A stretch of 51,186 nucleotides of DNA from a virus. Lineage: Duplodnaviria > Caudoviricetes. Numbering within the stretch: the first letter of the stretch is position 1; every line of letters starts with the position of its first letter. The stretch is taken from positions 1-51,186 of IMG/VR virus record IMGVR_UViG_3300002461_000224. One strand, 5' to 3'. A program made the translations under genes and the position numbers. The notes beneath the pieces are model-generated. The model was not told the origin of the DNA. It worked only from the letters and a program-made list of their open reading frames with translations, and did not search any database. This document shows positions 1-51,186 of this stretch, piece after piece.

Positions 1-28
1 TCTCATCCTCTCCGTTGATGGCACACCA

Positions 29-67
29 GAAGTAGTTGGCTCAGGTCGTGGTTGAACCAACTACTTC
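29..67. other. Intergenic hairpin (perfect 11-bp stem)
   Basis: GAAGTAGTTGG (29-39) and CCAACTACTTC (57-67); no U-tract. Confidence 0.7.
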
Positions 68-74
68 CATTCTG

Positions 75-278
75 CTATTTCACCGGCCCGTAGATGTATT
101 CTTCCGGCGTCATGCCCTCTTCGTAGATGAAGTCCTTTTCGCTTGCGTCCAGGTAGTTCAGAAGCAACCGGACACCCGCCTCCCGGTCGTTCGGGTAGAC
201 TTTCAGGGCTTCCTGCTTGGCATCAAATTGTCGGCTCATTTCTCTCTCCGTTGTTTCACCGGGACTGGTGGTATTCAC
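75..278 (-). CDS. Hypothetical protein, 67 aa
   Basis: GTG start overlaps upstream stop; in leftward operon. Confidence 0.6.
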   Translation of the reverse strand: MNTTSPGETTEREMSRQFDAKQEALKVYPNDREAGVRLLLNYLDASEKDFIYEEGMTPEEYIYGPVK

Positions 279-442
279 TGTGGGTGGCTGGCCGGCCGTA
301 TCTCAAATTCCCGTCGTCCTTGGCCGTCCCACTTATGTTCCCAAACCTCCAGCTTCAAATGATCGAGCAACATACGGAGAAGTTCATGGGCTTCGTCCTC
401 GTGGATATCTTCCCATTCGCCGTATTCTAGCTTTCTCATCAT
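275..442 (-). CDS. Hypothetical protein, 55 aa (MMRKLEYGEWEDIHEDEAHELL...), absent from ORF track
   Basis: GGAGAGAG RBS before ATG; stop overlaps next start. Confidence 0.65.
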   Translation of the reverse strand: MMRKLEYGEWEDIHEDEAHELLRMLLDHLKLEVWEHKWDGQGRREFEIRPASHPQ

Positions 443-490
443 CTCTCTCCATTCCGCCGCCCTACGCGGCCCTTAGGTGTAATTGAGGGG

Positions 491-721
491 CTAGGCAGGA
501 TTAGAAACATAGATTTCCGATACGGCATGGAGCGGGATAATCACGTCCGGCGCGTCGGTGTCGAAAATGATATTGGCAACCAAATAGAAGCCCATCGGCC
601 CCGGAAGCTGGTTGACGCCTATACTCCTAACATTCCGCGACCCGGCCCGGTAATGGTCGCCAGCCTGAGTGATAACGCCGATTAGCCTGTCACCAACACT
701 TAGAAGTTCTTTTGCCATCAT
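491..721 (-). CDS. Hypothetical protein, 76 aa
   Basis: AGGAGAGAG RBS; operon context. Confidence 0.65.
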   Translation of the reverse strand: MMAKELLSVGDRLIGVITQAGDHYRAGSRNVRSIGVNQLPGPMGFYLVANIIFDTDAPDVIIPLHAVSEIYVSNPA

Positions 722-765
722 CTCTCTCCTAAATCACGGTAGGAACGTCTGCCGATCAGAGCGGG

Positions 766-936
766 TCAGGAATAGATATCATCGAGTGCGTCATCCCGGC
801 CGTTCAGATGCCGGTCCTGCTCAAGCCATCCGTCCTCCCATTGGCTGAACTCACGGGTGAACGTCGAATACGGGTTCTGCCAGATAGCGACGCCGCTGAT
901 CCGGTCGCGGAATCCTTCCTCATACGGTGTAATCAT
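766..936 (-). CDS. Ribosome-modulation-factor-like small protein, 56 aa, absent from ORF track
   Basis: MITPYEEGFRDRISGVAIWQNPYSTFTREFSQWEDGWLE matches the YxxG...NPY...WxxGW pattern; GGAG RBS. Confidence 0.6.
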   Translation of the reverse strand: MITPYEEGFRDRISGVAIWQNPYSTFTREFSQWEDGWLEQDRHLNGRDDALDDIYS

Positions 937-967
937 TCCTCGCTCTCCTTCATCTCTTGTGGGCCGG

Positions 968-1174
968 TCAGGAACGGGCCGCGTAGACTCGCCGGCAGTT
1001 CTTGCAGGCGTTCCCCAGCGGTAGATTACAGGTCATCCGATAATTGCCCTCCATCGGCTGGCCACATAGTGGGGCGCCCAGGTAGCCGTAACGGACAATG
1101 CTGTCGCGATCCTCTTCCCCGGCCTCGCAGACGAGATGCAACTTCCTGCCTGACTTGATTTGGGCGTAGATCAT
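968..1174 (-). CDS. Small Cys-rich (putative Zn-binding) protein
   Basis: LCG...CKNC; start coupled to upstream stop. Confidence 0.65.
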   Translation of the reverse strand: MIYAQIKSGRKLHLVCEAGEEDRDSIVRYGYLGAPLCGQPMEGNYRMTCNLPLGNACKNCRRVYAARS

Positions 1175-1482
1175 TCCTCGCTCTCCTCTTGTGGGCCGGG
1201 TACATTCCGCGATCCTGGGGGAGCAGGTAGCGGCATCCAGTGGGTTGGCGGTCTAGGGGGGCCGTCCCCGTCGTAGGCGTACCACCAGCCCACATCGTCA
1301 AAATACATGGCCTCGATATGGATGTGGGGACTCCTGGTCCCCGTCTTCAGCCATGTGTCTTTCCAAGTAGCGACCACGACTGAACCATCCTTTGGCGCAG
1401 TCTCAATCGGTTGCCATTCCTGAACATAACGCAAACCCACCTCTGTCAATGAGACGTCAGCTTTCCCGTTCGTTCTATCCAT
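1171..1482 (-). CDS. DUF551-like phage protein
   Basis: WQPIETAPKDG...PTHWMPLP motif; start uncertain (1482 or 1512). Confidence 0.75.
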   Translation of the reverse strand: MDRTNGKADVSLTEVGLRYVQEWQPIETAPKDGSVVVATWKDTWLKTGTRSPHIHIEAMYFDDVGWWYAYDGDGPPRPPTHWMPLPAPPGSRNVPGPQEESEE

Positions 1483-1496
1483 GTTCGCACCTGTTC
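1468..1496. promoter_or_regulatory. Alphaproteobacterial LexA (SOS) box
   Basis: GTTC-tatccat-GTTC at 1472-1486 (N7 spacing) with extra GTTC half-sites at 1468 and 1493, next to an AT-rich intergenic region. Confidence 0.6.
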
Positions 1497-1591
1497 TAGC
1501 GTGAATTGACAATGGCCGATTTGCTAAGTGTTGGTTTTATTGAGATATTTTCTAAGTTGTGTTCTTGGCGTATTCCCCTATATGGGTTTTG

Positions 1592-2344
1592 CTATACCGC
1601 CTTAACCTGTTGATCTTGCTTGCCTGCGTCGTTGGCCGTGTCAGCCTGCGTGTCAAAAGACAAAGAACTCTGCTTTGCGGGCTTCGGGGTCTCTACGAAT
1701 AGAGACGGGCGTTTCAATTCATCCGCAATGCGTCTGCAGGCGATCTCAAAATATTTCGGATTGATTTCGATCCCGACGAACGGCCGGGCGGCTTTGACTG
1801 CAGCAACCCCGGTTGTCCCGGACCCCATGAAAGGATCAAGCACGCGGCCCACCGTGAAGCCTATAATGCGCTCCATAAGGTCTACGGGCTTCTCGGTCGG
1901 ATGGTGCCCGTTGCCCGTCCTAATGGCTTCTAGAACGTCTGTGGGGCGGCCCTTCGGAAAGGCATGTTCCGGGCCGGGGTAGAAGAAGACGATTTCGGTT
2001 TGCCGGGCGTGCTCGTGCTGCAGGTCACCCATTGACCAGTTGTTTTTGACCCACGTAAGGACGCTTTTCGGCCGTGGCAGATTGGAGACATTATCCCACC
2101 GCCCGAAGCAATACGTTGAGTGAGTCGGCTTTAGATCGCAGGCCCAAATCAGCAGATCGTCGGTCTTGTCGTTGGCAATGGCATCGTGTTTGACGGCGCG
2201 GTAGTTCGATTGAAAATCCATCCCATAGGGAGGATCGGAAACCACGGCATCAAAGCCGCCCAACGTCGGGACGATTTCGAGCGCGTCCCCCAGATAAAGC
2301 TCAACCCCATCCGCCAGAATTTCAACCCGCTTGTTCATTGCCAT
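1592..2344 (-). CDS. DNA methyltransferase (N6-adenine/N4-cytosine, beta class)
   Basis: DPPY, HPTEKP and VLDPFMGSGTT motifs. Confidence 0.93.
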   Translation of the reverse strand: MAMNKRVEILADGVELYLGDALEIVPTLGGFDAVVSDPPYGMDFQSNYRAVKHDAIANDKTDDLLIWACDLKPTHSTYCFGRWDNVSNLPRPKSVLTWVKNNWSMGDLQHEHARQTEIVFFYPGPEHAFPKGRPTDVLEAIRTGNGHHPTEKPVDLMERIIGFTVGRVLDPFMGSGTTGVAAVKAARPFVGIEINPKYFEIACRRIADELKRPSLFVETPKPAKQSSLSFDTQADTANDAGKQDQQVKAV

Positions 2345-2483
2345 CCTTCTTCTCGCCCGTATCGAACAGCCTATCCGTCACAGTCGCATCCTCGTCGGCG
2401 TGCAGGTACGTGTTGAACAGGTGCTGGGCCGACTTCCATGCCATCCCACGCCACGAATCGGCGTCCGATCACAGTGTCAGTCA

Positions 2484-2849
2484 TTACCGCTCCTCCTGCG
2501 TTCCAACGTCATGGGGTGGGGACGGGACGATAAGCGGCTGCCACATCGTGCATGGCCATTCCACCGAAAATCCGCCATCCGAACTAATCCACCACGGATC
2601 GCAATAGTCGTATTCGGGACAGCGGCACTCTCCACCACAGTCACCCAGATATTCGCGGCATTCTTCGTCCTGAGACCAATGACCAATCGTCACGCGGGGG
2701 CCTTCTGGGGACGGACCGAATAGCCAAACCTCCGTTCCGTCACGCGGCGCAGTTTCTATGGTCTGCCAATTACACATTGTTCGATCCTCCAACGTCATGT
2801 TGTTGTCGTCAGTGCGGCGGATAATCCCGCAATCTTGACAACAAATCAT
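2484..2849 (-). CDS. DUF551-like phage protein with Cys-rich insert
   Basis: WQTIETAPRDG...WQPL; ATG 2849 overlaps upstream stop (alternative start 2777). Confidence 0.7.
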   Translation of the reverse strand: MICCQDCGIIRRTDDNNMTLEDRTMCNWQTIETAPRDGTEVWLFGPSPEGPRVTIGHWSQDEECREYLGDCGGECRCPEYDYCDPWWISSDGGFSVEWPCTMWQPLIVPSPPHDVGTQEER

Positions 2850-3343
2850 AGCTCGCCATCTGATCCAGTGGTGACCGTTGCTAGGGCTTGGAATTTCTCC
2901 TTCGCGATCTTCCATCGTTCGTCCTCCTTGGCTTGATCTTCCGGGTAGAGCTTGAAGAGAACGGGGCGAGAGGGCCACACGTCGCCGTCGAAAACGTTCC
3001 AGTGACCGTTCGGCCACTCGCCCCAATAGGAACCATCGTGGATGCCAGTGCTGCCGGGTTCGATCACCTTGAAGTGGCTGCCGTCCTTCGGGCAGTACGA
3101 CGGATCTCTCCAGCCCAGTTCTGTAAGCCGCTGGTGGGCATCCCACATGGCGCGGATTGCCGACTGTTCGTCAGGCATTCTTTCGGCCCGCGATGCCTTC
3201 TCGGCCATCGCGGATTCCCACATGGCGTTTGCTTCGGCCCGGCTAAGAGGCTCATGCCGCATTTTAGGAAAGCCGGTCTCCGGACATATCTCGCCCGTGT
3301 CAAACGTCTTATGACCCACGATATCATCCGGTCTGTCACTCAT
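2846..3343 (-). CDS. Hypothetical phage protein, 165 aa
   Basis: GGAGGAG RBS, coupled stop/start; YCPKDGS motif. Confidence 0.8.
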   Translation of the reverse strand: MSDRPDDIVGHKTFDTGEICPETGFPKMRHEPLSRAEANAMWESAMAEKASRAERMPDEQSAIRAMWDAHQRLTELGWRDPSYCPKDGSHFKVIEPGSTGIHDGSYWGEWPNGHWNVFDGDVWPSRPVLFKLYPEDQAKEDERWKIAKEKFQALATVTTGSDGEL

Positions 3344-3561
3344 TACCGCTCCTCCTGCGTTCCAACGTCATGGCTGGCCTTAGTAGCGCGACCGAGTTTT
3401 GTCAGGCGTGCCCACTCCGGGTCTCGCTTGCGAAGCATTCCAAGCTTACGCAAACGCGGGATTACGCTCCGGTAATGAGGCTTCAGCCAGTTAACCGGCA
3501 TCGGCCCGTCGCAGCTTCGGAGCATGTCGAGCACTCGATGTTCAGCGCGGGAGAGGATCAT
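3343..3561 (-). CDS. Small winged-helix-like protein
   Basis: LSRAEHRVLDML...LRKLGML...ARLTKLGR. Confidence 0.55.
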   Translation of the reverse strand: MILSRAEHRVLDMLRSCDGPMPVNWLKPHYRSVIPRLRKLGMLRKRDPEWARLTKLGRATKASHDVGTQEER

Positions 3562-3757
3562 GGCTGGCCTTAGTTACGGGTTGGGGGGACGGAGGAAGAG
3601 AGAACTTGTACTCGTACCATTCCTCGAAATCAGTCACGTAGGCCCCGCAGTTGCGAAGGTCGCCATCCCGCTGGCCGAAAATGATGGTCCCGCCTTTAAC
3701 GCAGATAACAGTGCGGTCGCCGACCTCATCGCCGGCTTGGGGGTGACGTTCGCTCAT
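3542..3757 (-). CDS. Hypothetical protein, 71 aa
   Basis: RBS and coupled start. Confidence 0.6.
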   Translation of the reverse strand: MSERHPQAGDEVGDRTVICVKGGTIIFGQRDGDLRNCGAYVTDFEEWYEYKFSLPPSPQPVTKASHDPLPR

Positions 3758-4329
3758 GACTGCTCCTCCCCCGCCAAGCGCGAGGTTTCGGCCTGGTCCT
3801 GCTTCCAGTCGGGAGCGGTCTGCGTGGTTCGTACTGGTCCAGCAATCGTGTTGTTCCAGAGGTGGTGCAGGGCGGCCCAGCTATCTGGGTACAGCCTCAA
3901 TGCCTCGTGGAAGGCTAAGTTGAGCCGCTCCCATTCCGCCTCCGCGTCGGCCGTGCTCGGTATCGCCAGGGTTGCCAATTCCTTCGCCCGCTCGTCTGCG
4001 ATCTTGAGCGCACGAATCTTGGTGGCGATTATTGCGCACTGGTCGCGCCTGGCTGCGAAGAAGTTTCCGGCGGCGATCGGTGCCGTGCCCTCGGCGATCT
4101 TCGCGCACGCCTCTATGGTTACGGAATCGAGGCGCTCGTCCGCTACAGCATCGCTGGCAGTGGTGAGGGCACGGCGGTTCCAATCAGCCACAGTGTTGGC
4201 GCCCAGCTTCTTGCCCTCGCACCCGTCAGTTACGCAGCGGACCATTGCGGGAGGCCCGACCTTGGAGCCCGGCGGCTTCTTACAGAGCGGGCACGGCAGG
4301 AGGTCAGTAGAAATGCTGTGATCCGTCAT
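3754..4329 (-). CDS. Lar-family-like Zn-ribbon domain protein
   Basis: LLPCPLCK...VRCVTDGC...WNRR. Confidence 0.6.
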   Translation of the reverse strand: MTDHSISTDLLPCPLCKKPPGSKVGPPAMVRCVTDGCEGKKLGANTVADWNRRALTTASDAVADERLDSVTIEACAKIAEGTAPIAAGNFFAARRDQCAIIATKIRALKIADERAKELATLAIPSTADAEAEWERLNLAFHEALRLYPDSWAALHHLWNNTIAGPVRTTQTAPDWKQDQAETSRLAGEEQS

Positions 4330-4445
4330 AGCCCGCAGCTCCCGTAGTTCTGTATGCACCCCAAGACCTGAGCGCAGCCGGCCATGCCGACAATGATTAA
4401 GAAGAAAAGGGCGATCACCCCGCCCAGCTTGTCCAGGCGCATCAT
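4326..4445 (-). CDS. Putative small lipoprotein, 39 aa, absent from ORF track
   Basis: MMRLDKLGGVIALFFLIIVGMAGCAQ: hydrophobic stretch then AGC; coupled on both sides. Confidence 0.55.
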   Translation of the reverse strand: MMRLDKLGGVIALFFLIIVGMAGCAQVLGCIQNYGSCGL

Positions 4446-4561
4446 TTGCTCCCGCTGACAGGGCGCGACTTAACCTTTTCGATCAGCCATTGTATGGGCG
4501 CGACGATCAACACTGCGACGATTGATAGAGCGATGCGCAGGATCAGCATGAATGCGGTCAT
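4442..4561 (-). CDS. Small single-TM peptide, 39 aa
   Basis: MTAFMLILRIALSIVAVLIVAPIQWLIEK; TGATG coupling. Confidence 0.55.
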   Translation of the reverse strand: MTAFMLILRIALSIVAVLIVAPIQWLIEKVKSRPVSGSK

Positions 4562-5136
4562 CAGGAATCTCCCGGCTTGGCGAGGGCGGCGAGGCCCTCC
4601 GGCTGCTCTCGCCAGCAAAAGCTGCCGCACCAGTCATGTGGCGCAACGGCAGGCCACCCCCAAATAAGGCTTTCATCCCTAACGCGACTTACCTCTGTGG
4701 CAGTGGCCTTAAATTTCCTTGGCAGGCGAACAGGAGGCGCGATGTGACACTCGCCGTTGAGCAGAAAGCGACAGCGCAGGCATGATTGCGTCGTGTTGTT
4801 GTTCAGCGCCTCCACCACCTGCGGAGTGCTAGGCGGTGGGGCGGCGTAGGAGGCCCACTCAGCAACAGTGCTGGCGGCAAGCTTCTTGCCCTCGCACCCG
4901 TCAGTTACACAGCGGACCATCTCAGGCGGGCCCACCCTGGAACCCGGCGGATTCTTGCAAAGTGGGCACGGGCTAAACCCGACCGGCGCAGCGGACTGGG
5001 CGGCGAGGGCTTCACGCACTCGGATAGCCGCCACTTCAGTCGTGACGTATCCATGCTTTGCAACAATATAGTCGAGTTCCTGAAGCGCAAATTCCAGCGC
5101 CTTCATCTGATCCGACATCTGCGATTCCTTGGTCAT
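4561..5136 (-). CDS. Hypothetical protein with Lar-like Zn ribbon and a second Cys motif
   Basis: PCPLCK...RCVTDGC plus CLRCRF...CH...WCG. Confidence 0.7.
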   Translation of the reverse strand: MTKESQMSDQMKALEFALQELDYIVAKHGYVTTEVAAIRVREALAAQSAAPVGFSPCPLCKNPPGSRVGPPEMVRCVTDGCEGKKLAASTVAEWASYAAPPPSTPQVVEALNNNTTQSCLRCRFLLNGECHIAPPVRLPRKFKATATEVSRVRDESLIWGWPAVAPHDWCGSFCWREQPEGLAALAKPGDS

Positions 5137-5333
5137 GGTTCTGTCCTTTGGAGAGCGTCCAGCGCGACCTCGTAAACCTTCACCCGGTAATCCAGGTGGT
5201 TCACATCGTGGTTGTCGTAGCCGTCCGCAATGAATTGAAGCGCGGCCCTCAACTCTTCATTCGTCTTTTGGAGCGCCGCGATTTTCGTGGCCGCGGCGCC
5301 GATCGCTACAAGCGTCTGGGTGTCAATGTTCAT
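5133..5333 (-). CDS. Hypothetical coiled-coil protein
   Basis: Coupled ORF. Confidence 0.6.
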   Translation of the reverse strand: MNIDTQTLVAIGAAATKIAALQKTNEELRAALQFIADGYDNHDVNHLDYRVKVYEVALDALQRTEP

Positions 5334-5692
5334 GTACCTGTCCTTTGGAGAGCTTCGCGGGCGCGAAGGATGATCGGGGCTCTGCCGTTGCCAAGAAGCG
5401 CCTCGCGCTCAATTTCGGCATCGGTGTAGTTGGTCCAGCCCATCTGCCCCAAGCATTCGTCGAGCGACGTCCTAAGATCCGCAATGTTTGCCGCCACTTC
5501 GTTATAAGTCCGCTCGCCAAGGGCCGCTTCGTAGGCACGCTCGTTGGACTCAAGTTCCTCGATGCGGGCGGCGGCTTCATCCAGAAGAACCTCGGTCGAT
5601 AACGGCGCGTCATTAATTCGCGACCGCAGCCGCTCCACAATGCCGGGCTGCCTGCTCTGTACTGGGTTCATCGGGTTCTCCTCTGCGCTCAT
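5330..5692 (-). CDS. Hypothetical phage protein
   Basis: IVERLR...EAAARIEELE motif common in phage early proteins. Confidence 0.7.
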   Translation of the reverse strand: MSAEENPMNPVQSRQPGIVERLRSRINDAPLSTEVLLDEAAARIEELESNERAYEAALGERTYNEVAANIADLRTSLDECLGQMGWTNYTDAEIEREALLGNGRAPIILRAREALQRTGT

Positions 5693-6069
5693 GTTCGGCG
5701 CTCGATCGGTCGCGAGGCAGTGCGCTGGGCCGGCCGCTTCTCGAAACCTCTGGACCGTATTTTCTGGCCCGGCTTCTTGATCCCGAGATGCTTGGCGCGC
5801 TTCCGATACACCATCGCCTTTTCGGCGACGTCGGCCGCTGTCTTCTCGCGGTGCGGGGCCTTCAGCGCTGGTGCCAGATTTTTTTCGCGATGCTCGCCAC
5901 CATTAGCGAGAGCAATAATGTGATCGCAGTCCCAGGCTTCACCTGCCCGGATTCGGCGACCTGAGAGATGGCAGATGCCGCCGTGGCGATCAAAAACCCT
6001 AACCCGCACGCGAGGAGGGATTGCTTGGTCATCATGCTTTGCTATCCACTCTGGGGGTGTTCTGGTCAC
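5689..6069 (-). CDS. HNH endonuclease
   Basis: DHIIALANGG...NLAPA...H; GTG start at 6069 overlaps upstream stop. Confidence 0.85.
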   Translation of the reverse strand: MTRTPPEWIAKHDDQAIPPRVRVRVFDRHGGICHLSGRRIRAGEAWDCDHIIALANGGEHREKNLAPALKAPHREKTAADVAEKAMVYRKRAKHLGIKKPGQKIRSRGFEKRPAQRTASRPIERRT

Positions 6070-6683
6070 GCGGCTTGCCCTTCCATCTCGAGAGCGCCGC
6101 GGGAGCGGAGCCAGAAGAACAGAAGCTTTGCGCGCTGGATGTCGCCCCATGCGCTGTGGGGGCCGGAGCGGGGCGGCTCGTTGAGCAGCAGTTCGCAGGC
6201 CTCGTCTAGGGACGGCAATTTGTAGCTGCCCGACTCGTGCTCGGACGGGAGTTTGCAGAACGGGGTTGCCAAGGTCATCGTGTCGACGAACTGCAGGCCG
6301 GGCCGGACCCAGGTTGTCGCGTCGCGCCCATTGCGGGCGAGTACCGAGGTGATGACGTCCCGGTCGAACGCTAGGCCGTGACCCACGACAAAGCGGGCTT
6401 GGCTGGCGAGGCTTTCGCGCCCGCAGAGCACTCCGAGTGCGGCTAACTCCGAAACGCCTGTACGGCCCGCTAATGCGCTTGAAACGCCATGCACCTTTTG
6501 TGCGCCTTCGGAGATGCGGCGGCCGTTCGCGCGGATGCCGGTGCTGATGCAGGCAAGCTGGCGGCCCTTGTCGTCGCACAGTTCCGCTGCGAGTGAGACC
6601 ACCCACGGCTGCTGGTCCGAATCCATGGGCAGGTTCTTCTTGAACAGGCCGGAGGTCTCGCAGTCGACGAAGAGGAGCGTCAC
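6066..6683 (-). CDS. DnaQ/DEDDh 3'-5' exonuclease
   Basis: FVDCETSG, VGHGLAFD, DTM and HSAWGD motifs. Confidence 0.88.
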   Translation of the reverse strand: MTLLFVDCETSGLFKKNLPMDSDQQPWVVSLAAELCDDKGRQLACISTGIRANGRRISEGAQKVHGVSSALAGRTGVSELAALGVLCGRESLASQARFVVGHGLAFDRDVITSVLARNGRDATTWVRPGLQFVDTMTLATPFCKLPSEHESGSYKLPSLDEACELLLNEPPRSGPHSAWGDIQRAKLLFFWLRSRGALEMEGQAA

Positions 6684-6859
6684 GACGGTACTCCGCACTT
6701 TCCACAGCCATGCAGCCACTCGTTGGCGATCTTGCGAGAAGTCCAGCCTTCGCGCTTCGCTTCGGCCCAAGCGTCACTAAAATCATCTGTGCCCGGCTCG
6801 AATAACTCGGGACAGGAATCACACTCGAAAATCAGTTTCCCGTGCTGGCGATCAATCAT
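6680..6859 (-). CDS. Small Zn-ribbon protein
   Basis: CDSC...AKREGW...CGKC. Confidence 0.7.
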   Translation of the reverse strand: MIDRQHGKLIFECDSCPELFEPGTDDFSDAWAEAKREGWTSRKIANEWLHGCGKCGVPS

Positions 6860-7641
6860 CACGAAATCTCCCTGATAGCCGCGTCGCAGTCGTCCTTGGT
6901 GATCTCGCCCCGCAGGCGCCGCTCTGTGAGCCTGTAGACGGCCTTCATCCACGCCTGCTCGTCGGCATTGGCTTTCCCGCCAATCAACTGCAGGGCCTCC
7001 GCGTGCCTTCCCGTGAGGCTCTTGGGCCTATCGGTGACGCGCGCCATGGCCCGCAGGTACGTGTCCTGCCAATCAGGCGATAAGTCAGAGGGCAGGCCAG
7101 CGGGGCTGGCATCGCTGGCCTGCGCCTCTTCGTCGGCCGAGGATGGCGCCGACGGTTCGGAAATATCGCCCGCGGCCTCTACCGGGGGAATGTCGTCAGA
7201 GGCCGCGGGTTTATCCGCCTGAGACCCTTGTCGGGGGGACTGTTCGGTCTCGGGCGAATTGGAATCTTTGAACACGACGCCATGGCTGGCGCCGAAAGCA
7301 TGAATGAGTTCGATCAGGTCCGACATTTCGGACTTGGAGAGGTCCGACGATGACCGGCCCAGGTTGACGAAGCCGGTCCCGTCGATGTTGGGGACGACGC
7401 GGAGTTCCCGCTTGAGCGCGTCGAGGAAGATGAACTTCCATGCATCGGGGGTGAGATTCATCCCGTGCCACGGGACTTGCGCGGCTACCTCCGTCAACAT
7501 GGCCCAGAGCTTGTCGTTCTGTTCGCTGCTGCGCTTGGGTTGCTTGAACTCCACGCGCATCCCGGCCTTTGCCGCCATGCACCAGCGGGCCGCTTTCTCG
7601 CGGTCGGTCTGTCCGTTGATGGTGACGACGTAGCGGCTCAT
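6859..7641 (-). CDS. ninB: NinB/YbcN-family recombination protein with C-terminal extension
   Basis: KRSSEQNDKLWAMLTEVA, WK, SSSDLSKSEMSDLIELIHAFGA. Confidence 0.85.
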   Translation of the reverse strand: MSRYVVTINGQTDREKAARWCMAAKAGMRVEFKQPKRSSEQNDKLWAMLTEVAAQVPWHGMNLTPDAWKFIFLDALKRELRVVPNIDGTGFVNLGRSSSDLSKSEMSDLIELIHAFGASHGVVFKDSNSPETEQSPRQGSQADKPAASDDIPPVEAAGDISEPSAPSSADEEAQASDASPAGLPSDLSPDWQDTYLRAMARVTDRPKSLTGRHAEALQLIGGKANADEQAWMKAVYRLTERRLRGEITKDDCDAAIREIS

Positions 7642-8267
7642 GCTGCGATCTGCCTCTCGTATTGCGCCTTGAGGTCGGAGACCTTGCGGTCCAGTTCGGC
7701 GAGAAATTCGGAAACCTGCTTCTCCAGGTCGGCGATCATGGCGTTGTCGCGGTGGACCCTCGCGACGAACAGGCTCATGGATTCCGGCATGCGCGGATCG
7801 AACGAAACGTAGTCGCACCACGCGCGCCCGGTCGAGGCTAACTGCCACTGGATCTGGGTGATGTATTTGCCGGGCACGGCGCGGCCCAGCAGCGTCTCGA
7901 TGTGCGTCGCTGTGTTGGGGCACTTGATCTCGACAAGCCCCTCAGCGGCCACGAGACCGTCGGGAGATGCCCCGCTATCGGCGATCCTCGGGTGAGGGAC
8001 AAAGCCGACCTGTTCCACCGTCGCGTCCGTCCGAAATTCGTAGGCGGCGCGTGCGTTCGGTTCCTGGTCCGTGCCCCACTGCATCTCCTTGCTGGTGAAG
8101 GACTCGGCAACCTCGCCGGTCAGCCGCTCGCATACGAGCTGGGCCATATAGTTGGCGCGCGAAGCCGACGGGCCGGTTTTCGTCTTGGCGATGACGTCGG
8201 CGACGCGGGAGGCAGTGACCTTGCCCGAGCGCTCCGCAAACCATTCTGGTGAGCCCTGTTCGATCAT
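7638..8267 (-). CDS. YqaJ/lambda-type exonuclease
   Basis: QGSPEWF, TAS, GASPDG, EIKCP, QIQWQL. Confidence 0.93.
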   Translation of the reverse strand: MIEQGSPEWFAERSGKVTASRVADVIAKTKTGPSASRANYMAQLVCERLTGEVAESFTSKEMQWGTDQEPNARAAYEFRTDATVEQVGFVPHPRIADSGASPDGLVAAEGLVEIKCPNTATHIETLLGRAVPGKYITQIQWQLASTGRAWCDYVSFDPRMPESMSLFVARVHRDNAMIADLEKQVSEFLAELDRKVSDLKAQYERQIAA

Positions 8268-9049
8268 TGCGCTTGACCCTTCTTGGCGTTCAAAGCGTCG
8301 ATGGCGCGCTGATAGGACTTGGCCGGGATGTCGGCGATGGTCTCGGTTTTCATGTAGCCGCAGAAGCGCCCGAGATTGGTTCCAGTGTCCGCGATCAGCT
8401 TTTCGATGGCTGCGACCTGTTCCGCGGTGACAAAGCCGCCGTTCTCGCCCACGCCGGCGGCCTTTGCGTCGTCATCGTTGGACGCGGCGAGGCCGAGCGC
8501 GGCCTTGAGGGTCATCCGCTGCAGATAGGTCAGCGTCGAACCGACCGCCTGGATGCTGTTCTTGTTGCCGCTCTCATCCCGGCCGGCGCAGAGGGTGTTT
8601 TCCTCGAAATGGCCGTCGCGGTGCGACACGATGCAGGTCACGGTCACCGGCTCGTTGACCGCCGAAGTGGTGCGGAACCGATAGGAGAGGCCGTACCTGG
8701 CAAGGATCGGCGTCACCGTCTTGGCGACCTCCGCCAGATCCTCATAGCGGTAGTTCGTGCGGCCCTTCGATGAAGTGAAGTCGACCGCGCGGTTCTTGAT
8801 GATCGTCGGGATTTCCGCCTTGGCCGACGCCATGGCGTTGTCGAACGCCTTGCGGGCCATGTTCTTTTCCCACCGCTCCTGCAGCCCCATGAGCTTTTCC
8901 AGCACGTCCATGTCGGCGCCGGACTCGACCGCCCGGTTGAGCATGTCCATCGGCGTCATCGGCACTACCGTCGGCGCCCGCTGTTCCTCGATCTTGGCAA
9001 CCTGGTTCACTTGGATCTCCCCTTCGATTGTTTGCGGTGCGGCTTTCAT
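8264..9049 (-). CDS. erf: ERF-family single-strand annealing protein
   Basis: YRYEDL, GLSYRF, QAVGSTLTYLQRMTL...DDDA; GGAGG RBS before ATG 9049. Confidence 0.9.
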   Translation of the reverse strand: MKAAPQTIEGEIQVNQVAKIEEQRAPTVVPMTPMDMLNRAVESGADMDVLEKLMGLQERWEKNMARKAFDNAMASAKAEIPTIIKNRAVDFTSSKGRTNYRYEDLAEVAKTVTPILARYGLSYRFRTTSAVNEPVTVTCIVSHRDGHFEENTLCAGRDESGNKNSIQAVGSTLTYLQRMTLKAALGLAASNDDDAKAAGVGENGGFVTAEQVAAIEKLIADTGTNLGRFCGYMKTETIADIPAKSYQRAIDALNAKKGQAQ

Positions 9050-9309
9050 CGCGGCCTCCGGTTGATATGCGTCAGCGTGGTTCTGGTGATGACGTCCGCC
9101 ATTGCCTTGATCTGCTAGGCGATCTTGGAAATGTCCTCGGATGCAAGCTTCTGCTGCACGGCGGACCCGGTGGTGTTGCCCTGCTTGAGGCTGCGGACCT
9201 TGTCGACGAGCTGCTGCAGGCTCAGTTCGACCTCGCTCACGGCGAACGAAACGCCGGTAAAGAAAGTCGGCTCTTGCGCTGCGGGCTGCTTTGCGGGGGC
9301 GGAGGTCAT
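9046..9309 (-). pseudogene. 87-codon ORF interrupted by an in-frame TAG at 9115-9117
   Basis: Frame continues 22 sense codons past the TAG to a TGA overlapping the erf ATG. Confidence 0.5.
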
Positions 9310-9593
9310 ACCGGGGCTCCAGTGATTTCTTCCAGAGGGGCGATTGCCGGGCCAATAAGCACGGCTGGTGCGTCATTCGGTTTGGTTGGCGCCACACCCA
9401 GCGCGGCGAGATAAGCCCGCGTGAGATGGTCATATGAACTGGCGCGGCCTCGCAGCTTCTCCCCGGAGTCCTCGTCCTTCTCGATCATCCGGCGCGTGTC
9501 GTCCGGCCCGAGCTGGGCGCGGTAAACGCGCTCGCTCAGATCGCGGATGAAGTCGGGGTCAAAGCCGTTGCGGGGGCCTTTGGGGAAGCTCAT
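9306..9593 (-). CDS. Hypothetical protein, 95 aa
   Basis: Coupled ORF. Confidence 0.65.
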   Translation of the reverse strand: MSFPKGPRNGFDPDFIRDLSERVYRAQLGPDDTRRMIEKDEDSGEKLRGRASSYDHLTRAYLAALGVAPTKPNDAPAVLIGPAIAPLEEITGAPV

Positions 9594-10021
9594 GCGGCGA
9601 CCCTTTCCCGCTGATGCTTGGCGTGATCGAACATGGCCTCGATGGTTTCAAAGCCCTCGTTGTCCAGATGCTGCGCCATGTGCCACCACTGGCCTTCGCC
9701 AGCCGGGACGCCTGCGCTGGAGTTCGGGTACTCGCCCGGCCGTAGCGGCGGCATCGCGTCGTGGTGCGCGCGGACCATTGCCTGCATTGAATTGAAGAAA
9801 GCGGCCTGCCAGCGATCATCCTGCGCGTAGAACATCTGCGCCATTTGCTCGGGCGTGATGTTCTCCGGCTTGTTCATGACCCATGCGGAGAGTTGCTTCT
9901 GCATGGCGGTGACGCGGCTCAGGGCATCCCCGTAGGATTGCGCGAGCTGCATCACGGCGCGGCTGCCGGCCTGTCGCTGGGCTTCTACGGCGGCTTCCAT
10001 TGTCTTGCGGAGAACGAACAT
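9590..10021 (-). CDS. Hypothetical protein, 143 aa
   Basis: Coupled ORF with phage-like codon usage. Confidence 0.75.
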   Translation of the reverse strand: MFVLRKTMEAAVEAQRQAGSRAVMQLAQSYGDALSRVTAMQKQLSAWVMNKPENITPEQMAQMFYAQDDRWQAAFFNSMQAMVRAHHDAMPPLRPGEYPNSSAGVPAGEGQWWHMAQHLDNEGFETIEAMFDHAKHQRERVAA

Positions 10022-10095
10022 CAGATCAAAATCCCAATCAAAAACGATCCAAGAAGGGTAACGATCAGGCTGAGGTACACGTCGCTGCTACACAT
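10021..10095 (-). CDS. 24-aa hydrophobic peptide
   Basis: MCSSDVYLSLIVTLLGSFLIGILI fills the gap exactly; TGATG coupling downstream. Confidence 0.45.
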   Translation of the reverse strand: MCSSDVYLSLIVTLLGSFLIGILI

Positions 10096-10097
10096 CC

Positions 10098-10310
10098 TCA
10101 AAACTCCAGGTTGGCGAAATCCAGTTCCTTCGCCGGCAGGAGCGGCGCGTCCTCCGCAACCGCGTCTCCGACTTGGCGGAGGTCGTCTTCCTGCTCGTGG
10201 TCCGCGATGATTTCCTCGAGGACTTGCATCCGGCGTTGTGTCGGCAGCAGCCACAAAAGGGGCCAGTGCTGCTGGATGATCTCGGAATGCCGCTTGGCGG
10301 TGAGTGGCAT
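10098..10310 (-). CDS. Hypothetical protein, 70 aa
   Basis: ATG 10310 just after upstream stop. Confidence 0.6.
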   Translation of the reverse strand: MPLTAKRHSEIIQQHWPLLWLLPTQRRMQVLEEIIADHEQEDDLRQVGDAVAEDAPLLPAKELDFANLEF

Positions 10311-10312
10311 GG

Positions 10313-10642
10313 CTAATCCCTGTCGTCGTATTCGTATTCGGGGTAGTAGTCGTGATCCTGGCCGCAAATCTCTTGGTAGATGTCGTCGTCATTGCTCAGG
10401 ATCGTGACCAGCCAGTCCGGCGCCGCGAAATAGTTCTCAGCCTTCGCCGTCTTGTGGTCGGCATCGGTCGTGTTGATCTCGACCTTCACAAACTCGATCT
10501 CGGCGGGCTCGGCCGGGTGGCCCTCGTAAGACAGTGAGCCGTAATGGGCGGGGCTACCTGCGCTGAACGTGTACTCGGCGAAGACCAACACGACCTTTGA
10601 GCCGATCTGGAAGTCTGTTTCGTAGAAGTGGGTTGCTGGCAT
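10313..10642 (-). CDS. Acidic hypothetical protein
   Basis: GGAG RBS; HPAEPAEIEF motif. Confidence 0.75.
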   Translation of the reverse strand: MPATHFYETDFQIGSKVVLVFAEYTFSAGSPAHYGSLSYEGHPAEPAEIEFVKVEINTTDADHKTAKAENYFAAPDWLVTILSNDDDIYQEICGQDHDYYPEYEYDDRD

Positions 10643-10647
10643 CGCCG

Positions 10648-11058
10648 CTACTCCGCCGGCTGGTAGGTGATGACGTTCTCGGAAAGCCGCTTCATCGTGT
10701 CCAAGAGCGGGTTGAGGTAATCCAGGTCGATACCTTCATCCTTCCCCGCGTCAATCAGGTTGCCGAGCTTGCCCATGAAGTGATGGAGTTTGGCGTCGCT
10801 GGCGCTAGGAAGATCCTTGATGAATGAGACCGCCTTGGCGTGCGCGGCGTCGAACGTTTCGCCGCTGAAAACCTCGCACTCCGTCTCCCAGTCGTTGTTG
10901 GAGTAGGGCTTCCTCCAGCTCATGTAGATGGAAAGCCCGGCGTTAGCGTTGATCATCACAATGACCTCAGGACGCGACTTGCCCTTTTCGGAGAGTAGCG
11001 CCGGCAATGGATTGATTGCGGCGTAGATGTCGTTGATCGTTGTCATGTTGGTCATCAC
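10648..11058 (-). CDS. Hypothetical protein, 136 aa
   Basis: Coupled ORF. Confidence 0.75.
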   Translation of the reverse strand: MMTNMTTINDIYAAINPLPALLSEKGKSRPEVIVMINANAGLSIYMSWRKPYSNNDWETECEVFSGETFDAAHAKAVSFIKDLPSASDAKLHHFMGKLGNLIDAGKDEGIDLDYLNPLLDTMKRLSENVITYQPAE

Positions 11059-11309
11059 TGTGCCTCGTGCTTGCGATAATCGCGGGCGTGGTCGATCTGG
11101 AAGTCGGATCTGTTAGACTTCTCCTCCTCCTCGGTGTTGCTGATCGCCTCGACCAGATCGGCAATCGCAGCGAGGCGCGTGTGGCCGTAACCACGAATGC
11201 GGCCCTCGTCCTCGTCGTCCCGGTAAGCGCCGAACTCACCGTTCGGGCAGAGGCCGGTGATCACGCGGCAGTCGTTGGCCGGAAAATAGTGCGTCCTGAT
11301 CTGTTCCAT
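11055..11309 (-). CDS. Hypothetical protein (cassette 6)
   Basis: Repeat-borne GGGAGA RBS; GYGHTRLAAIADL. Confidence 0.75.
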   Translation of the reverse strand: MEQIRTHYFPANDCRVITGLCPNGEFGAYRDDEDEGRIRGYGHTRLAAIADLVEAISNTEEEEKSNRSDFQIDHARDYRKHEAQ

Positions 11310-11341
11310 CTGTCTCTCCCGTTTCGACTGTTCGTTAGCTC

Positions 11342-11665
11342 TCAGGCGGCCTGCATGATCGCAATGCGGATCGTTTCGCTGTCGTAGCCCTCACTCGCCA
11401 ACTGGCGGCGAAACTCGCTCGGCTCAATCTCGCCGGCCTCAAGCAGATCGCACATGTATTCGAGGGTTTCGTCGTTCTGGTCGCCTTCGTCTTCGGGCTC
11501 GTTCAGATCGAAGATGTAGCGACCGTAATCGTTGTCCTCGGGGTCAGTCCCCGGCACGAGCCAAAAACCTTCGCCCGCGCGGAAGCGGTCATAGTTGGTC
11601 CAGCCGTTGTAGATTGCGGCGTGGTAGTACTCGTGGAACGCTCCGTCGAAATACAGAATGAACAT
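11342..11665 (-). CDS. Highly acidic hypothetical protein (cassette 5)
   Basis: Exactly bounded by repeats; D/E-rich. Confidence 0.8.
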   Translation of the reverse strand: MFILYFDGAFHEYYHAAIYNGWTNYDRFRAGEGFWLVPGTDPEDNDYGRYIFDLNEPEDEGDQNDETLEYMCDLLEAGEIEPSEFRRQLASEGYDSETIRIAIMQAA

Positions 11666-11700
11666 TTGTGGGGTCTCCCGTTTCGACTGTTCGTTAGCGG

Positions 11701-11895
11701 TTAGGCGGGCTTGCTCTTGCGGTCGCGCATCCAGTGCTTAGCCTCTTCCAGCTTGGTTGCAGCCAGCGAATAGCTGCGATGGCGCCCAAGCTCCTCGACC
11801 CGCAGGACAAGCCGCGAAATATCGATCATGATGTCGTCGATTGCGTCATCGTGTTCGGGTGTAAGGCCGTTGTTGAAGGTCATTGCGTCGCTCAT
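11701..11895 (-). CDS. Acb2/Tad1-like signalling-nucleotide sponge (cassette 4)
   Basis: RSYSLAATKLEEAKHW matches the RxxSLAxTKLEEAxxW helical-hairpin motif. Confidence 0.6.
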   Translation of the reverse strand: MSDAMTFNNGLTPEHDDAIDDIMIDISRLVLRVEELGRHRSYSLAATKLEEAKHWMRDRKSKPA

Positions 11896-11949
11896 TTCAC
11901 TCTCCCGTTTCGTTAGCTAGAGAAGGTTTTTGCCGCTTCTTTTGCCGGT

Positions 11950-12618
11950 TCAGGCAGCGATCTCGGTGAGTTCCAGCCACTGGACGCCAGGCACATTCAT
12001 CTCGATCAAAATCTGCACGACGCCTTCAGCGAAATCTGATAAGATTTTGTCTCGAGCGTAGGCGTAGGCGTAGGCGGAGGCGGAGGCGGAGGCGGAGGCG
12101 GAGGCGTAGGCGTAGGCGTAGGCGGAGGCGTCGGCGGAGGCGTCGGCGGCTCTTGCAATCTTCTTCGCGTGCTCGGCCGCCTCTCGGTTCGGAGAGGCTT
12201 CGCAGCGGCTGGCCGCATCGCGCAGCGCCTGAACATGCTTGGGGTCTTTGTGGACCGAAGCGGCGGCGCGCAGCGCAATCGGAACACTGGTACGACACGC
12301 GAGGTCGGCCAGCTTCATTGCGAACTGCTTTTGATCCAGGGCGCCCTTGCTGCCGAGCTGGATTACGGCGAGACGGCGCAGGCCCTTGGCTCGCGCGGCA
12401 TTCGATGACCACGCGGAATCGTTGAGCCGGATTTTCAGCGAGCGCAGGACGGGATCAACGCACTGAGGATCGTCGCCGTGCGGCAGGCCGAGTGCGTAAC
12501 AAACGGCGGCCTCAACGCACATCTGGCCGGGGATTGGCTTTCCCATGCCGTTGACCAATCCGGCGTCAACGACGTCGAGAAGCTTGGTAACAACGTCCTT
12601 GGTGATTTCGATCTGCAT
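11950..12618 (-). CDS. Hypothetical protein with Ala-X dipeptide repeat tract (cassette 3)
   Basis: ATG 12618 follows repeat RBS; MCVEAAVCYALG...HGDDPQCV. Confidence 0.85.
   Translation of the reverse strand: MQIEITKDVVTKLLDVVDAGLVNGMGKPIPGQMCVEAAVCYALGLPHGDDPQCVDPVLRSLKIRLNDSAWSSNAARAKGLRRLAVIQLGSKGALDQKQFAMKLADLACRTSVPIALRAAASVHKDPKHVQALRDAASRCEASPNREAAEHAKKIARAADASADASAYAYAYASASASASASAYAYAYARDKILSDFAEGVVQILIEMNVPGVQWLELTEIAA
12056..12150 (-). repeat. In-frame hexamer tandem repeat GCCTAC/GCCTCC/GCCGAC
   Basis: About 15 units encoding ADASADASAYAYAYASASASASASAYAYAYA. Confidence 0.95.
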
Positions 12619-12685
12619 TGGTGTCTCTCCCGTTTCGTTAGCTAGAGAAGGGTTTTGCCGCTTCTTTTGCCGTTTCGACTGTTCG

Positions 12686-12904
12686 TTAGCGGAGGTGGAG
12701 ATATTCGGAGCGAACAAACTCTTCGCTCAGGTCGTGCAGCCACTTCACCAGAACGAGCGGGTTGGCTTCGGTCACGTCCGCAATGGCGCGGGTGACACCA
12801 ACCGCATTGCGGCCAAGCTCGGGGTTCCATGTCGTGACGAAGTTGCCGGGCGCGAACTGTTGCGCGGCGGTGGAAACGTAGGGCTGGAGGGCTTCGTTGG
12901 TCAT
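12686..12904 (-). CDS. Hypothetical protein (cassette 2)
   Basis: Bounded by repeats; stop lies inside module B. Confidence 0.7.
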   Translation of the reverse strand: MTNEALQPYVSTAAQQFAPGNFVTTWNPELGRNAVGVTRAIADVTEANPLVLVKWLHDLSEEFVRSEYLHLR

Positions 12905-12960
12905 CTTCGGTCTCCCGTTAGCTAGAGAAGGGTTTTGCCGCTTCTTTTGCCGGTTCAGAT

Positions 12961-13161
12961 TCAGGCGGCGACGCGGAAGTTGCTCTCATGAACACAGAGC
13001 TTGCCGCCGCCTGCGAACTTGACGATGTGCCAGCCTTCGCGAAGGGGTCCGCTGACCTTGGTCCAGCGCGCAATGGTCGCCGTCTCGTTGCGGCCCTGCG
13101 GGTGAGACACGAAGAACTCGATCCGGGTTCCGGTCTTTAAGGACTGCTTGGTCTTGGTCAT
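12961..13161 (-). CDS. Small basic SH3-like protein (cassette 1, first gene after PL)
   Basis: GGGGGA RBS; beta-rich pattern. Confidence 0.7.
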   Translation of the reverse strand: MTKTKQSLKTGTRIEFFVSHPQGRNETATIARWTKVSGPLREGWHIVKFAGGGKLCVHESNFRVAA

Positions 13162-13196
13162 TTGGTAAGTCCCCCGTGTTCGTTCTGATGGGGGTA

Positions 13197-13237
13197 GTTA
13201 TAGTTCAACAATAATTATAGTTCAAGCGGAAATATGG
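13197..13237 (-). promoter_or_regulatory. PL/OL leftward promoter-operator
   Basis: TTGAAC (13225-13220), N17, TATAAC (13202-13197); TATAGTTCAA direct repeat. Confidence 0.85.
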
Positions 13238-13273
13238 GTGGACCGTAAAATATTTTTAGCCTAGAAAGATGGC

Positions 13274-14122
13274 ATGACCGAAGTGCCATACATGAACCTG
13301 TACGTCGGGGACTATCTCGGCGACACCCAGCACCTGACGACCGAACAGCATGGGGCCTATTTGCTGCTCCTGATGGCCATGTGGCGGGCGGGCGGCAGTC
13401 TCCCGAATGACCCGGCCAAGCTCGCTCGGATCGCGCGCGTGAACCCTCGGAGATGGCGGTTGATTAGCCCCGAGGTGGTCGCATTCATGACAGTCGATGG
13501 GGATCAAATCACCCAATCGAGGCTCAAACGGGAGCACCAAAAAGTGGCTTCGATACGGGAGTTACGGAGCGCCAGCGGGAAGGCCGGAGTTTTGGCTAAG
13601 GCATTGAAAACAAAAGAACCGGCTCAAGCAAATGGTAGCCGTTTGCTTAAGCAAAATGGCAGCATACCAAAACCATACCCAGAACCAGATAAGAAGAAGG
13701 AGATAGATATATCTCCACCAGACTCGATTTTTGAGCCAGCCAGAACCCAGCTTGCATTGGTCCCCGCGGCTACGAAGATGCCGGCGAAGGAAGAGAACCA
13801 AGACTTCGAACAATGGTGGAAACAGTACCCTCGGAGAGTGGACAAGGGTTCCGCTCGGAAAGCCTATGAACGGGTCGTCAAGGCTGGGAAGGCCACCGCC
13901 GAACAATTGATAGCTGGGGCTATGCGCTATGCCGCCGAGCGGCAGCACGAAGATCCGAAATACACGAAACACGCCTCCACCTGGCTAAATGCTGAGGCAT
14001 GGGGCAACGAAACAGCACCATCCCTAGCGGCTGGCGGGAATCAAAATCGAGCCCCACAAAGCCGTGCTGATTCGGCGATTGAGGGGATGATGTCCTATTT
14101 CAACGAAAGAGAGCGACAATGA
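13274..14122 (+). CDS. DUF1376/YdaU-family replication initiator (O-like)
   Basis: YVGDYLGDTQHLTTEQHGAYLLLL, FEQWWKQYP, HASTWLN. Confidence 0.88.
   Translation: MTEVPYMNLYVGDYLGDTQHLTTEQHGAYLLLLMAMWRAGGSLPNDPAKLARIARVNPRRWRLISPEVVAFMTVDGDQITQSRLKREHQKVASIRELRSASGKAGVLAKALKTKEPAQANGSRLLKQNGSIPKPYPEPDKKKEIDISPPDSIFEPARTQLALVPAATKMPAKEENQDFEQWWKQYPRRVDKGSARKAYERVVKAGKATAEQLIAGAMRYAAERQHEDPKYTKHASTWLNAEAWGNETAPSLAAGGNQNRAPQSRADSAIEGMMSYFNERERQ
13593..13700. other. Putative replication origin inside the initiator gene
   Basis: AAGCAAATGGTAGC (13626-13639), AAGCAAAATGGCAGC (13649-13663), palindrome TTTGCTTAAGCAAA, then an A-rich tract. Confidence 0.5.
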
Positions 14123-14673
14123 GCAATCTGGTTGTTTCCGGCAATGGATCCGCGATTTCGAAGGTCATGGCGACCACGGAAGAAATCAAACGGCTGACGC
14201 TCATGGTGCTGGAGGCGGAGCGCTCCGGGCTGGCGGCGCAAAAGTCGGCGGCGGAGGCGGTACGGCCCCTGTTGGCGGCGAGCGCGGCAGTCGAGCAATC
14301 CCTCGACCAGTCACTCCGACAGGCCACCGAACAGGAAATAGGGGCGTATCTGGCGCTCTTGCTCAAGGCGTACCCGAACATGGGGAAAGACGACGCTTCC
14401 GCATTCGGGCGCCTATTGCTGGAGGACGTGATCGACCTCAAGCCCAGTATCGGCGGGATCGAGGCCGGATGCCGCGCCGTGCGGCAAACTTGCAAGTTCC
14501 TGCCGGCCATTTCCGAGGTGCTGGAGGCCGTCCGCAATGCGGATAGGTCGCTGCGTGGTTCGGTAGAGCGGCTTCGGTTGCTGCCGGGCTTTGTCGAGAA
14601 GTTGGATGCCCAAATCCAGGAAGGCGAGCTGGCACTGCAGCGCAAAGCAGATCGGAAACTGTCCGCGGTCTAG
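14119..14673 (+). CDS. G39P-like helicase loader/inhibitor
   Basis: Follows initiator; LLKAYPN and KFLPAISEV motifs. Confidence 0.6.
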   Translation: MSNLVVSGNGSAISKVMATTEEIKRLTLMVLEAERSGLAAQKSAAEAVRPLLAASAAVEQSLDQSLRQATEQEIGAYLALLLKAYPNMGKDDASAFGRLLLEDVIDLKPSIGGIEAGCRAVRQTCKFLPAISEVLEAVRNADRSLRGSVERLRLLPGFVEKLDAQIQEGELALQRKADRKLSAV

Positions 14674-15080
14674 CCGTTGGTCCCGGTCTTCCCGACGATG
14701 GTCTGCGCGATCTCGGCAATCATCCTGCGCTGCGTATCGCTCGCCCGGCCGATAATTGACATCAGGCCTTCGCCTTCCTCGAGCGGGTTGACCTCCAAAA
14801 GCCACCCCGGGCTTGTTTTGTAGACGTCGGCGAGTGCCTGTAGGCCGGCCGGCGTGTAGCCTTGCTCGCCCCGCTCCATCGTCGAAATGTTGCCAGCGGT
14901 CATCCCAGAGGCTGTGGCGACCTCTTCAAGCGTCATGTCGCCGCGATATTTGCGCCATTGCCGGAAGAACTGCCGAGGGGGACGAATCACCGTCTTGAAC
15001 CTGGTTCGCACCATGTCCTTGCCGGGCGATTTGGGTTTCTGGAGCGGGGTTGTTTTTCTAGCCATGCTATAATCTAGCAT
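14670..15080 (-). CDS. cI: CI-like XRE/HTH repressor lacking a peptidase domain
   Basis: RQWRKYR.DMTLEEVA...ISTMERG...LADVYKTSPGWLL; divergent from cro; start uncertain. Confidence 0.85.
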   Translation of the reverse strand: MLDYSMARKTTPLQKPKSPGKDMVRTRFKTVIRPPRQFFRQWRKYRGDMTLEEVATASGMTAGNISTMERGEQGYTPAGLQALADVYKTSPGWLLEVNPLEEGEGLMSIIGRASDTQRRMIAEIAQTIVGKTGTNG

Positions 15081-15108
15081 CGGGGCTCCAATTGACCACA
15101 GAGTTCCA

Positions 15109-15149
15109 CCATATTTCCGGTTGAACTATAATTATTGTTCTGCTATACG
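15109..15149 (+). promoter_or_regulatory. PR/OR rightward promoter-operator
   Basis: TTGAAC (15121-15126), N17, TATACG (15144-15149); 30/31 inverted match to OL. Confidence 0.85.
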
Positions 15150-15155
15150 CGAGGA

Positions 15156-15377
15156 ATGAAACTCGCAGAATGGCTCGCGCTTCCAAACCCGGATGGCTCC
15201 AGAAAACGCCGCTACGCTTTTGCGTCGGCGATTGGTGTCACACCGATCATGATTACCGCTTATTGCGAAGGGAACACTTGGCCCGGTCGGGACAAGATGG
15301 AAGCCATCGTTCGCGAGACAGGCGGCGCGGTCACCGCGAATGACTTCATCGACATGAAGCAAAGCGGGGCCGCCTAA
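15156..15377 (+). CDS. cro: Cro-like repressor
   Basis: MKLAEWL...FASAIGVT...TGGAVTANDF; ATG 6 nt after the -10, probably leaderless. Confidence 0.88.
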   Translation: MKLAEWLALPNPDGSRKRRYAFASAIGVTPIMITAYCEGNTWPGRDKMEAIVRETGGAVTANDFIDMKQSGAA

Positions 15378-15619
15378 TGCGCCAGCGCGTGCCCGCTCCA
15401 GACGCCAACGGTTACCGATCGATCGGCCAGCACCCTGGTCGTCTCGGCATTCCCTTGGACTGCACCTGCGAGGGACACCGCCAAATTCAACGTCGCGCCG
15501 CCTTGCATGATGAAGCCGATGCAGCGGAGTACGCCGTTGACTTTCCGATAGGCCCCGAACCCATCGCAGTAGACCAGCGGCAGTACCTGGGCCTGCTCGA
15601 GCAGTTCTTCGTCTGTCAT
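15374..15619 (-). CDS. Antisense hypothetical protein, 81 aa
   Basis: GGGGGAG RBS before ATG 15619; stop overlaps cro stop. Confidence 0.6.
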   Translation of the reverse strand: MTDEELLEQAQVLPLVYCDGFGAYRKVNGVLRCIGFIMQGGATLNLAVSLAGAVQGNAETTRVLADRSVTVGVWSGHALAH

Positions 15620-15768
15620 TTTTTTGCTCCCCCCGGAGTGGCGTCGTTGCCCGTGACCACATCTTGTGGCGACCACCAACCTCCGCGCAAGACACAAAAC
15701 AGACACAACCGCGCAGAATCCCACCGAGCAAAAGCGAGCGATCGTGCATTTGCACGCGGGAGGGCGGC

Positions 15769-15915
15769 ATGATGACCGCAATCGCCCTGTTAGCTGGCGC
15801 TTCGCTCACGTTTTTGCCCCTAAGTCTGTTCGTGCGTCGTCTCGTCATCGGTAGAATTGCGGATGTGGATAACTTCCCGCCGCTGCCGTCCGGGTCTCTG
15901 GATCGGGGAGGCTAG
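15769..15915 (+). CDS. Small single-TM protein
   Basis: GGGAGG RBS; hydrophobic N-terminus. Confidence 0.5.
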   Translation: MMTAIALLAGASLTFLPLSLFVRRLVIGRIADVDNFPPLPSGSLDRGG

Positions 15916-15917
15916 GG

Positions 15918-16157
15918 ATGGTGACGGCAATCAAGTGCCTTGCGATCTTCTGGGCGCTCTCGCTGTTCCTGGCGCTCATCATGGGGCCGGCGCTCCGGTA
16001 CGCCCGTCTTTCCGAGATCGCAATGCGGCAGCGGCTTCGCCGAGCGCCCGCGCCCGCTCCAGCAGCTCCGTCGGATAGACCTTCCAATCTGATTCCATTT
16101 CCCCGCGTGCCTTCGCGATCATCTCGTCGGCCAACCGTTCGAGTGTGGACGCCATGA
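15918..16157 (+). CDS. Small single-TM protein
   Basis: GGAGG RBS; hydrophobic N-terminus; overlaps an antisense ORF. Confidence 0.45.
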   Translation: MVTAIKCLAIFWALSLFLALIMGPALRYARLSEIAMRQRLRRAPAPAPAAPSDRPSNLIPFPRVPSRSSRRPTVRVWTP

Positions 16158-16272
16158 GCGAAGCCGGGATGGCATTTGCTGACGTTAGGACAGCCACCAG
16201 TGCGTCGAAGCTGTCGTCGGCGATCATCTGCCGCGTGCCTGCGAGCGCGGCCTGTCGTGATTCCCTGTTCAT
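15979..16272 (-). CDS. Antisense helical hypothetical protein, 97 aa
   Basis: GGGGA RBS before ATG 16272; amphipathic helices. Confidence 0.5.
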   Translation of the reverse strand: MNRESRQAALAGTRQMIADDSFDALVAVLTSANAIPASLMASTLERLADEMIAKARGEMESDWKVYPTELLERARALGEAAAALRSRKDGRTGAPAP

Positions 16273-16301
16273 CGTATCCCCGTCTGCGTAAGGAGTTTCC
16301 A

Positions 16302-17051
16302 ATGACGAGAATGTTGCCGATGGACGGCAAGCTGGCAAACGACCGCCTTTCGGATTCGTGCACCAAGGATGCACAGTTTGTGCACCTGAATTTGGTGATC
16401 GCGAAGTGCGCCAAGGCGGTTTTCACTAAGCCGTGCCAAGCGTTGTGCGCCCTGTTTGATGTGAAGGAGCGCGACGCCAAATATCGCCTCTCGGGTCAGC
16501 GGAAATTCAGCGGCGCCGAGCTGGCCGAGCTGATCCGCACCGAGGAGGGCTTCCAATTCATCGCGGCGATCATGGCCGGTGCACCCAAGAAGCCGCAGTG
16601 GTGGCGCATCTGCGCCCCGACGATGGAAGCCGCCGACATCCGCACCATGGTTTCGCGCAACTCCTGCATCGGCAAGGCCCACCGCCTCGGGCTTGGCGGG
16701 CGCAAGGTAGGCCGCAAGCCCGGGTCCACGTCGAAGGTCGGAGGGCGCACCGGCATCGGCGCGGTCGTCCAGAAGATCAACGCTACCCGGAAGAGTCCGT
16801 TCCGGCCGGGGCCGAAGGTGAAGCCGACGCCGTTCGTATGCGCTCCGGTGGTCAACCTGGAGCCGCTGAATATCTCGATCTATGAGCTGACCGAGATCAG
16901 TTGCCGCTACCCGTTCGGGGATTTGCCGCCATTCACGTTCTGCGGCCTGACCAACGACGGCGGCCCGTATTGCGCCAAGCACCGGCAAATCTGTAGCGAC
17001 GGCATCCCCACCCGCCGCGGGCGTCCTCATTCAACGAGGGAGGCCGCGTAA
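16302..17051 (+). CDS. gcrA: CII-like N-terminus fused to GcrA-like cell-cycle regulator
   Basis: VSRNSCIGKAHRLGL and ELTEISCRYPFGD...FCG...PYCAKH are GcrA motifs; AAGGAG RBS. Confidence 0.8.
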   Translation: MTRMLPMDGKLANDRLSDSCTKDAQFVHLNLVIAKCAKAVFTKPCQALCALFDVKERDAKYRLSGQRKFSGAELAELIRTEEGFQFIAAIMAGAPKKPQWWRICAPTMEAADIRTMVSRNSCIGKAHRLGLGGRKVGRKPGSTSKVGGRTGIGAVVQKINATRKSPFRPGPKVKPTPFVCAPVVNLEPLNISIYELTEISCRYPFGDLPPFTFCGLTNDGGPYCAKHRQICSDGIPTRRGRPHSTREAA

Positions 17052-17305
17052 TGTTCGACGTCGGGATGCAAATCCTCTGTGTTGACGACCGCCCGGCAGA
17101 AAACCCGTGGCACCGCCATCACCCGCTCAAGAAGGGCCGCATCTACACGGTGCACGAGACGGTCGGCAGCTACATCGGGATCGATGCCTCGCGCCGGCTC
17201 TGGGAGGAGAACAGGTTTCAGCCGCTGGGCAAGCGCGAGACCTCCATTTCCTTCGCCCACAAAATTCTCAGGAAGGCCAACCGCAAGCGGAGTGTCGACG
17301 CATGA
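17051..17305 (+). CDS. Hypothetical protein, 84 aa
   Basis: Coupled; FDVG..ILCVDD...GRIYTV...RFQPL. Confidence 0.7.
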   Translation: MFDVGMQILCVDDRPAENPWHRHHPLKKGRIYTVHETVGSYIGIDASRRLWEENRFQPLGKRETSISFAHKILRKANRKRSVDA

Positions 17306-17694
17306 CGGAAGAGGAAATCCAGCGCGCGGTCGAAATGATGCGGACGGGCTACGGGCTGGCCCGGATCGCTCTTGAACTGAACAAAAACAAGAGAATCGTC
17401 CAGCACCACATTCGCCAGCGCACCATGAGCAAGGAAGAGCGCGCGATCTACAACGCAAAGCGCGCCGACGCCGACAGGGAGCGGAGAGCCGCGCGCGGCG
17501 GCAGGAAGCCCTTCGTTGCCAATGACGGCATCGGGACCGCCGGGAATGTCGGGTCCGTGAAGCCGAGCCAGGAATTGCTTGCCGACCGGGACCGCAGGCG
17601 CTCGCGTCCCTTCACGATAGCCAACGACATCCTGGGCGACCCCGAGCCGGGCAGGTCCGCTCTCGACCAGCGCATGAACGGAGCAATGGCATGA
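17302..17694 (+). CDS. HTH-containing hypothetical protein
   Basis: GYGLARIALELNK; GDPEPGRSAL motif. Confidence 0.65.
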   Translation: MTEEEIQRAVEMMRTGYGLARIALELNKNKRIVQHHIRQRTMSKEERAIYNAKRADADRERRAARGGRKPFVANDGIGTAGNVGSVKPSQELLADRDRRRSRPFTIANDILGDPEPGRSALDQRMNGAMA

Positions 17695-18212
17695 AAACGG
17701 GAGAAAAGTTGGTCGGGGAAGAATGGCGTGCCGTTGTCGGCTTTGAGGGCCGGTACGAAGTCTCATCCTTTGGTCGCGTCCGCGGCATTGGTAGTCATGG
17801 AGGTGGGATCAAGAAATCCCATGCGTCGAACGACGGCTACTACCAGCAGGTTTGCCTCTACGTCGCGACAAAAAAGACCAAGAGTGTTTGCGTTCACGCA
17901 TTGGTGGCGGAAGCGTTCATTGGGCCGCTTCCCCCGGGGCAGCTTTGCTGTCATCGGGACGGTGACGGCTGGCATAACCATCTCTCAAACCTTCGGTATG
18001 GCACGCCGAAATCAAATGGCGAGGACATGGTGAGGCACGGGAATAGCCTCCTAGGCTCGCGCAACCACCAAGCCAAATTGGACGAAACAATCGTCGCCGA
18101 GATCAAGACAAGGCGAGGTGTCCGATATCGGGACCTTGCTCAGGAGTACGGGGTTTCGTTCGCGACTATTCAGAAAATCATGAGCGGGGAGGGATGGAAG
18201 CATGTCGCATAA
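17691..18212 (+). CDS. NUMOD4-HNH homing endonuclease
   Basis: EEWRAVVGFEGRYEVSSFGRVR; HRDG...NHLSNL. Confidence 0.9.
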   Translation: MKTGEKLVGEEWRAVVGFEGRYEVSSFGRVRGIGSHGGGIKKSHASNDGYYQQVCLYVATKKTKSVCVHALVAEAFIGPLPPGQLCCHRDGDGWHNHLSNLRYGTPKSNGEDMVRHGNSLLGSRNHQAKLDETIVAEIKTRRGVRYRDLAQEYGVSFATIQKIMSGEGWKHVA

Positions 18213-18486
18213 ACCCTTCAAGTTCTCGCCGAGCAAAGAGCCGCTTCAGGTGACGGAGCACGCGGTTTGCAGGTACCTGGAGCGCGCGTACGGATTCAAC
18301 CTCGATGCCATACGCGAGCACATCATCGGCATTTGCGCGGCCCCCGCCGCGTTCGGTGCCGTCTGTGTCCGCGCCGAGGGCCTGCGGTTCGAGATCGCCG
18401 ACAACAAGGTGGTCACGGTCGCGCCCGATGGCGCAGCCCCAAACCGCACCGGACAGAAACTTGCAATGGAACGGGTTCGCGCATGA
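18202..18486 (+). CDS. Hypothetical protein
   Basis: VTEHAVCRYLER...VVTV. Confidence 0.7.
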   Translation: MSHKPFKFSPSKEPLQVTEHAVCRYLERAYGFNLDAIREHIIGICAAPAAFGAVCVRAEGLRFEIADNKVVTVAPDGAAPNRTGQKLAMERVRA

Positions 18487-18821
18487 TCGGCCTCACCGCC
18501 CGCCAGCAGGAATGCCTGGACTTCCTCCGCTCCTATCACGCGGAGAAGGGGATCATGCCGAGCATGGATGAAATCGCGGGCCGCTTCGGCGTCGCCAAGT
18601 CCAACATCTCCAGAATATTCGACCGTCTCGAGGAGCGCGGCCACATCCGCCGCACATACAAGAAAGCCCGGTCAATCGAGTTGATCGACCCGGCGGCCAT
18701 GCAGGCGGTACTCCTATCCAAGGAGGTCTTCCTCCTCGCTCGGGCCTATGCCGCAAGCCAGCGCATCACCATCGATACGGCAGTCTCCGAAATCGTCCGG
18801 GAGGCTCTGGGCGCGGCATGA
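18483..18821 (+). CDS. LexA DNA-binding-domain protein without peptidase domain
   Basis: LTARQQECLDFL...PSMDEI...LEERGHIRR..KARSIEL. Confidence 0.85.
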   Translation: MIGLTARQQECLDFLRSYHAEKGIMPSMDEIAGRFGVAKSNISRIFDRLEERGHIRRTYKKARSIELIDPAAMQAVLLSKEVFLLARAYAASQRITIDTAVSEIVREALGAA

Positions 18822-19537
18822 CGCAGAACACATCCAGCGCCGTGATGCAGCAGCGGAGCGAGCCGCACGATTCGCTCGACGATTTTCCGACGCCGCCGTG
18901 GGCGACACGCGCATTGATCGAGCATGTGATCGAACCCGGGCTCGACCTGACGACGTTAAAAATCCTAATGTCCCAGTCGAGTGTGTGGGAGCCGTGCTCC
19001 AACCGCGGCTACATGGCGAGGACGCTCAAAGAATACACACGCCGCGTCTTCACCAGCGACATCTTCGATTATAGCGAAGACCCGGCGACCGTTCATTGTC
19101 AGGATAGGGTAGTCGATTTTCTCTTTCCATTTTCCGAGAGCCCGGTCATCGAGACACACGGTGTGGACTGGGTCATTACAAATCCTCCATTTCGGCTTGC
19201 CGACCAGATCATCAAGCGAGGCCTAGACATTGCGCGCGAAGGCGTTGCCGTGTTGGTGCGGTCAGCCTTTGAGGAGGGCGTTGGCCGCTACGAGCAATTG
19301 TTTCGGGACAACCCACCGACATTGCTCGGCGTCTTCACCGAGCGCGTCATCATGCATAAGGGCGTGCTGCGTGACCCCAGCAAGGAATATTGGGACGAGC
19401 GCACGCGGGCGATGAAGCGGCCATCGACCGCGACATCTTACAAGTGGATGGTGTGGGTGAAGGGCATGCGTCCGCTCCCGCAGATTTGGATCCCTCCATG
19501 CAGGCACCAGCTTGAGCGCCCGGGAGATTACGAATGA
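18818..19537 (+). CDS. DNA adenine methyltransferase-like protein
   Basis: DDFPTPPW, WEPC, DWVITNPPF. Confidence 0.85.
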   Translation: MTQNTSSAVMQQRSEPHDSLDDFPTPPWATRALIEHVIEPGLDLTTLKILMSQSSVWEPCSNRGYMARTLKEYTRRVFTSDIFDYSEDPATVHCQDRVVDFLFPFSESPVIETHGVDWVITNPPFRLADQIIKRGLDIAREGVAVLVRSAFEEGVGRYEQLFRDNPPTLLGVFTERVIMHKGVLRDPSKEYWDERTRAMKRPSTATSYKWMVWVKGMRPLPQIWIPPCRHQLERPGDYE

Positions 19538-19755
19538 AAGCGCGCGCCCTGAAATTTGTCAGGTTCGAGCGCGTGGAGGACCACTTCAAGCTCGGCTGGG
19601 TCATGTCCTTCCCCAACTCCCCGATGCACCACCATCACTACGGCGTCGAGATGAAGTGGATCTGCGACTGCCCCGTGCCGGGAGGTTTCAAGTTCGATCG
19701 ATCCACCAAGCAACCACAAAGGAGCAACCATGGCAGAAGCCGCGAGACAGTCTGA
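19534..19755 (+). CDS. Hypothetical protein with His run
   Basis: Coupled; HHHHYG...WICDC. Confidence 0.6.
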   Translation: MKARALKFVRFERVEDHFKLGWVMSFPNSPMHHHHYGVEMKWICDCPVPGGFKFDRSTKQPQRSNHGRSRETV

Positions 19756-20254
19756 GACGCTACCGAACGAGCCGGGCGACGAGGCCATTGTGGCGGTCCA
19801 CCTGAGCAAGATCAGGATCGCCCAAGAGAACGCCGCCAGCCATCACGGGAGCCTGCGGAACATCCTCAAGAACGCGGAGGGGCGCGGCGTCCACCTCAAG
19901 GCTGCCAAGCGCGCCCTCTCCATCGTCAAGTCCGGCGACGCCGACGCATGGCTGGAGGAGACCCGGGAGACCACCCGCTATCTGAAGATCCTGCGCCACG
20001 GCATCCAGGAATCGCAACTGCAACTGTTCGAGTTCGAGCCCTCGCTCGCCCCGCTGGACGAGAAGGCCGGGCTGGACGGCCGCGCACACGGCCTCGACGG
20101 CGGCGAGGAGAGCGCCAACCCGCACGCGCTGAATACGCAGGCAGGGCAGGCGTGGCTCACGGCGTACCGGCAAGGGCTCGCGGAACGGGCGCTCGTATTG
20201 TCGATGGCCGACGATGAAGAGGAATCCGACGGCGACGACGAGAGCGAGGACTGA
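19730..20254 (+). CDS. GapR/DUF2312-like domain plus RMF-like domain, acidic tail
   Basis: LRNILKNAEGRGVHLKAAKRAL; DGRAHGLDG...NPH...AWLTAYRQG. Confidence 0.55.
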   Translation: MAEAARQSETLPNEPGDEAIVAVHLSKIRIAQENAASHHGSLRNILKNAEGRGVHLKAAKRALSIVKSGDADAWLEETRETTRYLKILRHGIQESQLQLFEFEPSLAPLDEKAGLDGRAHGLDGGEESANPHALNTQAGQAWLTAYRQGLAERALVLSMADDEEESDGDDESED

Positions 20255-20256
20255 CC

Positions 20257-20841
20257 ATGATCCTTTGCGGGCTGGACTCGGCATTGAGAAAATCAGGGGC
20301 CGCCATCATTGACGGCGACCGCTTCATCCATGCCGAGGCCTTCCACGCGAAGGGCGAGACGCAGGGAGAGGCGTTCCACCAGTTTCGCGTCTGGTGGCGC
20401 TCCTTCCTCGTCGCTCATGGGGTGGAGCGGGCCGCGCTTGAGGAGCCCCTTCGCTCCGATATGAGCCGGTCGGAAATGGTCTTCGTGAAAGGCCAGCCCA
20501 TCAAGAAGCAAATCCCCATGACCACAATGAAGACGCTGCTGGGCCTCTACGGCGTCCGCGCGCACGCAATCGAGGTGTGCTGCTCGCTGAATATCCCGGT
20601 GGTCGAGATCAACAACCAGGAATGGCGAGATTGCATCCACGGCCGGCGGAAAGCCCCCAAGGGCACGCAAGACTCGTCCGCATGGTGGAAGCAACAGGCG
20701 CTGGACCGATGCAAGCAACTCGGCTGGTCCGTGCCGTCCAAGGACGCGGCCGAAGCGGCGCTGATCTGCGAATGGCTGCGGATCAGCCTGACGCCGATGG
20801 GCGCGGCGAAGAATCCCGATCTATTCCGCGAGGTAGCATGA
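20257..20841 (+). CDS. RuvC-like Holliday junction resolvase
   Basis: ILCGLD, LEEP, DAAEAALI. Confidence 0.75.
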   Translation: MILCGLDSALRKSGAAIIDGDRFIHAEAFHAKGETQGEAFHQFRVWWRSFLVAHGVERAALEEPLRSDMSRSEMVFVKGQPIKKQIPMTTMKTLLGLYGVRAHAIEVCCSLNIPVVEINNQEWRDCIHGRRKAPKGTQDSSAWWKQQALDRCKQLGWSVPSKDAAEAALICEWLRISLTPMGAAKNPDLFREVA

Positions 20842-21902
20842 CCCGCATGCCCGACGACCGCTTCCAAGCATGGCGGGAAAAGGCGGAGGCCGTTGGCCTG
20901 CTCGCCGCCGCCCAGATGTTCGGCGCGAAGCTGAAGCGCGCCGGTGCGGAGTGGGTGGGGCCGTGCTGCTACTGCGGCGGCAATGACCGGCTGGGAATCC
21001 ACACGGGCAAAGGGAAATGGGTCTGCCGCGGGCATGGTGGAGGATCGACCGCCGTTGGTCTCGCTATGCACCTCGGCAACCTCGCTTTCAAAGAAGCGAT
21101 TGAGCAGTTGTCCGGCGAACCATGCCCCAGCGGCCCAGCGCGGCCCCTCAGCGACACAGAAAAAGCAGAGCGCAACAGACAGAGGCTCAAGATGGAAGCC
21201 AACCAGCGACAGCGGCAGGCTCAGGAAACGATACAGAACCAGGATACGCTGGAGTTCTGCGGGAAGATCATCGGCGAGTGCGTGCCGGTCGCGGGGACGC
21301 TGGCGGAGCGATACCTGCACCTGTTCGATTTGCCGACGCCGCCCGGCGGTTGGCCGGACTGCCTGATGTTCCATCCCTCGCTCAACTATCCCGGCAAGGG
21401 GAAGATGCCAGCGCTTGTGGCGCGCGTGGATGACGTCTCGGGGCAGATGACCGGGATATGGCGCGAGTTCATTCGGGCGGACGGGCGCAAAGCCGACCTT
21501 GAGTTCCAGAAGCTAGGGCTAGGCCCGGTCGCTGGCGGCGCGGTGCGGCTCGGCGGGATGGGCGAGCGCATTGGTTGTGCCGAGGGCGTCCGCACAGCGC
21601 TCGGGGCTTGGTCGCTGATCGGCTTCAAGTACCCGATTTGGTCCTGTCTCAGTACGGCGGGACTCATCGGCTTTGAAGTCCCGCTCGGGGTCGAGCGCAT
21701 GGTGATCTATCCCGACTCCGACAGGCCGATAAAGAAACAGGGCCATGAGTTCGTCGCCGCTGTACCGGCGGGCCGCAAGGCAGCGCAGGCCATGCGCTCG
21801 CGGCTCCTCGCGGAAGGCGTGTCCGTTGTAATCGCTGCGGAGCCTTCGATTGGGGCCGATTACCTTAACGTTTGGCAAGCGCACGCGCGGGAGGTGGCAT
21901 GA
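20838..21902 (+). CDS. Phage primase (Zn finger plus Toprim)
   Basis: GPCCYCGGNDR...WVCRG; AEGVRTAL; IYPDSD; DYLN. Confidence 0.85.
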   Translation: MTRMPDDRFQAWREKAEAVGLLAAAQMFGAKLKRAGAEWVGPCCYCGGNDRLGIHTGKGKWVCRGHGGGSTAVGLAMHLGNLAFKEAIEQLSGEPCPSGPARPLSDTEKAERNRQRLKMEANQRQRQAQETIQNQDTLEFCGKIIGECVPVAGTLAERYLHLFDLPTPPGGWPDCLMFHPSLNYPGKGKMPALVARVDDVSGQMTGIWREFIRADGRKADLEFQKLGLGPVAGGAVRLGGMGERIGCAEGVRTALGAWSLIGFKYPIWSCLSTAGLIGFEVPLGVERMVIYPDSDRPIKKQGHEFVAAVPAGRKAAQAMRSRLLAEGVSVVIAAEPSIGADYLNVWQAHAREVA

Positions 21903-22267
21903 CCGTCTATGTCGATGACGTTGAGCACCGCTTCGGCCGCATGGTTATGTGCCACCTCTGGGCGGATACAGAGGCCGAGTTGCTGGCCATGGTCGACCGC
22001 ATCGGCGTGCAGCGCAAATGGATTCAGGGCCACCAGACACTCTCACAGCCCCAGTTCCGCAAGGCTTCTTGGGTGCACTTCGACATCTCCTTGAGCAAGA
22101 AGGCACTCGCTATCGCCGCCGGCGCCGTCCTGACCGACAAATACGGTCCGGTCGAGCACGTCGCCAAACTCGACATCGCTACCGGGCACCCCGAATCCAT
22201 CGCCTACGGCCAGCGCAAGCTTGACCAAATTGCGCGTTGTCGCGCTCTTCCAAAGGCCGCCGAATGA
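21899..22267 (+). CDS. DUF4031 family protein
   Basis: MTVYVDD...MCHLWADT..EL...HFDI. Confidence 0.85.
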   Translation: MTVYVDDVEHRFGRMVMCHLWADTEAELLAMVDRIGVQRKWIQGHQTLSQPQFRKASWVHFDISLSKKALAIAAGAVLTDKYGPVEHVAKLDIATGHPESIAYGQRKLDQIARCRALPKAAE

Positions 22268-23607
22268 TCCACGACTCCACCGTAAACGAGAGAAACTTCG
22301 TAGGCTGTTTGCTCCGCTCGGCTCACGAATTTTGGGCAATCAACGACGTCGTGACGTCTGACATGTTCCAAATCGGGCACCACCGCCAGATATTCGAGGC
22401 CATCCGCGACCTATCCGAGCGCGGCAAGCAGGTAACCATCACGGCCCTGCAAGCCAACCTGCCGGAAGAGTTCGATGACATCGGCCCCGCCATTGGCGTC
22501 CTGATGGCCCTGAAGGAATCAGCAGCAGAAGCAGGGAGCGCCACGGATTACGCGCCGTTCCTCGCCGAGCGGTCGGCGCTCAAGAGGCTGGATGCGCTGT
22601 CGGAGTGGCTGCGGAAGGAAACACGGAAGAACGAACGGCCTGCAGAAGACGTGGCCGCAGAGGCTGGCGTCCGGCTCCAAGCCATCATGGCGGTATCGTC
22701 GCCGGTCAAACCCGTAAAGCTGTCAGAGGTTACCAAAGGCGTCGTCACGGCCTCGGGGAAGGCAAGGGATAGCGATAGGCTCCCAGGCTTCACCACGGGG
22801 CTCACAACGCTAGACGAGATGACGGGCCTTCTAATGGGCGGAGACTTCATTGCGATCATGGCATCGATCGGCGAGGGGAAGTCCGCGCTGATGGCGCAGA
22901 TCGGGAAGCACATTGCCAAAACCGGGCCGGTACTTTCGGCACATAACGAGATGTCGGCCGAGCAGAACGGGACGCGGGCGCTGTCCGGCGAGTCCGGCAT
23001 GACGGTTCGGGAGATCAGGGAAGGGGCCTACGACTTCACCGGCTATGAATCCGTCGTCGCCGCACAGAAGGAAATCGAAAAGCTCCAATACTATCTCTAC
23101 ACCAACCCCAAAATGACGGTTCGATCCATCAAGGTCCGCGCGCTCCAGATGCAGCGGACGGTCGGCCTATCGGCGATCACGGTCGATGGAGCAAAGCGGC
23201 TGCGCACCGACACCAAGCACCGCGATCCGTGGGAGCGCAAGGAAGAGATCACCGGCTCCCTCAAGGAACTCGCAATCGAATTGAACGTGCCGGTCATTGT
23301 CGCATTCCAGCGTACTCGCATGGGTCGACGCCGCGATGACGCTATCCCGCAGCTCGACGATGCTCAATTCCCTGCACTGGAGGAGGACGCCGATATCATC
23401 ATCGGCGCATGGCGCGAGGAATCATTCCTGATGATGAACAAGCCAAACGCCAAGGCCGGCGGCGAGGCATGGGAGGAATGGGAGCACAAGATACGCCGGG
23501 CCAAGGGTTCGGCCAAGATGATTGCTCTCAAGATCAGAAGCGGCACGCCGTTTGAGCAGCGCGAGTTTAAGTGGGTAGGAGCGCAGACTCGATTCGAGGA
23601 TTTGTGA
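22264..23607 (+). CDS. dnaB: DnaB-like replicative helicase
   Basis: N-terminal DnaB domain, GEGKS, EMS, LKELAIELNVPVI, LEEDAD. Confidence 0.9.
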   Translation: MIHDSTVNERNFVGCLLRSAHEFWAINDVVTSDMFQIGHHRQIFEAIRDLSERGKQVTITALQANLPEEFDDIGPAIGVLMALKESAAEAGSATDYAPFLAERSALKRLDALSEWLRKETRKNERPAEDVAAEAGVRLQAIMAVSSPVKPVKLSEVTKGVVTASGKARDSDRLPGFTTGLTTLDEMTGLLMGGDFIAIMASIGEGKSALMAQIGKHIAKTGPVLSAHNEMSAEQNGTRALSGESGMTVREIREGAYDFTGYESVVAAQKEIEKLQYYLYTNPKMTVRSIKVRALQMQRTVGLSAITVDGAKRLRTDTKHRDPWERKEEITGSLKELAIELNVPVIVAFQRTRMGRRRDDAIPQLDDAQFPALEEDADIIIGAWREESFLMMNKPNAKAGGEAWEEWEHKIRRAKGSAKMIALKIRSGTPFEQREFKWVGAQTRFEDL

Positions 23608-23608
23608 C

Positions 23609-24052
23609 ATGAGAGACGAGAATTTAACATCGAGCCGCCTCGGCGCGCACAACGAACTTATCGCGGCAGCTTGGCTGATGAAGCAAGGTTACGACGTGTT
23701 TCGGAATGTTGCCCCCGTCGGCCCTATCGACTTGGTTGGGGTCAAGGATGGGAAGGCCGAATACTTTGACGTGAAGGTGGCCTACCGGAACATAGACGAC
23801 AAAATTATTCATCCGAAGCTGACCGAAAAGCAGGATGAGATGGGGGTTAGGTGCATCGGCGTCTTTGACGATGGGTCATGCGAGATTGTTGTCCCATCGG
23901 ACGGTGCAAGCTTATGTGAGGAATGCAGCGGGACGCTATTTCAAGCGAAAAGGTGGGCGCGGAAAAGGTTCTGTTCCACTAGATGCGGCCAAGCCCATCG
24001 GCGCAAACTTGCTCGAACGGCCCCCGCCGAGGATGGACTGCCGCTCGTATGA
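23609..24052 (+). CDS. PD-(D/E)xK endonuclease with C-terminal Zn ribbon
   Basis: G..NEL...GYDVF...IDLV...DVK; CEEC...FCSTRC. Confidence 0.7.
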   Translation: MRDENLTSSRLGAHNELIAAAWLMKQGYDVFRNVAPVGPIDLVGVKDGKAEYFDVKVAYRNIDDKIIHPKLTEKQDEMGVRCIGVFDDGSCEIVVPSDGASLCEECSGTLFQAKRWARKRFCSTRCGQAHRRKLARTAPAEDGLPLV

Positions 24053-24465
24053 GTCCTGCCCTCGCCAACATCTGCGCCGAACTCGACATTCGGGTGATCG
24101 CTGCCAACGTCACCCGGACTCCGGGGACGACGAAATGCGAGTTGACCCTTGAACGCATTCTCCGCAAGCACGGCGAGGGCCACCTGATCCTGCTCCTCCG
24201 GACGATCATGGAGAGCGAGAACAACCGCATGGCGCTGGTGGAGCCTGTACTGTGGGCGCTTGCCGACGTCATGGCGGCCAATCCTAGATGGCCCGCCAGA
24301 GGGCTGGAATGGCTCGCTGCGTTCGATGAAATCGACCTGTGCGATATCTGGTCGGCCGCCAAGGAAGCCAATGGTGCGCCTCCTGAGAGGCATGGAGTGG
24401 CGTCCAAGCTGACCGAGATTCTTCAACGGAAATTTGGTGAAGGCAAAGAGGAGACTCTGCTGTGA
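24049..24465 (+). CDS. Hypothetical phage protein
   Basis: ATG 24049 coupled to upstream stop. Confidence 0.7.
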   Translation: MSPALANICAELDIRVIAANVTRTPGTTKCELTLERILRKHGEGHLILLLRTIMESENNRMALVEPVLWALADVMAANPRWPARGLEWLAAFDEIDLCDIWSAAKEANGAPPERHGVASKLTEILQRKFGEGKEETLL

Positions 24466-25151
24466 ACAATAGCCCCGAACTGATCCGCGCGAGGTTTGTT
24501 GAAGCCGCTCACACCGAGCGGTTTCTGCCCAATGCGAGGATGCCGAGCGCCAACGGGTACTGGCCCGAGTTCTTCTATGACGAGGAAGACAAGAAGGGCT
24601 GGGACGACGCGGCCCGCCTCGACAATGCCGAGCGATGGAAGGGCCGGGCATCCAGCGGCGCAATCTCGCGTCACCAGGAATGCATGGAGTGGTCGACCAC
24701 GCTCATCGCCGACGGCAAGCGCCGGCAGATCGTTTGGTCGTGGGCGTTCTGTCGGGCCAACGGATGGGACTTCGGGGCGCGATGCGTCAAGCGGGGATGG
24801 GCGCGGCCGACCGCTTATCGTCGCCTGAGCGCCGCCATGGATGCGATTTCGGACAAATTTGCTATGGAGGGCGTTGTGGTGCGGCTGCCCGACGAAAAGT
24901 ACCTGAGACAGGAAACCCCTGTTATGGCATCTGGGTCATGCACGATGGGGCGACGCGACAATGCCTCGGCCGCCATCAGATTTTCCCCAGGCTACCAAGT
25001 CGAGAAGTCCCGCGATCTGCTCACCACCCCCGAGGCGGTAGCGAACTTCATAGCGCATAGAGACGCGGTGAACGCGGAGCGGCGCAAGTTCCAAGAGCGT
25101 GAGGCAAAGCGGCGAGAGAAGCTTGGTCTGGCGGTCGCGGAGGCTGGATGA
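24462..25151 (+). CDS. DUF6362-like putative late-gene regulator (Q position)
   Basis: RFVEAAHTERFLP...WP; C-terminal HTH-like segment; position before late genes. Confidence 0.6.
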   Translation: MNNSPELIRARFVEAAHTERFLPNARMPSANGYWPEFFYDEEDKKGWDDAARLDNAERWKGRASSGAISRHQECMEWSTTLIADGKRRQIVWSWAFCRANGWDFGARCVKRGWARPTAYRRLSAAMDAISDKFAMEGVVVRLPDEKYLRQETPVMASGSCTMGRRDNASAAIRFSPGYQVEKSRDLLTTPEAVANFIAHRDAVNAERRKFQEREAKRREKLGLAVAEAG

Positions 25152-25309
25152 TGGGCGAGGTAATCCGGTTCAAGCGCAAGCGGCTTTCGGGATTTTTGCC
25201 CGAGGAGACCGTCGAGGAATACCGGACCTCGATCAAGGAACTGCTGGAAACGGCGGGGCAGGCCACCGACACGCCGCCCGAATACCCTGACAGCGGGGAC
25301 TGCGCGTGA
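25151..25309 (+). CDS. Small hypothetical protein
   Basis: MGEVIRFKRK; coupled on both sides. Confidence 0.45.
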   Translation: MGEVIRFKRKRLSGFLPEETVEEYRTSIKELLETAGQATDTPPEYPDSGDCA

Positions 25310-25560
25310 GCTACACCTACGACAAGCCGCTGGTGCTGCAGTCCGGGCCGCAGGAGCTGAAGATAGCGAAGGTCACGACGGGCACCGCGACTGTGGAATT
25401 GGCCGACGGCCGGCTCATCTTGATTACCATCATCGGTGTTGATGGAGCATGGGTGAACGCCTCAAATGCGGAAGCGGTAGACGTCAGGCCCGCCTTCACG
25501 GTCGAGATGATGACCAAGCCGGAGTTTCCCGTCGCGGACGGCCCGGGGACGATCCAGTAA
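25306..25560 (+). CDS. Hypothetical protein, 84 aa
   Basis: GGGGA RBS, GTG start. Confidence 0.55.
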   Translation: MSYTYDKPLVLQSGPQELKIAKVTTGTATVELADGRLILITIIGVDGAWVNASNAEAVDVRPAFTVEMMTKPEFPVADGPGTIQ

Positions 25561-25615
25561 CGACCCGCGCCACCCCGGGAACGGGCGGCAATCAAACCAA
25601 AACGGAGAACTACCC

Positions 25616-26203
25616 ATGAAACTGACCCGTCGTTTCGGGCTGGGCGCGGTCGCGCTTGTTGCGGCCACCGTCCTCGCCCATGCCGCTGGCATGTTCGCCA
25701 ACCTGCCCATCGTGGGCGGCGCTGCCTATTGCGCTCTCTACGCCGGCGACGGCACGACCTGCACCGGCTCTGTCCCGGCTGGTCCGACCGTTCTGACGGG
25801 CACCGAGCTGATTCCGGCCGACACCGGCCTTGCTGGCGGTGCGAGCCCTCAGACAGTCTCCATCGCGGCGCGCTCGCTTGGCGGCGGCCCGACCCAGTAC
25901 TCCACCCCGCTCACTGGCGTTACCCAGGCCGTAGCCGCCGGCACGCGTCAGGTCATCCTTGAGCCTGCCGGCACGATTGCCGCCCACACGCTCACGCTTC
26001 CGGCGGCGTCGCTGTTGACCGAAGGCCAGCGGCTCGGCGTCTGCTCAACGCAGGTCGTGACGGCGCTGACCATCACCCCTGGCTCCGGCACCACTGTATC
26101 AAATACGTTGACCGCTACGCAGGTGCCTTTGGGCACGGGGGGTGCCTTCTGCGCTGAATGGGTTTACGTCAAGTCCGTCACGAAATGGCTAAGGACTCAA
26201 TGA
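25616..26203 (+). CDS. Signal-peptide-bearing, Thr/Gly-rich putative virion decoration/fibre protein
   Basis: MKLTRRFGLGAVALVAATVLAHA leader; 4 Cys; beta-rich. Confidence 0.75.
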   Translation: MKLTRRFGLGAVALVAATVLAHAAGMFANLPIVGGAAYCALYAGDGTTCTGSVPAGPTVLTGTELIPADTGLAGGASPQTVSIAARSLGGGPTQYSTPLTGVTQAVAAGTRQVILEPAGTIAAHTLTLPAASLLTEGQRLGVCSTQVVTALTITPGSGTTVSNTLTATQVPLGTGGAFCAEWVYVKSVTKWLRTQ

Positions 26204-26224
26204 GTTCAGTGGCTTAGGCCGCAC

Positions 26225-26737
26225 ATGCTTAGTTCTCCTCAACTTCGCCAGTTGCTTGATTATGATCCGGCAACTGGCGTCTTTTTGTGGAAGCCCCGGG
26301 CCAACGTCACCAGAACTGAAAAGAGCTGGAACGCGAGGTTCGCAGGCAAACTCGCTGGCCGCATCAACAACCAAGGCTATCGGGAGATCGCCATATTCGG
26401 GAAGCTCTACAAGGCCAGCCGCCTTGCGTGGCTTTACATGACTGGCGAATGGCCGGCCGACATGATCGACCACCAAGATCGGAACAGGGCCAACGATAGC
26501 TTCTCCAACTTACGAGAGGCGACCCCTGCGCAGAATAGTCAGAACGCAAAACCGCGCAGTAATAAGACCGGCTTCCAAGGCGTGTTTCTGCATAAGCCAA
26601 GCGGTCGGTTCACGAGCCAAATCCAGGTCGCCCGGCAGCGCATCAGCCTCGGGTACTTCGACACACCAGAGTTAGCCCATCAAGCCTACGTGGAAGCCTT
26701 GAGCATCCATCACGGCGAGTTCGCATATCCCTCATAA
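26225..26737 (+). CDS. HNH-AP2 homing endonuclease
   Basis: YDPATGVFLW, RLAWLY, IDH.D.N..N...NLR, LGYFDTPE. Confidence 0.9.
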   Translation: MLSSPQLRQLLDYDPATGVFLWKPRANVTRTEKSWNARFAGKLAGRINNQGYREIAIFGKLYKASRLAWLYMTGEWPADMIDHQDRNRANDSFSNLREATPAQNSQNAKPRSNKTGFQGVFLHKPSGRFTSQIQVARQRISLGYFDTPELAHQAYVEALSIHHGEFAYPS

Positions 26738-26766
26738 CCCGGCGAAAGCCTCAGGAGTTTGCAGCC

Positions 26767-27207
26767 ATGCCCGCTATTGCGCGCGTTCTTCCATGGTTCC
26801 GCCAGATCACTGGCGAGACCGTCAACAGCCTCATCGATGCTGTGAACAACTTGACCGGCTTTGGTACGCCGCAAGCTGTTTCATCGTCCGGTGAGGTATT
26901 CGCACTGTCCGCGCTCACGACCAACGGCGCGATCAGTCCAACGACCCCGGCGAACTACGTCATCACCAAGGCTGGTGTGCTCGCCGATACGCTCGCAGCA
27001 CCCACCTCCGATGGCATCGTCATCAAGATTACGTCCGCCACGGCAAACGCCCACACCATCACCGCCACCGGCCTGCTCCAGACAGGAGCCGGAGCGAACG
27101 TCAACCAAGCTGCGCTTGCCGCCCAGCCTGGCGCTGGCATCACGCTCATGTCCTATCAGGCCAAATGGTACGTGATCGGCTCGGTCGGAACCGTAACATA
27201 CAGCTAA
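26767..27207 (+). CDS. Putative head decoration/structural protein
   Basis: T/A/G-rich beta protein; AGGAG RBS. Confidence 0.65.
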   Translation: MPAIARVLPWFRQITGETVNSLIDAVNNLTGFGTPQAVSSSGEVFALSALTTNGAISPTTPANYVITKAGVLADTLAAPTSDGIVIKITSATANAHTITATGLLQTGAGANVNQAALAAQPGAGITLMSYQAKWYVIGSVGTVTYS

Positions 27208-27219
27208 TGGAGAGTAGCA

Positions 27220-27474
27220 ATGCCTTTGAAAGCTGCAGACGCCCTGCTGGCCTCGTTTCAGGGGATCAATACCGGCCCAGGCCCCATCTCACTCCCGGGC
27301 GCTAGGGTCGGCGATTTCATAACGACGATCGAAGAAGCCGGTAATTTTCAAGATTTCCGCCCGCTCTTCGAGCAGACAATCTCAGTAGATGATGAGATTC
27401 AGCAGACCGCTACGGCACCCCTGGCAGCCAATACTTTCACCGCCGTGTTGGTTCGAGAGATCGCGGTCTCGTAA
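27220..27474 (+). CDS. Putative small structural protein
   Basis: GARVGD...FEQTISVDDEIQQ. Confidence 0.6.
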   Translation: MPLKAADALLASFQGINTGPGPISLPGARVGDFITTIEEAGNFQDFRPLFEQTISVDDEIQQTATAPLAANTFTAVLVREIAVS

Positions 27475-27482
27475 GGCACAGC

Positions 27483-27731
27483 ATGATCTCGCAAGAGCTA
27501 ATAGCCGCGATCGGCAGGCTCTTGCGGGACATGCCGCGTAACCAAGCCGCTATCGAAGTAGGCGAGGCATTGAACAAGGCCGTAGCTTCTACTCCCGTAG
27601 TCTCTACGCCAGCCACCAAGCCTGTAGCTTCTACATCATGCCCCGACTGCGAACGACGCAGGCAGAGCAAAAACAAGTCCATGAAGAAGTGGCGGTCAAA
27701 GGCCAATGTCACCTCAGCCTCAGCCGGTTAA
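27483..27731 (+). CDS. Hypothetical protein with CPDC motif and basic tail
   Basis: ORF preceding terS. Confidence 0.55.
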   Translation: MISQELIAAIGRLLRDMPRNQAAIEVGEALNKAVASTPVVSTPATKPVASTSCPDCERRRQSKNKSMKKWRSKANVTSASAG

Positions 27732-28005
27732 GAAAACCGACAATAAGCACAAACTGCCCCCGGGCCCCGGTCGGCCCAAAGGCGCGCCCAACAAAACCAC
27801 GGCATTGCTCAAGGACGCCATCCTCAAGGCGGCGGAACAGGCCGGGGGCAAGGAGGGCGTGGTCGGCTATCTCAAGGTCCAGGCCAAGAAGAACCCGGGC
27901 CCGTTCATGGCGCTCCTCGGCAAGGTGCTCCCGATGCAGATAGCAGGACCGGACGGCGGCGAGTTGAAGATCATCATCCAGGGACCGGATGCCGGGCTCC
28001 TTTGA
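27706..28005 (+). CDS. terS: Terminase small subunit
   Basis: GRPKGAPNKTT; FMALLGKVLP; directly upstream of terL. Confidence 0.85.
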   Translation: MSPQPQPVKKTDNKHKLPPGPGRPKGAPNKTTALLKDAILKAAEQAGGKEGVVGYLKVQAKKNPGPFMALLGKVLPMQIAGPDGGELKIIIQGPDAGLL

Positions 28006-29335
28006 ACTGACGCCGAAGCAGACCGAGGCGACCAAGCTTCTCGGTTCGCCGGCCACCCATACGATGCTCTACGGAGGCTCACGGTCGGGCAAGACGTTCA
28101 CCATCATCCGGGCCATCATCACCCGGGCGCTGGCCCACAAGAGCCGCCATGCGGTCCTGAGGTATCGGTTTAACCACCTCAAGGGCTCGGTGATCTACGA
28201 CACGCTGCCCAAGGTGATGGAGCTTTGCTTCCCGGGCGTGGCCGACCTGAGCCACATGGACAGGTCGGATTGGTTCTACACGCTGCCCAATCGGTCCGAG
28301 ATTTGGTTCGGCGGCTTGGACGACAAGGAGCGGACGGAGAAGATCCTCGGGCAGGAATACGCCTCGATGTTCCTGAACGAGTGTTCCCAGATCCCTTGGA
28401 CCTCGCGCAACATCGCCATGACCCGGCTGGCGCAACTGACGCCGCTGCGGCTCCGGGCCTATTACGACTGCAACCCGCCCAACGAGGCCCATTGGACCAA
28501 GCGGGTGTTTGTGGACCGGATCGACCCGGACACGCGGACGCCGTTCCGCAACAAGGACAACTTCACCTCCATGGTGATGAACCCGGCCGACAACGCCGGG
28601 AACCTGCCAAAGGAATATCTGGACGAACTGAACGCGCTGCCCGAGCGGATGCGGCGGCGCTTCATGCTCGGCATGTTCGGGACCGCTGCAGAGGGCGCGC
28701 TCTGGACGCTGGAGAGCATCGACCGCGGGCGCGTGCTGGATGGGGTCTATCCCGAGCTGCAGCGCATCGTCATCTCGGTTGACCCGTCGGGCTGCTCGGG
28801 GCCGGAAGACGTCCGCTCCGATGAGGTGGGCATCATCGTGGTTGGGCTCGGCATCGATGGCCGCGCCTACGTCCTAGAGGATTTGTCGGGCCGCTTTGGC
28901 CCAGGTGGGCCGCAGGGCTGGGGCCAGATCGTGGCCTCTGCGTTCGACCGCCACGGCGCCGATTGCGTGGTCGCTGAGACCAACTTCGGCGGCGACATGG
29001 TTCATGAGGTGATCCGGGTCGCAAGGCCGCGGACGCCGTTCAAGAAGGTCACCGCATCGCGGGGCAAGGTTGTGAGGGCCGAACCGATTGCGGCGCTCTA
29101 CGGCTCGGAGAACGACGTGGGGAAGGTTTCTCACGTCGGGATATTCCCAAAGCTTGAGGATCAGATGTGCGGGTTCACGACGGCCGGCTATGCGGGCGAC
29201 CGATCGCCGGATCGCGCGGATTCGCTTGTGTGGGGATTAGCCGAGTTGTTCCCGGTCCTGTCGAAGCCTCCGAAGGTCGGGGTCTCGGTCTCCGTGCCGC
29301 CGCCGCCGACCTCGCCGCAAGCATGGATGGGCTGA
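27989..29335 (+). CDS. terL: Terminase large subunit
   Basis: YGGSRSGKT, DCNP, ISVDPS, ETNFGG, SPDRAD. Confidence 0.95.
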   Translation: MPGSFELTPKQTEATKLLGSPATHTMLYGGSRSGKTFTIIRAIITRALAHKSRHAVLRYRFNHLKGSVIYDTLPKVMELCFPGVADLSHMDRSDWFYTLPNRSEIWFGGLDDKERTEKILGQEYASMFLNECSQIPWTSRNIAMTRLAQLTPLRLRAYYDCNPPNEAHWTKRVFVDRIDPDTRTPFRNKDNFTSMVMNPADNAGNLPKEYLDELNALPERMRRRFMLGMFGTAAEGALWTLESIDRGRVLDGVYPELQRIVISVDPSGCSGPEDVRSDEVGIIVVGLGIDGRAYVLEDLSGRFGPGGPQGWGQIVASAFDRHGADCVVAETNFGGDMVHEVIRVARPRTPFKKVTASRGKVVRAEPIAALYGSENDVGKVSHVGIFPKLEDQMCGFTTAGYAGDRSPDRADSLVWGLAELFPVLSKPPKVGVSVSVPPPPTSPQAWMG

Positions 29336-29339
29336 AATA

Positions 29340-29795
29340 ATGGCAAAGTTCCCACGGTTGGAAGCGATGCGGGCACAACGCCAGCGTCGCGAGGAAGAGG
29401 CGTGCGCTCCTGTCCTCGGCATGCTGCGGCTCTCGCAAGAGCGCGCACGGGGCCTTGAGAAGTCGCTGCGGTCATTGGAGACCGTGGTTGCGTCAAAGAT
29501 TGGCGACCATTTGTTTGAGGAGATAGGCTATCGGGTCGGCCAAGAGCTACGGCAGCAAATTCACAAGGCCGTGCTGAAGAGTGGGGCTGGCCGCGAGCCG
29601 GTCACCATTACGATCGACCCGTCTACGCTTGCGTTCATGGACCCATCCGCTGTTGAGCGGATGGTTCTTGACCAATGCAGGAGGAATCTCCCGAGCACCA
29701 TGCGGGTGAGCGCTGACGTGGTGCCGCAGGAATGCGCAACGATCCTCACCATTTCGCTCCCGTCACTGCACCACCGCACAGTGCTGGCTGCCTAA
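29340..29795 (+). CDS. Hypothetical protein between terL and portal
   Basis: Fills the gap exactly. Confidence 0.65.
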   Translation: MAKFPRLEAMRAQRQRREEEACAPVLGMLRLSQERARGLEKSLRSLETVVASKIGDHLFEEIGYRVGQELRQQIHKAVLKSGAGREPVTITIDPSTLAFMDPSAVERMVLDQCRRNLPSTMRVSADVVPQECATILTISLPSLHHRTVLAA

Positions 29796-29798
29796 CGC

Positions 29799-32048
29799 AT
29801 GGAGCAGCGCGGCAAGTTCCCCTTCAAGCCACCGGAGGAAGAGAAGCTAATCACCCGAGCCCAGAAGCAGTTGAAGGCCTTCATGGATTGGGAGGGGAAG
29901 TTCCGGCAGTCGTTCGTGAACGACGTGCAGTTCGCCAACGGGGACTCGGACAACAACTGGCAGTGGGATGGTGAGGTGCTGACCTCGCGTGCCGGCGCGC
30001 CCTCCATGACCATCAACATGACGCTGATCCATTGCCTGCTGGTACAGAACGACATCAAGAAGAACCCGCCTGCGATCACGGTGCGACCGACCGGGATGGG
30101 GGCGACCACCAAGTCGGCCGGCATCTATGGCGGGCTGATCCGGGAGATATCCCGGGCCTCGGACGCGACCAACATCTATCTCAAGGCCTCGGAGCACCTG
30201 ATACAGGGCGGGGTGGGCTACTGGCGGGTGCTGACGGAGTACGAGAGCGAGGACAGCTTCGACCAGGTTATCCGCATCAGGAGCGTCCGCAGCCCCATGG
30301 GCGTGGCAATGGACCCCGATGCCAAGGAGCCATCAGGCGCCGACGCCAAATGGGGCCAGATATTCGAGGACGTGAAGAACGAAGACCTCGAGGAAGAGCA
30401 CGCCAAGTACAAGGACCAGATCGGGGCCGGCAATGCTGTGCTGCAGACCGGGGCTGACTCGGCTTGGCAGAACAAGGACCACACCCGGGTTGCCGAGTGG
30501 TACGAGAAGGAGCTGTTCGAGGACCGGCTGATCGGGTTCACGAGCGAGACCACGGGCAAGCTGGTGACGCAGTTCGCCAGCGACATTGCATCCGAGGTGC
30601 TGCAGCAGCTCCTCAAGGACGGGGCTCAAACCCGCAAGGTCGTCCGCTCCCGCATCTGCTGGTATAAAATCTTCGGCAACAAGATCGTCGACTACCGGGA
30701 AGTCCCCGGCAAGAAGTACATCCCGATTGTCCGCGTGGTTGGTCAGGAGACCATCATCGACGGCAACCTCGACCGCAAGGGGATGGTGCGGAACCTGAAG
30801 GATCCGCAGCGGAACATGAACTACTGGGTCTCGGCGGGTGCCATGCAGGTGGCGCTGCAGACCAACGTGCCATGGGTTGGCCCGGCCAAGGCGTTCGAGA
30901 ACATCACGGCGTGGCAGGACGCGAACGTAAAGCGCTACGCCTATCTGCCGTATAACCATGTGGACGACCAGGGCGAGCCGATCCCGGCCCCTACGCGCCC
31001 CGCGCCGCCGGTGCTGGCCTCGGCCTACATCAACGGCATCCAGATCGCGTCGCAGCAGTTCAAGGACATCTCGGGCCAGCACGAGGCCACGCAGGGGGCG
31101 GACGGCAACGAGCGCTCAGGCGTGGCGATCGACAACCGGAAGATTCAGGGCGAGACTTCCACCTATCACTTCCCCAACGCGCTCGCGATGGGAGTGGCGC
31201 ACACTGGGCGGATCATCGTGGACATGGTTCCCGAGGTCTACGACACGCCGCGGCTGATCCGTATCTCCAACGTGGATATGAGCCAGACCGACGTCCAACT
31301 CGATCCCAGCGCCCCGCAGGCCCATCAGGAGGCCGACAAGCCGGACGAGGAGAACGCCACCGAGGCCATCTGGAACCCCAAGATTGGTTCCTACGAGGTC
31401 GAAGCGGAAGCCGGGCCGGACTACTCGACGCAGCGCGAATGGACCGTGGACACGATGGGCGCGATCCTGGCCCAGAACAAAGACCTCTGGACCGTGGTGG
31501 GCGACCTGTTCGTGGAGAACATGGACTTCCCGGGCGCGGAGGAGATGGCGGAGCGGATCCGGCGGACCATGAACCCGGCTGTGCTGGGCAAGGGGCCGAG
31601 CCCGAACGAGCAGAGCCTGCAGGGCCAACTCGATCAGGCGGGCAAGCTCATTCAGTCCTTGGTGGAGTCCGTCGCCGAGAAGCAGCGGCTGCTCGACAAC
31701 AAGGACGAGGAACTTACGATCAAGGCCGAGGCCGAGTTCACGCGGCGCATGGACGCCGAGTCTCGCCGCATCAAGGAGGCCGGGAACGCTCAGGCCAACT
31801 TCGCGGCGGCCGGGCTGGAACCGGATATCCGCAACGTGATGAACGACGCCACAGCGGAAGCCATGAACGACGATCTCGCCGAGGTCTTGAACACGCGCAA
31901 GGCAGAAGCCGAGGCGGAGGACGAGCCTGTCGATGGCGGCGAGGACGCTACGTCGCCAATGCCCGGCGCGCGGCTGGCCCCCGATGGCAAGCACTACATC
32001 TCGGACCCGGAAAGGCCGGGCAAGTACCTGCAGATAGCAGATGCCTAA
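29799..32048 (+). CDS. P22-like portal protein
   Basis: 749 aa; GMVRNLKDPQRNMNY, SGVAI, GPDYSTQR. Confidence 0.93.
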   Translation: MEQRGKFPFKPPEEEKLITRAQKQLKAFMDWEGKFRQSFVNDVQFANGDSDNNWQWDGEVLTSRAGAPSMTINMTLIHCLLVQNDIKKNPPAITVRPTGMGATTKSAGIYGGLIREISRASDATNIYLKASEHLIQGGVGYWRVLTEYESEDSFDQVIRIRSVRSPMGVAMDPDAKEPSGADAKWGQIFEDVKNEDLEEEHAKYKDQIGAGNAVLQTGADSAWQNKDHTRVAEWYEKELFEDRLIGFTSETTGKLVTQFASDIASEVLQQLLKDGAQTRKVVRSRICWYKIFGNKIVDYREVPGKKYIPIVRVVGQETIIDGNLDRKGMVRNLKDPQRNMNYWVSAGAMQVALQTNVPWVGPAKAFENITAWQDANVKRYAYLPYNHVDDQGEPIPAPTRPAPPVLASAYINGIQIASQQFKDISGQHEATQGADGNERSGVAIDNRKIQGETSTYHFPNALAMGVAHTGRIIVDMVPEVYDTPRLIRISNVDMSQTDVQLDPSAPQAHQEADKPDEENATEAIWNPKIGSYEVEAEAGPDYSTQREWTVDTMGAILAQNKDLWTVVGDLFVENMDFPGAEEMAERIRRTMNPAVLGKGPSPNEQSLQGQLDQAGKLIQSLVESVAEKQRLLDNKDEELTIKAEAEFTRRMDAESRRIKEAGNAQANFAAAGLEPDIRNVMNDATAEAMNDDLAEVLNTRKAEAEAEDEPVDGGEDATSPMPGARLAPDGKHYISDPERPGKYLQIADA

Positions 32049-33438
32049 CAAGCTGATGGCCCCCGTGGAAGATGACCCGTTCGCGGGGCAGGCGGGGGCG
32101 TTCGGAGTGGCGTCGCCGGGTGAGTTGGCGAACGTGCAGCCGAACATCCTGAACAAGATATTTGGGGGCTTGGTCAACAGCCTCGTCACGCTGCCGAAGC
32201 GGGCGGTTGATGCGTCTGCCAATAGGCTGATGGGCGGCGACTATGACCCGGGCCCGGTCCTTGAGGCAGCAATGCTGCCAATGGGCACGGGCGCGATTGC
32301 TGGCGTCCCCATGCGGGCGGGCGAGGCGGTCTTGGGCGCGGGTCCGATCCGCGCCTATCACGGCTCGCCGCACGACTTCGACAAGTTCTCAATGTCGAAG
32401 ATCGGCACGGGCGAGGGCGCGCAGGCTTACGGGCATGGGTTGTATTTTGCGGAGAGCGAGGGCGTAGCAAGAAGCTACCGCGACGCGCTCCAGCAGTTCA
32501 GCATTAACGGGAAAGCGGCGGACGGGATGGACCCTTCCCACATCGCGGCGGTCACCCTGAAAAACTACGGCGGGAATAAAGCCAAGGCGATTGACGATTT
32601 GCAGATGGTGGCAACGCGGGGGCCCGAGGCGGAGCGCGGTGCGGCAAGCGAGGCATTGGATATGCTTCGGTCAGACGCCACCCTCCCTAAAGTCTCTGGC
32701 GGCAAGATGTACGAGGTCCAGATCAAGGCCGACCCGGACCACTTTCTGGACTGGGATAAGGCGCTGAAGGACCAGCCGAAGGCGATCCAAGATTTATACA
32801 ACGCCAAAATCGTGGGCGGGCTCAAAACGCGCGAGCTAGGGGTTAATCCGAACCTCGGGCCGCTGACGGATGTGATCCACCCCGACGGTGGCAGTTTGGG
32901 TGTCTTCACAAAGGAACAACTCCCGGACGTTCTAGCCAACCCCGCGAAGTATGTTCCGGCGAGGGGGGAGAACTTCTACCGGAGCCTGCATGAAGATGCG
33001 ATCCGGGGCGGGAAGCCCGAGCCTGCGAAGGTCAAAGAACTGCAGGTTGTCGATCAACTGCGCAATGCCGGCATCCCCGGCATCAAGTACCTAGACCAAG
33101 GCTCGCGCGGTGTCCCGACTGTTGGCAATGGCCGTGTGGCCGGCCGGGGTGATGGCAAGTTCGATATCGTGGATGACTTCGGTGTGCAGGCCGGTCCCTT
33201 CGATACGAAGGCCGAGGCTATGCAGTACCTCAACCCCGAAAAGAACATGACCCGCAACTTCGTAGTGTTTGACGACAAGCTGGTCGACATCATCAAGAAG
33301 TACGGCATTGCCGGGCTGTCGATGATGCCGCCCGCGACCGCCGCGTTTCTGTCCAACCGCATCAAGCCGGTAGAGCACGACCCATTTGGGCCGGCGCTGG
33401 TGGCTGTCGACCACGACCCGTTCGCGGAGAAACTATGA
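32041..33438 (+). CDS. ADP-ribosyltransferase-like (ART-PolyVal-type) domain protein
   Basis: AYHGSPHDFDKF...GEGAQAYGHGLYFAE...NFVVFD; DPF repeats at both termini. Confidence 0.65.
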   Translation: MPNKLMAPVEDDPFAGQAGAFGVASPGELANVQPNILNKIFGGLVNSLVTLPKRAVDASANRLMGGDYDPGPVLEAAMLPMGTGAIAGVPMRAGEAVLGAGPIRAYHGSPHDFDKFSMSKIGTGEGAQAYGHGLYFAESEGVARSYRDALQQFSINGKAADGMDPSHIAAVTLKNYGGNKAKAIDDLQMVATRGPEAERGAASEALDMLRSDATLPKVSGGKMYEVQIKADPDHFLDWDKALKDQPKAIQDLYNAKIVGGLKTRELGVNPNLGPLTDVIHPDGGSLGVFTKEQLPDVLANPAKYVPARGENFYRSLHEDAIRGGKPEPAKVKELQVVDQLRNAGIPGIKYLDQGSRGVPTVGNGRVAGRGDGKFDIVDDFGVQAGPFDTKAEAMQYLNPEKNMTRNFVVFDDKLVDIIKKYGIAGLSMMPPATAAFLSNRIKPVEHDPFGPALVAVDHDPFAEKL

Positions 33439-33554
33439 ACGACACCGAGGAAGCCATCGCGACAGCATGGCAGGTCTTTGCCGTGCGGCTTGTGTTCTGG
33501 CTGATGATGATTGGGCTGTACGTGTTTACCGCGCCTGAGGAGTTGGTGCTTTGA
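33435..33554 (+). CDS. Small single-TM peptide
   Basis: GGAG RBS; coupled on both sides. Confidence 0.5.
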   Translation: MNDTEEAIATAWQVFAVRLVFWLMMIGLYVFTAPEELVL

Positions 33555-33793
33555 ACACGGCCGCGCTGATCCGTGACGCCGCGCCGTCGCCCGTGCGCGC
33601 CCAGTGGTGCGTCGGGAGCAACGCCAACTGCGTCAGCGTCCTGATTGAGAACGGCGACGTGGTGATGGCTGGGACGCTGATAGACAACGCCGCGGCCCAT
33701 CGTGGGATGGCTGTGGCGGAGGTCTGCCGGGTCCGTCAGGGCACCCGGGAGGCGGCCTATGCGCGGCTGGAGCCCAAGGCAAACCCTACGTGA
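33551..33793 (+). CDS. Hypothetical protein
   Basis: Coupled ORF, TTG start. Confidence 0.5.
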   Translation: MNTAALIRDAAPSPVRAQWCVGSNANCVSVLIENGDVVMAGTLIDNAAAHRGMAVAEVCRVRQGTREAAYARLEPKANPT

Positions 33794-34278
33794 CGCCAGC
33801 GGAGACGCTGGCAAAGGCCAAGCAACTGGACGGGTTCCTCGGGAATGCGGTCAAGGAAATCAGAGCAATGAACAAATTCGCTGAGACGGCATCGAAGATC
33901 AAGGCCAGCCTGGATTCCATGAACGCGGAGGCGGATGACCTCTCCACGGATGCCGACAAGACCATGTCGACGTTCATGGCGGCGGCGGCCAAGTACCGTG
34001 GCCTGCTGAACGACGCGCGGGAAGGCATCAAGGCAATGGAGGAGGCTGCGGCTGCGATGGTGGGGAACGGAAGCCCTTTGCCAGACTCGCCGCCGGTTTC
34101 GCCGCCGTTGCCGCCCGTATCAGAAGAGCCCGTGAAGGTGGAGGAGCCGGCCCCGGCGCCTGAGCCGATGCCCGACGAGCCGACCGCACCCGAACCGGAG
34201 TCCATCCCCGAGCCCGTGGTCGAGCCCACGCCGCTCCCGGCTGTAGACCCGACTGCAAACGGGAACGCGCCAGCATGA
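33790..34278 (+). CDS. Coiled-coil protein with Pro/Glu-rich tail
   Basis: Coupled ORF. Confidence 0.7.
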   Translation: MTPAETLAKAKQLDGFLGNAVKEIRAMNKFAETASKIKASLDSMNAEADDLSTDADKTMSTFMAAAAKYRGLLNDAREGIKAMEEAAAAMVGNGSPLPDSPPVSPPLPPVSEEPVKVEEPAPAPEPMPDEPTAPEPESIPEPVVEPTPLPAVDPTANGNAPA

Positions 34279-34559
34279 AGTTCCGCAAGAAGCCTGTCGT
34301 CATCGAAGCGTGGCCGGTCAAGGATTTGGTCCGGGATTTCAGCGGCGACCTTTCGGGCGGGACTTGGGCCAACATTCCGGCTCAGGTGATGAACGCTTAC
34401 GAGACGGGCAATGTCGTCATCTTCGGGGACCGACTGCACATTTTCACGCTGGAAGGCGTCATGGATGCGATGCCCGAGGATATGCTGATCTGTGGGGTGC
34501 AGGGCGAACTCTACCCCTGCAAGCCCGACATCTTCGCCGCCACCTACGAGGCTGCATGA
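34275..34559 (+). CDS. Conserved phage protein (KFRKKPVVIEA...GELYPCKPDIF family)
   Basis: Recognisable motif. Confidence 0.85.
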   Translation: MKFRKKPVVIEAWPVKDLVRDFSGDLSGGTWANIPAQVMNAYETGNVVIFGDRLHIFTLEGVMDAMPEDMLICGVQGELYPCKPDIFAATYEAA

Positions 34560-34747
34560 TGTTTGAGGTTGGGAAATCCTACCGGACAGCGAGCGGGAAA
34601 ACCGCTCAGGTTCTCAACGACCATGGCCAGACGATGCGGCTCCCGCTGCGGATTATGGTGCGCGGTGACGTGCATTGGGCTGGGCATGACGGCCACTACG
34701 AGGGGGGCCAATTGCTGCACGGCGCTATCGAGGATGAAGTCCGATGA
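34556..34747 (+). CDS. Small SH3-like hypothetical protein
   Basis: FEVGKSYRTASG; coupled. Confidence 0.65.
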   Translation: MMFEVGKSYRTASGKTAQVLNDHGQTMRLPLRIMVRGDVHWAGHDGHYEGGQLLHGAIEDEVR

Positions 34748-35094
34748 CCACCCAGCTCATCCGCATGATGGCCAAGGAGGTCGCGGGAGCCTTTTACGAC
34801 GGGCACCAGCGGTCCTTGCGGTTTCGGGTGGAGAACCCCGACCAAGATCAATTCGTCGCCCAGCACTGGCCGCATTACGTTGACGAGGCCAAGAAGGCGC
34901 TGGTGGAGTTGATGGTGCGGCCTGACACGCCCGAGCACCAGAAGGCGGCGATCGAGGCGGAACTGATCGAGCACTTTGAACGCTCTCAGTCCCCCCATGC
35001 CCGCGAGGTTCTACAGGTTTCCTCCGCCCCAAGGGAGCGGGAGGACATCAAGCATGTCGACAACAGCCCGGAACTCCGATCGGTAGGTGCCTGA
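34744..35094 (+). CDS. Hypothetical protein
   Basis: Coupled ORF. Confidence 0.75.
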   Translation: MTTQLIRMMAKEVAGAFYDGHQRSLRFRVENPDQDQFVAQHWPHYVDEAKKALVELMVRPDTPEHQKAAIEAELIEHFERSQSPHAREVLQVSSAPREREDIKHVDNSPELRSVGA

Positions 35095-35303
35095 TGGCCC
35101 ACAAGAAAAAGAAGCCCTCCCCGAACGCCCTCGTAGGCGATAGCCCCGCGATCTGGGCAGGCGATTCCGCCAAGTACCGGGCCGAGGAAGACCACCGGAC
35201 GCTGACCCGTGCCGGAGAGATCAAGGCCGACAAGGACCGCATGAAGGCGGCTCAGGCCCACCACAAGAGCGTGAACAAGCACATGGACAAGGCCTGCAAA
35301 TGA
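35094..35303 (+). CDS. Small basic phage protein
   Basis: YRAEEDHRTLTRAGEIKADKDRMKAA. Confidence 0.75.
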   Translation: MAHKKKKPSPNALVGDSPAIWAGDSAKYRAEEDHRTLTRAGEIKADKDRMKAAQAHHKSVNKHMDKACK

Positions 35304-35503
35304 CGCTGGATGAGTTCGGCCTCATCGCCCTCAAGGGCTACTACGCGCGCAAGCGTCGGATGAAGCGCGGGCGCAAGGCCAACCCGTCGCTCAAACACAG
35401 TCCGCTCCATTCTCTGCTCAAAGGCCAGACCAAGTTCACCGGCCCGCTGCGCATCCGCCTTCCGGCCGACTACAATGTATCCCTCCAGGAAGAAACCGCA
35501 TGA
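35300..35503 (+). CDS. Small basic protein with a coat-like peptide
   Basis: LRIRLPADYNV versus coat LKVRLPNDYTV; coupled on both sides. Confidence 0.6.
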   Translation: MTLDEFGLIALKGYYARKRRMKRGRKANPSLKHSPLHSLLKGQTKFTGPLRIRLPADYNVSLQEETA

Positions 35504-36429
35504 ATACCAAGACGCCCGCCGACCAGCCCGAACTCGCCCTCGACCCCGCAGAGATCGCCGCCCATGGCGATCCCGATTGGGAAGCCAACGACCCCGGCGA
35601 CATGGGCACGGTAGCGAAGGAAGGCAGCGACGACGACAACCCGGAGATTGACACGGGGAAGCCAGCGGAGCCCGAGCCGGATCCAGCCAAGGCCCCCGAT
35701 CCCGAGCCTGCGGCAGCCGCTGAGGCCGAGGAAGACGACGGCGAGCCCAAGACACCGGAGCAGATCAAGGCCGCTTACGAGGCATCGCAGAAGGCCCTGA
35801 AGGCCATCTCCAAGCGCCTGGCGGCCAAGGCGGCGGACAACCGGAGGCTCAACGAGGAGCTTTCCAAGACCATCAAGCCGGTGGCCGATCCCGAGCCCGC
35901 TGCGGCCGACGGCGAGCAGCCCCAGCGCGAGGACTTCAAGAGCAAGGCCGAGTTTGACAAGGCTGTGCAGGCCGAGGCCGACCGGCGTCTTGCCGTGCAG
36001 ACCTTCAACAGCAAATGCAACGACGTGGAGGACAAGGGCTCCAAGGCGTTCGGCGCCAAATGGGGAGCGGCCAAGGCCCAGCTCGCCATTCTGGATGACG
36101 AAGGCCGCATCCCGCTCGACCTGCTCACCACGGCGCTCGAGACCGACGACCCCGCCAAGGTTCTCTACGAACTCGGCTCCGACATCGAGAAGGCCACCGA
36201 GTTCATGGCCATGACGCCGCTGCGGAGGGCCATTGCCATGGCGAAGATTGCCGAGGCCAAGGCGCCGGTGCGGCAGCAGTCGCGCGCTCCGGCCCCTGTC
36301 GATCCGATTGGTGGCCGTGGCTCCGGCGATGACCGCCCCTCCGACCGGGACTCCGACGAGGAGTGGAACCGGAAGGAAGAGGCGAGAGAGCGCAGGCTTG
36401 CCGAGCAGCGGCGCGCGCGGGGGTACTGA
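35500..36429 (+). CDS. Scaffolding protein
   Basis: Acidic N-terminus, coiled coil, SRAPAPVDPI, basic C-terminus; upstream of coat. Confidence 0.85.
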   Translation: MNTKTPADQPELALDPAEIAAHGDPDWEANDPGDMGTVAKEGSDDDNPEIDTGKPAEPEPDPAKAPDPEPAAAAEAEEDDGEPKTPEQIKAAYEASQKALKAISKRLAAKAADNRRLNEELSKTIKPVADPEPAAADGEQPQREDFKSKAEFDKAVQAEADRRLAVQTFNSKCNDVEDKGSKAFGAKWGAAKAQLAILDDEGRIPLDLLTTALETDDPAKVLYELGSDIEKATEFMAMTPLRRAIAMAKIAEAKAPVRQQSRAPAPVDPIGGRGSGDDRPSDRDSDEEWNRKEEARERRLAEQRRARGY

Positions 36430-36569
36430 TGCTGACCGTTTTTCTGATTTGTTTGGGCATCTACCTTTTCCTTGGCGTGCTTATGTCGTTCTACCTGCGC
36501 CAGACGCCCTACGCGTACAATCCACTGTGGACGATGATCCTATTGTGGCCACTTTATTTACTCGGGTGA
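36429..36569 (+). CDS. 46-aa two-TM membrane protein
   Basis: TGATG coupling; low GC; hydrophobic. Confidence 0.55.
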   Translation: MLTVFLICLGIYLFLGVLMSFYLRQTPYAYNPLWTMILLWPLYLLG

Positions 36570-36804
36570 TCCGCCGCACCCAACCAAGTTGAGCGTGGCC
36601 TTGTCGGCCGAACCGACACCCTCGCAAGGGTCATCACGTATCTAAGCGCGAACTATCCGGCGTCGTGCACCGGCCCTCGCAAGGGATATCACGTTCCGCC
36701 CGCCAAAACCTCTCGCTCGGGCTGAGAGGAAAGCAACCCATCCCATCACCCGTTCCGCGCGCTTTGAGGGCGATTGCGGACGCATGCCCCGAGGCACCCC
36801 CATC

Positions 36805-38034
36805 ATGCCCAATACCCTTCTCACGCGGCTGGAGATCACCCGCAAAGCGATCCGCCTGTTCACGAACTCGAACGCCTTCATCAAGAACATCGACCGCCAG
36901 TACGACAATCAGTTCGCGGTTGTCGGCGCCAAGATCGGCGCTACCCTGAAGGTCCGCCTGCCGAACGACTACACCGTGACCGATGGTCCGGGCCTGTCGC
37001 TGCAGGATACCGCGGAGCAGCAGACCACGCTGACCGTGGCCACGCAGCGCCACGTCGATACCGGCTTCTCCACGGCGGAAATGGCGCTGTCCCTCGACGA
37101 CTACGCCGAGCGCATCACCAAGCCGAAGATGAACAACCTGGGCGGCAACGTCGCCAAGACGGTCATGCAGGCGATTGGCCGGTCCGCGGCGAACGCCCGC
37201 GCCAACTTCTCGGGCACCACCATCATCAGCCCGAACGCCCAGACGTTCGTGGAGGCCGGCGCGATCCTCGACGACAACTCCGCGCCCCTGATGGGCACGA
37301 AGGGCGACCGCAAGATCATCAACGACCCGTGGACGGACGCGCGCACATCGACCTCGCTGCAGGGCCTGTTCAACCCCTCGGGGCCGATCAGCGAGCAGTA
37401 TGCCATCGGCGGCATGAAGAGCGCGCTGGGCTTGAGCTGGATGCGGGACCAGACCGTCATCAAGCACACCGCGGGCACGTTCACGGCCGGTGCCATCTCC
37501 GGTGCTAACCAGACCGGGACCACGCTGACCACCGGCGCGATCACCGGCACGCTCAATGCGGGCGACATCATCACGATTGCCGGCGTCAATGCCGTGAACC
37601 GGGTGACCAAGGAATCCACGGGCATGGCTCGCCAGTTCGTGGTGACCGCCAACGTGCTCACCGCGGCCACCTCGATCCCGATCTATCCGGCGCTCATCCC
37701 GCCGAACTCGATCACCGGCACCGAGGTCCAGTATCAGACCGTCACGGCGTCTCCCGCGGACCTCGCGACGATCTCGCTCTACACCGCGCCGAGCGCCGTC
37801 TACCGCAAGTCGCTGGCCTATGCGCCGGAAGCCATCACCATGGTCACCGCCGACCTCTACATGCCCACCAAGGGCGTGATCGACTCGGCGCGCGCCCAGT
37901 TCGACGGCATCTCCATGCGCTCGATCTCGGCATACCTGCCGGGCTCGGATCAGGCCATCAACCGCGACGACGTACTCTTCGGCTACCTCGCGGTGCGCGG
38001 TGAGTGGATCACCGGCGTTTACGACGCAATCTGA
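36805..38034 (+). CDS. Major capsid protein (P22 gp5 family)
   Basis: MPNTLLT, KIGATLKVRLP, RDDVLFG. Confidence 0.95.
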   Translation: MPNTLLTRLEITRKAIRLFTNSNAFIKNIDRQYDNQFAVVGAKIGATLKVRLPNDYTVTDGPGLSLQDTAEQQTTLTVATQRHVDTGFSTAEMALSLDDYAERITKPKMNNLGGNVAKTVMQAIGRSAANARANFSGTTIISPNAQTFVEAGAILDDNSAPLMGTKGDRKIINDPWTDARTSTSLQGLFNPSGPISEQYAIGGMKSALGLSWMRDQTVIKHTAGTFTAGAISGANQTGTTLTTGAITGTLNAGDIITIAGVNAVNRVTKESTGMARQFVVTANVLTAATSIPIYPALIPPNSITGTEVQYQTVTASPADLATISLYTAPSAVYRKSLAYAPEAITMVTADLYMPTKGVIDSARAQFDGISMRSISAYLPGSDQAINRDDVLFGYLAVRGEWITGVYDAI

Positions 38035-38042
38035 CGAAGCAA

Positions 38043-38074
38043 GCGGGCGGGGGCCATCCTCGCCCGCATTTTTT
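38043..38074 (+). terminator. Rho-independent terminator after coat gene
   Basis: GCGGGCGGGG-loop-CCTCGCCCGC then ATTTTTT. Confidence 0.8.
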
Positions 38075-38085
38075 ATGGAGACCAC

Positions 38086-38568
38086 ATGGCACGTTCTGCA
38101 ATTCCCGATTTCGGCATCGAGTACCCCGCCTATGAGTACCACCCGTGGCCCAAATACGCCGGCGCCAACGAGCAGGGCGAAGCGCTCATTGCCAACAACC
38201 AGGCCGAATACGACGAGATGAAAGCCGTCGCGTTCTTCCCCAAGCTCATGGGCAAGGACAAGAACGGCAAGGACGTCATCGCGCAGCAGCCCCGCGATCT
38301 GGAATGGCTGAAGGCCTCCGTTGCGACGCCGCCGGAAGACCCGGCCGTGGTTGCCAAGCGCGAGGCCGATGCCGCGTTTGAGGCCGCCGAGACCAAGCGC
38401 AAGGCCGCGGCCTATGACGCTCTCATAGAGCAGCAGAAGCAGGCTGTCGGAACGTCGACGCCGCCTGAGGCCGCACAGAACGCCGCCAACTCGCAAGCGG
38501 GCCTTGGGGCCAATGCTCAGAACGCCCTGACGCAGCCCACCGGCCTCAAGAAAACGAAGGCCGCCTGA
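38086..38568 (+). CDS. Hypothetical protein
   Basis: GGAG RBS; late-gene codon usage. Confidence 0.75.
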   Translation: MARSAIPDFGIEYPAYEYHPWPKYAGANEQGEALIANNQAEYDEMKAVAFFPKLMGKDKNGKDVIAQQPRDLEWLKASVATPPEDPAVVAKREADAAFEAAETKRKAAAYDALIEQQKQAVGTSTPPEAAQNAANSQAGLGANAQNALTQPTGLKKTKAA

Positions 38569-39308
38569 TGCCCACCGGCACGGATATCTGCACCGCTGCC
38601 CTTCTCAGGGCCGGCGTAACAGGCGTTGGCAACCCACCTTCCGCCGACCAGATATCCCGTGCCCTGGCGCTGCTCAACGACATGCTGGCGCTTTGGTCAT
38701 CAAAGCGCTGGCTCAACTATGCCGAGATCGACCACACCATCGTCGTGACCGGCGCGCAGTCCTATTCGATAGGGCCCGGCGGCGACATCGTTGTTACGGC
38801 TCGCCCCGACCGCATCGAATGGGGCTTCGTCCGGCTGCTCAACTCCGGCCAGTCCATGCCCGTGGACATCCCGCTCGAGCAGATCATGTCCATGGAGGAC
38901 TACAGCCGGGTCACGCTGAAGCGGCTGCAGACCCAGCCGGGCTGGTTCTTCTACGATAGCAACTTCCCGCTGGGGCGGATTTACCCGCTGCCGATCCCGA
39001 CGCTGCCGTCTCTCTATGAGCTGCACTTCGGGACCAGGATCATTCTCCCGGTTCTGGTCGCCCCAGCCACAAACATCGTTCTCCCGCCCCAGTACACCTA
39101 CGCCATGAAGTGGAATCTGGCGCGGGAATGCAGGGCGGAATGGCGGCTGCCCCCGGCCAAGGCCATCGACGACATGGCGCAGGACGGGCTCAACACGATC
39201 AGGTCGAGCACGGTGCAGGTGCCGAGCCTGCCAATACCGGCCGGAATGGCTGGGTCGCAAGGCGTCTACAACATTTTCTCAGACACCGTGACGAACGTGG
39301 CCGGCTGA
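38568..39308 (+). CDS. Head-tail adaptor (P22 gp4-like)
   Basis: ALLRAGV...LNDMLALW...WNLA; position. Confidence 0.8.
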   Translation: MPTGTDICTAALLRAGVTGVGNPPSADQISRALALLNDMLALWSSKRWLNYAEIDHTIVVTGAQSYSIGPGGDIVVTARPDRIEWGFVRLLNSGQSMPVDIPLEQIMSMEDYSRVTLKRLQTQPGWFFYDSNFPLGRIYPLPIPTLPSLYELHFGTRIILPVLVAPATNIVLPPQYTYAMKWNLARECRAEWRLPPAKAIDDMAQDGLNTIRSSTVQVPSLPIPAGMAGSQGVYNIFSDTVTNVAG

Positions 39309-39544
39309 TGGCTGAAGCAATAAAGGACTATCTGCCGTGGCTGCTCTCAGCGATCACGATTTACAGCATGTGGCTCGCAGGCGAGCGCTCGAAATATACG
39401 TGGCTGATCGGACTCGCACATCAGGCTTTGTGGCTGGTCTGGATCGTCGCTACGCAGGCATGGGGCTTGCTGCCAATGAATCTGGCGCTGTGGTTCGTCT
39501 ACGGCCGCAATCATTGGAAATGGCAGACGGCCACCGCTAAATGA
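39308..39544 (+). CDS. Three-TM PnuC-like (half-size) membrane protein
   Basis: WLAG...WLIGL..QALW...VYGRNHWKW. Confidence 0.6.
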   Translation: MAEAIKDYLPWLLSAITIYSMWLAGERSKYTWLIGLAHQALWLVWIVATQAWGLLPMNLALWFVYGRNHWKWQTATAK

Positions 39545-41067
39545 CGCGCATCCCGCTCACGTCCGGCGCCTATACGGCGCGTTCGCTAATTGCGAATGCC
39601 CAGCGTTCGGTCAACCTCTACCTCGAGAGCAACCCGGGCGAGACCAACCCGCCGGTGCCGTTCACGCTCTACCCGAGGGCGGGGCTGAAGCTTCTCGCGC
39701 CGGCACCGACGTTCGGCATTGGCCGCTGTGTTTATGCGGACAGCCAAGGCAACCTCTACATGGTGGCGGGGCAGACGGTCTATTACGTGGACCCGAGCTT
39801 TGTTCTGACCGCGATCGGGACCATTGCGGCGGGCACGTCCATCGTCTCCATGGCCGACAACGGCACCACCATCCTCCTGGTGGACGGGACGACGGCCGGC
39901 TACACGATCGATATCGCGTCCAAGGCGTTCGCCACGATCTCGGATCCTGCGTTCTACGGCGGGAACTGGGTCAACTACATCCGCACGGTGTTTGCGATCA
40001 ACCGGCCGGGGACGAAGCAGTTTTATATCTCCGGCTCCAACGCCGTGACGTGGGATGCGCTGGACTTTGGCGAGAAGACATCCTCCGCCGATCCATTGCT
40101 CGCCGCTGCCGCTTTAAACGACCAGCTATGGCTGCTGGGGACGAAGAAGGGCGAGGTCTGGTACTTCTCGGGGGACGTCAACTTCCCCTTCCAGCAGCTT
40201 CCCAACGTCGTCATAGAGCACGGCTGCGGGGCGGTTTATTCGATCGGGCAGAGCGACAAGTTTCTGTTCTGGCTCACCCAGGACAAGGACGGCAAGCCGT
40301 GGATTGCCCGGGGCGGGGCCGACTATTCGGTCGAGAAGATTTCCACGTTCGCGATGGACAACGAGATACGGAAGTACACCCGCTGGTCCGATGCGGTTGG
40401 CTATTGCTACCAGTTCATGGGGCACACGTTCTACCAGATCGACTTCCCGTCCGCGGACAAGACGTGGGTCTATGACCTGAGCCTGATGGGCACCGGGAAC
40501 GAGTGGAACGAGTATTCGTCCATCGACATCAACGGCAACCACCACCGGATGAATGGCTTCCTGTCGGCCTATGCCTACAACCTCAACGTCATGATCGATT
40601 GGAAGACGGGGAACCTGTACTCCTACGACCCCGAGGTGTTCACGGACGACACGATGCCCATCGTCTGCATCCGGGGCTTTCCTCACCTCGGGGCGAACGG
40701 CAACGAGCTATCATATCCCGGCTTCATGGCCGACATGGACGTCGGCGAAGTGCCGAACATGCTGATGGACGACGACGGCTCGGTGCAGACCAACCCGTTC
40801 TCCTCGGGGTTCAGTTCGGCGTTCGGCCCCTATCTCGATCAGGGCACGCCCATCGTCACCTGCCGGTTCTCCAACACGCGGGGGAAGTCGTTCGGCAACA
40901 AGCGCCCGCGCTCGCTGGGCACCACGGGGCAATACGGCAAGATACTGAAATGGGACTCGTGGGGCGTGGCGCGCGACGGGGTGTTTGAGCTGGAATGGGC
41001 TGTGCCGTGTCATACGGCCGTGCAGGGGGGCTTCCTCTGGCCCGAGCCTGAGCAGGCGGAAACCTGA
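39541..41067 (+). CDS. Tail hub / DNA stabilisation protein (P22 gp10-like)
   Basis: VNLY, SMADNG, GHTFYQIDFP, TWVYD. Confidence 0.9.
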   Translation: MTRIPLTSGAYTARSLIANAQRSVNLYLESNPGETNPPVPFTLYPRAGLKLLAPAPTFGIGRCVYADSQGNLYMVAGQTVYYVDPSFVLTAIGTIAAGTSIVSMADNGTTILLVDGTTAGYTIDIASKAFATISDPAFYGGNWVNYIRTVFAINRPGTKQFYISGSNAVTWDALDFGEKTSSADPLLAAAALNDQLWLLGTKKGEVWYFSGDVNFPFQQLPNVVIEHGCGAVYSIGQSDKFLFWLTQDKDGKPWIARGGADYSVEKISTFAMDNEIRKYTRWSDAVGYCYQFMGHTFYQIDFPSADKTWVYDLSLMGTGNEWNEYSSIDINGNHHRMNGFLSAYAYNLNVMIDWKTGNLYSYDPEVFTDDTMPIVCIRGFPHLGANGNELSYPGFMADMDVGEVPNMLMDDDGSVQTNPFSSGFSSAFGPYLDQGTPIVTCRFSNTRGKSFGNKRPRSLGTTGQYGKILKWDSWGVARDGVFELEWAVPCHTAVQGGFLWPEPEQAET

Positions 41068-41429
41068 TGGTCGACTTCCGCAGCAACCCGACATTCGGCC
41101 TGCCAAGCCGGCTGCTCAAGCTGGTGAGCGGGGACGCCGGGCTGCCCAACGATACCTGGTATCAGTTCTTCGTCCGCCTCGCGCAGCTATCGGCGGAGCG
41201 GCCCTTTGAGGCCATCTCGGTCGGCGCGTCGCCCTTCACCTACACGGCGCGCACCATCGGCCATGTGTTCGTTGCAGGCGGCACGGTCTCGGCGCGCGCG
41301 CTGGAGCGCTCCGGAATCTCGCTGGCGGTCCCGTCCGACATATTCATCCCCGTGGCGGCCAACGATATGGTCACCGTCACCTATTCGGTGCTGCCAGACA
41401 TGATGTTCATCCCGAGCGCGCGCGCATGA
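41067..41429 (+). CDS. Small tail protein (gp26 position)
   Basis: WYQFF; SPFTY; VTVTYS. Confidence 0.7.
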   Translation: MVDFRSNPTFGLPSRLLKLVSGDAGLPNDTWYQFFVRLAQLSAERPFEAISVGASPFTYTARTIGHVFVAGGTVSARALERSGISLAVPSDIFIPVAANDMVTVTYSVLPDMMFIPSARA

Positions 41430-41875
41430 CGGAGGCCGACGAGGTTGCCTTTACGGCTGCGTTTGATCGTTTTTTCAAGGGGAATGCTGCTGCTGCTCGG
41501 ATGTGCGCTGATTTTGTTACGGTGGCTCATGTCTGGGATGATCTGGTGGACGCGGACCAGCCTGTTGCGGCCGACGTCGCGGACATGGCGTTCCGGAAGA
41601 TGATGCTGGAGATACCGGCAAACGAGTTCTACCGCGCCAACTTCCCCTTCCTGCAGCCGGTCATTGTGATGATCTGGGCGCAATGGGATGCGGCGACGCG
41701 GATGGAAGAGGCCCCGGCGCGCGGCGACCGTGAGAAGTCCTTCATGCTGCGGGCCTCGCTCTATCAACTGTTCCACGCCTGCGCGGTGCTCTGCGGCGGG
41801 CTCGACTGGGCGGCCGAGGTCGGCCCCGAGATTTACCGCCTGTACGGCGAGAGCCTGGAGACGTTCGATGCCTGA
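41426..41875 (+). CDS. Helical protein with DDxxD motif
   Basis: HVWDDLVD; IPANEFY. Confidence 0.75.
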   Translation: MTEADEVAFTAAFDRFFKGNAAAARMCADFVTVAHVWDDLVDADQPVAADVADMAFRKMMLEIPANEFYRANFPFLQPVIVMIWAQWDAATRMEEAPARGDREKSFMLRASLYQLFHACAVLCGGLDWAAEVGPEIYRLYGESLETFDA

Positions 41876-42641
41876 TCCGGTGACGGGAGTCATGGGTGCC
41901 GCCAGCGTCGGCTCCGGCATTGCCAACATCTTTGGTGGGCAGAGCGCGGCGAAGGCGCAGAAGGAAGCGGCAGCCAAGGCGGCTGCAGCCACGCTTGCGC
42001 AACAGGAAAAAGGCCTGCAAACGCAGAAGGACTATTTCGACATCGGCGCGGACTCGCTGCGGCCCATTTCCGAGGCCGGCGCTGGCGTCTATGCCGATCT
42101 GGTCGAGCAACTGCCGGAACTCACCGCGCCGATCGTGATGGATCAGGCGGCGCTGGAGAAAACCCCCGGCTATCAGTTCAACCTCAAGCAGGGCATCCGC
42201 GGCGTCGACCTGTCGGCGATCAGCAAGGGTCTCAGCGGGGCGCAGGCCAAGGCGGCAGCGCAATTCGCGACCGGGCTGGCCGACAACACGTACCAAAACC
42301 AGTTCAACAACGCGAACACCAACAAGACGAACGCTTTCAACCGGCTGCTGCAGACCGCTACGGTGGGCACCGATGCGTCCAAGGCGCTGGCGGGCAATGC
42401 GACCAGCGCGGGCAACGCGGCTCTGGGCAACGCTACATCGGTCGGCAACAGCCTAGGCTCGTATGAGATCGGCGCGGGCGACGCCGCGGCCGCCGCAGCC
42501 AACAAGACCGGCGCGCAGGTGGGCAACATCATCCAAGGCGTCGCGGCTCCGTTCAACGCCAACAGGCTGCTGAGTCCGGTTGGCGGCGGCGGCATGTACG
42601 GCGGCACCAACAACCCGACCCGCATTGGGAGCCTGTACTGA
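41868..42641 (+). CDS. DNA ejection protein (P22 gp7-like)
   Basis: G/A-rich hydrophobic N-terminus; TPGYQFNLKQG. Confidence 0.8.
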   Translation: MPDPVTGVMGAASVGSGIANIFGGQSAAKAQKEAAAKAAAATLAQQEKGLQTQKDYFDIGADSLRPISEAGAGVYADLVEQLPELTAPIVMDQAALEKTPGYQFNLKQGIRGVDLSAISKGLSGAQAKAAAQFATGLADNTYQNQFNNANTNKTNAFNRLLQTATVGTDASKALAGNATSAGNAALGNATSVGNSLGSYEIGAGDAAAAAANKTGAQVGNIIQGVAAPFNANRLLSPVGGGGMYGGTNNPTRIGSLY

Positions 42642-44098
42642 TGGCCGACGTTTCAAGCTACGCCATCCAGAGCAACGCCAATCCGAACGAGCAGACCAAC
42701 AACCTGCTCGACACCATGGCCAAGGCCAACGAGGTCAAGCGGCAGAATATCGGCATCGACGCGGCCAAGTTTGAATTGGCCATGAAGAACATCGGCGCGG
42801 TCAACTCCACCATCGCGGGCCTGCTCGGCGATCCCGAAGCCGGCAAGGGCGACATTTCCAAGAAGATCATCGACGCCACGACCCGGCTCGTAAAGGACAG
42901 CGTTTACACGGCGCAGCACGTCACCGAAGCGCTGAAATCGATGCCTCTCGACCCGACGCAGCAGAAACAGTGGCTCCAGAACCTCTATTCGCAGACACAG
43001 GGCGCGGAGCAGCGGGCACAATCGTTCTTTGGCGGCGTGCAAGGCGTCTCGGACGCCGCCGGCACCAATCTCATCCAGCAGCCGGGCTATCCCAATCTCC
43101 CCTCCGTCAACCGCGGCTACGTCGCGAACCAGCTCCCGCCGACGACACCCGCCGTGCAGGGAGACCCCAACAAGCCGAATTATGGCGCGGGCGGCTATGT
43201 CGGCCCATCAGGGCCTCCCGGCCTCCAGCAGCCCCGTGGCGCTGGTGGGCCGCCCCCGGGCTTCCCATCCGCACCGGGCGCCATGCCTGCCACGCCAGAG
43301 GCCCCGTCGCGGGCCATGGTGCCGTCTACGCCGAGAGTGGTCGGAGACCGCGAGGCCGTAGCAAGTGGGCTCTACGAGGGCGCCACGCCCGCCCAGCGCG
43401 TTGCCGGAGCGCATGAAGCGGCAAGGCCGATGAGTTCGCTGCCGCCTGACGTGGTTGCCGCGCGCGCGGGAGCGACCCAAGGCTATACCGACATGATGGC
43501 CGCGGCCGGCAAGTTCGCCCAGCGCATCAACCCCCTGCGGTCGGCCATCCCGATCCTGGAGAAGATGAAGGAAACCGATATCGGCCCGACCTCGGAGCGC
43601 TGGAACGATATCAAGTCGACCGCCCAGACGCTGGGGGCCGGCAAGATCATCGGCGGCATCGATCCCGAGAAAATCCGCGACTACAACGAACTCAAGAAGT
43701 ATTTCAACCAGTACACGGCGCAGGCCGCCGCCACGATGGGGCCGAAGACCAACGAAGGACTCGCCACGGCGGTCACGTCCAATCCGAACGTCAATATGGA
43801 CAAGCTGTCGGCTACCGACCTGTCCAAGGTCGCGCTCGGCGTCGAACGCATGCAGCAGGCCGGCGCGCTCGAGTTCAACGAGATGGTGCAGGCCGGCAGG
43901 GCGCAGCCCGGCGACCTCAGCCGCTTCATGCTGAAGTGGGGCACCGAGCAGGATCCGAGGGCCTTCGTCTACGACATCATGGACCGGAAGGCGCAGGACA
44001 AGGTGAAAAAGTTGCCGGCATCGGAGCGCGCCAAGGTCGCCGAGGGCATGAGGATTGCCGAGAAGTGGAAGCTGCTAGGGGATGTCCATCGTGAGTGA
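42641..44098 (+). CDS. DNA ejection/internal virion protein (gp20 position)
   Basis: Position and composition. Confidence 0.7.
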   Translation: MADVSSYAIQSNANPNEQTNNLLDTMAKANEVKRQNIGIDAAKFELAMKNIGAVNSTIAGLLGDPEAGKGDISKKIIDATTRLVKDSVYTAQHVTEALKSMPLDPTQQKQWLQNLYSQTQGAEQRAQSFFGGVQGVSDAAGTNLIQQPGYPNLPSVNRGYVANQLPPTTPAVQGDPNKPNYGAGGYVGPSGPPGLQQPRGAGGPPPGFPSAPGAMPATPEAPSRAMVPSTPRVVGDREAVASGLYEGATPAQRVAGAHEAARPMSSLPPDVVAARAGATQGYTDMMAAAGKFAQRINPLRSAIPILEKMKETDIGPTSERWNDIKSTAQTLGAGKIIGGIDPEKIRDYNELKKYFNQYTAQAAATMGPKTNEGLATAVTSNPNVNMDKLSATDLSKVALGVERMQQAGALEFNEMVQAGRAQPGDLSRFMLKWGTEQDPRAFVYDIMDRKAQDKVKKLPASERAKVAEGMRIAEKWKLLGDVHRE

Positions 44099-46139
44099 CG
44101 ACATCTTCGCCCGCTACTCGCGCGGGGCCAGCAAGCCGAAGGAGGAGGTTGTCGTCGTCCCCAACGACGATATCTTCACGCGGTTTGACCGGCCGGCCGA
44201 GGTGGTTGCGGCGAAAGCGGCACCCAAGGCCGCCCCCAAAGCCGAGCCCCGTGTTGACCTCGGTTCCGGGTTCCAGAACCGGATGGCGAGCAGCGTGCCG
44301 ATCCTTGGGCCTATCTTTGACAAGGCCACGGCGGCGACCGGCGCCGCAGTTGAACCGCTCGTCAGCGAAGAGGCCGCGGGCAAGTCGTTCGGCCAACGCT
44401 ACGGCGAAAACGTCGCCTTGCAGGAGGAAAAGAACCGCCTTTACGGAGAAGAAAACCCCGTGAGGGCGTTTGGCGCCGATGTCCTCGGCTCCGCCATGCT
44501 TTTCGGGCCGATGGGCGCGACGAAATGGGGCTCCCGCGCGCTCGGCATGGTCGGTTCCAGCCTCGGGACGAAGGTGCTGCAAGGTGCCGGCGGGATGGCC
44601 GGAATCGAGACGGCCAACCAACTCCTCAAGGGCAACGATCCCCGAGACCAAGGCTTCACCGGCCCCGTTCCGCTTGCAGCGGCCGGAGGAGCCGCAGGGC
44701 CGATGCTGGGCGAGGCTATTTCCTCTGGCGCCAACAGGCTGTTCAATATGCTGCCGCGCACCAGCGGTCCCCTAAAGGGCACCAACACCATCACCCGCAA
44801 CAGACTGACGGACGCCATCGAGGGCGAAACCGAGGCATCTATCGCGGCGGCCAAGGAAGCACACGGCAAATCCGGCATGTTGATGGATATCAACCAGGGC
44901 ACGCGCGACATCGCGGGCGGGCTGGCCGATATTCCGGGCCCCCACAAGGGCCAAATCCGCGAAACGCTCCGGCAGCGGGGCGCCGGGCAGGCGGATCGGC
45001 TGATGGACTCGCTCAACAAGAACGCTGTGCCGCAGGTTAAGATTGCCGACCTCGTGAAGACGGTCGAAAACTCCCAAAGTGCGGAGGCGGGGCCGCTTTA
45101 CACCCAATTCCGCACCATGCGGGTGGCACCGACCAAGGAAATCAAGGATTTGCTGCCCCGTTTGGAGAAAGCGGGTGCATTCAAGCTGGCCGACGAGCTT
45201 TCCGGCATCAGCGGCCGGCAGATGGAGCAGAATTTCTTCACGGGAGGTCCCAACAAGGCGTTCCCGACCGCCGAGGCATGGGATTACGTCAAGCGCGGCC
45301 TCGATCGGCGCATCAGTTCGGCTCTTGACGGCGGCGACAAGGAGCTTTCCCGCGAATTGGTCAAGCTGAAGTCCGACATGCTGTCCGAAATCGGCAAAAC
45401 CCCGGCCGGCAAGGTCTGGCAAAAGGCCAGGCAGACCTTCGCCGAGCACGCCGAGATCAAGCACCAGATCGAGGAGGGTCAGAAGACCTTCAGCAGGGCC
45501 ACAAGGGCCGATGATTTGGCCCAGGAACTGGCCAACCTAAGCTATCCCGAGCGCGCCGCGCGCCAGCAGGGGGCCAGAGACGCCATCCAGCAGGTGATAG
45601 ACAACAGCCTGAGGGGCGACACGACCGCCCGCAACCTGCTGCTGACCCGCGCAGGCCGCGAAAAGATGGATTTGCTGTTCGGCGACAAGCGGGCAGGCCG
45701 GCTTATCAAGGATCTGGAGGCAGAACTGAACGTCTCCAAGAACACCAACGAGATCGTAGGGGGCAGCCCGACATCCTCAAAGCAGGCGCGGCGCGACGGG
45801 TTGCTGCCGCAGCGCTCGGAACCCGGCTATCTCCGCAATATCGACCTCACCCGCCCGTCCACGCTGATTCCGGACTGGATGACGCCGCAGGCTATGATGG
45901 AGGGGGCAGCCGCGGCACGTCACGGCGCGTCTCATCAGCAATTGGCCGATCTGATGAGGATGCGGACAGATGCGCCCGGATTCGATCATCTAGTGACTGA
46001 GATTCGGAATGAAGGTGCTCGTCAAGCGAGCCGTAATGCTCAGTTTGATCGGGCTGGGCGCGCGACTTCGCTTGCTCTTCAGACCATTGCGCCTGCTGTG
46101 CGGAACAGACTTCTTGAAGGGCCAGACGCTCGTAAATGA
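44082..46139 (+). CDS. DNA ejection/internal virion protein (gp16 position)
   Basis: 685 aa helical; G/A-rich hydrophobic segments; GGSPT. Confidence 0.75.
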   Translation: MSIVSDDIFARYSRGASKPKEEVVVVPNDDIFTRFDRPAEVVAAKAAPKAAPKAEPRVDLGSGFQNRMASSVPILGPIFDKATAATGAAVEPLVSEEAAGKSFGQRYGENVALQEEKNRLYGEENPVRAFGADVLGSAMLFGPMGATKWGSRALGMVGSSLGTKVLQGAGGMAGIETANQLLKGNDPRDQGFTGPVPLAAAGGAAGPMLGEAISSGANRLFNMLPRTSGPLKGTNTITRNRLTDAIEGETEASIAAAKEAHGKSGMLMDINQGTRDIAGGLADIPGPHKGQIRETLRQRGAGQADRLMDSLNKNAVPQVKIADLVKTVENSQSAEAGPLYTQFRTMRVAPTKEIKDLLPRLEKAGAFKLADELSGISGRQMEQNFFTGGPNKAFPTAEAWDYVKRGLDRRISSALDGGDKELSRELVKLKSDMLSEIGKTPAGKVWQKARQTFAEHAEIKHQIEEGQKTFSRATRADDLAQELANLSYPERAARQQGARDAIQQVIDNSLRGDTTARNLLLTRAGREKMDLLFGDKRAGRLIKDLEAELNVSKNTNEIVGGSPTSSKQARRDGLLPQRSEPGYLRNIDLTRPSTLIPDWMTPQAMMEGAAAARHGASHQQLADLMRMRTDAPGFDHLVTEIRNEGARQASRNAQFDRAGRATSLALQTIAPAVRNRLLEGPDARK

Positions 46140-46305
46140 CACGTATCAAGCCGCCCATGACGCCGCCAACGAATATCGCGGTGAATGCGCCGGCCGTTGT
46201 TTGCAGGAAACCAGTCGACGCCATCCACGCAAGGATGCCGAACCCGACCACGTAAGTCAGAACCACCAGCCGGCCGTGCTTCGTAAGTAACGGTTCGCGC
46301 GCCAT
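45892..46305 (-). CDS. Antisense two-TM membrane protein, possible superinfection exclusion
   Basis: Two hydrophobic helices in the intergenic part; 3' end overlaps the ejection gene. Confidence 0.5.
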   Translation of the reverse strand: MAREPLLTKHGRLVVLTYVVGFGILAWMASTGFLQTTAGAFTAIFVGGVMGGLIRVIYERLALQEVCSAQQAQWSEEQAKSRAQPDQTEHYGSLDEHLHSESQSLDDRIRAHLSASSSDRPIADETRRDVPRLPPPS

Positions 46306-46318
46306 TCAGGAAAATTCG

Positions 46319-46411
46319 ATGCTCTCATTCAGGAGCCGCGTTCGCGCGGCGTTCCTCGGCCTTGCTTTGGTCGGATCATACGCCGGTTCGGTTCAGGGCG
46401 GAACCCTGCTC
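46319..46411 (+). pseudogene. Orphaned 5' segment (signal peptide plus TLL) of the tail-fibre gene
   Basis: MLSFRSRVRAAFLGLALVGSYAGSVQGGTLL; AGGA RBS; TLL recurs at 47193-47201. Confidence 0.6.
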
Positions 46412-47107
46412 TCGGGCGGCTCGTTTGTTCCTCCAAGGGGCGCCCGGGCCATTGACGGCATAGAAGTTGGTCGCCTCTTGATACGAAACCCCCAGTCTTT
46501 TGGCTCGGTTCCCGATGCAACTCCCGGATATTCCGAGTTCCCGGCTCGCCTCGGCAACGGTCAGATTGATGCCCTTGATGACCACGCGGCGGTTAAAACT
46601 GCCCCGGTTTCTCTCTTGGGTGTCCCAGTCCGCCCAACGACAATTTCCGGGTTCGTAGTTCCCTTCACTTCGGATTCTATCCAGCGACAGACCTGCGGGA
46701 ACTTCGCCCATGTCGGCGAGGAAATTCTCGAACGACGCCATCCATCGCTCGCAAACGGTAATCCCGCGCGCCCCGTAGAGGCGAAATTCCTTGGTCTTTG
46801 GGTTGTAGCAGCGCTGCTTCATCCCGCTCCAGCAATTGTAGGTCCGCGAATACTGGGTGCGGCTTCGGTGCCCGTGCGTGCCTTTCCACTGGCTGCCCTG
46901 TTCTCGGGCCAAGCAGCCGCACGATTTGGTGTTGCCGCACCGGAGTTTGTTTTCCTCAACAACGGTTTCTCCGCCGCAGGAGCAGCGGCATGAGACGCAA
47001 TAAATCTTGTGCCCGTTCTTTTTCCTCAGCTTTGGATCGGCCTGCCCAATGACTGTCAATCGTTCAAAAACCTCGCCTGGTTGGATTGGCCGCCGTGCCG
47101 TTGACAT
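46376..47107 (-). CDS. HNH-type homing endonuclease, antisense to late genes
   Basis: RLTVI, CRCSCG, TKSCGC, WSGMKQRC, YGARGI, SLDRI...GNYEPGNCRWA; GGAG RBS. Confidence 0.9.
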   Translation of the reverse strand: MSTARRPIQPGEVFERLTVIGQADPKLRKKNGHKIYCVSCRCSCGGETVVEENKLRCGNTKSCGCLAREQGSQWKGTHGHRSRTQYSRTYNCWSGMKQRCYNPKTKEFRLYGARGITVCERWMASFENFLADMGEVPAGLSLDRIRSEGNYEPGNCRWADWDTQERNRGSFNRRVVIKGINLTVAEASRELGISGSCIGNRAKRLGVSYQEATNFYAVNGPGAPWRNKRAAREQGSALNRTGV

Positions 47108-48713
47108 CGCTCGCTCCGCTTGTGTGGGGGGACTATCATGGTTACTGGTTGCTACGATTTTTACAAGCACGAATAACCCTGCAAAATCAGCTACTTTGCT
47201 CCCAAATGGAATGCAGTATTTTGCGGACTCCAACGGGCTCCCGTTGTCCGCTGCCTGCGTCTATTTCCTGATCCCCGGCACGATGAGCCCCAAGGCCACC
47301 TACCAGGATGCCGGCCAGACCATCGCCAACACCAACCCGGTCCAACTGGACGCGGCGGGCCGGGCGATCATTTACGGGACCGGCACCTATCGGCAGATCG
47401 TCAGGGCGTCGAACGGGACCATTACGCCGTGCTCGCCGGCGGGAACCCAGATTTGGGACCAGCTTACCGCCTCGACGGACTCCTCGGCCACGATCTTTGC
47501 TGGCCCCTCGGCCGGGACGCCGAACGCCATCACGGTCAATGCGCCTGCGTTCTCCGGGACCGATGGTCAGGTCATCAACTACATCTCGACCAACACGAAC
47601 ACGGCGGCGGCGACGCTCAATCCTTCCGGGTTTGGGGCGGTGCCGATCGTGCGGGACTCGGCAACCGGGCCCGGGGCGCTGACCGGCGGCGAACTGGTCG
47701 CCACGAATGCCGTTTCCGTCATCTACGACGCCACGGCAGGCACGTTCCACATCCTGTCCCCGGTGACATGGCCGAACACTTCGGGCGTCCCGGTGGGCAC
47801 GACAATCGAGGTGAGCGGCTTCACGGCGCCGACCAACTACGCCTTCGCCTATGGGCAGGAGATTAGCCGCACGACGTACTCCTCCCTGTTCGCGGTCCTG
47901 ACGGCCGGACAGGCCGGGACGATCTCGAGCGGGTCCCCAACCATCACGGGTTTGACCGATACGACGCAGTTCGGCCGCGGCATGCCGGTGGAGAGCGTCG
48001 GCATCAACCCCGGCACCACGATCCTGAGTTGCACGTCGACCACCTGCGACATGAGTTCCAACGCCACGGTCTCGCGCTCGGGGACCATGACGTTCTTTGC
48101 CTATAGCGCGGGCGACGGGTCGACCACGTTCAACCTGCCGGACTACCGCGGCATGGTTCTGGTTGCCCGGGACAATCTCGGCGGCACGGCGGCGAACCGG
48201 GTTCAGGTCACCACGACGCTGACCACCACGGCGACCTCCACGTCGGCAACGGTGGCCTCCGCCACGGGCCTCCAGCTCGGGATGGTCGTCACCAGTGCAA
48301 ACGTGGTGAGCGGCACCACCATCACCGCCATCAGCGGGACCACCCTTACCCTGAGTTCTCCGGCCTCTGGCTCGGCCATCGGTGCCGGGGCGCGGTTCAG
48401 CCCGTTCGCTGACGCCCAGGTTCTCGGCGTCGGCACCGCCGTCATGAGCGGCACCTTGGTCACGGCCAACCTGCCGCCCTATACGCCGGCGGGCACGAAC
48501 ACGGCCGGCGCGGCTTCCTACACGTTCAGTTCGGCGTCGTTCACTCCGGGCGCCAACGCCGTGCAAGGCACCTCCATCAGCGCCGGCGGCGGCACAGCCT
48601 CGCAGTTCACCAACCCGACCTTCGGTGGAACGCCGCAGGGCGGCACCAGCATCCCCTTCAGCGTCATCCAGCCGTCCCGCACCGTCAACCGCGCAATCAA
48701 GTTGGTGCCATGA
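47049..48713 (+). CDS. Tail fibre with tail-collar domain; start uncertain
   Basis: NTNPVQLDAAGRA; GQEISRTTYSSLF; GDGSTTFNLPDYRG; QPS. Confidence 0.88.
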   Translation: MTVNRSKTSPGWIGRRAVDIARSACVGGLSWLLVATIFTSTNNPAKSATLLPNGMQYFADSNGLPLSAACVYFLIPGTMSPKATYQDAGQTIANTNPVQLDAAGRAIIYGTGTYRQIVRASNGTITPCSPAGTQIWDQLTASTDSSATIFAGPSAGTPNAITVNAPAFSGTDGQVINYISTNTNTAAATLNPSGFGAVPIVRDSATGPGALTGGELVATNAVSVIYDATAGTFHILSPVTWPNTSGVPVGTTIEVSGFTAPTNYAFAYGQEISRTTYSSLFAVLTAGQAGTISSGSPTITGLTDTTQFGRGMPVESVGINPGTTILSCTSTTCDMSSNATVSRSGTMTFFAYSAGDGSTTFNLPDYRGMVLVARDNLGGTAANRVQVTTTLTTTATSTSATVASATGLQLGMVVTSANVVSGTTITAISGTTLTLSSPASGSAIGAGARFSPFADAQVLGVGTAVMSGTLVTANLPPYTPAGTNTAGAASYTFSSASFTPGANAVQGTSISAGGGTASQFTNPTFGGTPQGGTSIPFSVIQPSRTVNRAIKLVP

Positions 48714-49555
48714 TGAGAAAACTTCTTGTTGCGGCCCTAGTTTGCTTGCTGGGGGCCACGGCCGCGCACGCCCAGAAAACCAAGGCGGAGATCAGCGCGG
48801 AGATTATCACGCTGTTCCCCGACAATACCGTGGGGGCGATCACGCCGACGGCACTGCGCACGGTGACGAACGACCTCGCCATCTCGATCATGCCGACCGC
48901 GCCGGTGGTTTCCGGGAACCTTGCGTGCTTCAGCGGCACGACCGGGCTGCTGTCGGACTGCGGCCTTGCACCCCCGGCCAGCGCCATCGTCGGCATCAAC
49001 GACACCCAGACCCTGACCAACAAGACCCTGACGTCCCCGACCATCACGGGGGCCACGATCTCGACCTCGGTCCTTGCATCCCCGACCATCACGAGCCCCA
49101 CCATCACCACGGCGCTCACCGCAACCGGGCTGGTGAAGTATTCGGACCTCGCCACCGCGGCGATCGCGACCGCCTCGAACTATTACTCGGCCGCGGCGAA
49201 CACCGTGGTTCCGGCGAGCGTGATCTACCCGAGCGAGGTGACGATTACCTACGGGGCCACGACGACGGTTGATTTCGACACCCTCATCAACGGCGCGGTC
49301 ACCCTTACCGCCAACATCACGACGCTGACGCTCACCAATGTTAGGGCGGGCAAGGCCGGGCAGATCAGGTTCATCCAGTCCGGGGCGGGTTCCTTCACAT
49401 GGCCCGCCGGCGGGAACACCATCCTCAAATATGCCGGCGGCGTGCTGCCGACGCTCACGACCGGATCGGCAACGGCGGTTGACGTGCTGACCTATTCCTG
49501 CAGCAGCGCGACCTTCTGTCTTGCCGCGCTGGCCAAGGACGTCCGCAACCCATGA
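48710..49555 (+). CDS. Signal-peptide-bearing tail fibre-like protein
   Basis: MMRKLLVAALVCLLGATAAHA; TQTLTNKTLTSPTI; PTLTT...VDVL. Confidence 0.8.
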   Translation: MMRKLLVAALVCLLGATAAHAQKTKAEISAEIITLFPDNTVGAITPTALRTVTNDLAISIMPTAPVVSGNLACFSGTTGLLSDCGLAPPASAIVGINDTQTLTNKTLTSPTITGATISTSVLASPTITSPTITTALTATGLVKYSDLATAAIATASNYYSAAANTVVPASVIYPSEVTITYGATTTVDFDTLINGAVTLTANITTLTLTNVRAGKAGQIRFIQSGAGSFTWPAGGNTILKYAGGVLPTLTTGSATAVDVLTYSCSSATFCLAALAKDVRNP

Positions 49556-50466
49556 GCCTGCGCCGGGCGCTGCTGGGAGGCCTCGTAGCGCTTCTGGCGC
49601 TGCCGCTGGGCGCGCGCGCGAACATGCCCGGCACCTACATGCCGGTGCAGGGATCGGTGCTGTCGTGCACCGGCGGCAGCGTCAGCACGACCGGCAATTT
49701 CACGGTCCACACGTTCACGTCCAGTTCCAACCTGGTCTGCGTGGGATCGGGGTCGGTCACCTACCTCCTTGTCGCGGGCGGTGGGGGAGGTGGCGGCGGG
49801 ACGGATTCGGGCGGGGGCGGTGCGGGCGGCGTCATAGCCGGCGGCGAAACACTCGCCGCAGGCACGTTTGCCGTGGTTGTGGGCGCCGGTGGTACGGGCG
49901 GCGACTCGGCGGGCGCCAACTGCACCTCTGGCGGAAACTCGACCTACAACAGCCACACGGCCGGCGGCGGGGGCTGCGGCGGTGCCGTGCTGCTCAACGG
50001 TCTCACGGGCGGCAGTGGCGGCGGTGGCGGCGGGCAGGCGGCCTCGACGGGCGGCGCGGTGAACGGGCTCGGGACGGGCAACTCTGGCGGTCCCGGCGTC
50101 ACCGGCGGCGGCGGGGCTCCGCGCGCGGCGGGCGGCGGCGGTGGCTGCGGCGGCAACGGCGTGACTGGCAGCGGCGCCGGCGGCGGCGGGGGCGGCAATG
50201 GCTGCTCCAACTCAATCACGGGGTCCGCGGTGACCTATGCGGGCGGCGGGGCCGGCGGCAACGAAGGCGTCACCAACTCCAATATCAGCGGCGGCACCGG
50301 TGGCGGTGGCGGTACGGCGGGCGGTGCCGGGGGCGGCGCTGGCGTGGCGGGCACCAATGGTCTCGGCGGAGGCGGCGGCGGGGCAACCCGCAACGGCGGG
50401 GCAGGGAGCTTTGCCGGCGGCAACGGCGGATCCGGTGTCGTGATCGTCAGATATCCAACCCCATAG
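49552..50466 (+). CDS. Signal-peptide-bearing glycine-rich fibre-tip protein
   Basis: MSLRRALLGGLVALLALPLGARA; VHTFTSS; YLLVAGGGGG; GGSGVVIVRY. Confidence 0.85.
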   Translation: MSLRRALLGGLVALLALPLGARANMPGTYMPVQGSVLSCTGGSVSTTGNFTVHTFTSSSNLVCVGSGSVTYLLVAGGGGGGGGTDSGGGGAGGVIAGGETLAAGTFAVVVGAGGTGGDSAGANCTSGGNSTYNSHTAGGGGCGGAVLLNGLTGGSGGGGGGQAASTGGAVNGLGTGNSGGPGVTGGGGAPRAAGGGGGCGGNGVTGSGAGGGGGGNGCSNSITGSAVTYAGGGAGGNEGVTNSNISGGTGGGGGTAGGAGGGAGVAGTNGLGGGGGGATRNGGAGSFAGGNGGSGVVIVRYPTP

Positions 50467-50474
50467 GAGCGATT

Positions 50475-51186
50475 ATGGCGATTCCGTTCGTTGGCTGGTG
50501 CTTCCCCACGGCCAAAGGCTTCCTCGACTACCTGGACGATCTCAAGTTCGGGGCGTGGCGGCCTAAGTTCGTGACGATGCACCACACGGGCGGGCCGGAC
50601 CTCAAGACATGGCAGGCTTGGCAGAAGCGGAATCCGGCGGTGACAGACGAGCAATGGATGAAGAACCTCGCCGGCTATTACGGGAAGTCGAAGGCGCAGG
50701 GCGGCCCGGCCGACGGGCCGTGGAAGTCTGGACCACATTTCTTCTTCACGCCCAACAACTACTGCGTCCTGTCGCCGCCGACGGCGCGCGGCGTGCACGC
50801 GAAATCGTTCAACGCGACGTCATGGGGGGTCGAGTGTTGCGGCAACTTCGACTCCGAGCCCTTCACCGACGCGCTCAAGGACCGCTACGCCGAGGGACTG
50901 GCCTGCCTGCACATCGCGGCCGGGCTCGACCTCGAGCCGTTCTCGCGCGGGCTCCGCGGCCTGCACTTCCACCGGGACGACCCGGCCACGAACAAGACAT
51001 GCCCCGGCAAGAAGGTCGGCAAGGACGCAATGGTCGCCGCCATCCGATCCAAGATGGACGACCTTTCGGACGGATCGCATGAGGACGACGAGCCGCCGCC
51101 AGCGCCGGTCAAGAGCGACCGCTTCGGGATCGTCAACACCAACGATTTGAAAATCAGAACCGACCCCGGCGCGAAATACCCGCCGG
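50475..51186 (+). CDS. Endolysin, N-acetylmuramoyl-L-alanine amidase with start of an SH3b domain (truncated by window end)
   Basis: AGGAG RBS; MHHT, PHFF, GVHAKSFN, GVE, FHRD...KTCPG, VNTNDLKIR. Confidence 0.9.
   Translation, partial: MAIPFVGWCFPTAKGFLDYLDDLKFGAWRPKFVTMHHTGGPDLKTWQAWQKRNPAVTDEQWMKNLAGYYGKSKAQGGPADGPWKSGPHFFFTPNNYCVLSPPTARGVHAKSFNATSWGVECCGNFDSEPFTDALKDRYAEGLACLHIAAGLDLEPFSRGLRGLHFHRDDPATNKTCPGKKVGKDAMVAAIRSKMDDLSDGSHEDDEPPPAPVKSDRFGIVNTNDLKIRTDPGAKYPP

Follow-up and report, generated by a model that had tools for sequence, protein, structure and literature searches.

Repeated intergenic modules link the first six genes of a temperate phage early operon and are probably swap points for gene cassettes

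The leftward early operon of a P22-like temperate phage opens with six small genes, g1 to g6, whose five gaps are all made of two short intergenic modules, and contigs assembled from public sequencing runs carry a deletion and replacements of these genes at the modules. As related metagenome phages hold other genes between identical modules, the modules are probably swap points for gene cassettes. Here we describe the array in a window of 51,186 nucleotides (IMGVR_UViG_3300002461_000224), by which we mean the whole stretch of viral DNA analysed; the host of the phage is probably of the Bradyrhizobium/Afipia type. We consider it reasonably likely that the modules are portable translation-initiation leaders that also offer short patches of homology at which cassettes are exchanged.

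The six genes are read on the minus strand, from 13161 to 11055, downstream of a PL-like promoter (Table 1). An earlier note on this DNA had described their gaps as two reused modules in the order A, B+A, A, B, B, and the coordinates give exactly that order. Module A is 37 nt long and module B 21-25 nt, each with three copies in the gaps. All five gaps are closed by ACGGGAGA, always on the one strand and 5-8 nt upstream of an ATG, in keeping with the earlier reading that each gap ends in the ribosome site of the next gene; ATG is the start codon of all six genes. Elsewhere in the 51-kb window ACGGGAGA is rare, with five of its six occurrences being the five gap ends. The heptamer GCTAACG, previously assigned to the modules, lies inside gaps in 6/7 occurrences, and six of the seven occurrences of CGGCAAAA make up three tandem pairs. 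Tandem Repeats Finder placed this tandem of module A at three sites with period 12 and 2.0 copies, the 12-bp period that had been read by eye. The 37-nt module A was matched three times at 0-1 mismatch versus none in 100 shuffles, and the 21-nt module B three times at zero mismatches versus a shuffle mean of 0.01; the repeats do not extend beyond the array. Because the sequence of B is the 3' end of A plus 8 extra letters, the two are in effect one leader family in which a 5' extension with tandem CGGCAAAA is optional. All copies are co-oriented with transcription and hold a fixed position before the start codon. The last gene with a module in front is g6, which overlaps the start of the next ORF; farther downstream in the operon the gene junctions, judged by ORF coordinates, mostly overlap or are at most 5 nt apart, as had been stated.

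Table 1. Coordinates of the cassette array, its promoter and leader, and the recombination genes of the same operon
Feature	Coordinates	Strand	Description
PL-like promoter and operator	13193..13240	-	TTGAAC 13220-13225, 17-nt spacer, TATAAC 13197-13202; read from the sequence
Leader	13162..13192	-	Weak B-like stretch (alignment) and ribosome site of g1
g1	12961..13161	-	66 aa, basic, pI 10.6, no family
Gap 1	12905..12960	-	Module A, 37-nt core 12916-12952; AAACG preceding GGGAGA absent
g2	12686..12904	-	72 aa, no family
Gap 2	12619..12685	-	5' part of B (12670-12690, overlapping the g2 stop) fused to A (12636-12672)
g3	11950..12618	-	222 aa, all-alpha; no recognisable fold or family
Gap 3	11896..11949	-	Module A 11911-11947, 1 mismatch
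g4	11701..11895	-	64 aa, two-helix hairpin; similarity to the Acb2/Tad1 hairpin below threshold
Gap 4	11666..11700	-	Module B, 25-mer 11674-11698
g5	11342..11665	-	107 aa, strongly acidic, no family
Gap 5	11310..11341	-	Module B, 25-mer 11315-11339
g6	11055..11309	-	84 aa, acidic, no family
General recombination genes, same operon	6859..9433	-	Pfam; true start codons uncertain
ERF	8264..9433 (ORF)	-	Pfam, E 1.7e-21
YqaJ exonuclease	7638..8267	-	Pfam, E 3.7e-30
NinB	6859..7923 (ORF)	-	Pfam, E 1.5e-33

The label PL, used in the earlier note, is plausible for the promoter at the head of the array, given a promoter-like TTGAAC-17-TATAAC site at 13197-13225 and a 31-nt stretch (13207-13237) that is repeated, 96.8% identical, at 15109-15139. 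The second copy precedes a cro-like gene, in the interval that separates it from an HTH repressor gene. A degenerate B had been seen in the leader that follows the promoter; it is present, though the similarity is weak in the alignment. In a contig of one public run (X4) positions 13155-13192 are kept, the sequence upstream of 13192 is different and the g1 body is replaced, and the leader behaves as a third portable junction.

The cassette proteins gave no blastp match with each other at E<0.1, which agrees with the earlier statement that the first six genes are unrelated, and for g1, g2, g3, g5 and g6 nothing exceeded the thresholds of Pfam, PHROGs and NCBIfam. The strongly acidic cassette is g5 (pI 4.05; 25 D/E among 107 residues), which had no usable match in the ESM Atlas. 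The one with a variable repeat, likewise singled out before, is g3, where Tandem Repeats Finder located a 12-nt repeat of 7.8 copies at 12056-12149 that encodes an A/S/Y/D linker of differing length among 40 aligned relatives. This linker is hypervariable and joins a conserved N-terminal domain with four Cys to a conserved C-terminal helix. The g3 family counts 1645 homologues; its predicted structure (pLDDT 82.4) had no fold match in the PDB, nor did its sequence, and the nearest named ESM Atlas cluster, Imm5_like at 0.82, is a lead only. For g4 a confident two-helix hairpin was predicted (pLDDT 91.6). The protein scored E 2e-5 and 25.1 bits against Pfam PF24729, below the gathering cut-off of 27, and 7 of its 78 homologues have a precomputed PF24729 match. 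Foldseek returned nothing at E<=0.001 for g4, with Tad1 chains at ranks 5-22 (E 3.4-4.7) and Vs.4 at rank 48; in a profile search against the PDB five of six matches were Tad1, weak at E about 0.6, and g4 is without the remainder of the Tad1 chain. The anti-defence label once given to this cassette is barely upheld by these subthreshold similarities. Judged by position, a counter-defence role of the cassettes is plausible.

Turnover of the cassettes was followed in assembled contigs from four public runs (X1, X2, X4 and X7), which were aligned to the array. Uncovered parts of the array in X2, X4 and X7 count as evidence only where a single contig spans them; of the four runs, X1 alone covers the g3 body (about 12000-12620). 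The X7 contig passes from g1 through one hybrid A to g4, skipping 1005 nt, and its joint, 11910 to 12916, falls inside A copies with 16 nt ambiguous. In a 3808-nt X4 contig 465 other letters replace 11703-12697, the g4-g3 region; similarity resumes on one side at 11702, exactly at the stop codon preceding the module B of gap 4, and the right edge, at 12698, falls within the 3' end of g2, 8 nt beyond B. In a second X4 contig the g1 body has given way to 509 other letters, flanked by the leader and module A; in each of these two replacements a module or the leader marks at least one of the boundaries. The five letters AAACG that are missing from the gap 1 copy are present in an X2 contig, loose contig ends show modules leading into yet other genes, and one of the 40 substitutions listed is inside a gap. 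With this A-A deletion and the replacements of g1 and of g4-g3, the reshuffling at modules proposed in the earlier note is borne out in its outcome. Since module A exceeds the 31-mer of the assembler, contigs may break or, rarely, mis-join at A. Among the joints listed for the assembled contigs none was a back-joining joint of the mini-circle type. Some breakpoints are off the modules, namely the X4 edge at 12698 and an X2 replacement of 11028-11063 at the module-free g6/g7 junction, and they limit the swap-point reading.

The modules were then sought in other genomes. A metagenome scan returned two stretches, a contig that bears modules (L039) and another that fits the pattern only (L040). 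On L039 a module A (820-876), a B (1084-1112) and a truncated A (1480-1506) separate three ORFs dissimilar to g1-g8; the truncated copy is without the 3' half of A, yet precedes an ORF. Between this contig and the window blastn gave 12 matches; eight are of modules, among them the three best (92-98% over 51-66 nt), and NinB, at 65% amino-acid identity, is the one gene that the two clearly have in common. The 37-nt core of module A is identical or differs by one mismatch across the three window copies and L039. The claim that the modules are reusable with other genes is thereby realised in a second phage, and the proposed check, a module search with the intervening genes tabulated, gave differing gene content between modules both here and in the contigs of the four runs.

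Otherwise the searches came back empty. An exact IMG/VR scan with a 19-mer of the A core found 24 stretches, all of unrelated coding sequence and none module-like (0/24), and those with a B 21-mer, a leader 28-mer and a 20-mer of the A 3' end found no match each; records close to the window's own genome may be excluded from these scans. A gapped A pattern had no match in a collection of genomes from 185,579 species. Among host-family genomes 22 of 401 matched module A at <=3 mismatches, none continuing as a module, while the reversed-pattern control gave more matches than A itself; module B matched in 0 of 151. A 3-kb query against GenBank phages returned one record, which matches g8 only. Relatives of g8, at seven IMG/VR loci and in Bradyrhizobium phage ppBeUSDA76-2, were accompanied by modules in 0/8 cases and by g1-g7 in 0/8; a further g8 relative is on one Afipia MAG contig, and the DUF1376 replication protein recovered no IMG/VR locus. 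Modules were present at none of six g4 homologue loci and at none of 80 g3 homologue loci (the best 80 of 188), one of which also has a g2 homologue (1/80); a g2 homologue 81% identical to ours is located, without modules, downstream of a g3 homologue in L070. Because module-free phages have homologues of g2, g3 and g4, the modules are dispensable for the moving or expression of these genes. The module family is narrow, consisting, besides the window, of one further contig and the contigs of the four runs.

This narrowness, with four module strings giving no module hits in IMG/VR, might suggest that the array arose when one intergenic region was serially duplicated in tandem in this lineage and is now a relic, with no present function and with exchange at modules no commoner than elsewhere; the derivation of B from the 3' end of A plus 8 nt and the B/A fusion in gap 2 would fit such an origin. 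We strongly doubt it, as neutral copies would have diverged, whereas the modules are identical in a contig that shares only a 65% identical NinB with the window, and the joints and replacements in the four runs are located at modules.

What signals the modules might contain was assessed by several scans. Sigma-70-like sites numbered zero in 9000-15500 versus 1.7 expected, with an E. coli-type consensus that leaves alphaproteobacterial or phage-specific promoter types outside its scope; the PL-like site itself was missed because the rule demands that the second hexamer end in T. On reading the sequence, no TTGAC-like hexamer was seen 16-18 nt upstream of the modules' only TA-rich hexamer. The terminator scan found no terminator-like site within the modules, RNA folding of eight gaps (five from the window and three from L039) was no better than shuffles (z -0.20 to +0.81), the inverted-repeat search gave nothing beyond a 6-bp palindrome, and Rfam had no match to the modules. 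The boxA consensus had at 3 mismatches five matches in the window (4.5 expected by chance) and none in the modules. A lambda-type nut site (boxA + boxB) is not supported as the identity of the modules, as they gave no boxA-like match and neither folding nor the inverted-repeat search yielded a boxB-like hairpin; nor is the earlier idea of the modules as antitermination elements.

These results bear on the nearest known arrangement, the PeSL (promoter-early stem-loop) cassettes of T4-type phages, which are reportedly also the subject of Comeau et al. 2014 (PMC4122927). In the part of Arbiol et al. 2010 (PMC2839356) available to us, a PeSL combines a strong sigma-70-like promoter with a stem-loop terminator, mini-circles are demonstrated, and the authors invoke general phage recombination needing <50 bp homology and themselves draw the analogy to integrons. 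As far as that text extends, the likeness to our array is close: short conserved intergenic motifs surround ORFans in a plastic early region, close relatives differ by indels and replacements with the crossover inside the motif (here in A for X7, bounded by the leader, A and B for X4, and also seen in L039), and a dedicated recombinase is not involved. A strict version, in which each module had its own early promoter and terminator or attenuator and each cassette were a separate transcription unit, would account for the same layout of motifs flanking ORFans and of indels at motifs that hyperplastic regions of T4-type phages and our four runs share. It is nonetheless very improbable in view of the lack of sigma-70-like sites under the E. 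coli-type consensus, the want of a suitably spaced TTGAC-like hexamer, and modules that lack terminator-like sites and fold no better than shuffles. In contrast to the PeSLs of the available text, the modules here have neither promoter (by the E. coli-type scan) nor stem-loop, offering a ribosome site and leader instead, and all belong to a single operon in a P22-like temperate phage.

A different account would make the modules mainly regulatory sites for a phage or host factor acting on DNA or mRNA, such as a translational repressor or activator or an operator-like roadblock, with their identity due to selection and the turnover a side effect. It would explain a 37-nt core with at most one mismatch between the window and L039, the tandem CGGCAAAA with its 12-bp period inside that core, and the single orientation and fixed place of all copies before a start codon. 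The SAS and ESAS of Cluster K mycobacteriophages are discussed in like manner in the accessible part of Pope et al. 2011 (PMC3203893). Against this, B has no tandem and the truncated A of L039 no 3' half, and each still stands before an ORF; hairpins and known RNA families are wanting in the modules; no candidate binding protein emerged, and the first gene, g1, is replaced in X4; and other phages carry the same genes at module-free loci. We regard this account as unlikely. Selection for some binding function could also be the source of the 37-nt identity across copies and phages.

The comparison with the mycobacteriophages can be taken further, within what that portion of the paper (PMC3203893) covers. 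There SAS is a 13-bp sequence with about 15-20 sites over half the genome, to which ESAS adds 17-bp imperfect inverted repeats upstream, and its role in translation initiation is proposed and unproven. Like our modules, SAS is an asymmetric conserved sequence with a Shine-Dalgarno core, few nucleotides (3-7 bp in SAS) before the start codon and in one orientation, mostly linked to ATG; it precedes non-structural genes of several families and is absent from the host genome. The letters of our modules are unlike the published 13-mer, however, so that the layout alone agrees. Our modules are moreover 25-55 nt long with a direct tandem repeat and no inverted repeat, and five copies are packed in one array with direct evidence of cassette turnover.

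The means of exchange may be encoded in the operon itself, where ERF, YqaJ and NinB constitute a set of general recombination genes for which short homology can suffice (Table 1). Tyrosine and serine recombinases (PF00589, PF00239) had no matches in the 51-kb record, estimated to be 90% complete; in the PF00589 search all control genomes scored. The earlier remark that no dedicated recombinase is visible is therefore correct for site-specific enzymes and overlooks the general set. In the part of De Paepe et al. 2014 (PMC3945230) at hand, Red-beta needs a pairing segment of at least 23-27 bp and RecA one of at least 31-34 bp, and an Erf active on short homology is reported. As the module copies are near-identical and 25-55 nt long, they could serve as homology patches.

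A site-specific system would look similar from afar. The array resembles an integron in having promoterless cassettes in one orientation behind a common promoter with repeated sites between them, and this order of repeat, gene and repeat, together with modules common to otherwise unrelated phages, might point to an integron-like cassette system or to an inserted non-autonomous mobile element or host repeat of the MITE or REP type. In contrast to integrons, however, an IntI-type integrase was not found here (no PF00589 match in a record about 90% complete), and the repeats have no attC-type imperfect inverted repeats and carry the ribosome site of the next gene. Terminal inverted repeats are likewise lacking in the modules, every copy points the way of transcription and keeps its register with the start codon, and neither the host-family genomes (401 for A, 151 for B) nor the 185,579-species collection (gapped A) contained them. 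We hold such an origin to be extremely improbable.

Under the reading that we prefer, portable translation-initiation leaders serving also as homology patches, the start of the leftward early operon would have been assembled from ORFan cassettes, each linked to the next by a standard intergenic module. The module would span from the previous stop codon through an unstructured A-rich leader to ACGGGAGA and the ATG 5-8 nt on, and we infer that it supplies any gene behind it with a working translation start in the PL transcript. Recombination at module copies, by the phage ERF/YqaJ/NinB or by host RecA, could join copies of a single genome or those of co-infecting phages and prophages. Deletion, insertion or replacement of cassettes would then leave neighbouring genes intact, and repeated exchange would keep the module copies identical. 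A bolder proposal would see in the modules a dedicated, integrase-free exchange system of temperate phages, in which a factor recognising the tandem CGGCAAAA, as DNA or leader RNA, stimulates ERF exchange or co-regulates translation of the plugged-in genes, the array being a fast-evolving counter-defence 'integron' behind PL that is common to unrelated phages of one host group; we judge this decidedly unlikely.

The modular theory of phage evolution has long provided for linker sequences at gene borders. Homology traces at mosaic borders in lambdoid phages are described by De Paepe et al. 2014 (PMC3945230), and, in the part of the paper available, short conserved border stretches likewise permit homologous exchange between diverged temperate phages and Rad52-like recombinases including Erf work on short homology. 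The traces given there differ from our array in being diffuse elevated identity in flanking genes, whereas here a discrete, reused non-coding module is repeated five times in tandem order. Linker-driven modular exchange in temperate phages is an old idea with few clean natural examples, and the best earlier example, the PeSLs, concerns virulent T4-type phages and promoter-terminator motifs. Here the array is compact and opens a lambdoid-style early operon; a ribosome-site leader takes the part of the linker, the recombination genes share the transcript, and it is precisely at the linkers that several natural variants differ. Because of this compact array, the recombination genes in the operon and the linker-bounded variants, the homology need of an Erf-type system, the effect of the leader on translation and the formation of circles are testable with simple constructs. 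The array also marks ORFans that are evidently traded by phages, including g3 with its family of more than 1600 members, and such traded ORFans are reasonable candidates for host-takeover or counter-defence screens.

The array is carried on the minus strand as six ORFs with ATG starts, g1 to g6, downstream of a promoter-like site, and comparison of the six proteins with one another found no similarity. Two modules, arranged A, B+A, A, B, B, make up the five gaps between the genes, confirming in every particular the earlier note's description of unrelated genes separated by reusable modules. The core of module A (37 nt) occurs in three copies that differ by 0-1 mismatch, against none in 100 shuffles, and that of module B (21 nt) in three copies with no mismatch. 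Each gap is closed by ACGGGAGA, 5-8 nt ahead of the ATG; the array gaps hold five of the six occurrences of this motif in the window, and six of seven for both GCTAACG and CGGCAAAA. In alignments of the gaps, B is the 3' end of A plus eight extra letters, and gap 2 is the 5' part of B joined to A at a shared ACGG/CCGG. A and B are therefore a single leader family in which the 5' extension is optional.

Features of the array, its operon and the module-bearing contig L039 (window coordinates unless marked L039)
Feature	Position	Strand	Description
HTH repressor gene	14670-15080	minus	faces cro-like gene
Promoter-like site	13197-13225	minus	TTGAAC, 17 nt, TATAAC; upstream of array
g1	12961-13161	minus	66 aa
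g2	12686-12904	minus	72 aa
g3	11950-12618	minus	222 aa
g4	11701-11895	minus	64 aa
g5	11342-11665	minus	107 aa
g6	11055-11309	minus	84 aa
g8	10313-10642		109 aa, acidic ORF in array's operon
ERF	8264-9433		ORF, same operon as array
YqaJ exonuclease	7638-8267		same operon as array
NinB	6859-7923		ORF, same operon as array
HNH protein			same operon as array
Cys-rich segment copies	4180-4296 and 4855-4971	minus	CPLCK..PPGS..MVRCVTDGCEGKKL
Full A	L039 820-876
B	L039 1084-1112
Truncated A	L039 1480-1506

The window spans an entire IMG/VR virus record, 51,186 nt long (completeness estimate 90%); among its products are a P22-type portal and coat, a large terminase, DnaB, a Toprim primase and a GcrA-like protein. 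A 31-nt stretch at 13207-13237, comprising the -35 hexamer and spacer of the array's leftward promoter, is repeated at 15109-15139, at the rightward promoter that precedes the cro-like gene; this suggests that the two promoters share an operator for the HTH repressor. The g8 protein is 86-91% identical to proteins of seven IMG/VR contigs, of Bradyrhizobium phage ppBeUSDA76-2 and of an Afipia MAG contig. At the DNA level g8 is 80% identical to the Bradyrhizobium phage, and its protein identity in nine other contigs is 84-91%. Its neighbours in these relatives are wholly different, and g8 is a single gene traded widely. Given the matches in a Bradyrhizobium phage and an Afipia contig, the host probably belongs to that bacterial group.

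The modules were searched for elsewhere, as had been proposed. A gapped A pattern had no match in one genome each for 185,579 species. Among 401 host-family genomes an A 23-mer at up to 3 mismatches matched in 22, less often than its reversed control, and none of the 22 matches extends into the module; a B 25-mer matched in none of 151. In the genomes searched, the modules thus do not occur as host repeats. Exact scans of IMG/VR with four module strings gave no module-bearing contig, near-identical records possibly lying outside the scan. A metagenome scan yielded the 10,980-nt contig L039, which carries the modules between ORFs of 67, 69, 118 and 81 aa, none similar to g1-g8. In alignment, its identity to the window runs from the stop-codon region up to the ATG and ends there. 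Blastn gave 12 matches to the window over the length of L039; 8 of them, the three best included, are module copies, and NinB (65% amino-acid identity) is the one gene that the two clearly share. The two phages are otherwise very different, and the DNA best conserved between them is therefore the non-coding leader. Upstream of the L039 array, the first gene in view (1-573) has a product in which pentapeptide repeats are fused to DUF5758 (Pfam, 9.7e-33 and 7.5e-22).

Six of the 22 weak A 23-mer matches (L046, L050, L052, L057, L058 and L059) lie upstream of one homologous gene, at about 1500 in locus coordinates (630 for L057); the L050 copy of this gene has a Fic domain (Pfam, 4.7e-15). Five of these loci have AAGCGGCAA(A/T) units with a 12-bp period on both sides of an AT-rich promoter-like stretch, and L059 has a single tandem pair just downstream of it. 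The likeness to module A's CGGCAAAA tandem could be chance, because the query is itself a tandem repeat, or could be a pointer to a DNA-binding factor of the host group.

Part of 10900-13300 occurs in 20 public sequencing runs from nine studies, and at least half of its sampled words in only three of the runs. For four runs, each of a different study (X1, X2, X4 and X7), contigs were aligned to 10000-14200. An 819-nt X7 contig passes from g1 straight to g4 by way of a single hybrid A, then through g5 and into g6; it is without 1005 nt (g2, gap 2 and g3), and the joint lies inside A copies, with 16 letters compatible with either side. The first X4 contig (3808 nt) matches 10098-11702 and 12698-12926 with 465 other letters in between, so that g4, gap 3, g3 and gap 2 are replaced; similarity restarts exactly at the stop codon before the module B of gap 4, and the right edge of the replacement is 8 nt outside B. 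The second X4 contig has 509 other letters where the g1 body would be, retains the leader (13155-13192), the g1 end and module A, and also diverges upstream of 13192. Loose contig ends pass through modules into still other sequences, and two in X1 match L039 flanks. X2 has five letters absent from the window's gap 1, and its replacement at 11028-11063 lies at a junction without a module. Among the substitutions listed, 1 of 40 falls in a gap. Cassette turnover at the modules, in line with the reshuffling proposed by the earlier note, is thus seen at the contig level, in the X7 deletion, the X4 replacements and the other ORFs of L039; the variants are assembled contigs, and A is longer than the assembler's word length. 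Separately, an X1 contig at about 25x the phage-contig depth matches part of g3 (12397-12537) with two differences, which indicates an abundant g3 relative in that sample.

A consensus scan found no promoter-like site in 9000-15500, the E. coli-type consensus used missing the site at 13197-13225, and no terminator-like site within any module. None of the eight gaps (five in the window, three in L039) folds better than its shuffles (z -0.20 to +0.81). The modules gave nothing beyond a 6-bp palindrome as inverted repeats, no Rfam match and no match to a boxA consensus. The closest known system is the PeSL of T4-type phages (PMC2839356), which follows the same logic and likewise has no dedicated recombinase, but is defined by a promoter and stem-loop, neither of which the modules have. 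The start-associated sequences of Cluster K mycobacteriophages (PMC3203893) share ribosome-site position and orientation with the modules but differ in length, sequence and distribution, and the ESAS inverted repeats are a feature of Cluster K and not of the modules. Literature searches returned no account of the array, nor of modules of this kind in phages that are P22-like or alphaproteobacterial.

The best-supported reading is twofold. The modules would be portable translation-initiation leaders, and, because they are repeated and near-identical, would also be the preferred crossover points at which ORFan cassettes behind PL are gained, lost or replaced; exchange would in turn preserve module identity. 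That no dedicated recombinase is visible holds for tyrosine and serine recombinases, none being encoded in the roughly 90% complete record. The ERF, YqaJ and NinB enzymes of the operon may act on the modules. According to PMC3945230, Rad52-like phage recombinases, an Erf included, outperform RecA on short, diverged homology, and pairing needs a segment of at least 23-27 bp with Red-beta and 31-34 bp with RecA. Module A, with 37-55 identical nt, is above both lengths, B (25-29 nt) above that of Red-beta only.

Further down the operon, a second reused junction was observed on the minus strand, at 2475-2514 and 3334-3373. This 40-nt stretch, 98% identical in its two copies, takes in the final codons of an ORF (both ORFs finish in ...HDVGTQEER) together with the ribosome site GGAGGAG and the ATG start of the following ORF, and a shorter related stretch occurs at about 3558-3573 and 3366-3381, which suggests that junction reuse extends beyond the A/B array. 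The neighbouring ORFs 3754-4359 and 4561-5136 have in common a Cys-rich segment (117 nt, 85% identical), to which L039 6195-6394 has an 84-94% identical stretch. Pfam gave no family for these ORFs; the segment may resemble Lar-type restriction-alleviation zinc ribbons.

As the earlier note stated, one cassette, g5, is strongly acidic. The cassette to which an Acb2/Tad1 likeness applies is g4, which is confidently modelled as a two-helix hairpin (pLDDT 91.6) and has 78 homologues: the Pfam Acb2/Tad1 hairpin scored 25.1 bits, below the cut-off of 27, and Tad1 was among weak, non-significant matches in profile and fold comparisons, so that the likeness is a lead and not membership. The g3 family (1645 proteins) has an N-domain with four Cys and a C-terminal helix, both conserved, and an A/S/Y/D linker whose length is highly variable; the g3 model had no match in the PDB. 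No family was found for g1, g2 and g6. Judged from position, counter-defence cargo is plausible. In IMG/VR the modules never flank homologues of g4 (6 loci) or g3 (best 80 of 188 loci), and locus L070 has g3 and g2 homologues in opposite order, packed tightly. It follows from these comparisons that the cassette genes are widespread travellers, and the modules the device of one narrow lineage.

Follow-up and report, generated by a model that had tools for sequence, protein, structure and literature searches.

Genome Context

The window analysed here, a stretch of 51,186 nucleotides (51 kb), is the entire contig of a P22-like podovirus; its coat protein, of the P22 type, is 56% identical to that of Pseudomonas phage PAE2. 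According to the translations, leaders of the Sec/signal peptidase I type precede four of its proteins (named below by the first position of the ORF): the gp10-like two-domain protein 25616, the primary tail fibre (47049–48713), a second, trimeric by prediction, fibre 48710, and the glycine-rich fibre-type protein 49552. The fibre gene is adjoined upstream by genes of three ejection-type proteins (41688–46139, plus strand; phrog_598, DNA ejection, and phrog_5880), which have no leaders; it occupies the canonical tailspike slot after the ejection genes. The order of ejection genes followed by a leader-bearing fibre recurs in the related contigs L003, L004, L007, L012–L014, and L018; in L018, no fibre gene other than the leader-bearing one lies between the ejection and lysis genes. 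No lysis genes were recognised at 23.6–25.6 kb of the window, the lysis cassette being outside it, which we count against the explanation preferred below.

In the search for close cultured relatives, the sole megablast match of the region 27989–50466 was chance-like (62 bases), tblastn of the 48710 protein against 50,697 phage records yielded no match, and the only tblastn match of the 25616 protein was in Ralstonia phage P-PSG-11 (E = 7e-4). Only one MAG contig was matched in the GTDB genome search, and one homologue from the 25616 family is labelled as coming from a Bradyrhizobium MAG.

Tail Fibre Gene and HNH Insertion

The tail fibre/tailspike protein (554 aa; 47049–48713, plus strand) matches PF07484 Collar (E = 2e-10) and tail-fibre PHROGs. 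It starts at ATG 47049 with a substitute leader of 47 residues (47049–47189), and the mature protein, from position 47190 on, begins with the TLLPNG motif. An HNH homing endonuclease gene (46376–47107, minus strand; phrog_374, E = 2.3e-61), which starts at ATG 47107 with GGAG upstream and has a 70% identical homologue in L002, is inserted at the junction of the leader and the mature part; it is antisense and fills nearly the whole insert. The cassette has cut the ancestral leader (46319–46411, plus strand), which spans about 31 codons and reaches to the TLL motif, from the fibre body. Both DNA and protein of this remnant are homologous to the fibre start of L003, a relative without the HNH gene, and matching remnants precede the HNH gene in L002 and L016. 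An intron in the fibre gene was looked for at 45900–47500, but no Rfam model matched with an E-value of 1 or lower.

The entire ORF 46319–46993 is ruled out as a real 224-aa protein by its GC3 (0.56 versus 0.82–0.86 in the neighbouring genes) and the antisense overlap with the HNH gene. Hence the sequence-only reading, which counted this ORF among four signal-peptide proteins and called it the tail-fibre leader, was right about the history but not about the present working start: proteins 25616, 48710, and 49552 stand, and the tail fibre itself is the fourth, with its start at 47049.

In all three HNH-bearing genomes, the substitute leader keeps a hydrophobic core and a small-x-small site. By this comparison, each of them has rebuilt a hydrophobic leader after the insertion, and the homing endonuclease cassette supplies a replacement signal peptide to the very gene it interrupts. 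The unusual length of the substitute leader in the window, and the lack of a clear Shine–Dalgarno sequence in front of it, speak against the preferred explanation.

Other Leader-Bearing Proteins

Protein 25616 (195 aa; 25616–26203, plus strand) is a two-domain appendage-like protein, predicted to be exported, with a leader of 23 residues (25616–25684) ending in AHA; its family includes 256 metagenomic homologues. In the AF2 model (pLDDT 87), residues 91–195 match phage spike domains similar to T4 gp9/gp10 with Z scores of 8.2–9.2 (down to 6.6 for the weakest related entry), versus at most 3.3 for unrelated entries (best match: Z 9.2, rmsd 2.4, 91 aligned residues). A relationship by sequence between this family and either the 26767 protein or the C-terminal domain of 48710 was rejected, as the hhalign scores were not significant (E = 0.24 and 0.22, respectively).

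Protein 48710 (281 aa; 48710–49555, plus strand; leader of 21 residues, 48710–48772, ending in AHA) has a conserved N-domain, which bears one Cys pair (73, 84) and leads into a shaft of repeats, and a C-terminal knob bearing another (264, 270). It has 142 homologues and no Pfam match at E up to 0.1; PF26209 (Phage_phiTE_241_C) is found on several of the homologues, and an Atlas structure match to it covers residues 135–279 (TM 0.86). In the AF2 model (pLDDT 80.6), the knob (residues 175–278) matches phage spike domains with Z 6.2–8.4, unrelated entries not exceeding 3.5 (best match: Z 8.4, rmsd 2.5, 92 aligned residues). The mature protein is predicted to form a homotrimer, with a score of 0.91 versus 0.00 for the best of three controls, a mark attained in calibration by 20 of 30 solved pairs and one of 23 single chains, although the job, unlike the calibration, contained three copies, and the pass may partly mirror likeness to known structures, because trimeric fibres have already been solved. 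Contacts agreed between the runs by at least 97%, and partner pLDDT was at least 93.

Protein 49552 (304 aa; 49552–50466, plus strand; leader of 23 residues, 49552–49620, ending in ARA) matches PF21722 Gly_rich_2 at residues 64–301 (27.6 bits, the gathering cut-off being 24.3) and phrog_2295 (E = 2.7e-42). Across proteins 25616 and 48710, fold matches included T4 gp9/gp10, CBA120 TSP4, the KP1 baseplate, and the Pa223 capsid spike (Z 8–9 and 6–8). Thus, the fold search and the trimer prediction support the fibre- or appendage-like nature of the leader-bearing proteins, a shared fold not showing function.

Conservation and Type of the Leaders

The marks of a Sec-type leader, namely, a basic n-region, an uncharged hydrophobic h-region of about 10–15 residues, and small residues at positions −3/−1, can be read directly in the window proteins. 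Leaders were also called by a simple home-made heuristic. All four proteins of the window are flagged, while the background is 26 out of 342 window ORFs of at least 60 aa (7.6%, with spurious ORFs counted in). Four adjoining appendage genes are unlikely to be all flagged by chance at this rate, and the real test is conservation among homologues. By the same heuristic, leaders are present in 119 out of 120 listed homologues of 25616, the sole exception being a 170-aa gene call (P0122) that starts at Met26, and in 107 out of 120 listed homologues of 48710. The broad 49552 family has a leader in only eight of 120 listed proteins, this search having been swamped by low-complexity words and having not returned close relatives; the L001 homologue has an identical leader-plus-NMPGT start. 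In the 25616 alignment, the top-residue frequency is 0.45 in the h-region versus 0.71 in the mature part, while the h-region columns are 98% uncharged; judging from this alignment, the leaders are conserved as a property rather than as a sequence.

In each of the 12 related viral contigs that were read, the fibre homologue has a leader ending with small-x-small immediately before the TLLPNG-type motif. With few exceptions, the leaders have a canonical small-x-small site at their end, exactly where the conserved domain begins. Ala, Gly, and Val abound in several of the h-regions. The translations agree with the earlier description of AHA/ARA-type sites in three proteins (AHA in 25616 and 48710, ARA in 49552) and of twin Arg in two leaders (residues 5–6 of 25616 and 4–5 of 49552). 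The Tat consensus is S/T-R-R-x-F-L-K, and Tat export was considered and rejected: the twin Arg is seen in these two leaders of the window, whereas only one Arg or Lys occupies this place in most homologues. As the twin Arg is not conserved, Sec seems the more likely route. Lipoprotein (signal peptidase II) signals were also rejected, since there are no Cys at the predicted cleavage sites, and Cys within some leaders lie outside a constant lipobox context.

The Fibre N-Domain With and Without a Leader

The fibre N-domain matches phrog_26190 (TLLPNG type, E = 1.5e-9) and, in tblastn, PAE2, P4282, and P26218. It is 52% identical to the PAE2 tailspike, which has no leader and begins at the TLLPNG motif; in PAE2, P4282, P26218, and two complete metagenome-derived podovirus genomes, the motif directly follows the initial Met. 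Both fibre genes of Bradyrhizobium phage ppBdUSDA122-1 begin with leaders.

A search of 1.84 billion proteins with the N-domain yielded 10,090 matches. Among the best 150 representatives, the start of the domain is bimodal, at residue 2–5 or at residue 20–35: 64 have an N-terminal extension, 57 of which pass the leader heuristic, and 86 have none, with zero passing. The leader-bearing forms among the top matches are 57–80% identical to the query in the N-domain. In this comparison, the end of the fibre leaders coincides exactly with the canonical N-terminus of tailspikes that have no leader. The gene position and homology indicate that the N-domain probably binds the tail adaptor/nozzle of the particle. 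No candidate for a leaderless fibre was found among the window proteins scanned against PHROGs, and each of three related records, the completeness of one being 81%, contains a single N-domain copy.

Cysteines

The sequence-only reading listed four, four, four, and six Cys in the mature regions of 25616, 46319, 48710, and 49552, respectively, often closely paired, and none in the coat, the ejection proteins, and proteins 26767 and 27220. In the translations, 25616, 48710, and 49552 have four, four, and six mature Cys, the body of the tail fibre has four, the close pairs are found as described, and the coat, the two large ejection proteins (42641 and 44082), and proteins 26767 and 27220 have zero. 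Cys are, however, not exclusive to leader-bearing proteins, since the cytoplasmic virion proteins TerL, 39541, and the portal have six, six, and two, respectively.

A correlation of leaders with Cys pairs across homologues, which the reading suggested checking, is seen for parity and joint loss of Cys but not for their density. Among the best 150 N-domain representatives, 64 leader-bearing fibres include 45 with an even number of Cys, six with an odd number, and 13 with zero, whereas for leaderless forms the respective numbers are 30, 43, and 11 (Fisher odds ratio 10.75, p = 8.5e-8, the p-value overstating independence, as the representatives are mutually related). Higher Cys density in leader-bearing fibres is ruled out, the density being 0.72% in both groups (Mann–Whitney p = 0.87). 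In the 25616 family, the four Cys, forming two pairs (39–49 and 143–179), are retained in 116–120 of 121 aligned sequences, and Cys 143 and 179 are lost jointly in five of them and singly in none. Among proteins with the 48710 N-domain, the leader and the Cys pair are both present in 61 out of 63, and the Cys counts are even in 59 and odd in one; the one leaderless homologue, P0117, lacks both Cys. Leaders, even Cys counts, and jointly lost pairs are what export and periplasmic disulfide formation predict. On the other side, P0032, P0039, P0061, and others retain a C-terminal Cys pair with no detectable leader, although part of these gene calls may be truncated or begin at a wrong start. Further, 13 of the 64 leader-bearing fibres have no Cys, and therefore disulfides are not the sole or general reason for export. 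Virion disulfides can also occur in a tail for which the abstract of PMC13576161 makes no claim of export.

Preferred and Alternative Explanations

The explanation that we favor, with a probability of about 55%, is that this P22-like podovirus produces its complete host-recognition set with cleavable signal peptides of the Sec type, and that the fibres join particles at lysis. The proteins would cross the inner membrane unfolded, be cleaved by signal peptidase I exactly at the canonical tailspike N-terminus, and fold, trimerise, and form disulfides in the periplasm. Heads with the portal, adaptor, nozzle, and ejection proteins would meanwhile assemble in the cytoplasm, and contact between them and the fibres would come about only once the two compartments are joined by the holin lesion or by lysis. 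Export and disulfide bonding, proposed in the sequence-only reading as oxidative folding of exported fibres, are well supported by comparative evidence, that is, by the conserved leaders and their exact position, the Cys parity, and the joint loss of Cys, from which we infer actual export and cleavage. The time and place of attachment, at or after lysis, we infer because the putative virion-binding N-domain is conserved, no leaderless paralogue was found, and P22-type tailspikes attach last.

The exported proteins could instead be non-virion ones, namely, periplasmic or released receptor-binding or receptor-cleaving proteins or decoys, with another protein serving as the receptor binder of the particle; in one variant, they cut back or cover the polysaccharide on the infected cell's surface, leading to superinfection exclusion or freeing the progeny from debris. 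The P4282 homologue is indeed annotated as “bacteriolytic protein,” and there are a bacterial exported enzyme with the tailspike fold and a Tat signal peptide, WceF (PMC7949094), signal-peptide morons among tail genes, e.g., lambda Lom (PMC12309495), and an esterase with an N-terminal signal peptide resembling tail-associated hydrolases, gp40 of phage PBR31 (PMC10975493). This explanation, which we regard as rather unlikely, leaves unaccounted for the high conservation of the putative virion-binding N-domain in leader-bearing forms, if tail binding has been lost; besides, there is no other fibre or spike candidate in the window or beside the L018 fibre, and the fibre gene is in the canonical tailspike position. 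Still less probable is the existence of two products, with a leaderless virion copy arising from an internal start or inefficient export and an exported copy having a second role. Suitable codons exist in the window and L002, where the residue after the motif is a Met (ATG 47211) and one of the two Leu codons is TTG, and in 25616, whose Met26 after the leader is the start of gene call P0122. However, they are not conserved: L012–L015 have CTT CTT and Glu, with Ala or Gly before the motif, L018 has ATT TTA, Met26 is replaced by Leu, Tyr, Ser, or Asn in many 25616 homologues, and no Shine–Dalgarno sequence precedes the internal start codons. This codon comparison rules out an internal start as a general source of leaderless fibres.

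About equally doubtful is that the leaders are uncleaved signal anchors or SAR-like domains that release on membrane depolarisation and hold the fibres at the inner membrane up to holin triggering, a variant of the preferred explanation rather than its opposite. In phages, tethering that depends on Sec and is controlled by disulfides is already exemplified by SAR endolysins, and the Ala-, Gly-, and Val-rich h-regions agree with it, but cleavage better fits the small-x-small site at the start of the conserved domain in nearly every leader. P1 Lyz is mentioned in PMC3556154. Finally, the leaders might be artefactual and export might not occur at all, start codons being misassigned or N-termini being hydrophobic by chance, in line with the largely spurious ORF 46319–46993 and the background rate of the heuristic. 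This is very improbable, being already contradicted by the family-wide conservation of leaders, the bimodal N-domain start, the Cys parity effect, and the leaders rebuilt after the HNH insertion.

Implications and Comparison With Known Systems

Extending the preferred explanation of export and late docking beyond the window, we give an even chance to a two-compartment assembly in a large part of the P22-type podoviruses, as yet uncultured, which would export all receptor-binding proteins via Sec, fold them oxidatively in the periplasm, and dock them to fibre-less cytoplasmic particles after holin action, the leader being an add-on gained, or rebuilt upon HNH insertion, many times. Textbook assembly of tailed phages is wholly cytoplasmic. 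If the proposed assembly holds, its last step depends on host Sec, signal peptidase, Dsb, and holin timing, so that host factors join the determinants of phage yield and host range, and the structural disulfides in fibres are explained. Annotation would be affected as well (one database gene call already trims the 25616 leader), and so would heterologous production of fibres and depolymerases. In agreement with the earlier statement that no characterised example exists in tailed phages, the openly accessible literature that was searched contains no description of signal-peptide-bearing virion fibres in such phages.

SAR and signal-peptide endolysins and spanins are late phage proteins that use host Sec, some with periplasmic disulfides, but they act in lysis instead of belonging to the virion, and none is known to have a fibre fold. 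T5 Llp and Cor are exported exclusion proteins near tail genes and, as in the window, have signal peptides beside receptor-binding genes; yet they, and lambda Lom, are small lipoproteins or beta-barrels without relation to fibres, while in the window the fibres themselves carry the leader. Lom has the same location (PMC12309495). The MAT fibre adhesins of Bdellovibrio resemble the 48710 family in having a signal peptide, a conserved beta-rich N-domain, and a variable phage-fibre-like trimer; they are surface proteins of a bacterial predator (PMC10769870), whereas the window fibres belong to a virion structural module, and the likeness noted is one of layout. WceF of Pantoea stewartii, again a tailspike-fold trimer exported by an N-terminal signal peptide, is an enzyme encoded in a chromosomal EPS cluster; its signal is of the Tat type, and it has no virion-binding domain (PMC7949094), whereas the twin Arg of the window proteins is not conserved.

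P22/Sf6-type tailspikes and those of PAE2, Rhodoferax phage P26218, and Ralstonia phage P4282 share with the window fibre the homologous N-domain (52% and 50% identity over about 90 residues), the gene position after the ejection genes, and the P22-type coat. In the tailspikes of PAE2, P26218, and P4282, the initial Met is directly at the domain, and the protein is synthesised in the cytoplasm, whereas fibres of the window type have a Sec-type leader of 20–47 residues and an even number of Cys.

Leaders and cysteines of the appendage-type proteins

The observation that appendage-type proteins of this genome begin with signal peptides is confirmed, and it reaches far past this window. Translation of the ORFs starting at 25616, 48710, and 49552 gives leaders of 23, 21, and 23 residues, each starting with basic residues, continuing in an uncharged hydrophobic core, and ending in AHA, AHA, and ARA, respectively. 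The mature parts contain four, four, and six Cys; no Cys occur in the coat, in the two large ejection proteins, or in the 26767 and 27220 proteins. All this agrees with the sequence-only reading, including the twin Arg in two of the three leaders and the closely spaced Cys pairs that it quoted. Cys are not restricted to leader-bearing proteins, since six occur in each of TerL and the 39541 protein.

The leaders are a property of protein families, even if judged by a crude home-made heuristic with 26 positives among the 342 ORFs of the window (spurious ORFs counted). It flags 119 of the 120 listed homologues of the 25616 protein, the sole unflagged one being P0122, a gene call of 170 aa that begins at Met26. 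This database start (region 25616–25693 of the window) strips the leader, and automatic annotation may hide such leaders. In the alignment of this family, the top-residue frequency is 0.45 in the h-region vs. 0.71 in the mature part, and 98% of the h-region residues are uncharged; an h-region so variable in sequence and yet uncharged follows the signal-peptide mode of evolution. The 26767–27207 protein (146 aa, leaderless, Cys-free) gives a suggestive, non-significant profile alignment with the 25616 family (hhalign E 0.24).

The heuristic also flags 107 of 120 homologues of the 48710 protein. Where the conserved N-domain motif is present (63 proteins), the leader and the Cys pair occur together in 61; in P0022 the leader is internal to an over-long gene call, and P0117, the only leaderless protein, lacks both Cys. 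The broad glycine-rich family PF21722 is mostly leaderless (eight of 120 listed proteins flagged, with on average 3.9 Cys vs. 1.5 in the others); the 49552 protein of the window and its homologue in the related contig L001 belong to a leader-bearing subgroup of it.

Leader of the tail fibre

In the fibre homologues of all 12 related viral contigs that were read, a leader immediately precedes the conserved motif, and these leaders take at least five unrelated sequence forms. In the leaderless tailspikes of PAE2, P4282, and P26218, Met stands directly at the motif, as it does in two complete metagenome-derived podovirus genomes. The leader thus ends where leaderless tailspikes begin, and the predicted cut would restore the normal tailspike N-terminus within 1–2 residues. 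The first 100 residues of the mature fibre, used as query in a full HMMER search, retrieved 10,090 proteins; in the 150 best-ranked cluster representatives, the N-domain starts at residue 2–5 in 86 and behind an extension in 64. The heuristic passes 57 of the 64 extended N-termini and none of the 86 unextended ones, and most of the seven unflagged extensions resemble leaders whose start was miscalled or truncated.

The claim that the 46319 ORF (46319–46993, 224 aa) encodes a leader-bearing protein held in part. Its first ~31 codons align, as DNA and protein, with the fibre-gene start of the related contig L003 and are thus a fibre leader, but most of the ORF lies on the strand opposite an HNH endonuclease gene (46376–47107, phrog_374, E 2.3e-61), and the GC3 of the ORF is low (0.56). 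In L003, which has no HNH gene, the fibre leader joins the TLLPNG motif directly; the HNH-bearing L002 and L016 have, like the window, this leader as an orphan upstream of the HNH gene. In these three genomes the first ~20 codons from the new fibre start Met overlap the HNH start on the opposite strand, and the replacement leader (47049–47189 in the window) has a hydrophobic stretch different in each and ends in a small-x-small site just ahead of TLLPNG. The cassette thus severed the original leader, and a replacement is maintained. This antisense insert of ~0.8 kb is placed precisely between the leader and the mature part of the fibre gene (region 46319–47190), as it is in L002 and L016. No Rfam match to an intron was found at this site.

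Cysteine parity

Cys density is equal in leader-bearing and leaderless fibres (0.72% in both, p = 0.87). Parity differs: the count is even in 45, odd in six, and zero in 13 leader-bearing fibres vs. 30, 43, and 11 leaderless ones (Fisher odds ratio 10.75, p = 8.5e-8, an optimistic value, as the representatives are mutually related). The count is also even in 59 of 60 proteins of the 48710 N-domain set, and 114 of 120 mature parts in the 25616 family have four Cys; there, Cys 143 and 179 are lost jointly in five rows and singly in none. Parity and joint loss support paired, oxidized Cys in the exported forms. Against the reasoning of the sequence-only reading stand the 13 Cys-free leader-bearing fibres and some apparently leaderless homologues that retain a pair.

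Predicted folds

AlphaFold models of the 48710 and 25616 proteins are confident (pLDDT 80.6 and 87.0). Their C-terminal ~100 residues match one common set of phage appendage domains (KP1 baseplate, CBA120 TSP4, T4 gp9 and gp10, Pa223 capsid spike, Solidus tailspike) with Z of 8.2–9.2 for 25616 and 6.2–8.4 for 48710, the next, unrelated rows being at ~3; for the 48710 knob, an Atlas structure search points to PF26209, a phage tail-fibre C-terminal domain. The structure predicted for three copies of mature 48710 is an intertwined trimer spanning residues 46–176, with at least 97% contact agreement between runs and pLDDT of at least 93. The trimer score is 0.91 (best of three controls, 0.00), a mark that solved pairs reached in 20 of 30 cases and single chains in one of 23 during calibration, although the job, unlike the calibration, had three copies, and the score may mirror likeness to solved fibres.

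Genome context

The window is a single contig of 51,186 bases, the full record for this genome. PHROG scans show a P22-like podovirus gene order on the plus strand: TerL (27989), portal (29799), scaffold (35500), coat (36784), adaptor (38568), an Hc3-type protein (39541), three ejection-type proteins (41688–46139), and, downstream, the tail fibre with a Collar domain and two further genes. The left arm carries genes for recombination, replication, and methylases, along with several HNH endonucleases. At least four HNH genes are present in the window (5689–6822 and 46376–47107, both on the minus strand, 17691–18212, and 26225–26737, the last with an AP2 domain), perhaps also 23609–24052.

Neither a lysis gene or cassette (50466–51186 and 1–1500 included) nor a terminal repeat was recognized in the window. 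As the relatives are longer (56–62 kb), and in L001 endolysin, holin-like, and lipoprotein genes (8541–10256) follow the glycine-rich gene, the contig is probably incomplete at its right end. A minus-strand ORF there (50885–51142, GC3 0.91) may be a real gene.

The closest cultured coat proteins are from Pseudomonas phage PAE2 (56% identity) and Acetobacter phage phiAX1 (42%), and one homologue is labeled as coming from a Bradyrhizobium MAG. The low-GC viral contigs L017 and L018 (GC 0.40) have ejection genes, a leader-bearing fibre, and lysis genes in this order; hence the leader feature is not bound to one host group. Leader-like N-termini are also encoded by the two fibre genes (4281–5729 and 5765–8362; six and 18 Cys) that follow the large tail protein in a cultured temperate phage with another type of tail, Bradyrhizobium phage ppBdUSDA122-1 (OP596612.1).

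Export and docking of the fibres

Export and disulfide bonding of the leader-bearing fibres are well supported. We favor a reading in which the fibres would be exported first and docked late onto particles. The exported proteins might instead be purely periplasmic or serve as decoys; late docking is favored by the strong conservation of the virion-binding N-domain in leader-bearing forms and by the lack of any leaderless fibre candidate or paralogue in PHROG scans of the window and among N-domain copies in related records. In L018, moreover, the leader-bearing fibre is the sole fibre gene between the ejection and lysis genes.

Dual products, with a leaderless copy beside the exported one, are another rival; internal initiation is excluded as the source of such a copy in several relatives, which again favors late docking. 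A membrane-tethered SAR-like form is a further rival. Attachment of the exported fibres at lysis, the proposed time and place of docking, is plausible. In P22, tailspikes are the last part to join the particle, a step that also works in vitro.

The claim that tailed phages offer no characterized example agrees with the literature searched, where, supplements and subscription journals being outside coverage, no description of signal-peptide-bearing virion fibres in tailed phages was found. Signal peptides in phages are known from morons (PMC12309495), esterases (PMC10975493), and exported lysis proteins (PMC3556154), and exported fibre-like proteins from bacteria, namely, the tailspike-like WceF (PMC7949094) and the MAT fibres of Bdellovibrio (PMC10769870).

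Follow-up and report, generated by a model that had tools for sequence, protein, structure and literature searches.

The window analysed here, a stretch of 51,186 nucleotides of phage DNA, carries a tail-fibre gene whose 5' end is interrupted by an antisense HNH-like nuclease gene (Table 1). The fibre gene follows connector and ejection-type genes and precedes an endolysin, and its product matches the Pfam Collar family (PF07484, E 2.1e-10, 40.8 bits versus a cut-off of 24) as well as PHROG tail-fibre families. Ahead of the insert, a signal-peptide-like leader, MLSFRSRVRAAFLGLALVGSYAGSVQGGTLL, runs from its ATG at 46319 to a TLL that ends at 46411. The tripeptide TLL is encoded twice, by ACCCTGCTC at 46403-46411 and by ACTTTGCTC at 47193-47201, and deletion of 46412-47201 (790 nt, 1 mod 3) brings the frames of 46319 and 47007 together at PNGMQYF. 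Coordinates and frames thus bear out the in-frame joining described in a first-pass annotation of this DNA. Its account of the insert is equally accurate: the HNH ORF makes up 696 of the 790 bases, and its tail of lower GC (the last 85 nt, GC 0.49) codes, in frame with the fibre, for another hydrophobic leader.

Table 1. Features at the interrupted 5' end of the tail-fibre gene
Feature	Position	Strand	Basis or content
Old fibre 5' end, stranded remnant: start codon, signal-peptide-like leader MLSFRSRVRAAFLGLALVGSYAGSVQG, G-TLL	46319..46411	+	Homology to P0009, L007 and L009
Read-through ORF of 224 codons, from the old leader into the HNH antisense	46319..46993	+	
Left-junction 48 nt, in the window, absent from L007 and L009	46394..46441		Alignment and codon view
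HNH-like free-standing homing-endonuclease-type gene, 243 aa	46376..47107	-	PHROG 374
Lower-GC spacer, 85 nt	47108..47192	+	Codes for the second-leader core and a cleavage-type motif
Tail-fibre ORF as probably expressed: MTVNRSK... ATG, second leader, mature part from TLLPNG (47193)	47049..48713	+	

In the window, the insert is flanked by the TGCTC repeat that the first-pass annotation pointed out, but the repeat has no counterpart in L007 and L009, which with the window make up the three DNA loci available for this arrangement. In a comparison of these loci, the TGCTC/TLL direct repeat is absent from both L007 and L009, the left junction is different in each of the three, and the remnant of the old leader is without TLL in L007 and L009. 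The 48 left-junction nucleotides of the window consist of QGGTLL of the old leader and filler that codes for part of the nuclease C-terminal tail. The nuclease stop codon falls within the old leader, and the nuclease ORF runs across the left junction; similarly long C-terminal tails are found in P0092, P0093, P0096 and P0099. The GC content of the nuclease gene (0.58) and of the spacer is below that of the window and phage (0.62), which suggests a foreign origin; that of the fibre gene is 0.665. No other copies were found within the record, and for the small membrane ORF at 45892-46305 tblastn gave no match in the other loci at E<=0.01.

The read-through ORF that begins at 46319 is in register with the HNH codons and encounters stops only where the nuclease has TTA, CTA or TCA. 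These codons occur at a rate of 0.0069 per codon (29/4220, in 8 long genes) and are present in the HNH gene at codons 2 and 39 only. A functional reading of this ORF was dropped as codon usage explains its openness, with a chance of staying open of about 0.24, and the ORF is probably a by-product.

The nuclease is placed in a homing-endonuclease family by its match to PHROG 374 (E 2.9e-60) and to four further PHROGs with the same label, 'HNH endonuclease', which is the annotators' assignment. Searches of Pfam (E<=0.01, HNH models included) and NCBIfam gave no match. The family is very large: of 8000 candidates scored, 7760 are related at E<=1e-10. An AlphaFold model of the nuclease (pLDDT 88) has a strand-strand-helix arrangement at residues 141-167 (strands 141-144 and 156-159; helix 161-167), and the structure nearest to it, though a weak match, is that of PacI, an HNH enzyme (Z 5.7, rmsd 5.5, 93 residues aligned). 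A Foldseek search of the model against the PDB returned nothing at E<=0.001, and the nuclease sequence had only chance matches there (E>=0.47). Canonical HNH members have their first histidine at the position occupied here by R144, part of an LDRI strand motif. This arginine is invariant in 54 of 54 aligned sequences; among the aligned nucleases N155 is likewise invariant, N167 nearly so, and H78, 66 residues upstream of the motif, is invariant as well. We regard nuclease activity and its target as putative. The gene starts at ATG 47107 with GGAG 6 nt upstream (47114-47117, minus strand, inside the spacer), and its promoter presumably lies within the same spacer. GGAG also precedes several other genes of this phage.

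The nuclease gene is located in neither an intron nor an intein. It is antisense to the host ORF and therefore cannot be an intein, and a search of 46000-47600 on both strands against Rfam (E<=10) found no intron or other family, the sole match being a chance microRNA. The absence of an intron family match and a left boundary that varies among the three loci also set the insert apart from group I and group II introns.

Alleles without the HNH gene occur among relatives of this fibre (L002-L006, L008, L010, L011, L015-L021 and others), and in these the leader is fused directly to TLLPNG. The uninterrupted protein P0009 shares the window leader (30/31 residues over leader and TLL), and its mature N-terminal part is 95% identical to that of the window over 110 columns, with 11 mismatches in the first 195 residues. 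HNH-free relatives thus do have a leader of the 46319 type on the fibre, as the first-pass reading of a homing element demands. At this one site the insert is absent from P0009, L019 and L002-L006, and present in the window, L007 and L009. The layout of old-leader remnant, antisense HNH gene, second leader and fibre recurs in L007 (identical to L014) and L009 (identical to L012), whose nucleases are 70-71% and fibre N-terminal parts 78-79% identical to those of the window. At least three diverged contigs, 8-57 kb long, and some 12 protein clusters are carriers, and their fibre ORFs are full-length and intact (504-567 aa). When viral contigs were searched with a pattern for the start of the nuclease gene, L007 and L009 came up again and no others, and blastn against GenBank phages gave 17 records that match the nuclease core only, none with the arrangement of the window. 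On a tree built from mature N-domains the carriers lie scattered (11 rows, 10 changes), but only 4 of 72 branches are well supported; with so few supported branches, the tree is compatible with a single ancient insertion.

A cleavable-looking export leader is present in 65 of 88 fibre relatives. Many others are leaderless and begin MA/TLLPNG or MTA/TLLPNA, which indicates that the leader is not essential to the fibre fold. The N-terminal part of the window fibre is nearest to an HNH-free allele, and its C-terminal part is nearer to other alleles.

The spacer encodes ...VGGLSWLLVATIFTSTNNPAKSA in the fibre frame and has the marks of coding sequence: it is 85 nt long in the window, 73 nt in L007 and 82 nt in L009, values that are all 1 mod 3 and differ by multiples of three, and of the plus-strand frames the fibre frame alone is free of stops at every locus, each of the others being stopped in at least one. 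Nine further database proteins have a second leader (P0001-P0006, P0012, P0026 and P0032); the query that retrieved them itself contained the second leader and so favoured in-frame alleles. Although the sequences vary, 12 of 12 second leaders have the small-x-small motif A-x-[AGS] followed by [AG]TLLP (SLLP in one case). The best 11-residue hydrophobic window has a KD of at least 1.85 (1.85-2.98) in 10 of the 12, and 4-7 Lys+Arg are present in the nine long forms; P0012 and P0026 are called with 15-residue leaders only. T-rich DNA tends to encode hydrophobic residues anyway. The leaderless calls P0014, P0052, P0053 and P0061 could be carriers in which the second leader is broken.

Judged by hand, both leaders look like candidate signal peptides. 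The first begins MLSFRSR... and has a hydrophobic core and V-Q-G before GTLL, and the second leader of the window ends A-K-S before ATLLPNG. The predicted cleavage product, (A/G)TLLP, corresponds to the leaderless relatives after removal of Met. From such sequence features we infer that the leaders may direct Sec export and be cleaved. The leader of P0015 (MKPLRF...APANSG) aligns by tblastn with L009 from 18 codons upstream of TLL, a likeness that suggests derivation of the second leader from the natural leader of another fibre allele; when viral contigs were scanned with P0015, the P0015 locus itself did not turn up. As the first-pass annotation remarked, the second leader has no clear ribosome-binding site: no Shine-Dalgarno-like motif was found before the in-frame ATG 47049, before GTG 47124, or before their counterparts in L007 and L009. 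Six database proteins begin at the same MTVNR... as the window fibre ORF, and ATG 47049 is the putative start codon; conservation of this ATG is weak evidence because the region is constrained by the N-terminus of the nuclease itself.

The most probable explanation, in our judgement, is that the insert is a free-standing homing-endonuclease cassette carrying a replacement 5' end for its target fibre gene. The HNH-free relatives support the first-pass proposal, in which a homing element furnishes the gene with a new export signal, and so does the in-frame hydrophobic second leader, with its peptidase-type motif, in every HNH-bearing allele seen. More distant nucleases of the family also adjoin this fibre N-domain, in L055, which is described below, and in L114, where the nuclease is followed by a truncated duplicate of the fibre 5' end. 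In this reading an antisense HNH-like homing-endonuclease gene, presumably by homing, invaded a podovirus tail-fibre gene near its start, where the cleavable signal-peptide-like leader meets the conserved beginning of the mature part, (A/G)TLLPNG. The cassette would bring a substitute 5' end in the form of an in-frame ORF that starts within the antisense of the first nuclease codons, at ATG 47049 or at a start nearer the hydrophobic core. Before that, the nuclease gene was probably intergenic, upstream of the other fibre allele that gave the second leader. Fibre synthesis would now begin with the second leader, while what is left of the original start and leader would be a remnant that may double as the left homology arm. 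Insertion would split the presumed cleavage site, such that carriers would be immune and intact alleles open to invasion.

It is unlikely, but conceivable, that the fibre has no functional export signal and is translated from a start at or near TLL (e.g. TTG 47196), and that the second 'leader' is only the promoter and 5' region of the nuclease, open in frame by descent. Such a start would fit the many leaderless relatives that begin M-A-TLLPNG, the lack of a ribosome-binding site for the long fibre ORF, and the situation in L055, where a more distant nuclease of the family adjoins the same fibre N-domain in a leaderless gene, the two ATGs standing back to back at a distance of 3 nt. RNA would also start near TLL from a promoter-like site at 47160-47187 (plus strand); the scan gave this 1 site versus 0.5 expected, and its promoter and terminator counts are close to those of shuffled sequence. 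However, A-x-[AGS] and the hydrophobic core are kept in all 12 second leaders despite low identity and in-frame indels. A promoter alone would not require this motif and core, and their conservation counts against a promoter-only reading, as does the homology of the second leader to a natural fibre leader.

We give little credence to the idea that the insertion killed the fibre gene, leaving a defective or helper-dependent carrier with an accidental second leader. The fibre gene is indeed physically split, and its downstream start is uncertain, but the arrangement persists across the diverged carrier contigs and protein clusters with full-length fibre ORFs, and the mature part of the window fibre has not decayed, being 75% identical to P0001 over its whole length. 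Sequencing runs of several studies also contain this phage sequence. At least half of the words of the stretch were found in 8 runs from 5 studies, and contigs from other runs span both junctions, so the arrangement is not an assembly artefact. Among the runs that contain the stretch, none is listed as an RNA data set. The contigs of X8-X11, which are of low depth and fragmentary, include no joint that skips the insert and no HNH-free form. X9 and X10 resemble one data set, and one of their contigs stops exactly at 46412, an end that may or may not mark a graph branch. These contigs have no bearing on expression or excision.

As alternatives, the first-pass annotation listed RNA splicing, ribosomal bypass and DNA excision, each of which would take out the 790 nt and join the first leader to the fibre. 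Such removal is hardly credible, even though it would be exactly in frame and the segment is TGCTC-flanked in the window. No intron model matches; L007 and L009 lack the repeat, and their left junction is not that of the window; the nuclease ORF extends over the left boundary; the 50-nt bypass of T4 gene 60 is far shorter than 790 nt; and the conservation of the second leader would be left unexplained.

Homing endonucleases usually spare the host gene by residing in introns, inteins or intergenic spacers, and a few split enzymes into two subunits. The cost of insertion appears to be paid differently by the cassette proposed here, which seems to carry a spare 5' end, start and leader, for its target. 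In T4, mobA and the translational-bypass segment of gene 60 reportedly form one mobile cassette, a finding attributed to Bonocora and co-workers (PNAS, 2011). The two cases are alike in combining a homing endonuclease with accessory sequence that keeps the invaded gene functional; the accessory sequence in T4 is a 50-nt bypass in one mRNA, whereas here it would provide a new translation start and a signal-peptide-like leader in place of the old ones.

PMC2988022 describes how host genes of T4-like phages are split by free-standing homing endonuclease genes of the HNH (mob) and GIY-YIG (seg) kinds, among them mobA between T4 genes 60 and 39, mobE in nrdA of Aeromonas phage Aeh1, and a seg gene in gene 43; it also describes promoters embedded in gene-splitting homing endonucleases of phages. 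The window has in common with these systems a selfish nuclease gene without intron or intein and presence/absence polymorphism among related phages. In both, the nuclease gene lies within conserved coding sequence of a host gene that apparently stays functional, and signals for host-gene expression are in or beside the nuclease gene. In the mob and seg examples given there, both halves of the host protein are made and reassemble as subunits, whereas here only the downstream part would be needed and the lost start codon and leader would be replaced by a cassette-borne copy. The nuclease of the window is also antisense to its host gene, and it sits in a gene for a structural protein, the tail fibre, instead of one for nucleotide metabolism. 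The group I intron-encoded HNH endonucleases I-HmuI and I-TevIII, also mentioned in PMC2988022, are similarly HNH-labelled nucleases inside phage genes, but the window differs from them in having no intron RNA core, an antisense orientation and variable boundaries. PMC10448857 concerns nuclease genes that lie where stretches exchanged between phages meet, and the nuclease of the window likewise sits at a mosaic boundary, given the different nearest alleles of the fibre N- and C-terminal parts. The abstract of PMC10448857 deals with intergenic nucleases and module exchange, not with a gene that has its 5' end substituted. A full-text search of one library found no homing endonuclease supplying a leader and no Sec leaders on tail fibres. 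We regard the cassette as a variant of gene-splitting insertions already known, in which leader replacement would be the new element.

A spare 5' end would widen the range of sites open to homing elements, and cassette insertion could explain stranded 'orphan' leaders in phage genomes. Going further, and doubtfully, one might see in the homing endonuclease with its portable start codon and signal peptide a mobile unit with general entry into the coding regions of exported proteins at the leader/mature border. The leaders would then be real: in this podovirus group, Sec would export the tail fibres along with two neighbouring virion-type proteins, and signal peptidase would cut them back to (A/G)TLLP ahead of their incorporation into the particle. 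Such an assembly route, if real, is not known for tailed phages. The locus also draws attention to a large group of tail fibres with cleavable-looking export leaders, and natural allele pairs, with and without cassette and with and without leader, make the biology of these leaders testable.

The fibre gene of the window is split near its 5′ end. An old leader with a typical signal-peptide-like sequence begins at ATG 46319 and runs into G-TLL ending at 46411, and the fibre frame is open from 47007, with A-TLL-PNGMQYF at 47190–47219. As the first-pass annotation had proposed, deleting 46412–47201 (790 nt) fuses the two frames, and the insert is nearly all HNH reading frame, an antisense ORF at 46376–47107 filling 88% of it. 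The insert's end, which had been described as AT-rich, has a GC fraction of 0.49 in the 85 nt between the nuclease ATG and the TLL codon, compared with 0.62 for the window. The antisense ORF has GGAG six bases 5′ of its ATG, and its stop lies beyond the insert edge, within the old leader. In sequencing runs X9 and X10, apparently one data set, a 195-base contig (46218–46412) stops exactly at the left junction, an end that could reflect either a de Bruijn graph branch from a co-occurring HNH-free allele or low coverage.

HNH-free relatives do carry a leader of the 46319 type, the absence of which would have refuted the first-pass reading. Over leader plus TLL, 30 of 31 residues are shared between the uninterrupted fibre protein P0009 and the remnant in the window, and the mature N-terminal part of P0009 is 95% identical over 110 columns; identity drops beyond about residue 195, indicating mosaicism. 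In the scan of viral contigs, a leader is joined straight to (A/G)TLLPNG in L002–L006, L008, L010, and L011; further scans covered metagenome contigs (best 80 of 339 relatives) and genome contigs (40 loci). Across these loci and the fibre proteins (L002–L133, P0001–P0088), the N-terminal domain, with motif TLLPNG..F.D.NG, has two forms in many clades. The leaderless form begins M-A-TLLPNG or similar. In the leader-bearing form, positively charged residues at the start are followed by a hydrophobic core and, immediately ahead of (A/G)TLLP, by a small-x-small motif. A leader of at least 15 residues with a hydrophobic core is present in 65 of the 88 proteins, 12 have short N termini, and 11 are unclear.

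The split arrangement recurs. In a tblastn search of 134 sequence records (133 loci, several of them duplicate views of one contig, plus the window), the nuclease adjoins the fibre N-domain in the window (copy L001), in two diverged carrier contigs (L007 = L014 and L009 = L012), and in the more distant L055 and L114. L007 and L009 have the window's four parts, namely old-leader remnant, antisense nuclease, second leader, and fibre, and their nucleases share 70–71% identity with that of the window. Six further fibres from the protein search begin MTVNR[SP]KTSP..., which is the antisense of the nuclease N terminus and so marks carriers, and three more have a second leader of this type but are called from an internal Met. 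For the nuclease P0091 and the fibre P0032 alike, the longest source contig measures 14,630 bp, which suggests a single locus. In L114 (1684–2998, a Bdellovibrionales MAG contig), a 37%-identical nuclease is encoded on the fibre's strand. Between it and the full fibre gene lies a truncated and diverged second copy of the first ∼40 fibre codons (2262–2474), another stranded 5′ fragment beside this nuclease family.

The second leader, which directly precedes the TLLPNG of the fibre, keeps its general character among carriers. The spacers of the window, L007, and L009 measure 85, 73, and 82 nt (1 mod 3 in every case), and their DNA alignment contains indels of 3, 6, and 3 nt. None of the three DNA loci interrupts the fibre frame, and every other plus-strand frame is closed by a stop in one or more of them. 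Twelve second leaders are widely diverged in sequence, each with a hydrophobic stretch (a property that T-rich DNA favours through its codons), usually (F/L)TS, and A-x-[AGS] directly before [AG]TLLP (SLLP in one). Cleavage is predicted to leave (A/G)TLLP, the N terminus that leaderless forms have once Met is removed. The query behind the protein sample itself contained the leader. The leaders of P0012 and P0026 are called at 15 residues only, and damage to the second leader of a carrier could explain the leaderless calls P0014, P0052, P0053, and P0061.

We place a replacement of the fibre's leader by the insert well ahead of all rival readings, which rank well below it chiefly because none explains this conservation. 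Leaderless translation of the fibre from near TLL does not account for a maintained second leader. Neither does a dead fibre gene. If splicing, bypass, or excision took out the 790 nt, the two frames would be joined, but the conservation would likewise be unaccounted for.

Judged by sequence, the second leader is probably descended from a genuine leader of another fibre allele. The P0015 leader (MKPLRF...APANSG) aligns with L009 from 18 codons 5′ of TLL, and both L007 (MRNLF...) and P0006 (MWKLS...) retain an ATG where a P0015-like leader would begin. The start codon of the ancestral leader would have stood back to back with the nuclease start, a layout illustrated by L055 (107–1378), in which a leaderless fibre gene starts back to back with a nuclease of 43% identity. 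The ATGs there are 3 nt apart, and therefore each gene's upstream signals must lie within the other gene.

The left junction is variable, with three DNA-level forms. The remnant ends in GTLL in the window, with 48 nt of filler before the nuclease's ...NFY, in GGSIA with 15 nt of filler in L009, and in GSVAMG with no filler in L007. Database nuclease C termini fall into two groups, long tails whose last residues are encoded antisense to the old leader (window, P0092, P0096, and P0099, with P0093 similar) versus short tails (P0089, P0090, P0094, P0095, P0097, and P0098). Thus, the flanking TGCTC/TLL repeat described in the first-pass annotation holds for the window but not in general, and belongs to one sub-type rather than to the whole element. 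The repeat is what an initial illegitimate joining event at microhomology would leave, with deletions or separate events following later. The remnants have near-identical intact counterparts (window/P0009, L007/P0016, and L009/L019 or P0017), a pairing that suggests that the element entered different intact alleles, or recombined with them, more than once. Carriers are scattered, with 10 changes for 11 rows, in a quick tree built from the mature N-domain of 7 loci and of 69 proteins (the first 71 of the 88, less P0053 and P0070, in which the motif was not found). With only 4 of 72 branches well supported, the insertion may even so have had a single origin.

How the fibre is expressed we infer. 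ATG 47049 is the sole start common to all long forms; initiation there would produce a leader of 48 residues, its n-region long and positively charged. It requires GTC at the nuclease Val-19 codon, and GTC is found in 3 of 3 DNA loci, which is weak evidence because the loci are related. No Shine-Dalgarno-like motif precedes ATG 47049 or GTG 47124, in agreement with the earlier remark that the second leader lacks a clear ribosome-binding site; several other genes of the phage have GGAG. A 224-codon ORF continues from the old leader and is open because it is codon-for-codon antisense to the nuclease; codons that generate stops in such a frame occur at 0.0069 per codon, for a chance of about 0.24 that it stays open.

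The antisense ORF matches PHROG 374 "HNH endonuclease" (E 2.9e-60) and no Pfam or NCBIfam model. Its family is very large (at least 7760 proteins at E ≤ 1e-10, with 8000 candidates scored), and the nearest clade comprises eleven clusters (P0089–P0099). AlphaFold models it with high confidence (pLDDT 88.4) as an SH3/Tudor-like barrel at the N terminus, followed by a strand-strand-helix unit (141–167) and C-terminal helices. In structure, the middle part comes closest to the HNH restriction enzyme PacI, but this match is weak (Z 5.7), and Foldseek gave nothing significant. In the strand motif, LDRI, Arg R144 is invariant in 54 of 54 sequences; canonical HNH members have His at this position. Because of the weak PacI match and the Arg in place of His, we term the nuclease a putative HNH-like enzyme. 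Its core (query bases 482–665) also matches DNA annotated as "DNA polymerase" in Caulobacter phages RW, KcrB, RLK, and GB2A (GenBank hits H3–H6), where a nuclease domain or insertion may lie inside the polymerase-annotated gene.

In a known system, mobA travels together with the bypass segment of gene 60 as a single mobile cassette. Splitting of nrdA, gene 39/60, and gene 43 by free-standing endonucleases of the seg and mob types is described in the review PMC2988022, as are host promoters embedded within endonuclease genes. The window's element works like these gene-splitting endonucleases and the mobA/gene 60 cassette but probably solves the problem differently, by replacing the 5′ end of its target.

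The window is a linear IMG/VR virus record of 51,186 bp with a completeness estimate of 90%, and PHROG matches indicate a podovirus-like structural module. The two large proteins before the fibre are, at a guess from size and position, ejection-type. Three additional PHROG HNH endonuclease matches bring the phage to at least four such genes.

Structural-module and endonuclease-labelled genes of the window
Feature	Position	Strand	Match or comment
HNH endonuclease-labelled gene	5689–6786	-	phrog_333
HNH endonuclease-labelled gene	17691–18212	+	phrog_59
HNH endonuclease-labelled gene	26225–26737	+	phrog_99
Large terminase	27989		PHROG
Portal	29799		PHROG
Scaffold	35500		PHROG
Adaptor and head-closure proteins	38568 and 39541		PHROG
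Two large proteins	42641 and 44082		44082 protein matches phrog_5880 (no known function)
Tail-collar fibre	after two large proteins, before two further small ORFs		PHROG
ORF after fibre	48710–49555	+	signal-peptide-like leader MMRKLLVAALVCLLGATAAHA...; ATGA overlap with preceding stop
Next ORF	49552–50466	+	signal-peptide-like leader MSLRRALLGGLVALLALPLGARA...; ATGA overlap with preceding stop
Endolysin	end of module, after two small ORFs		PHROG

Divergent from the fibre gene, an ORF on the minus strand (45892–46305) codes for a small protein that contains two hydrophobic segments. Only 13 nt separate the ATG of this ORF from that of the old leader, and the ORF runs antisense to the final part of the 685-aa gene. 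It has no tblastn match among the other loci at E ≤ 0.01, and L007 has an ORF beginning MAREP... at the equivalent position. Of the two ORFs downstream of the fibre, the second has matches to PHROG 2295 and to Gly_rich_2 of Pfam. Together with the fibre, these two ORFs make a row of three tail-region genes that each begin with an export-type leader. Such leaders on many tail-fibre genes, together with the two downstream ORFs, are perhaps the more surprising lead.
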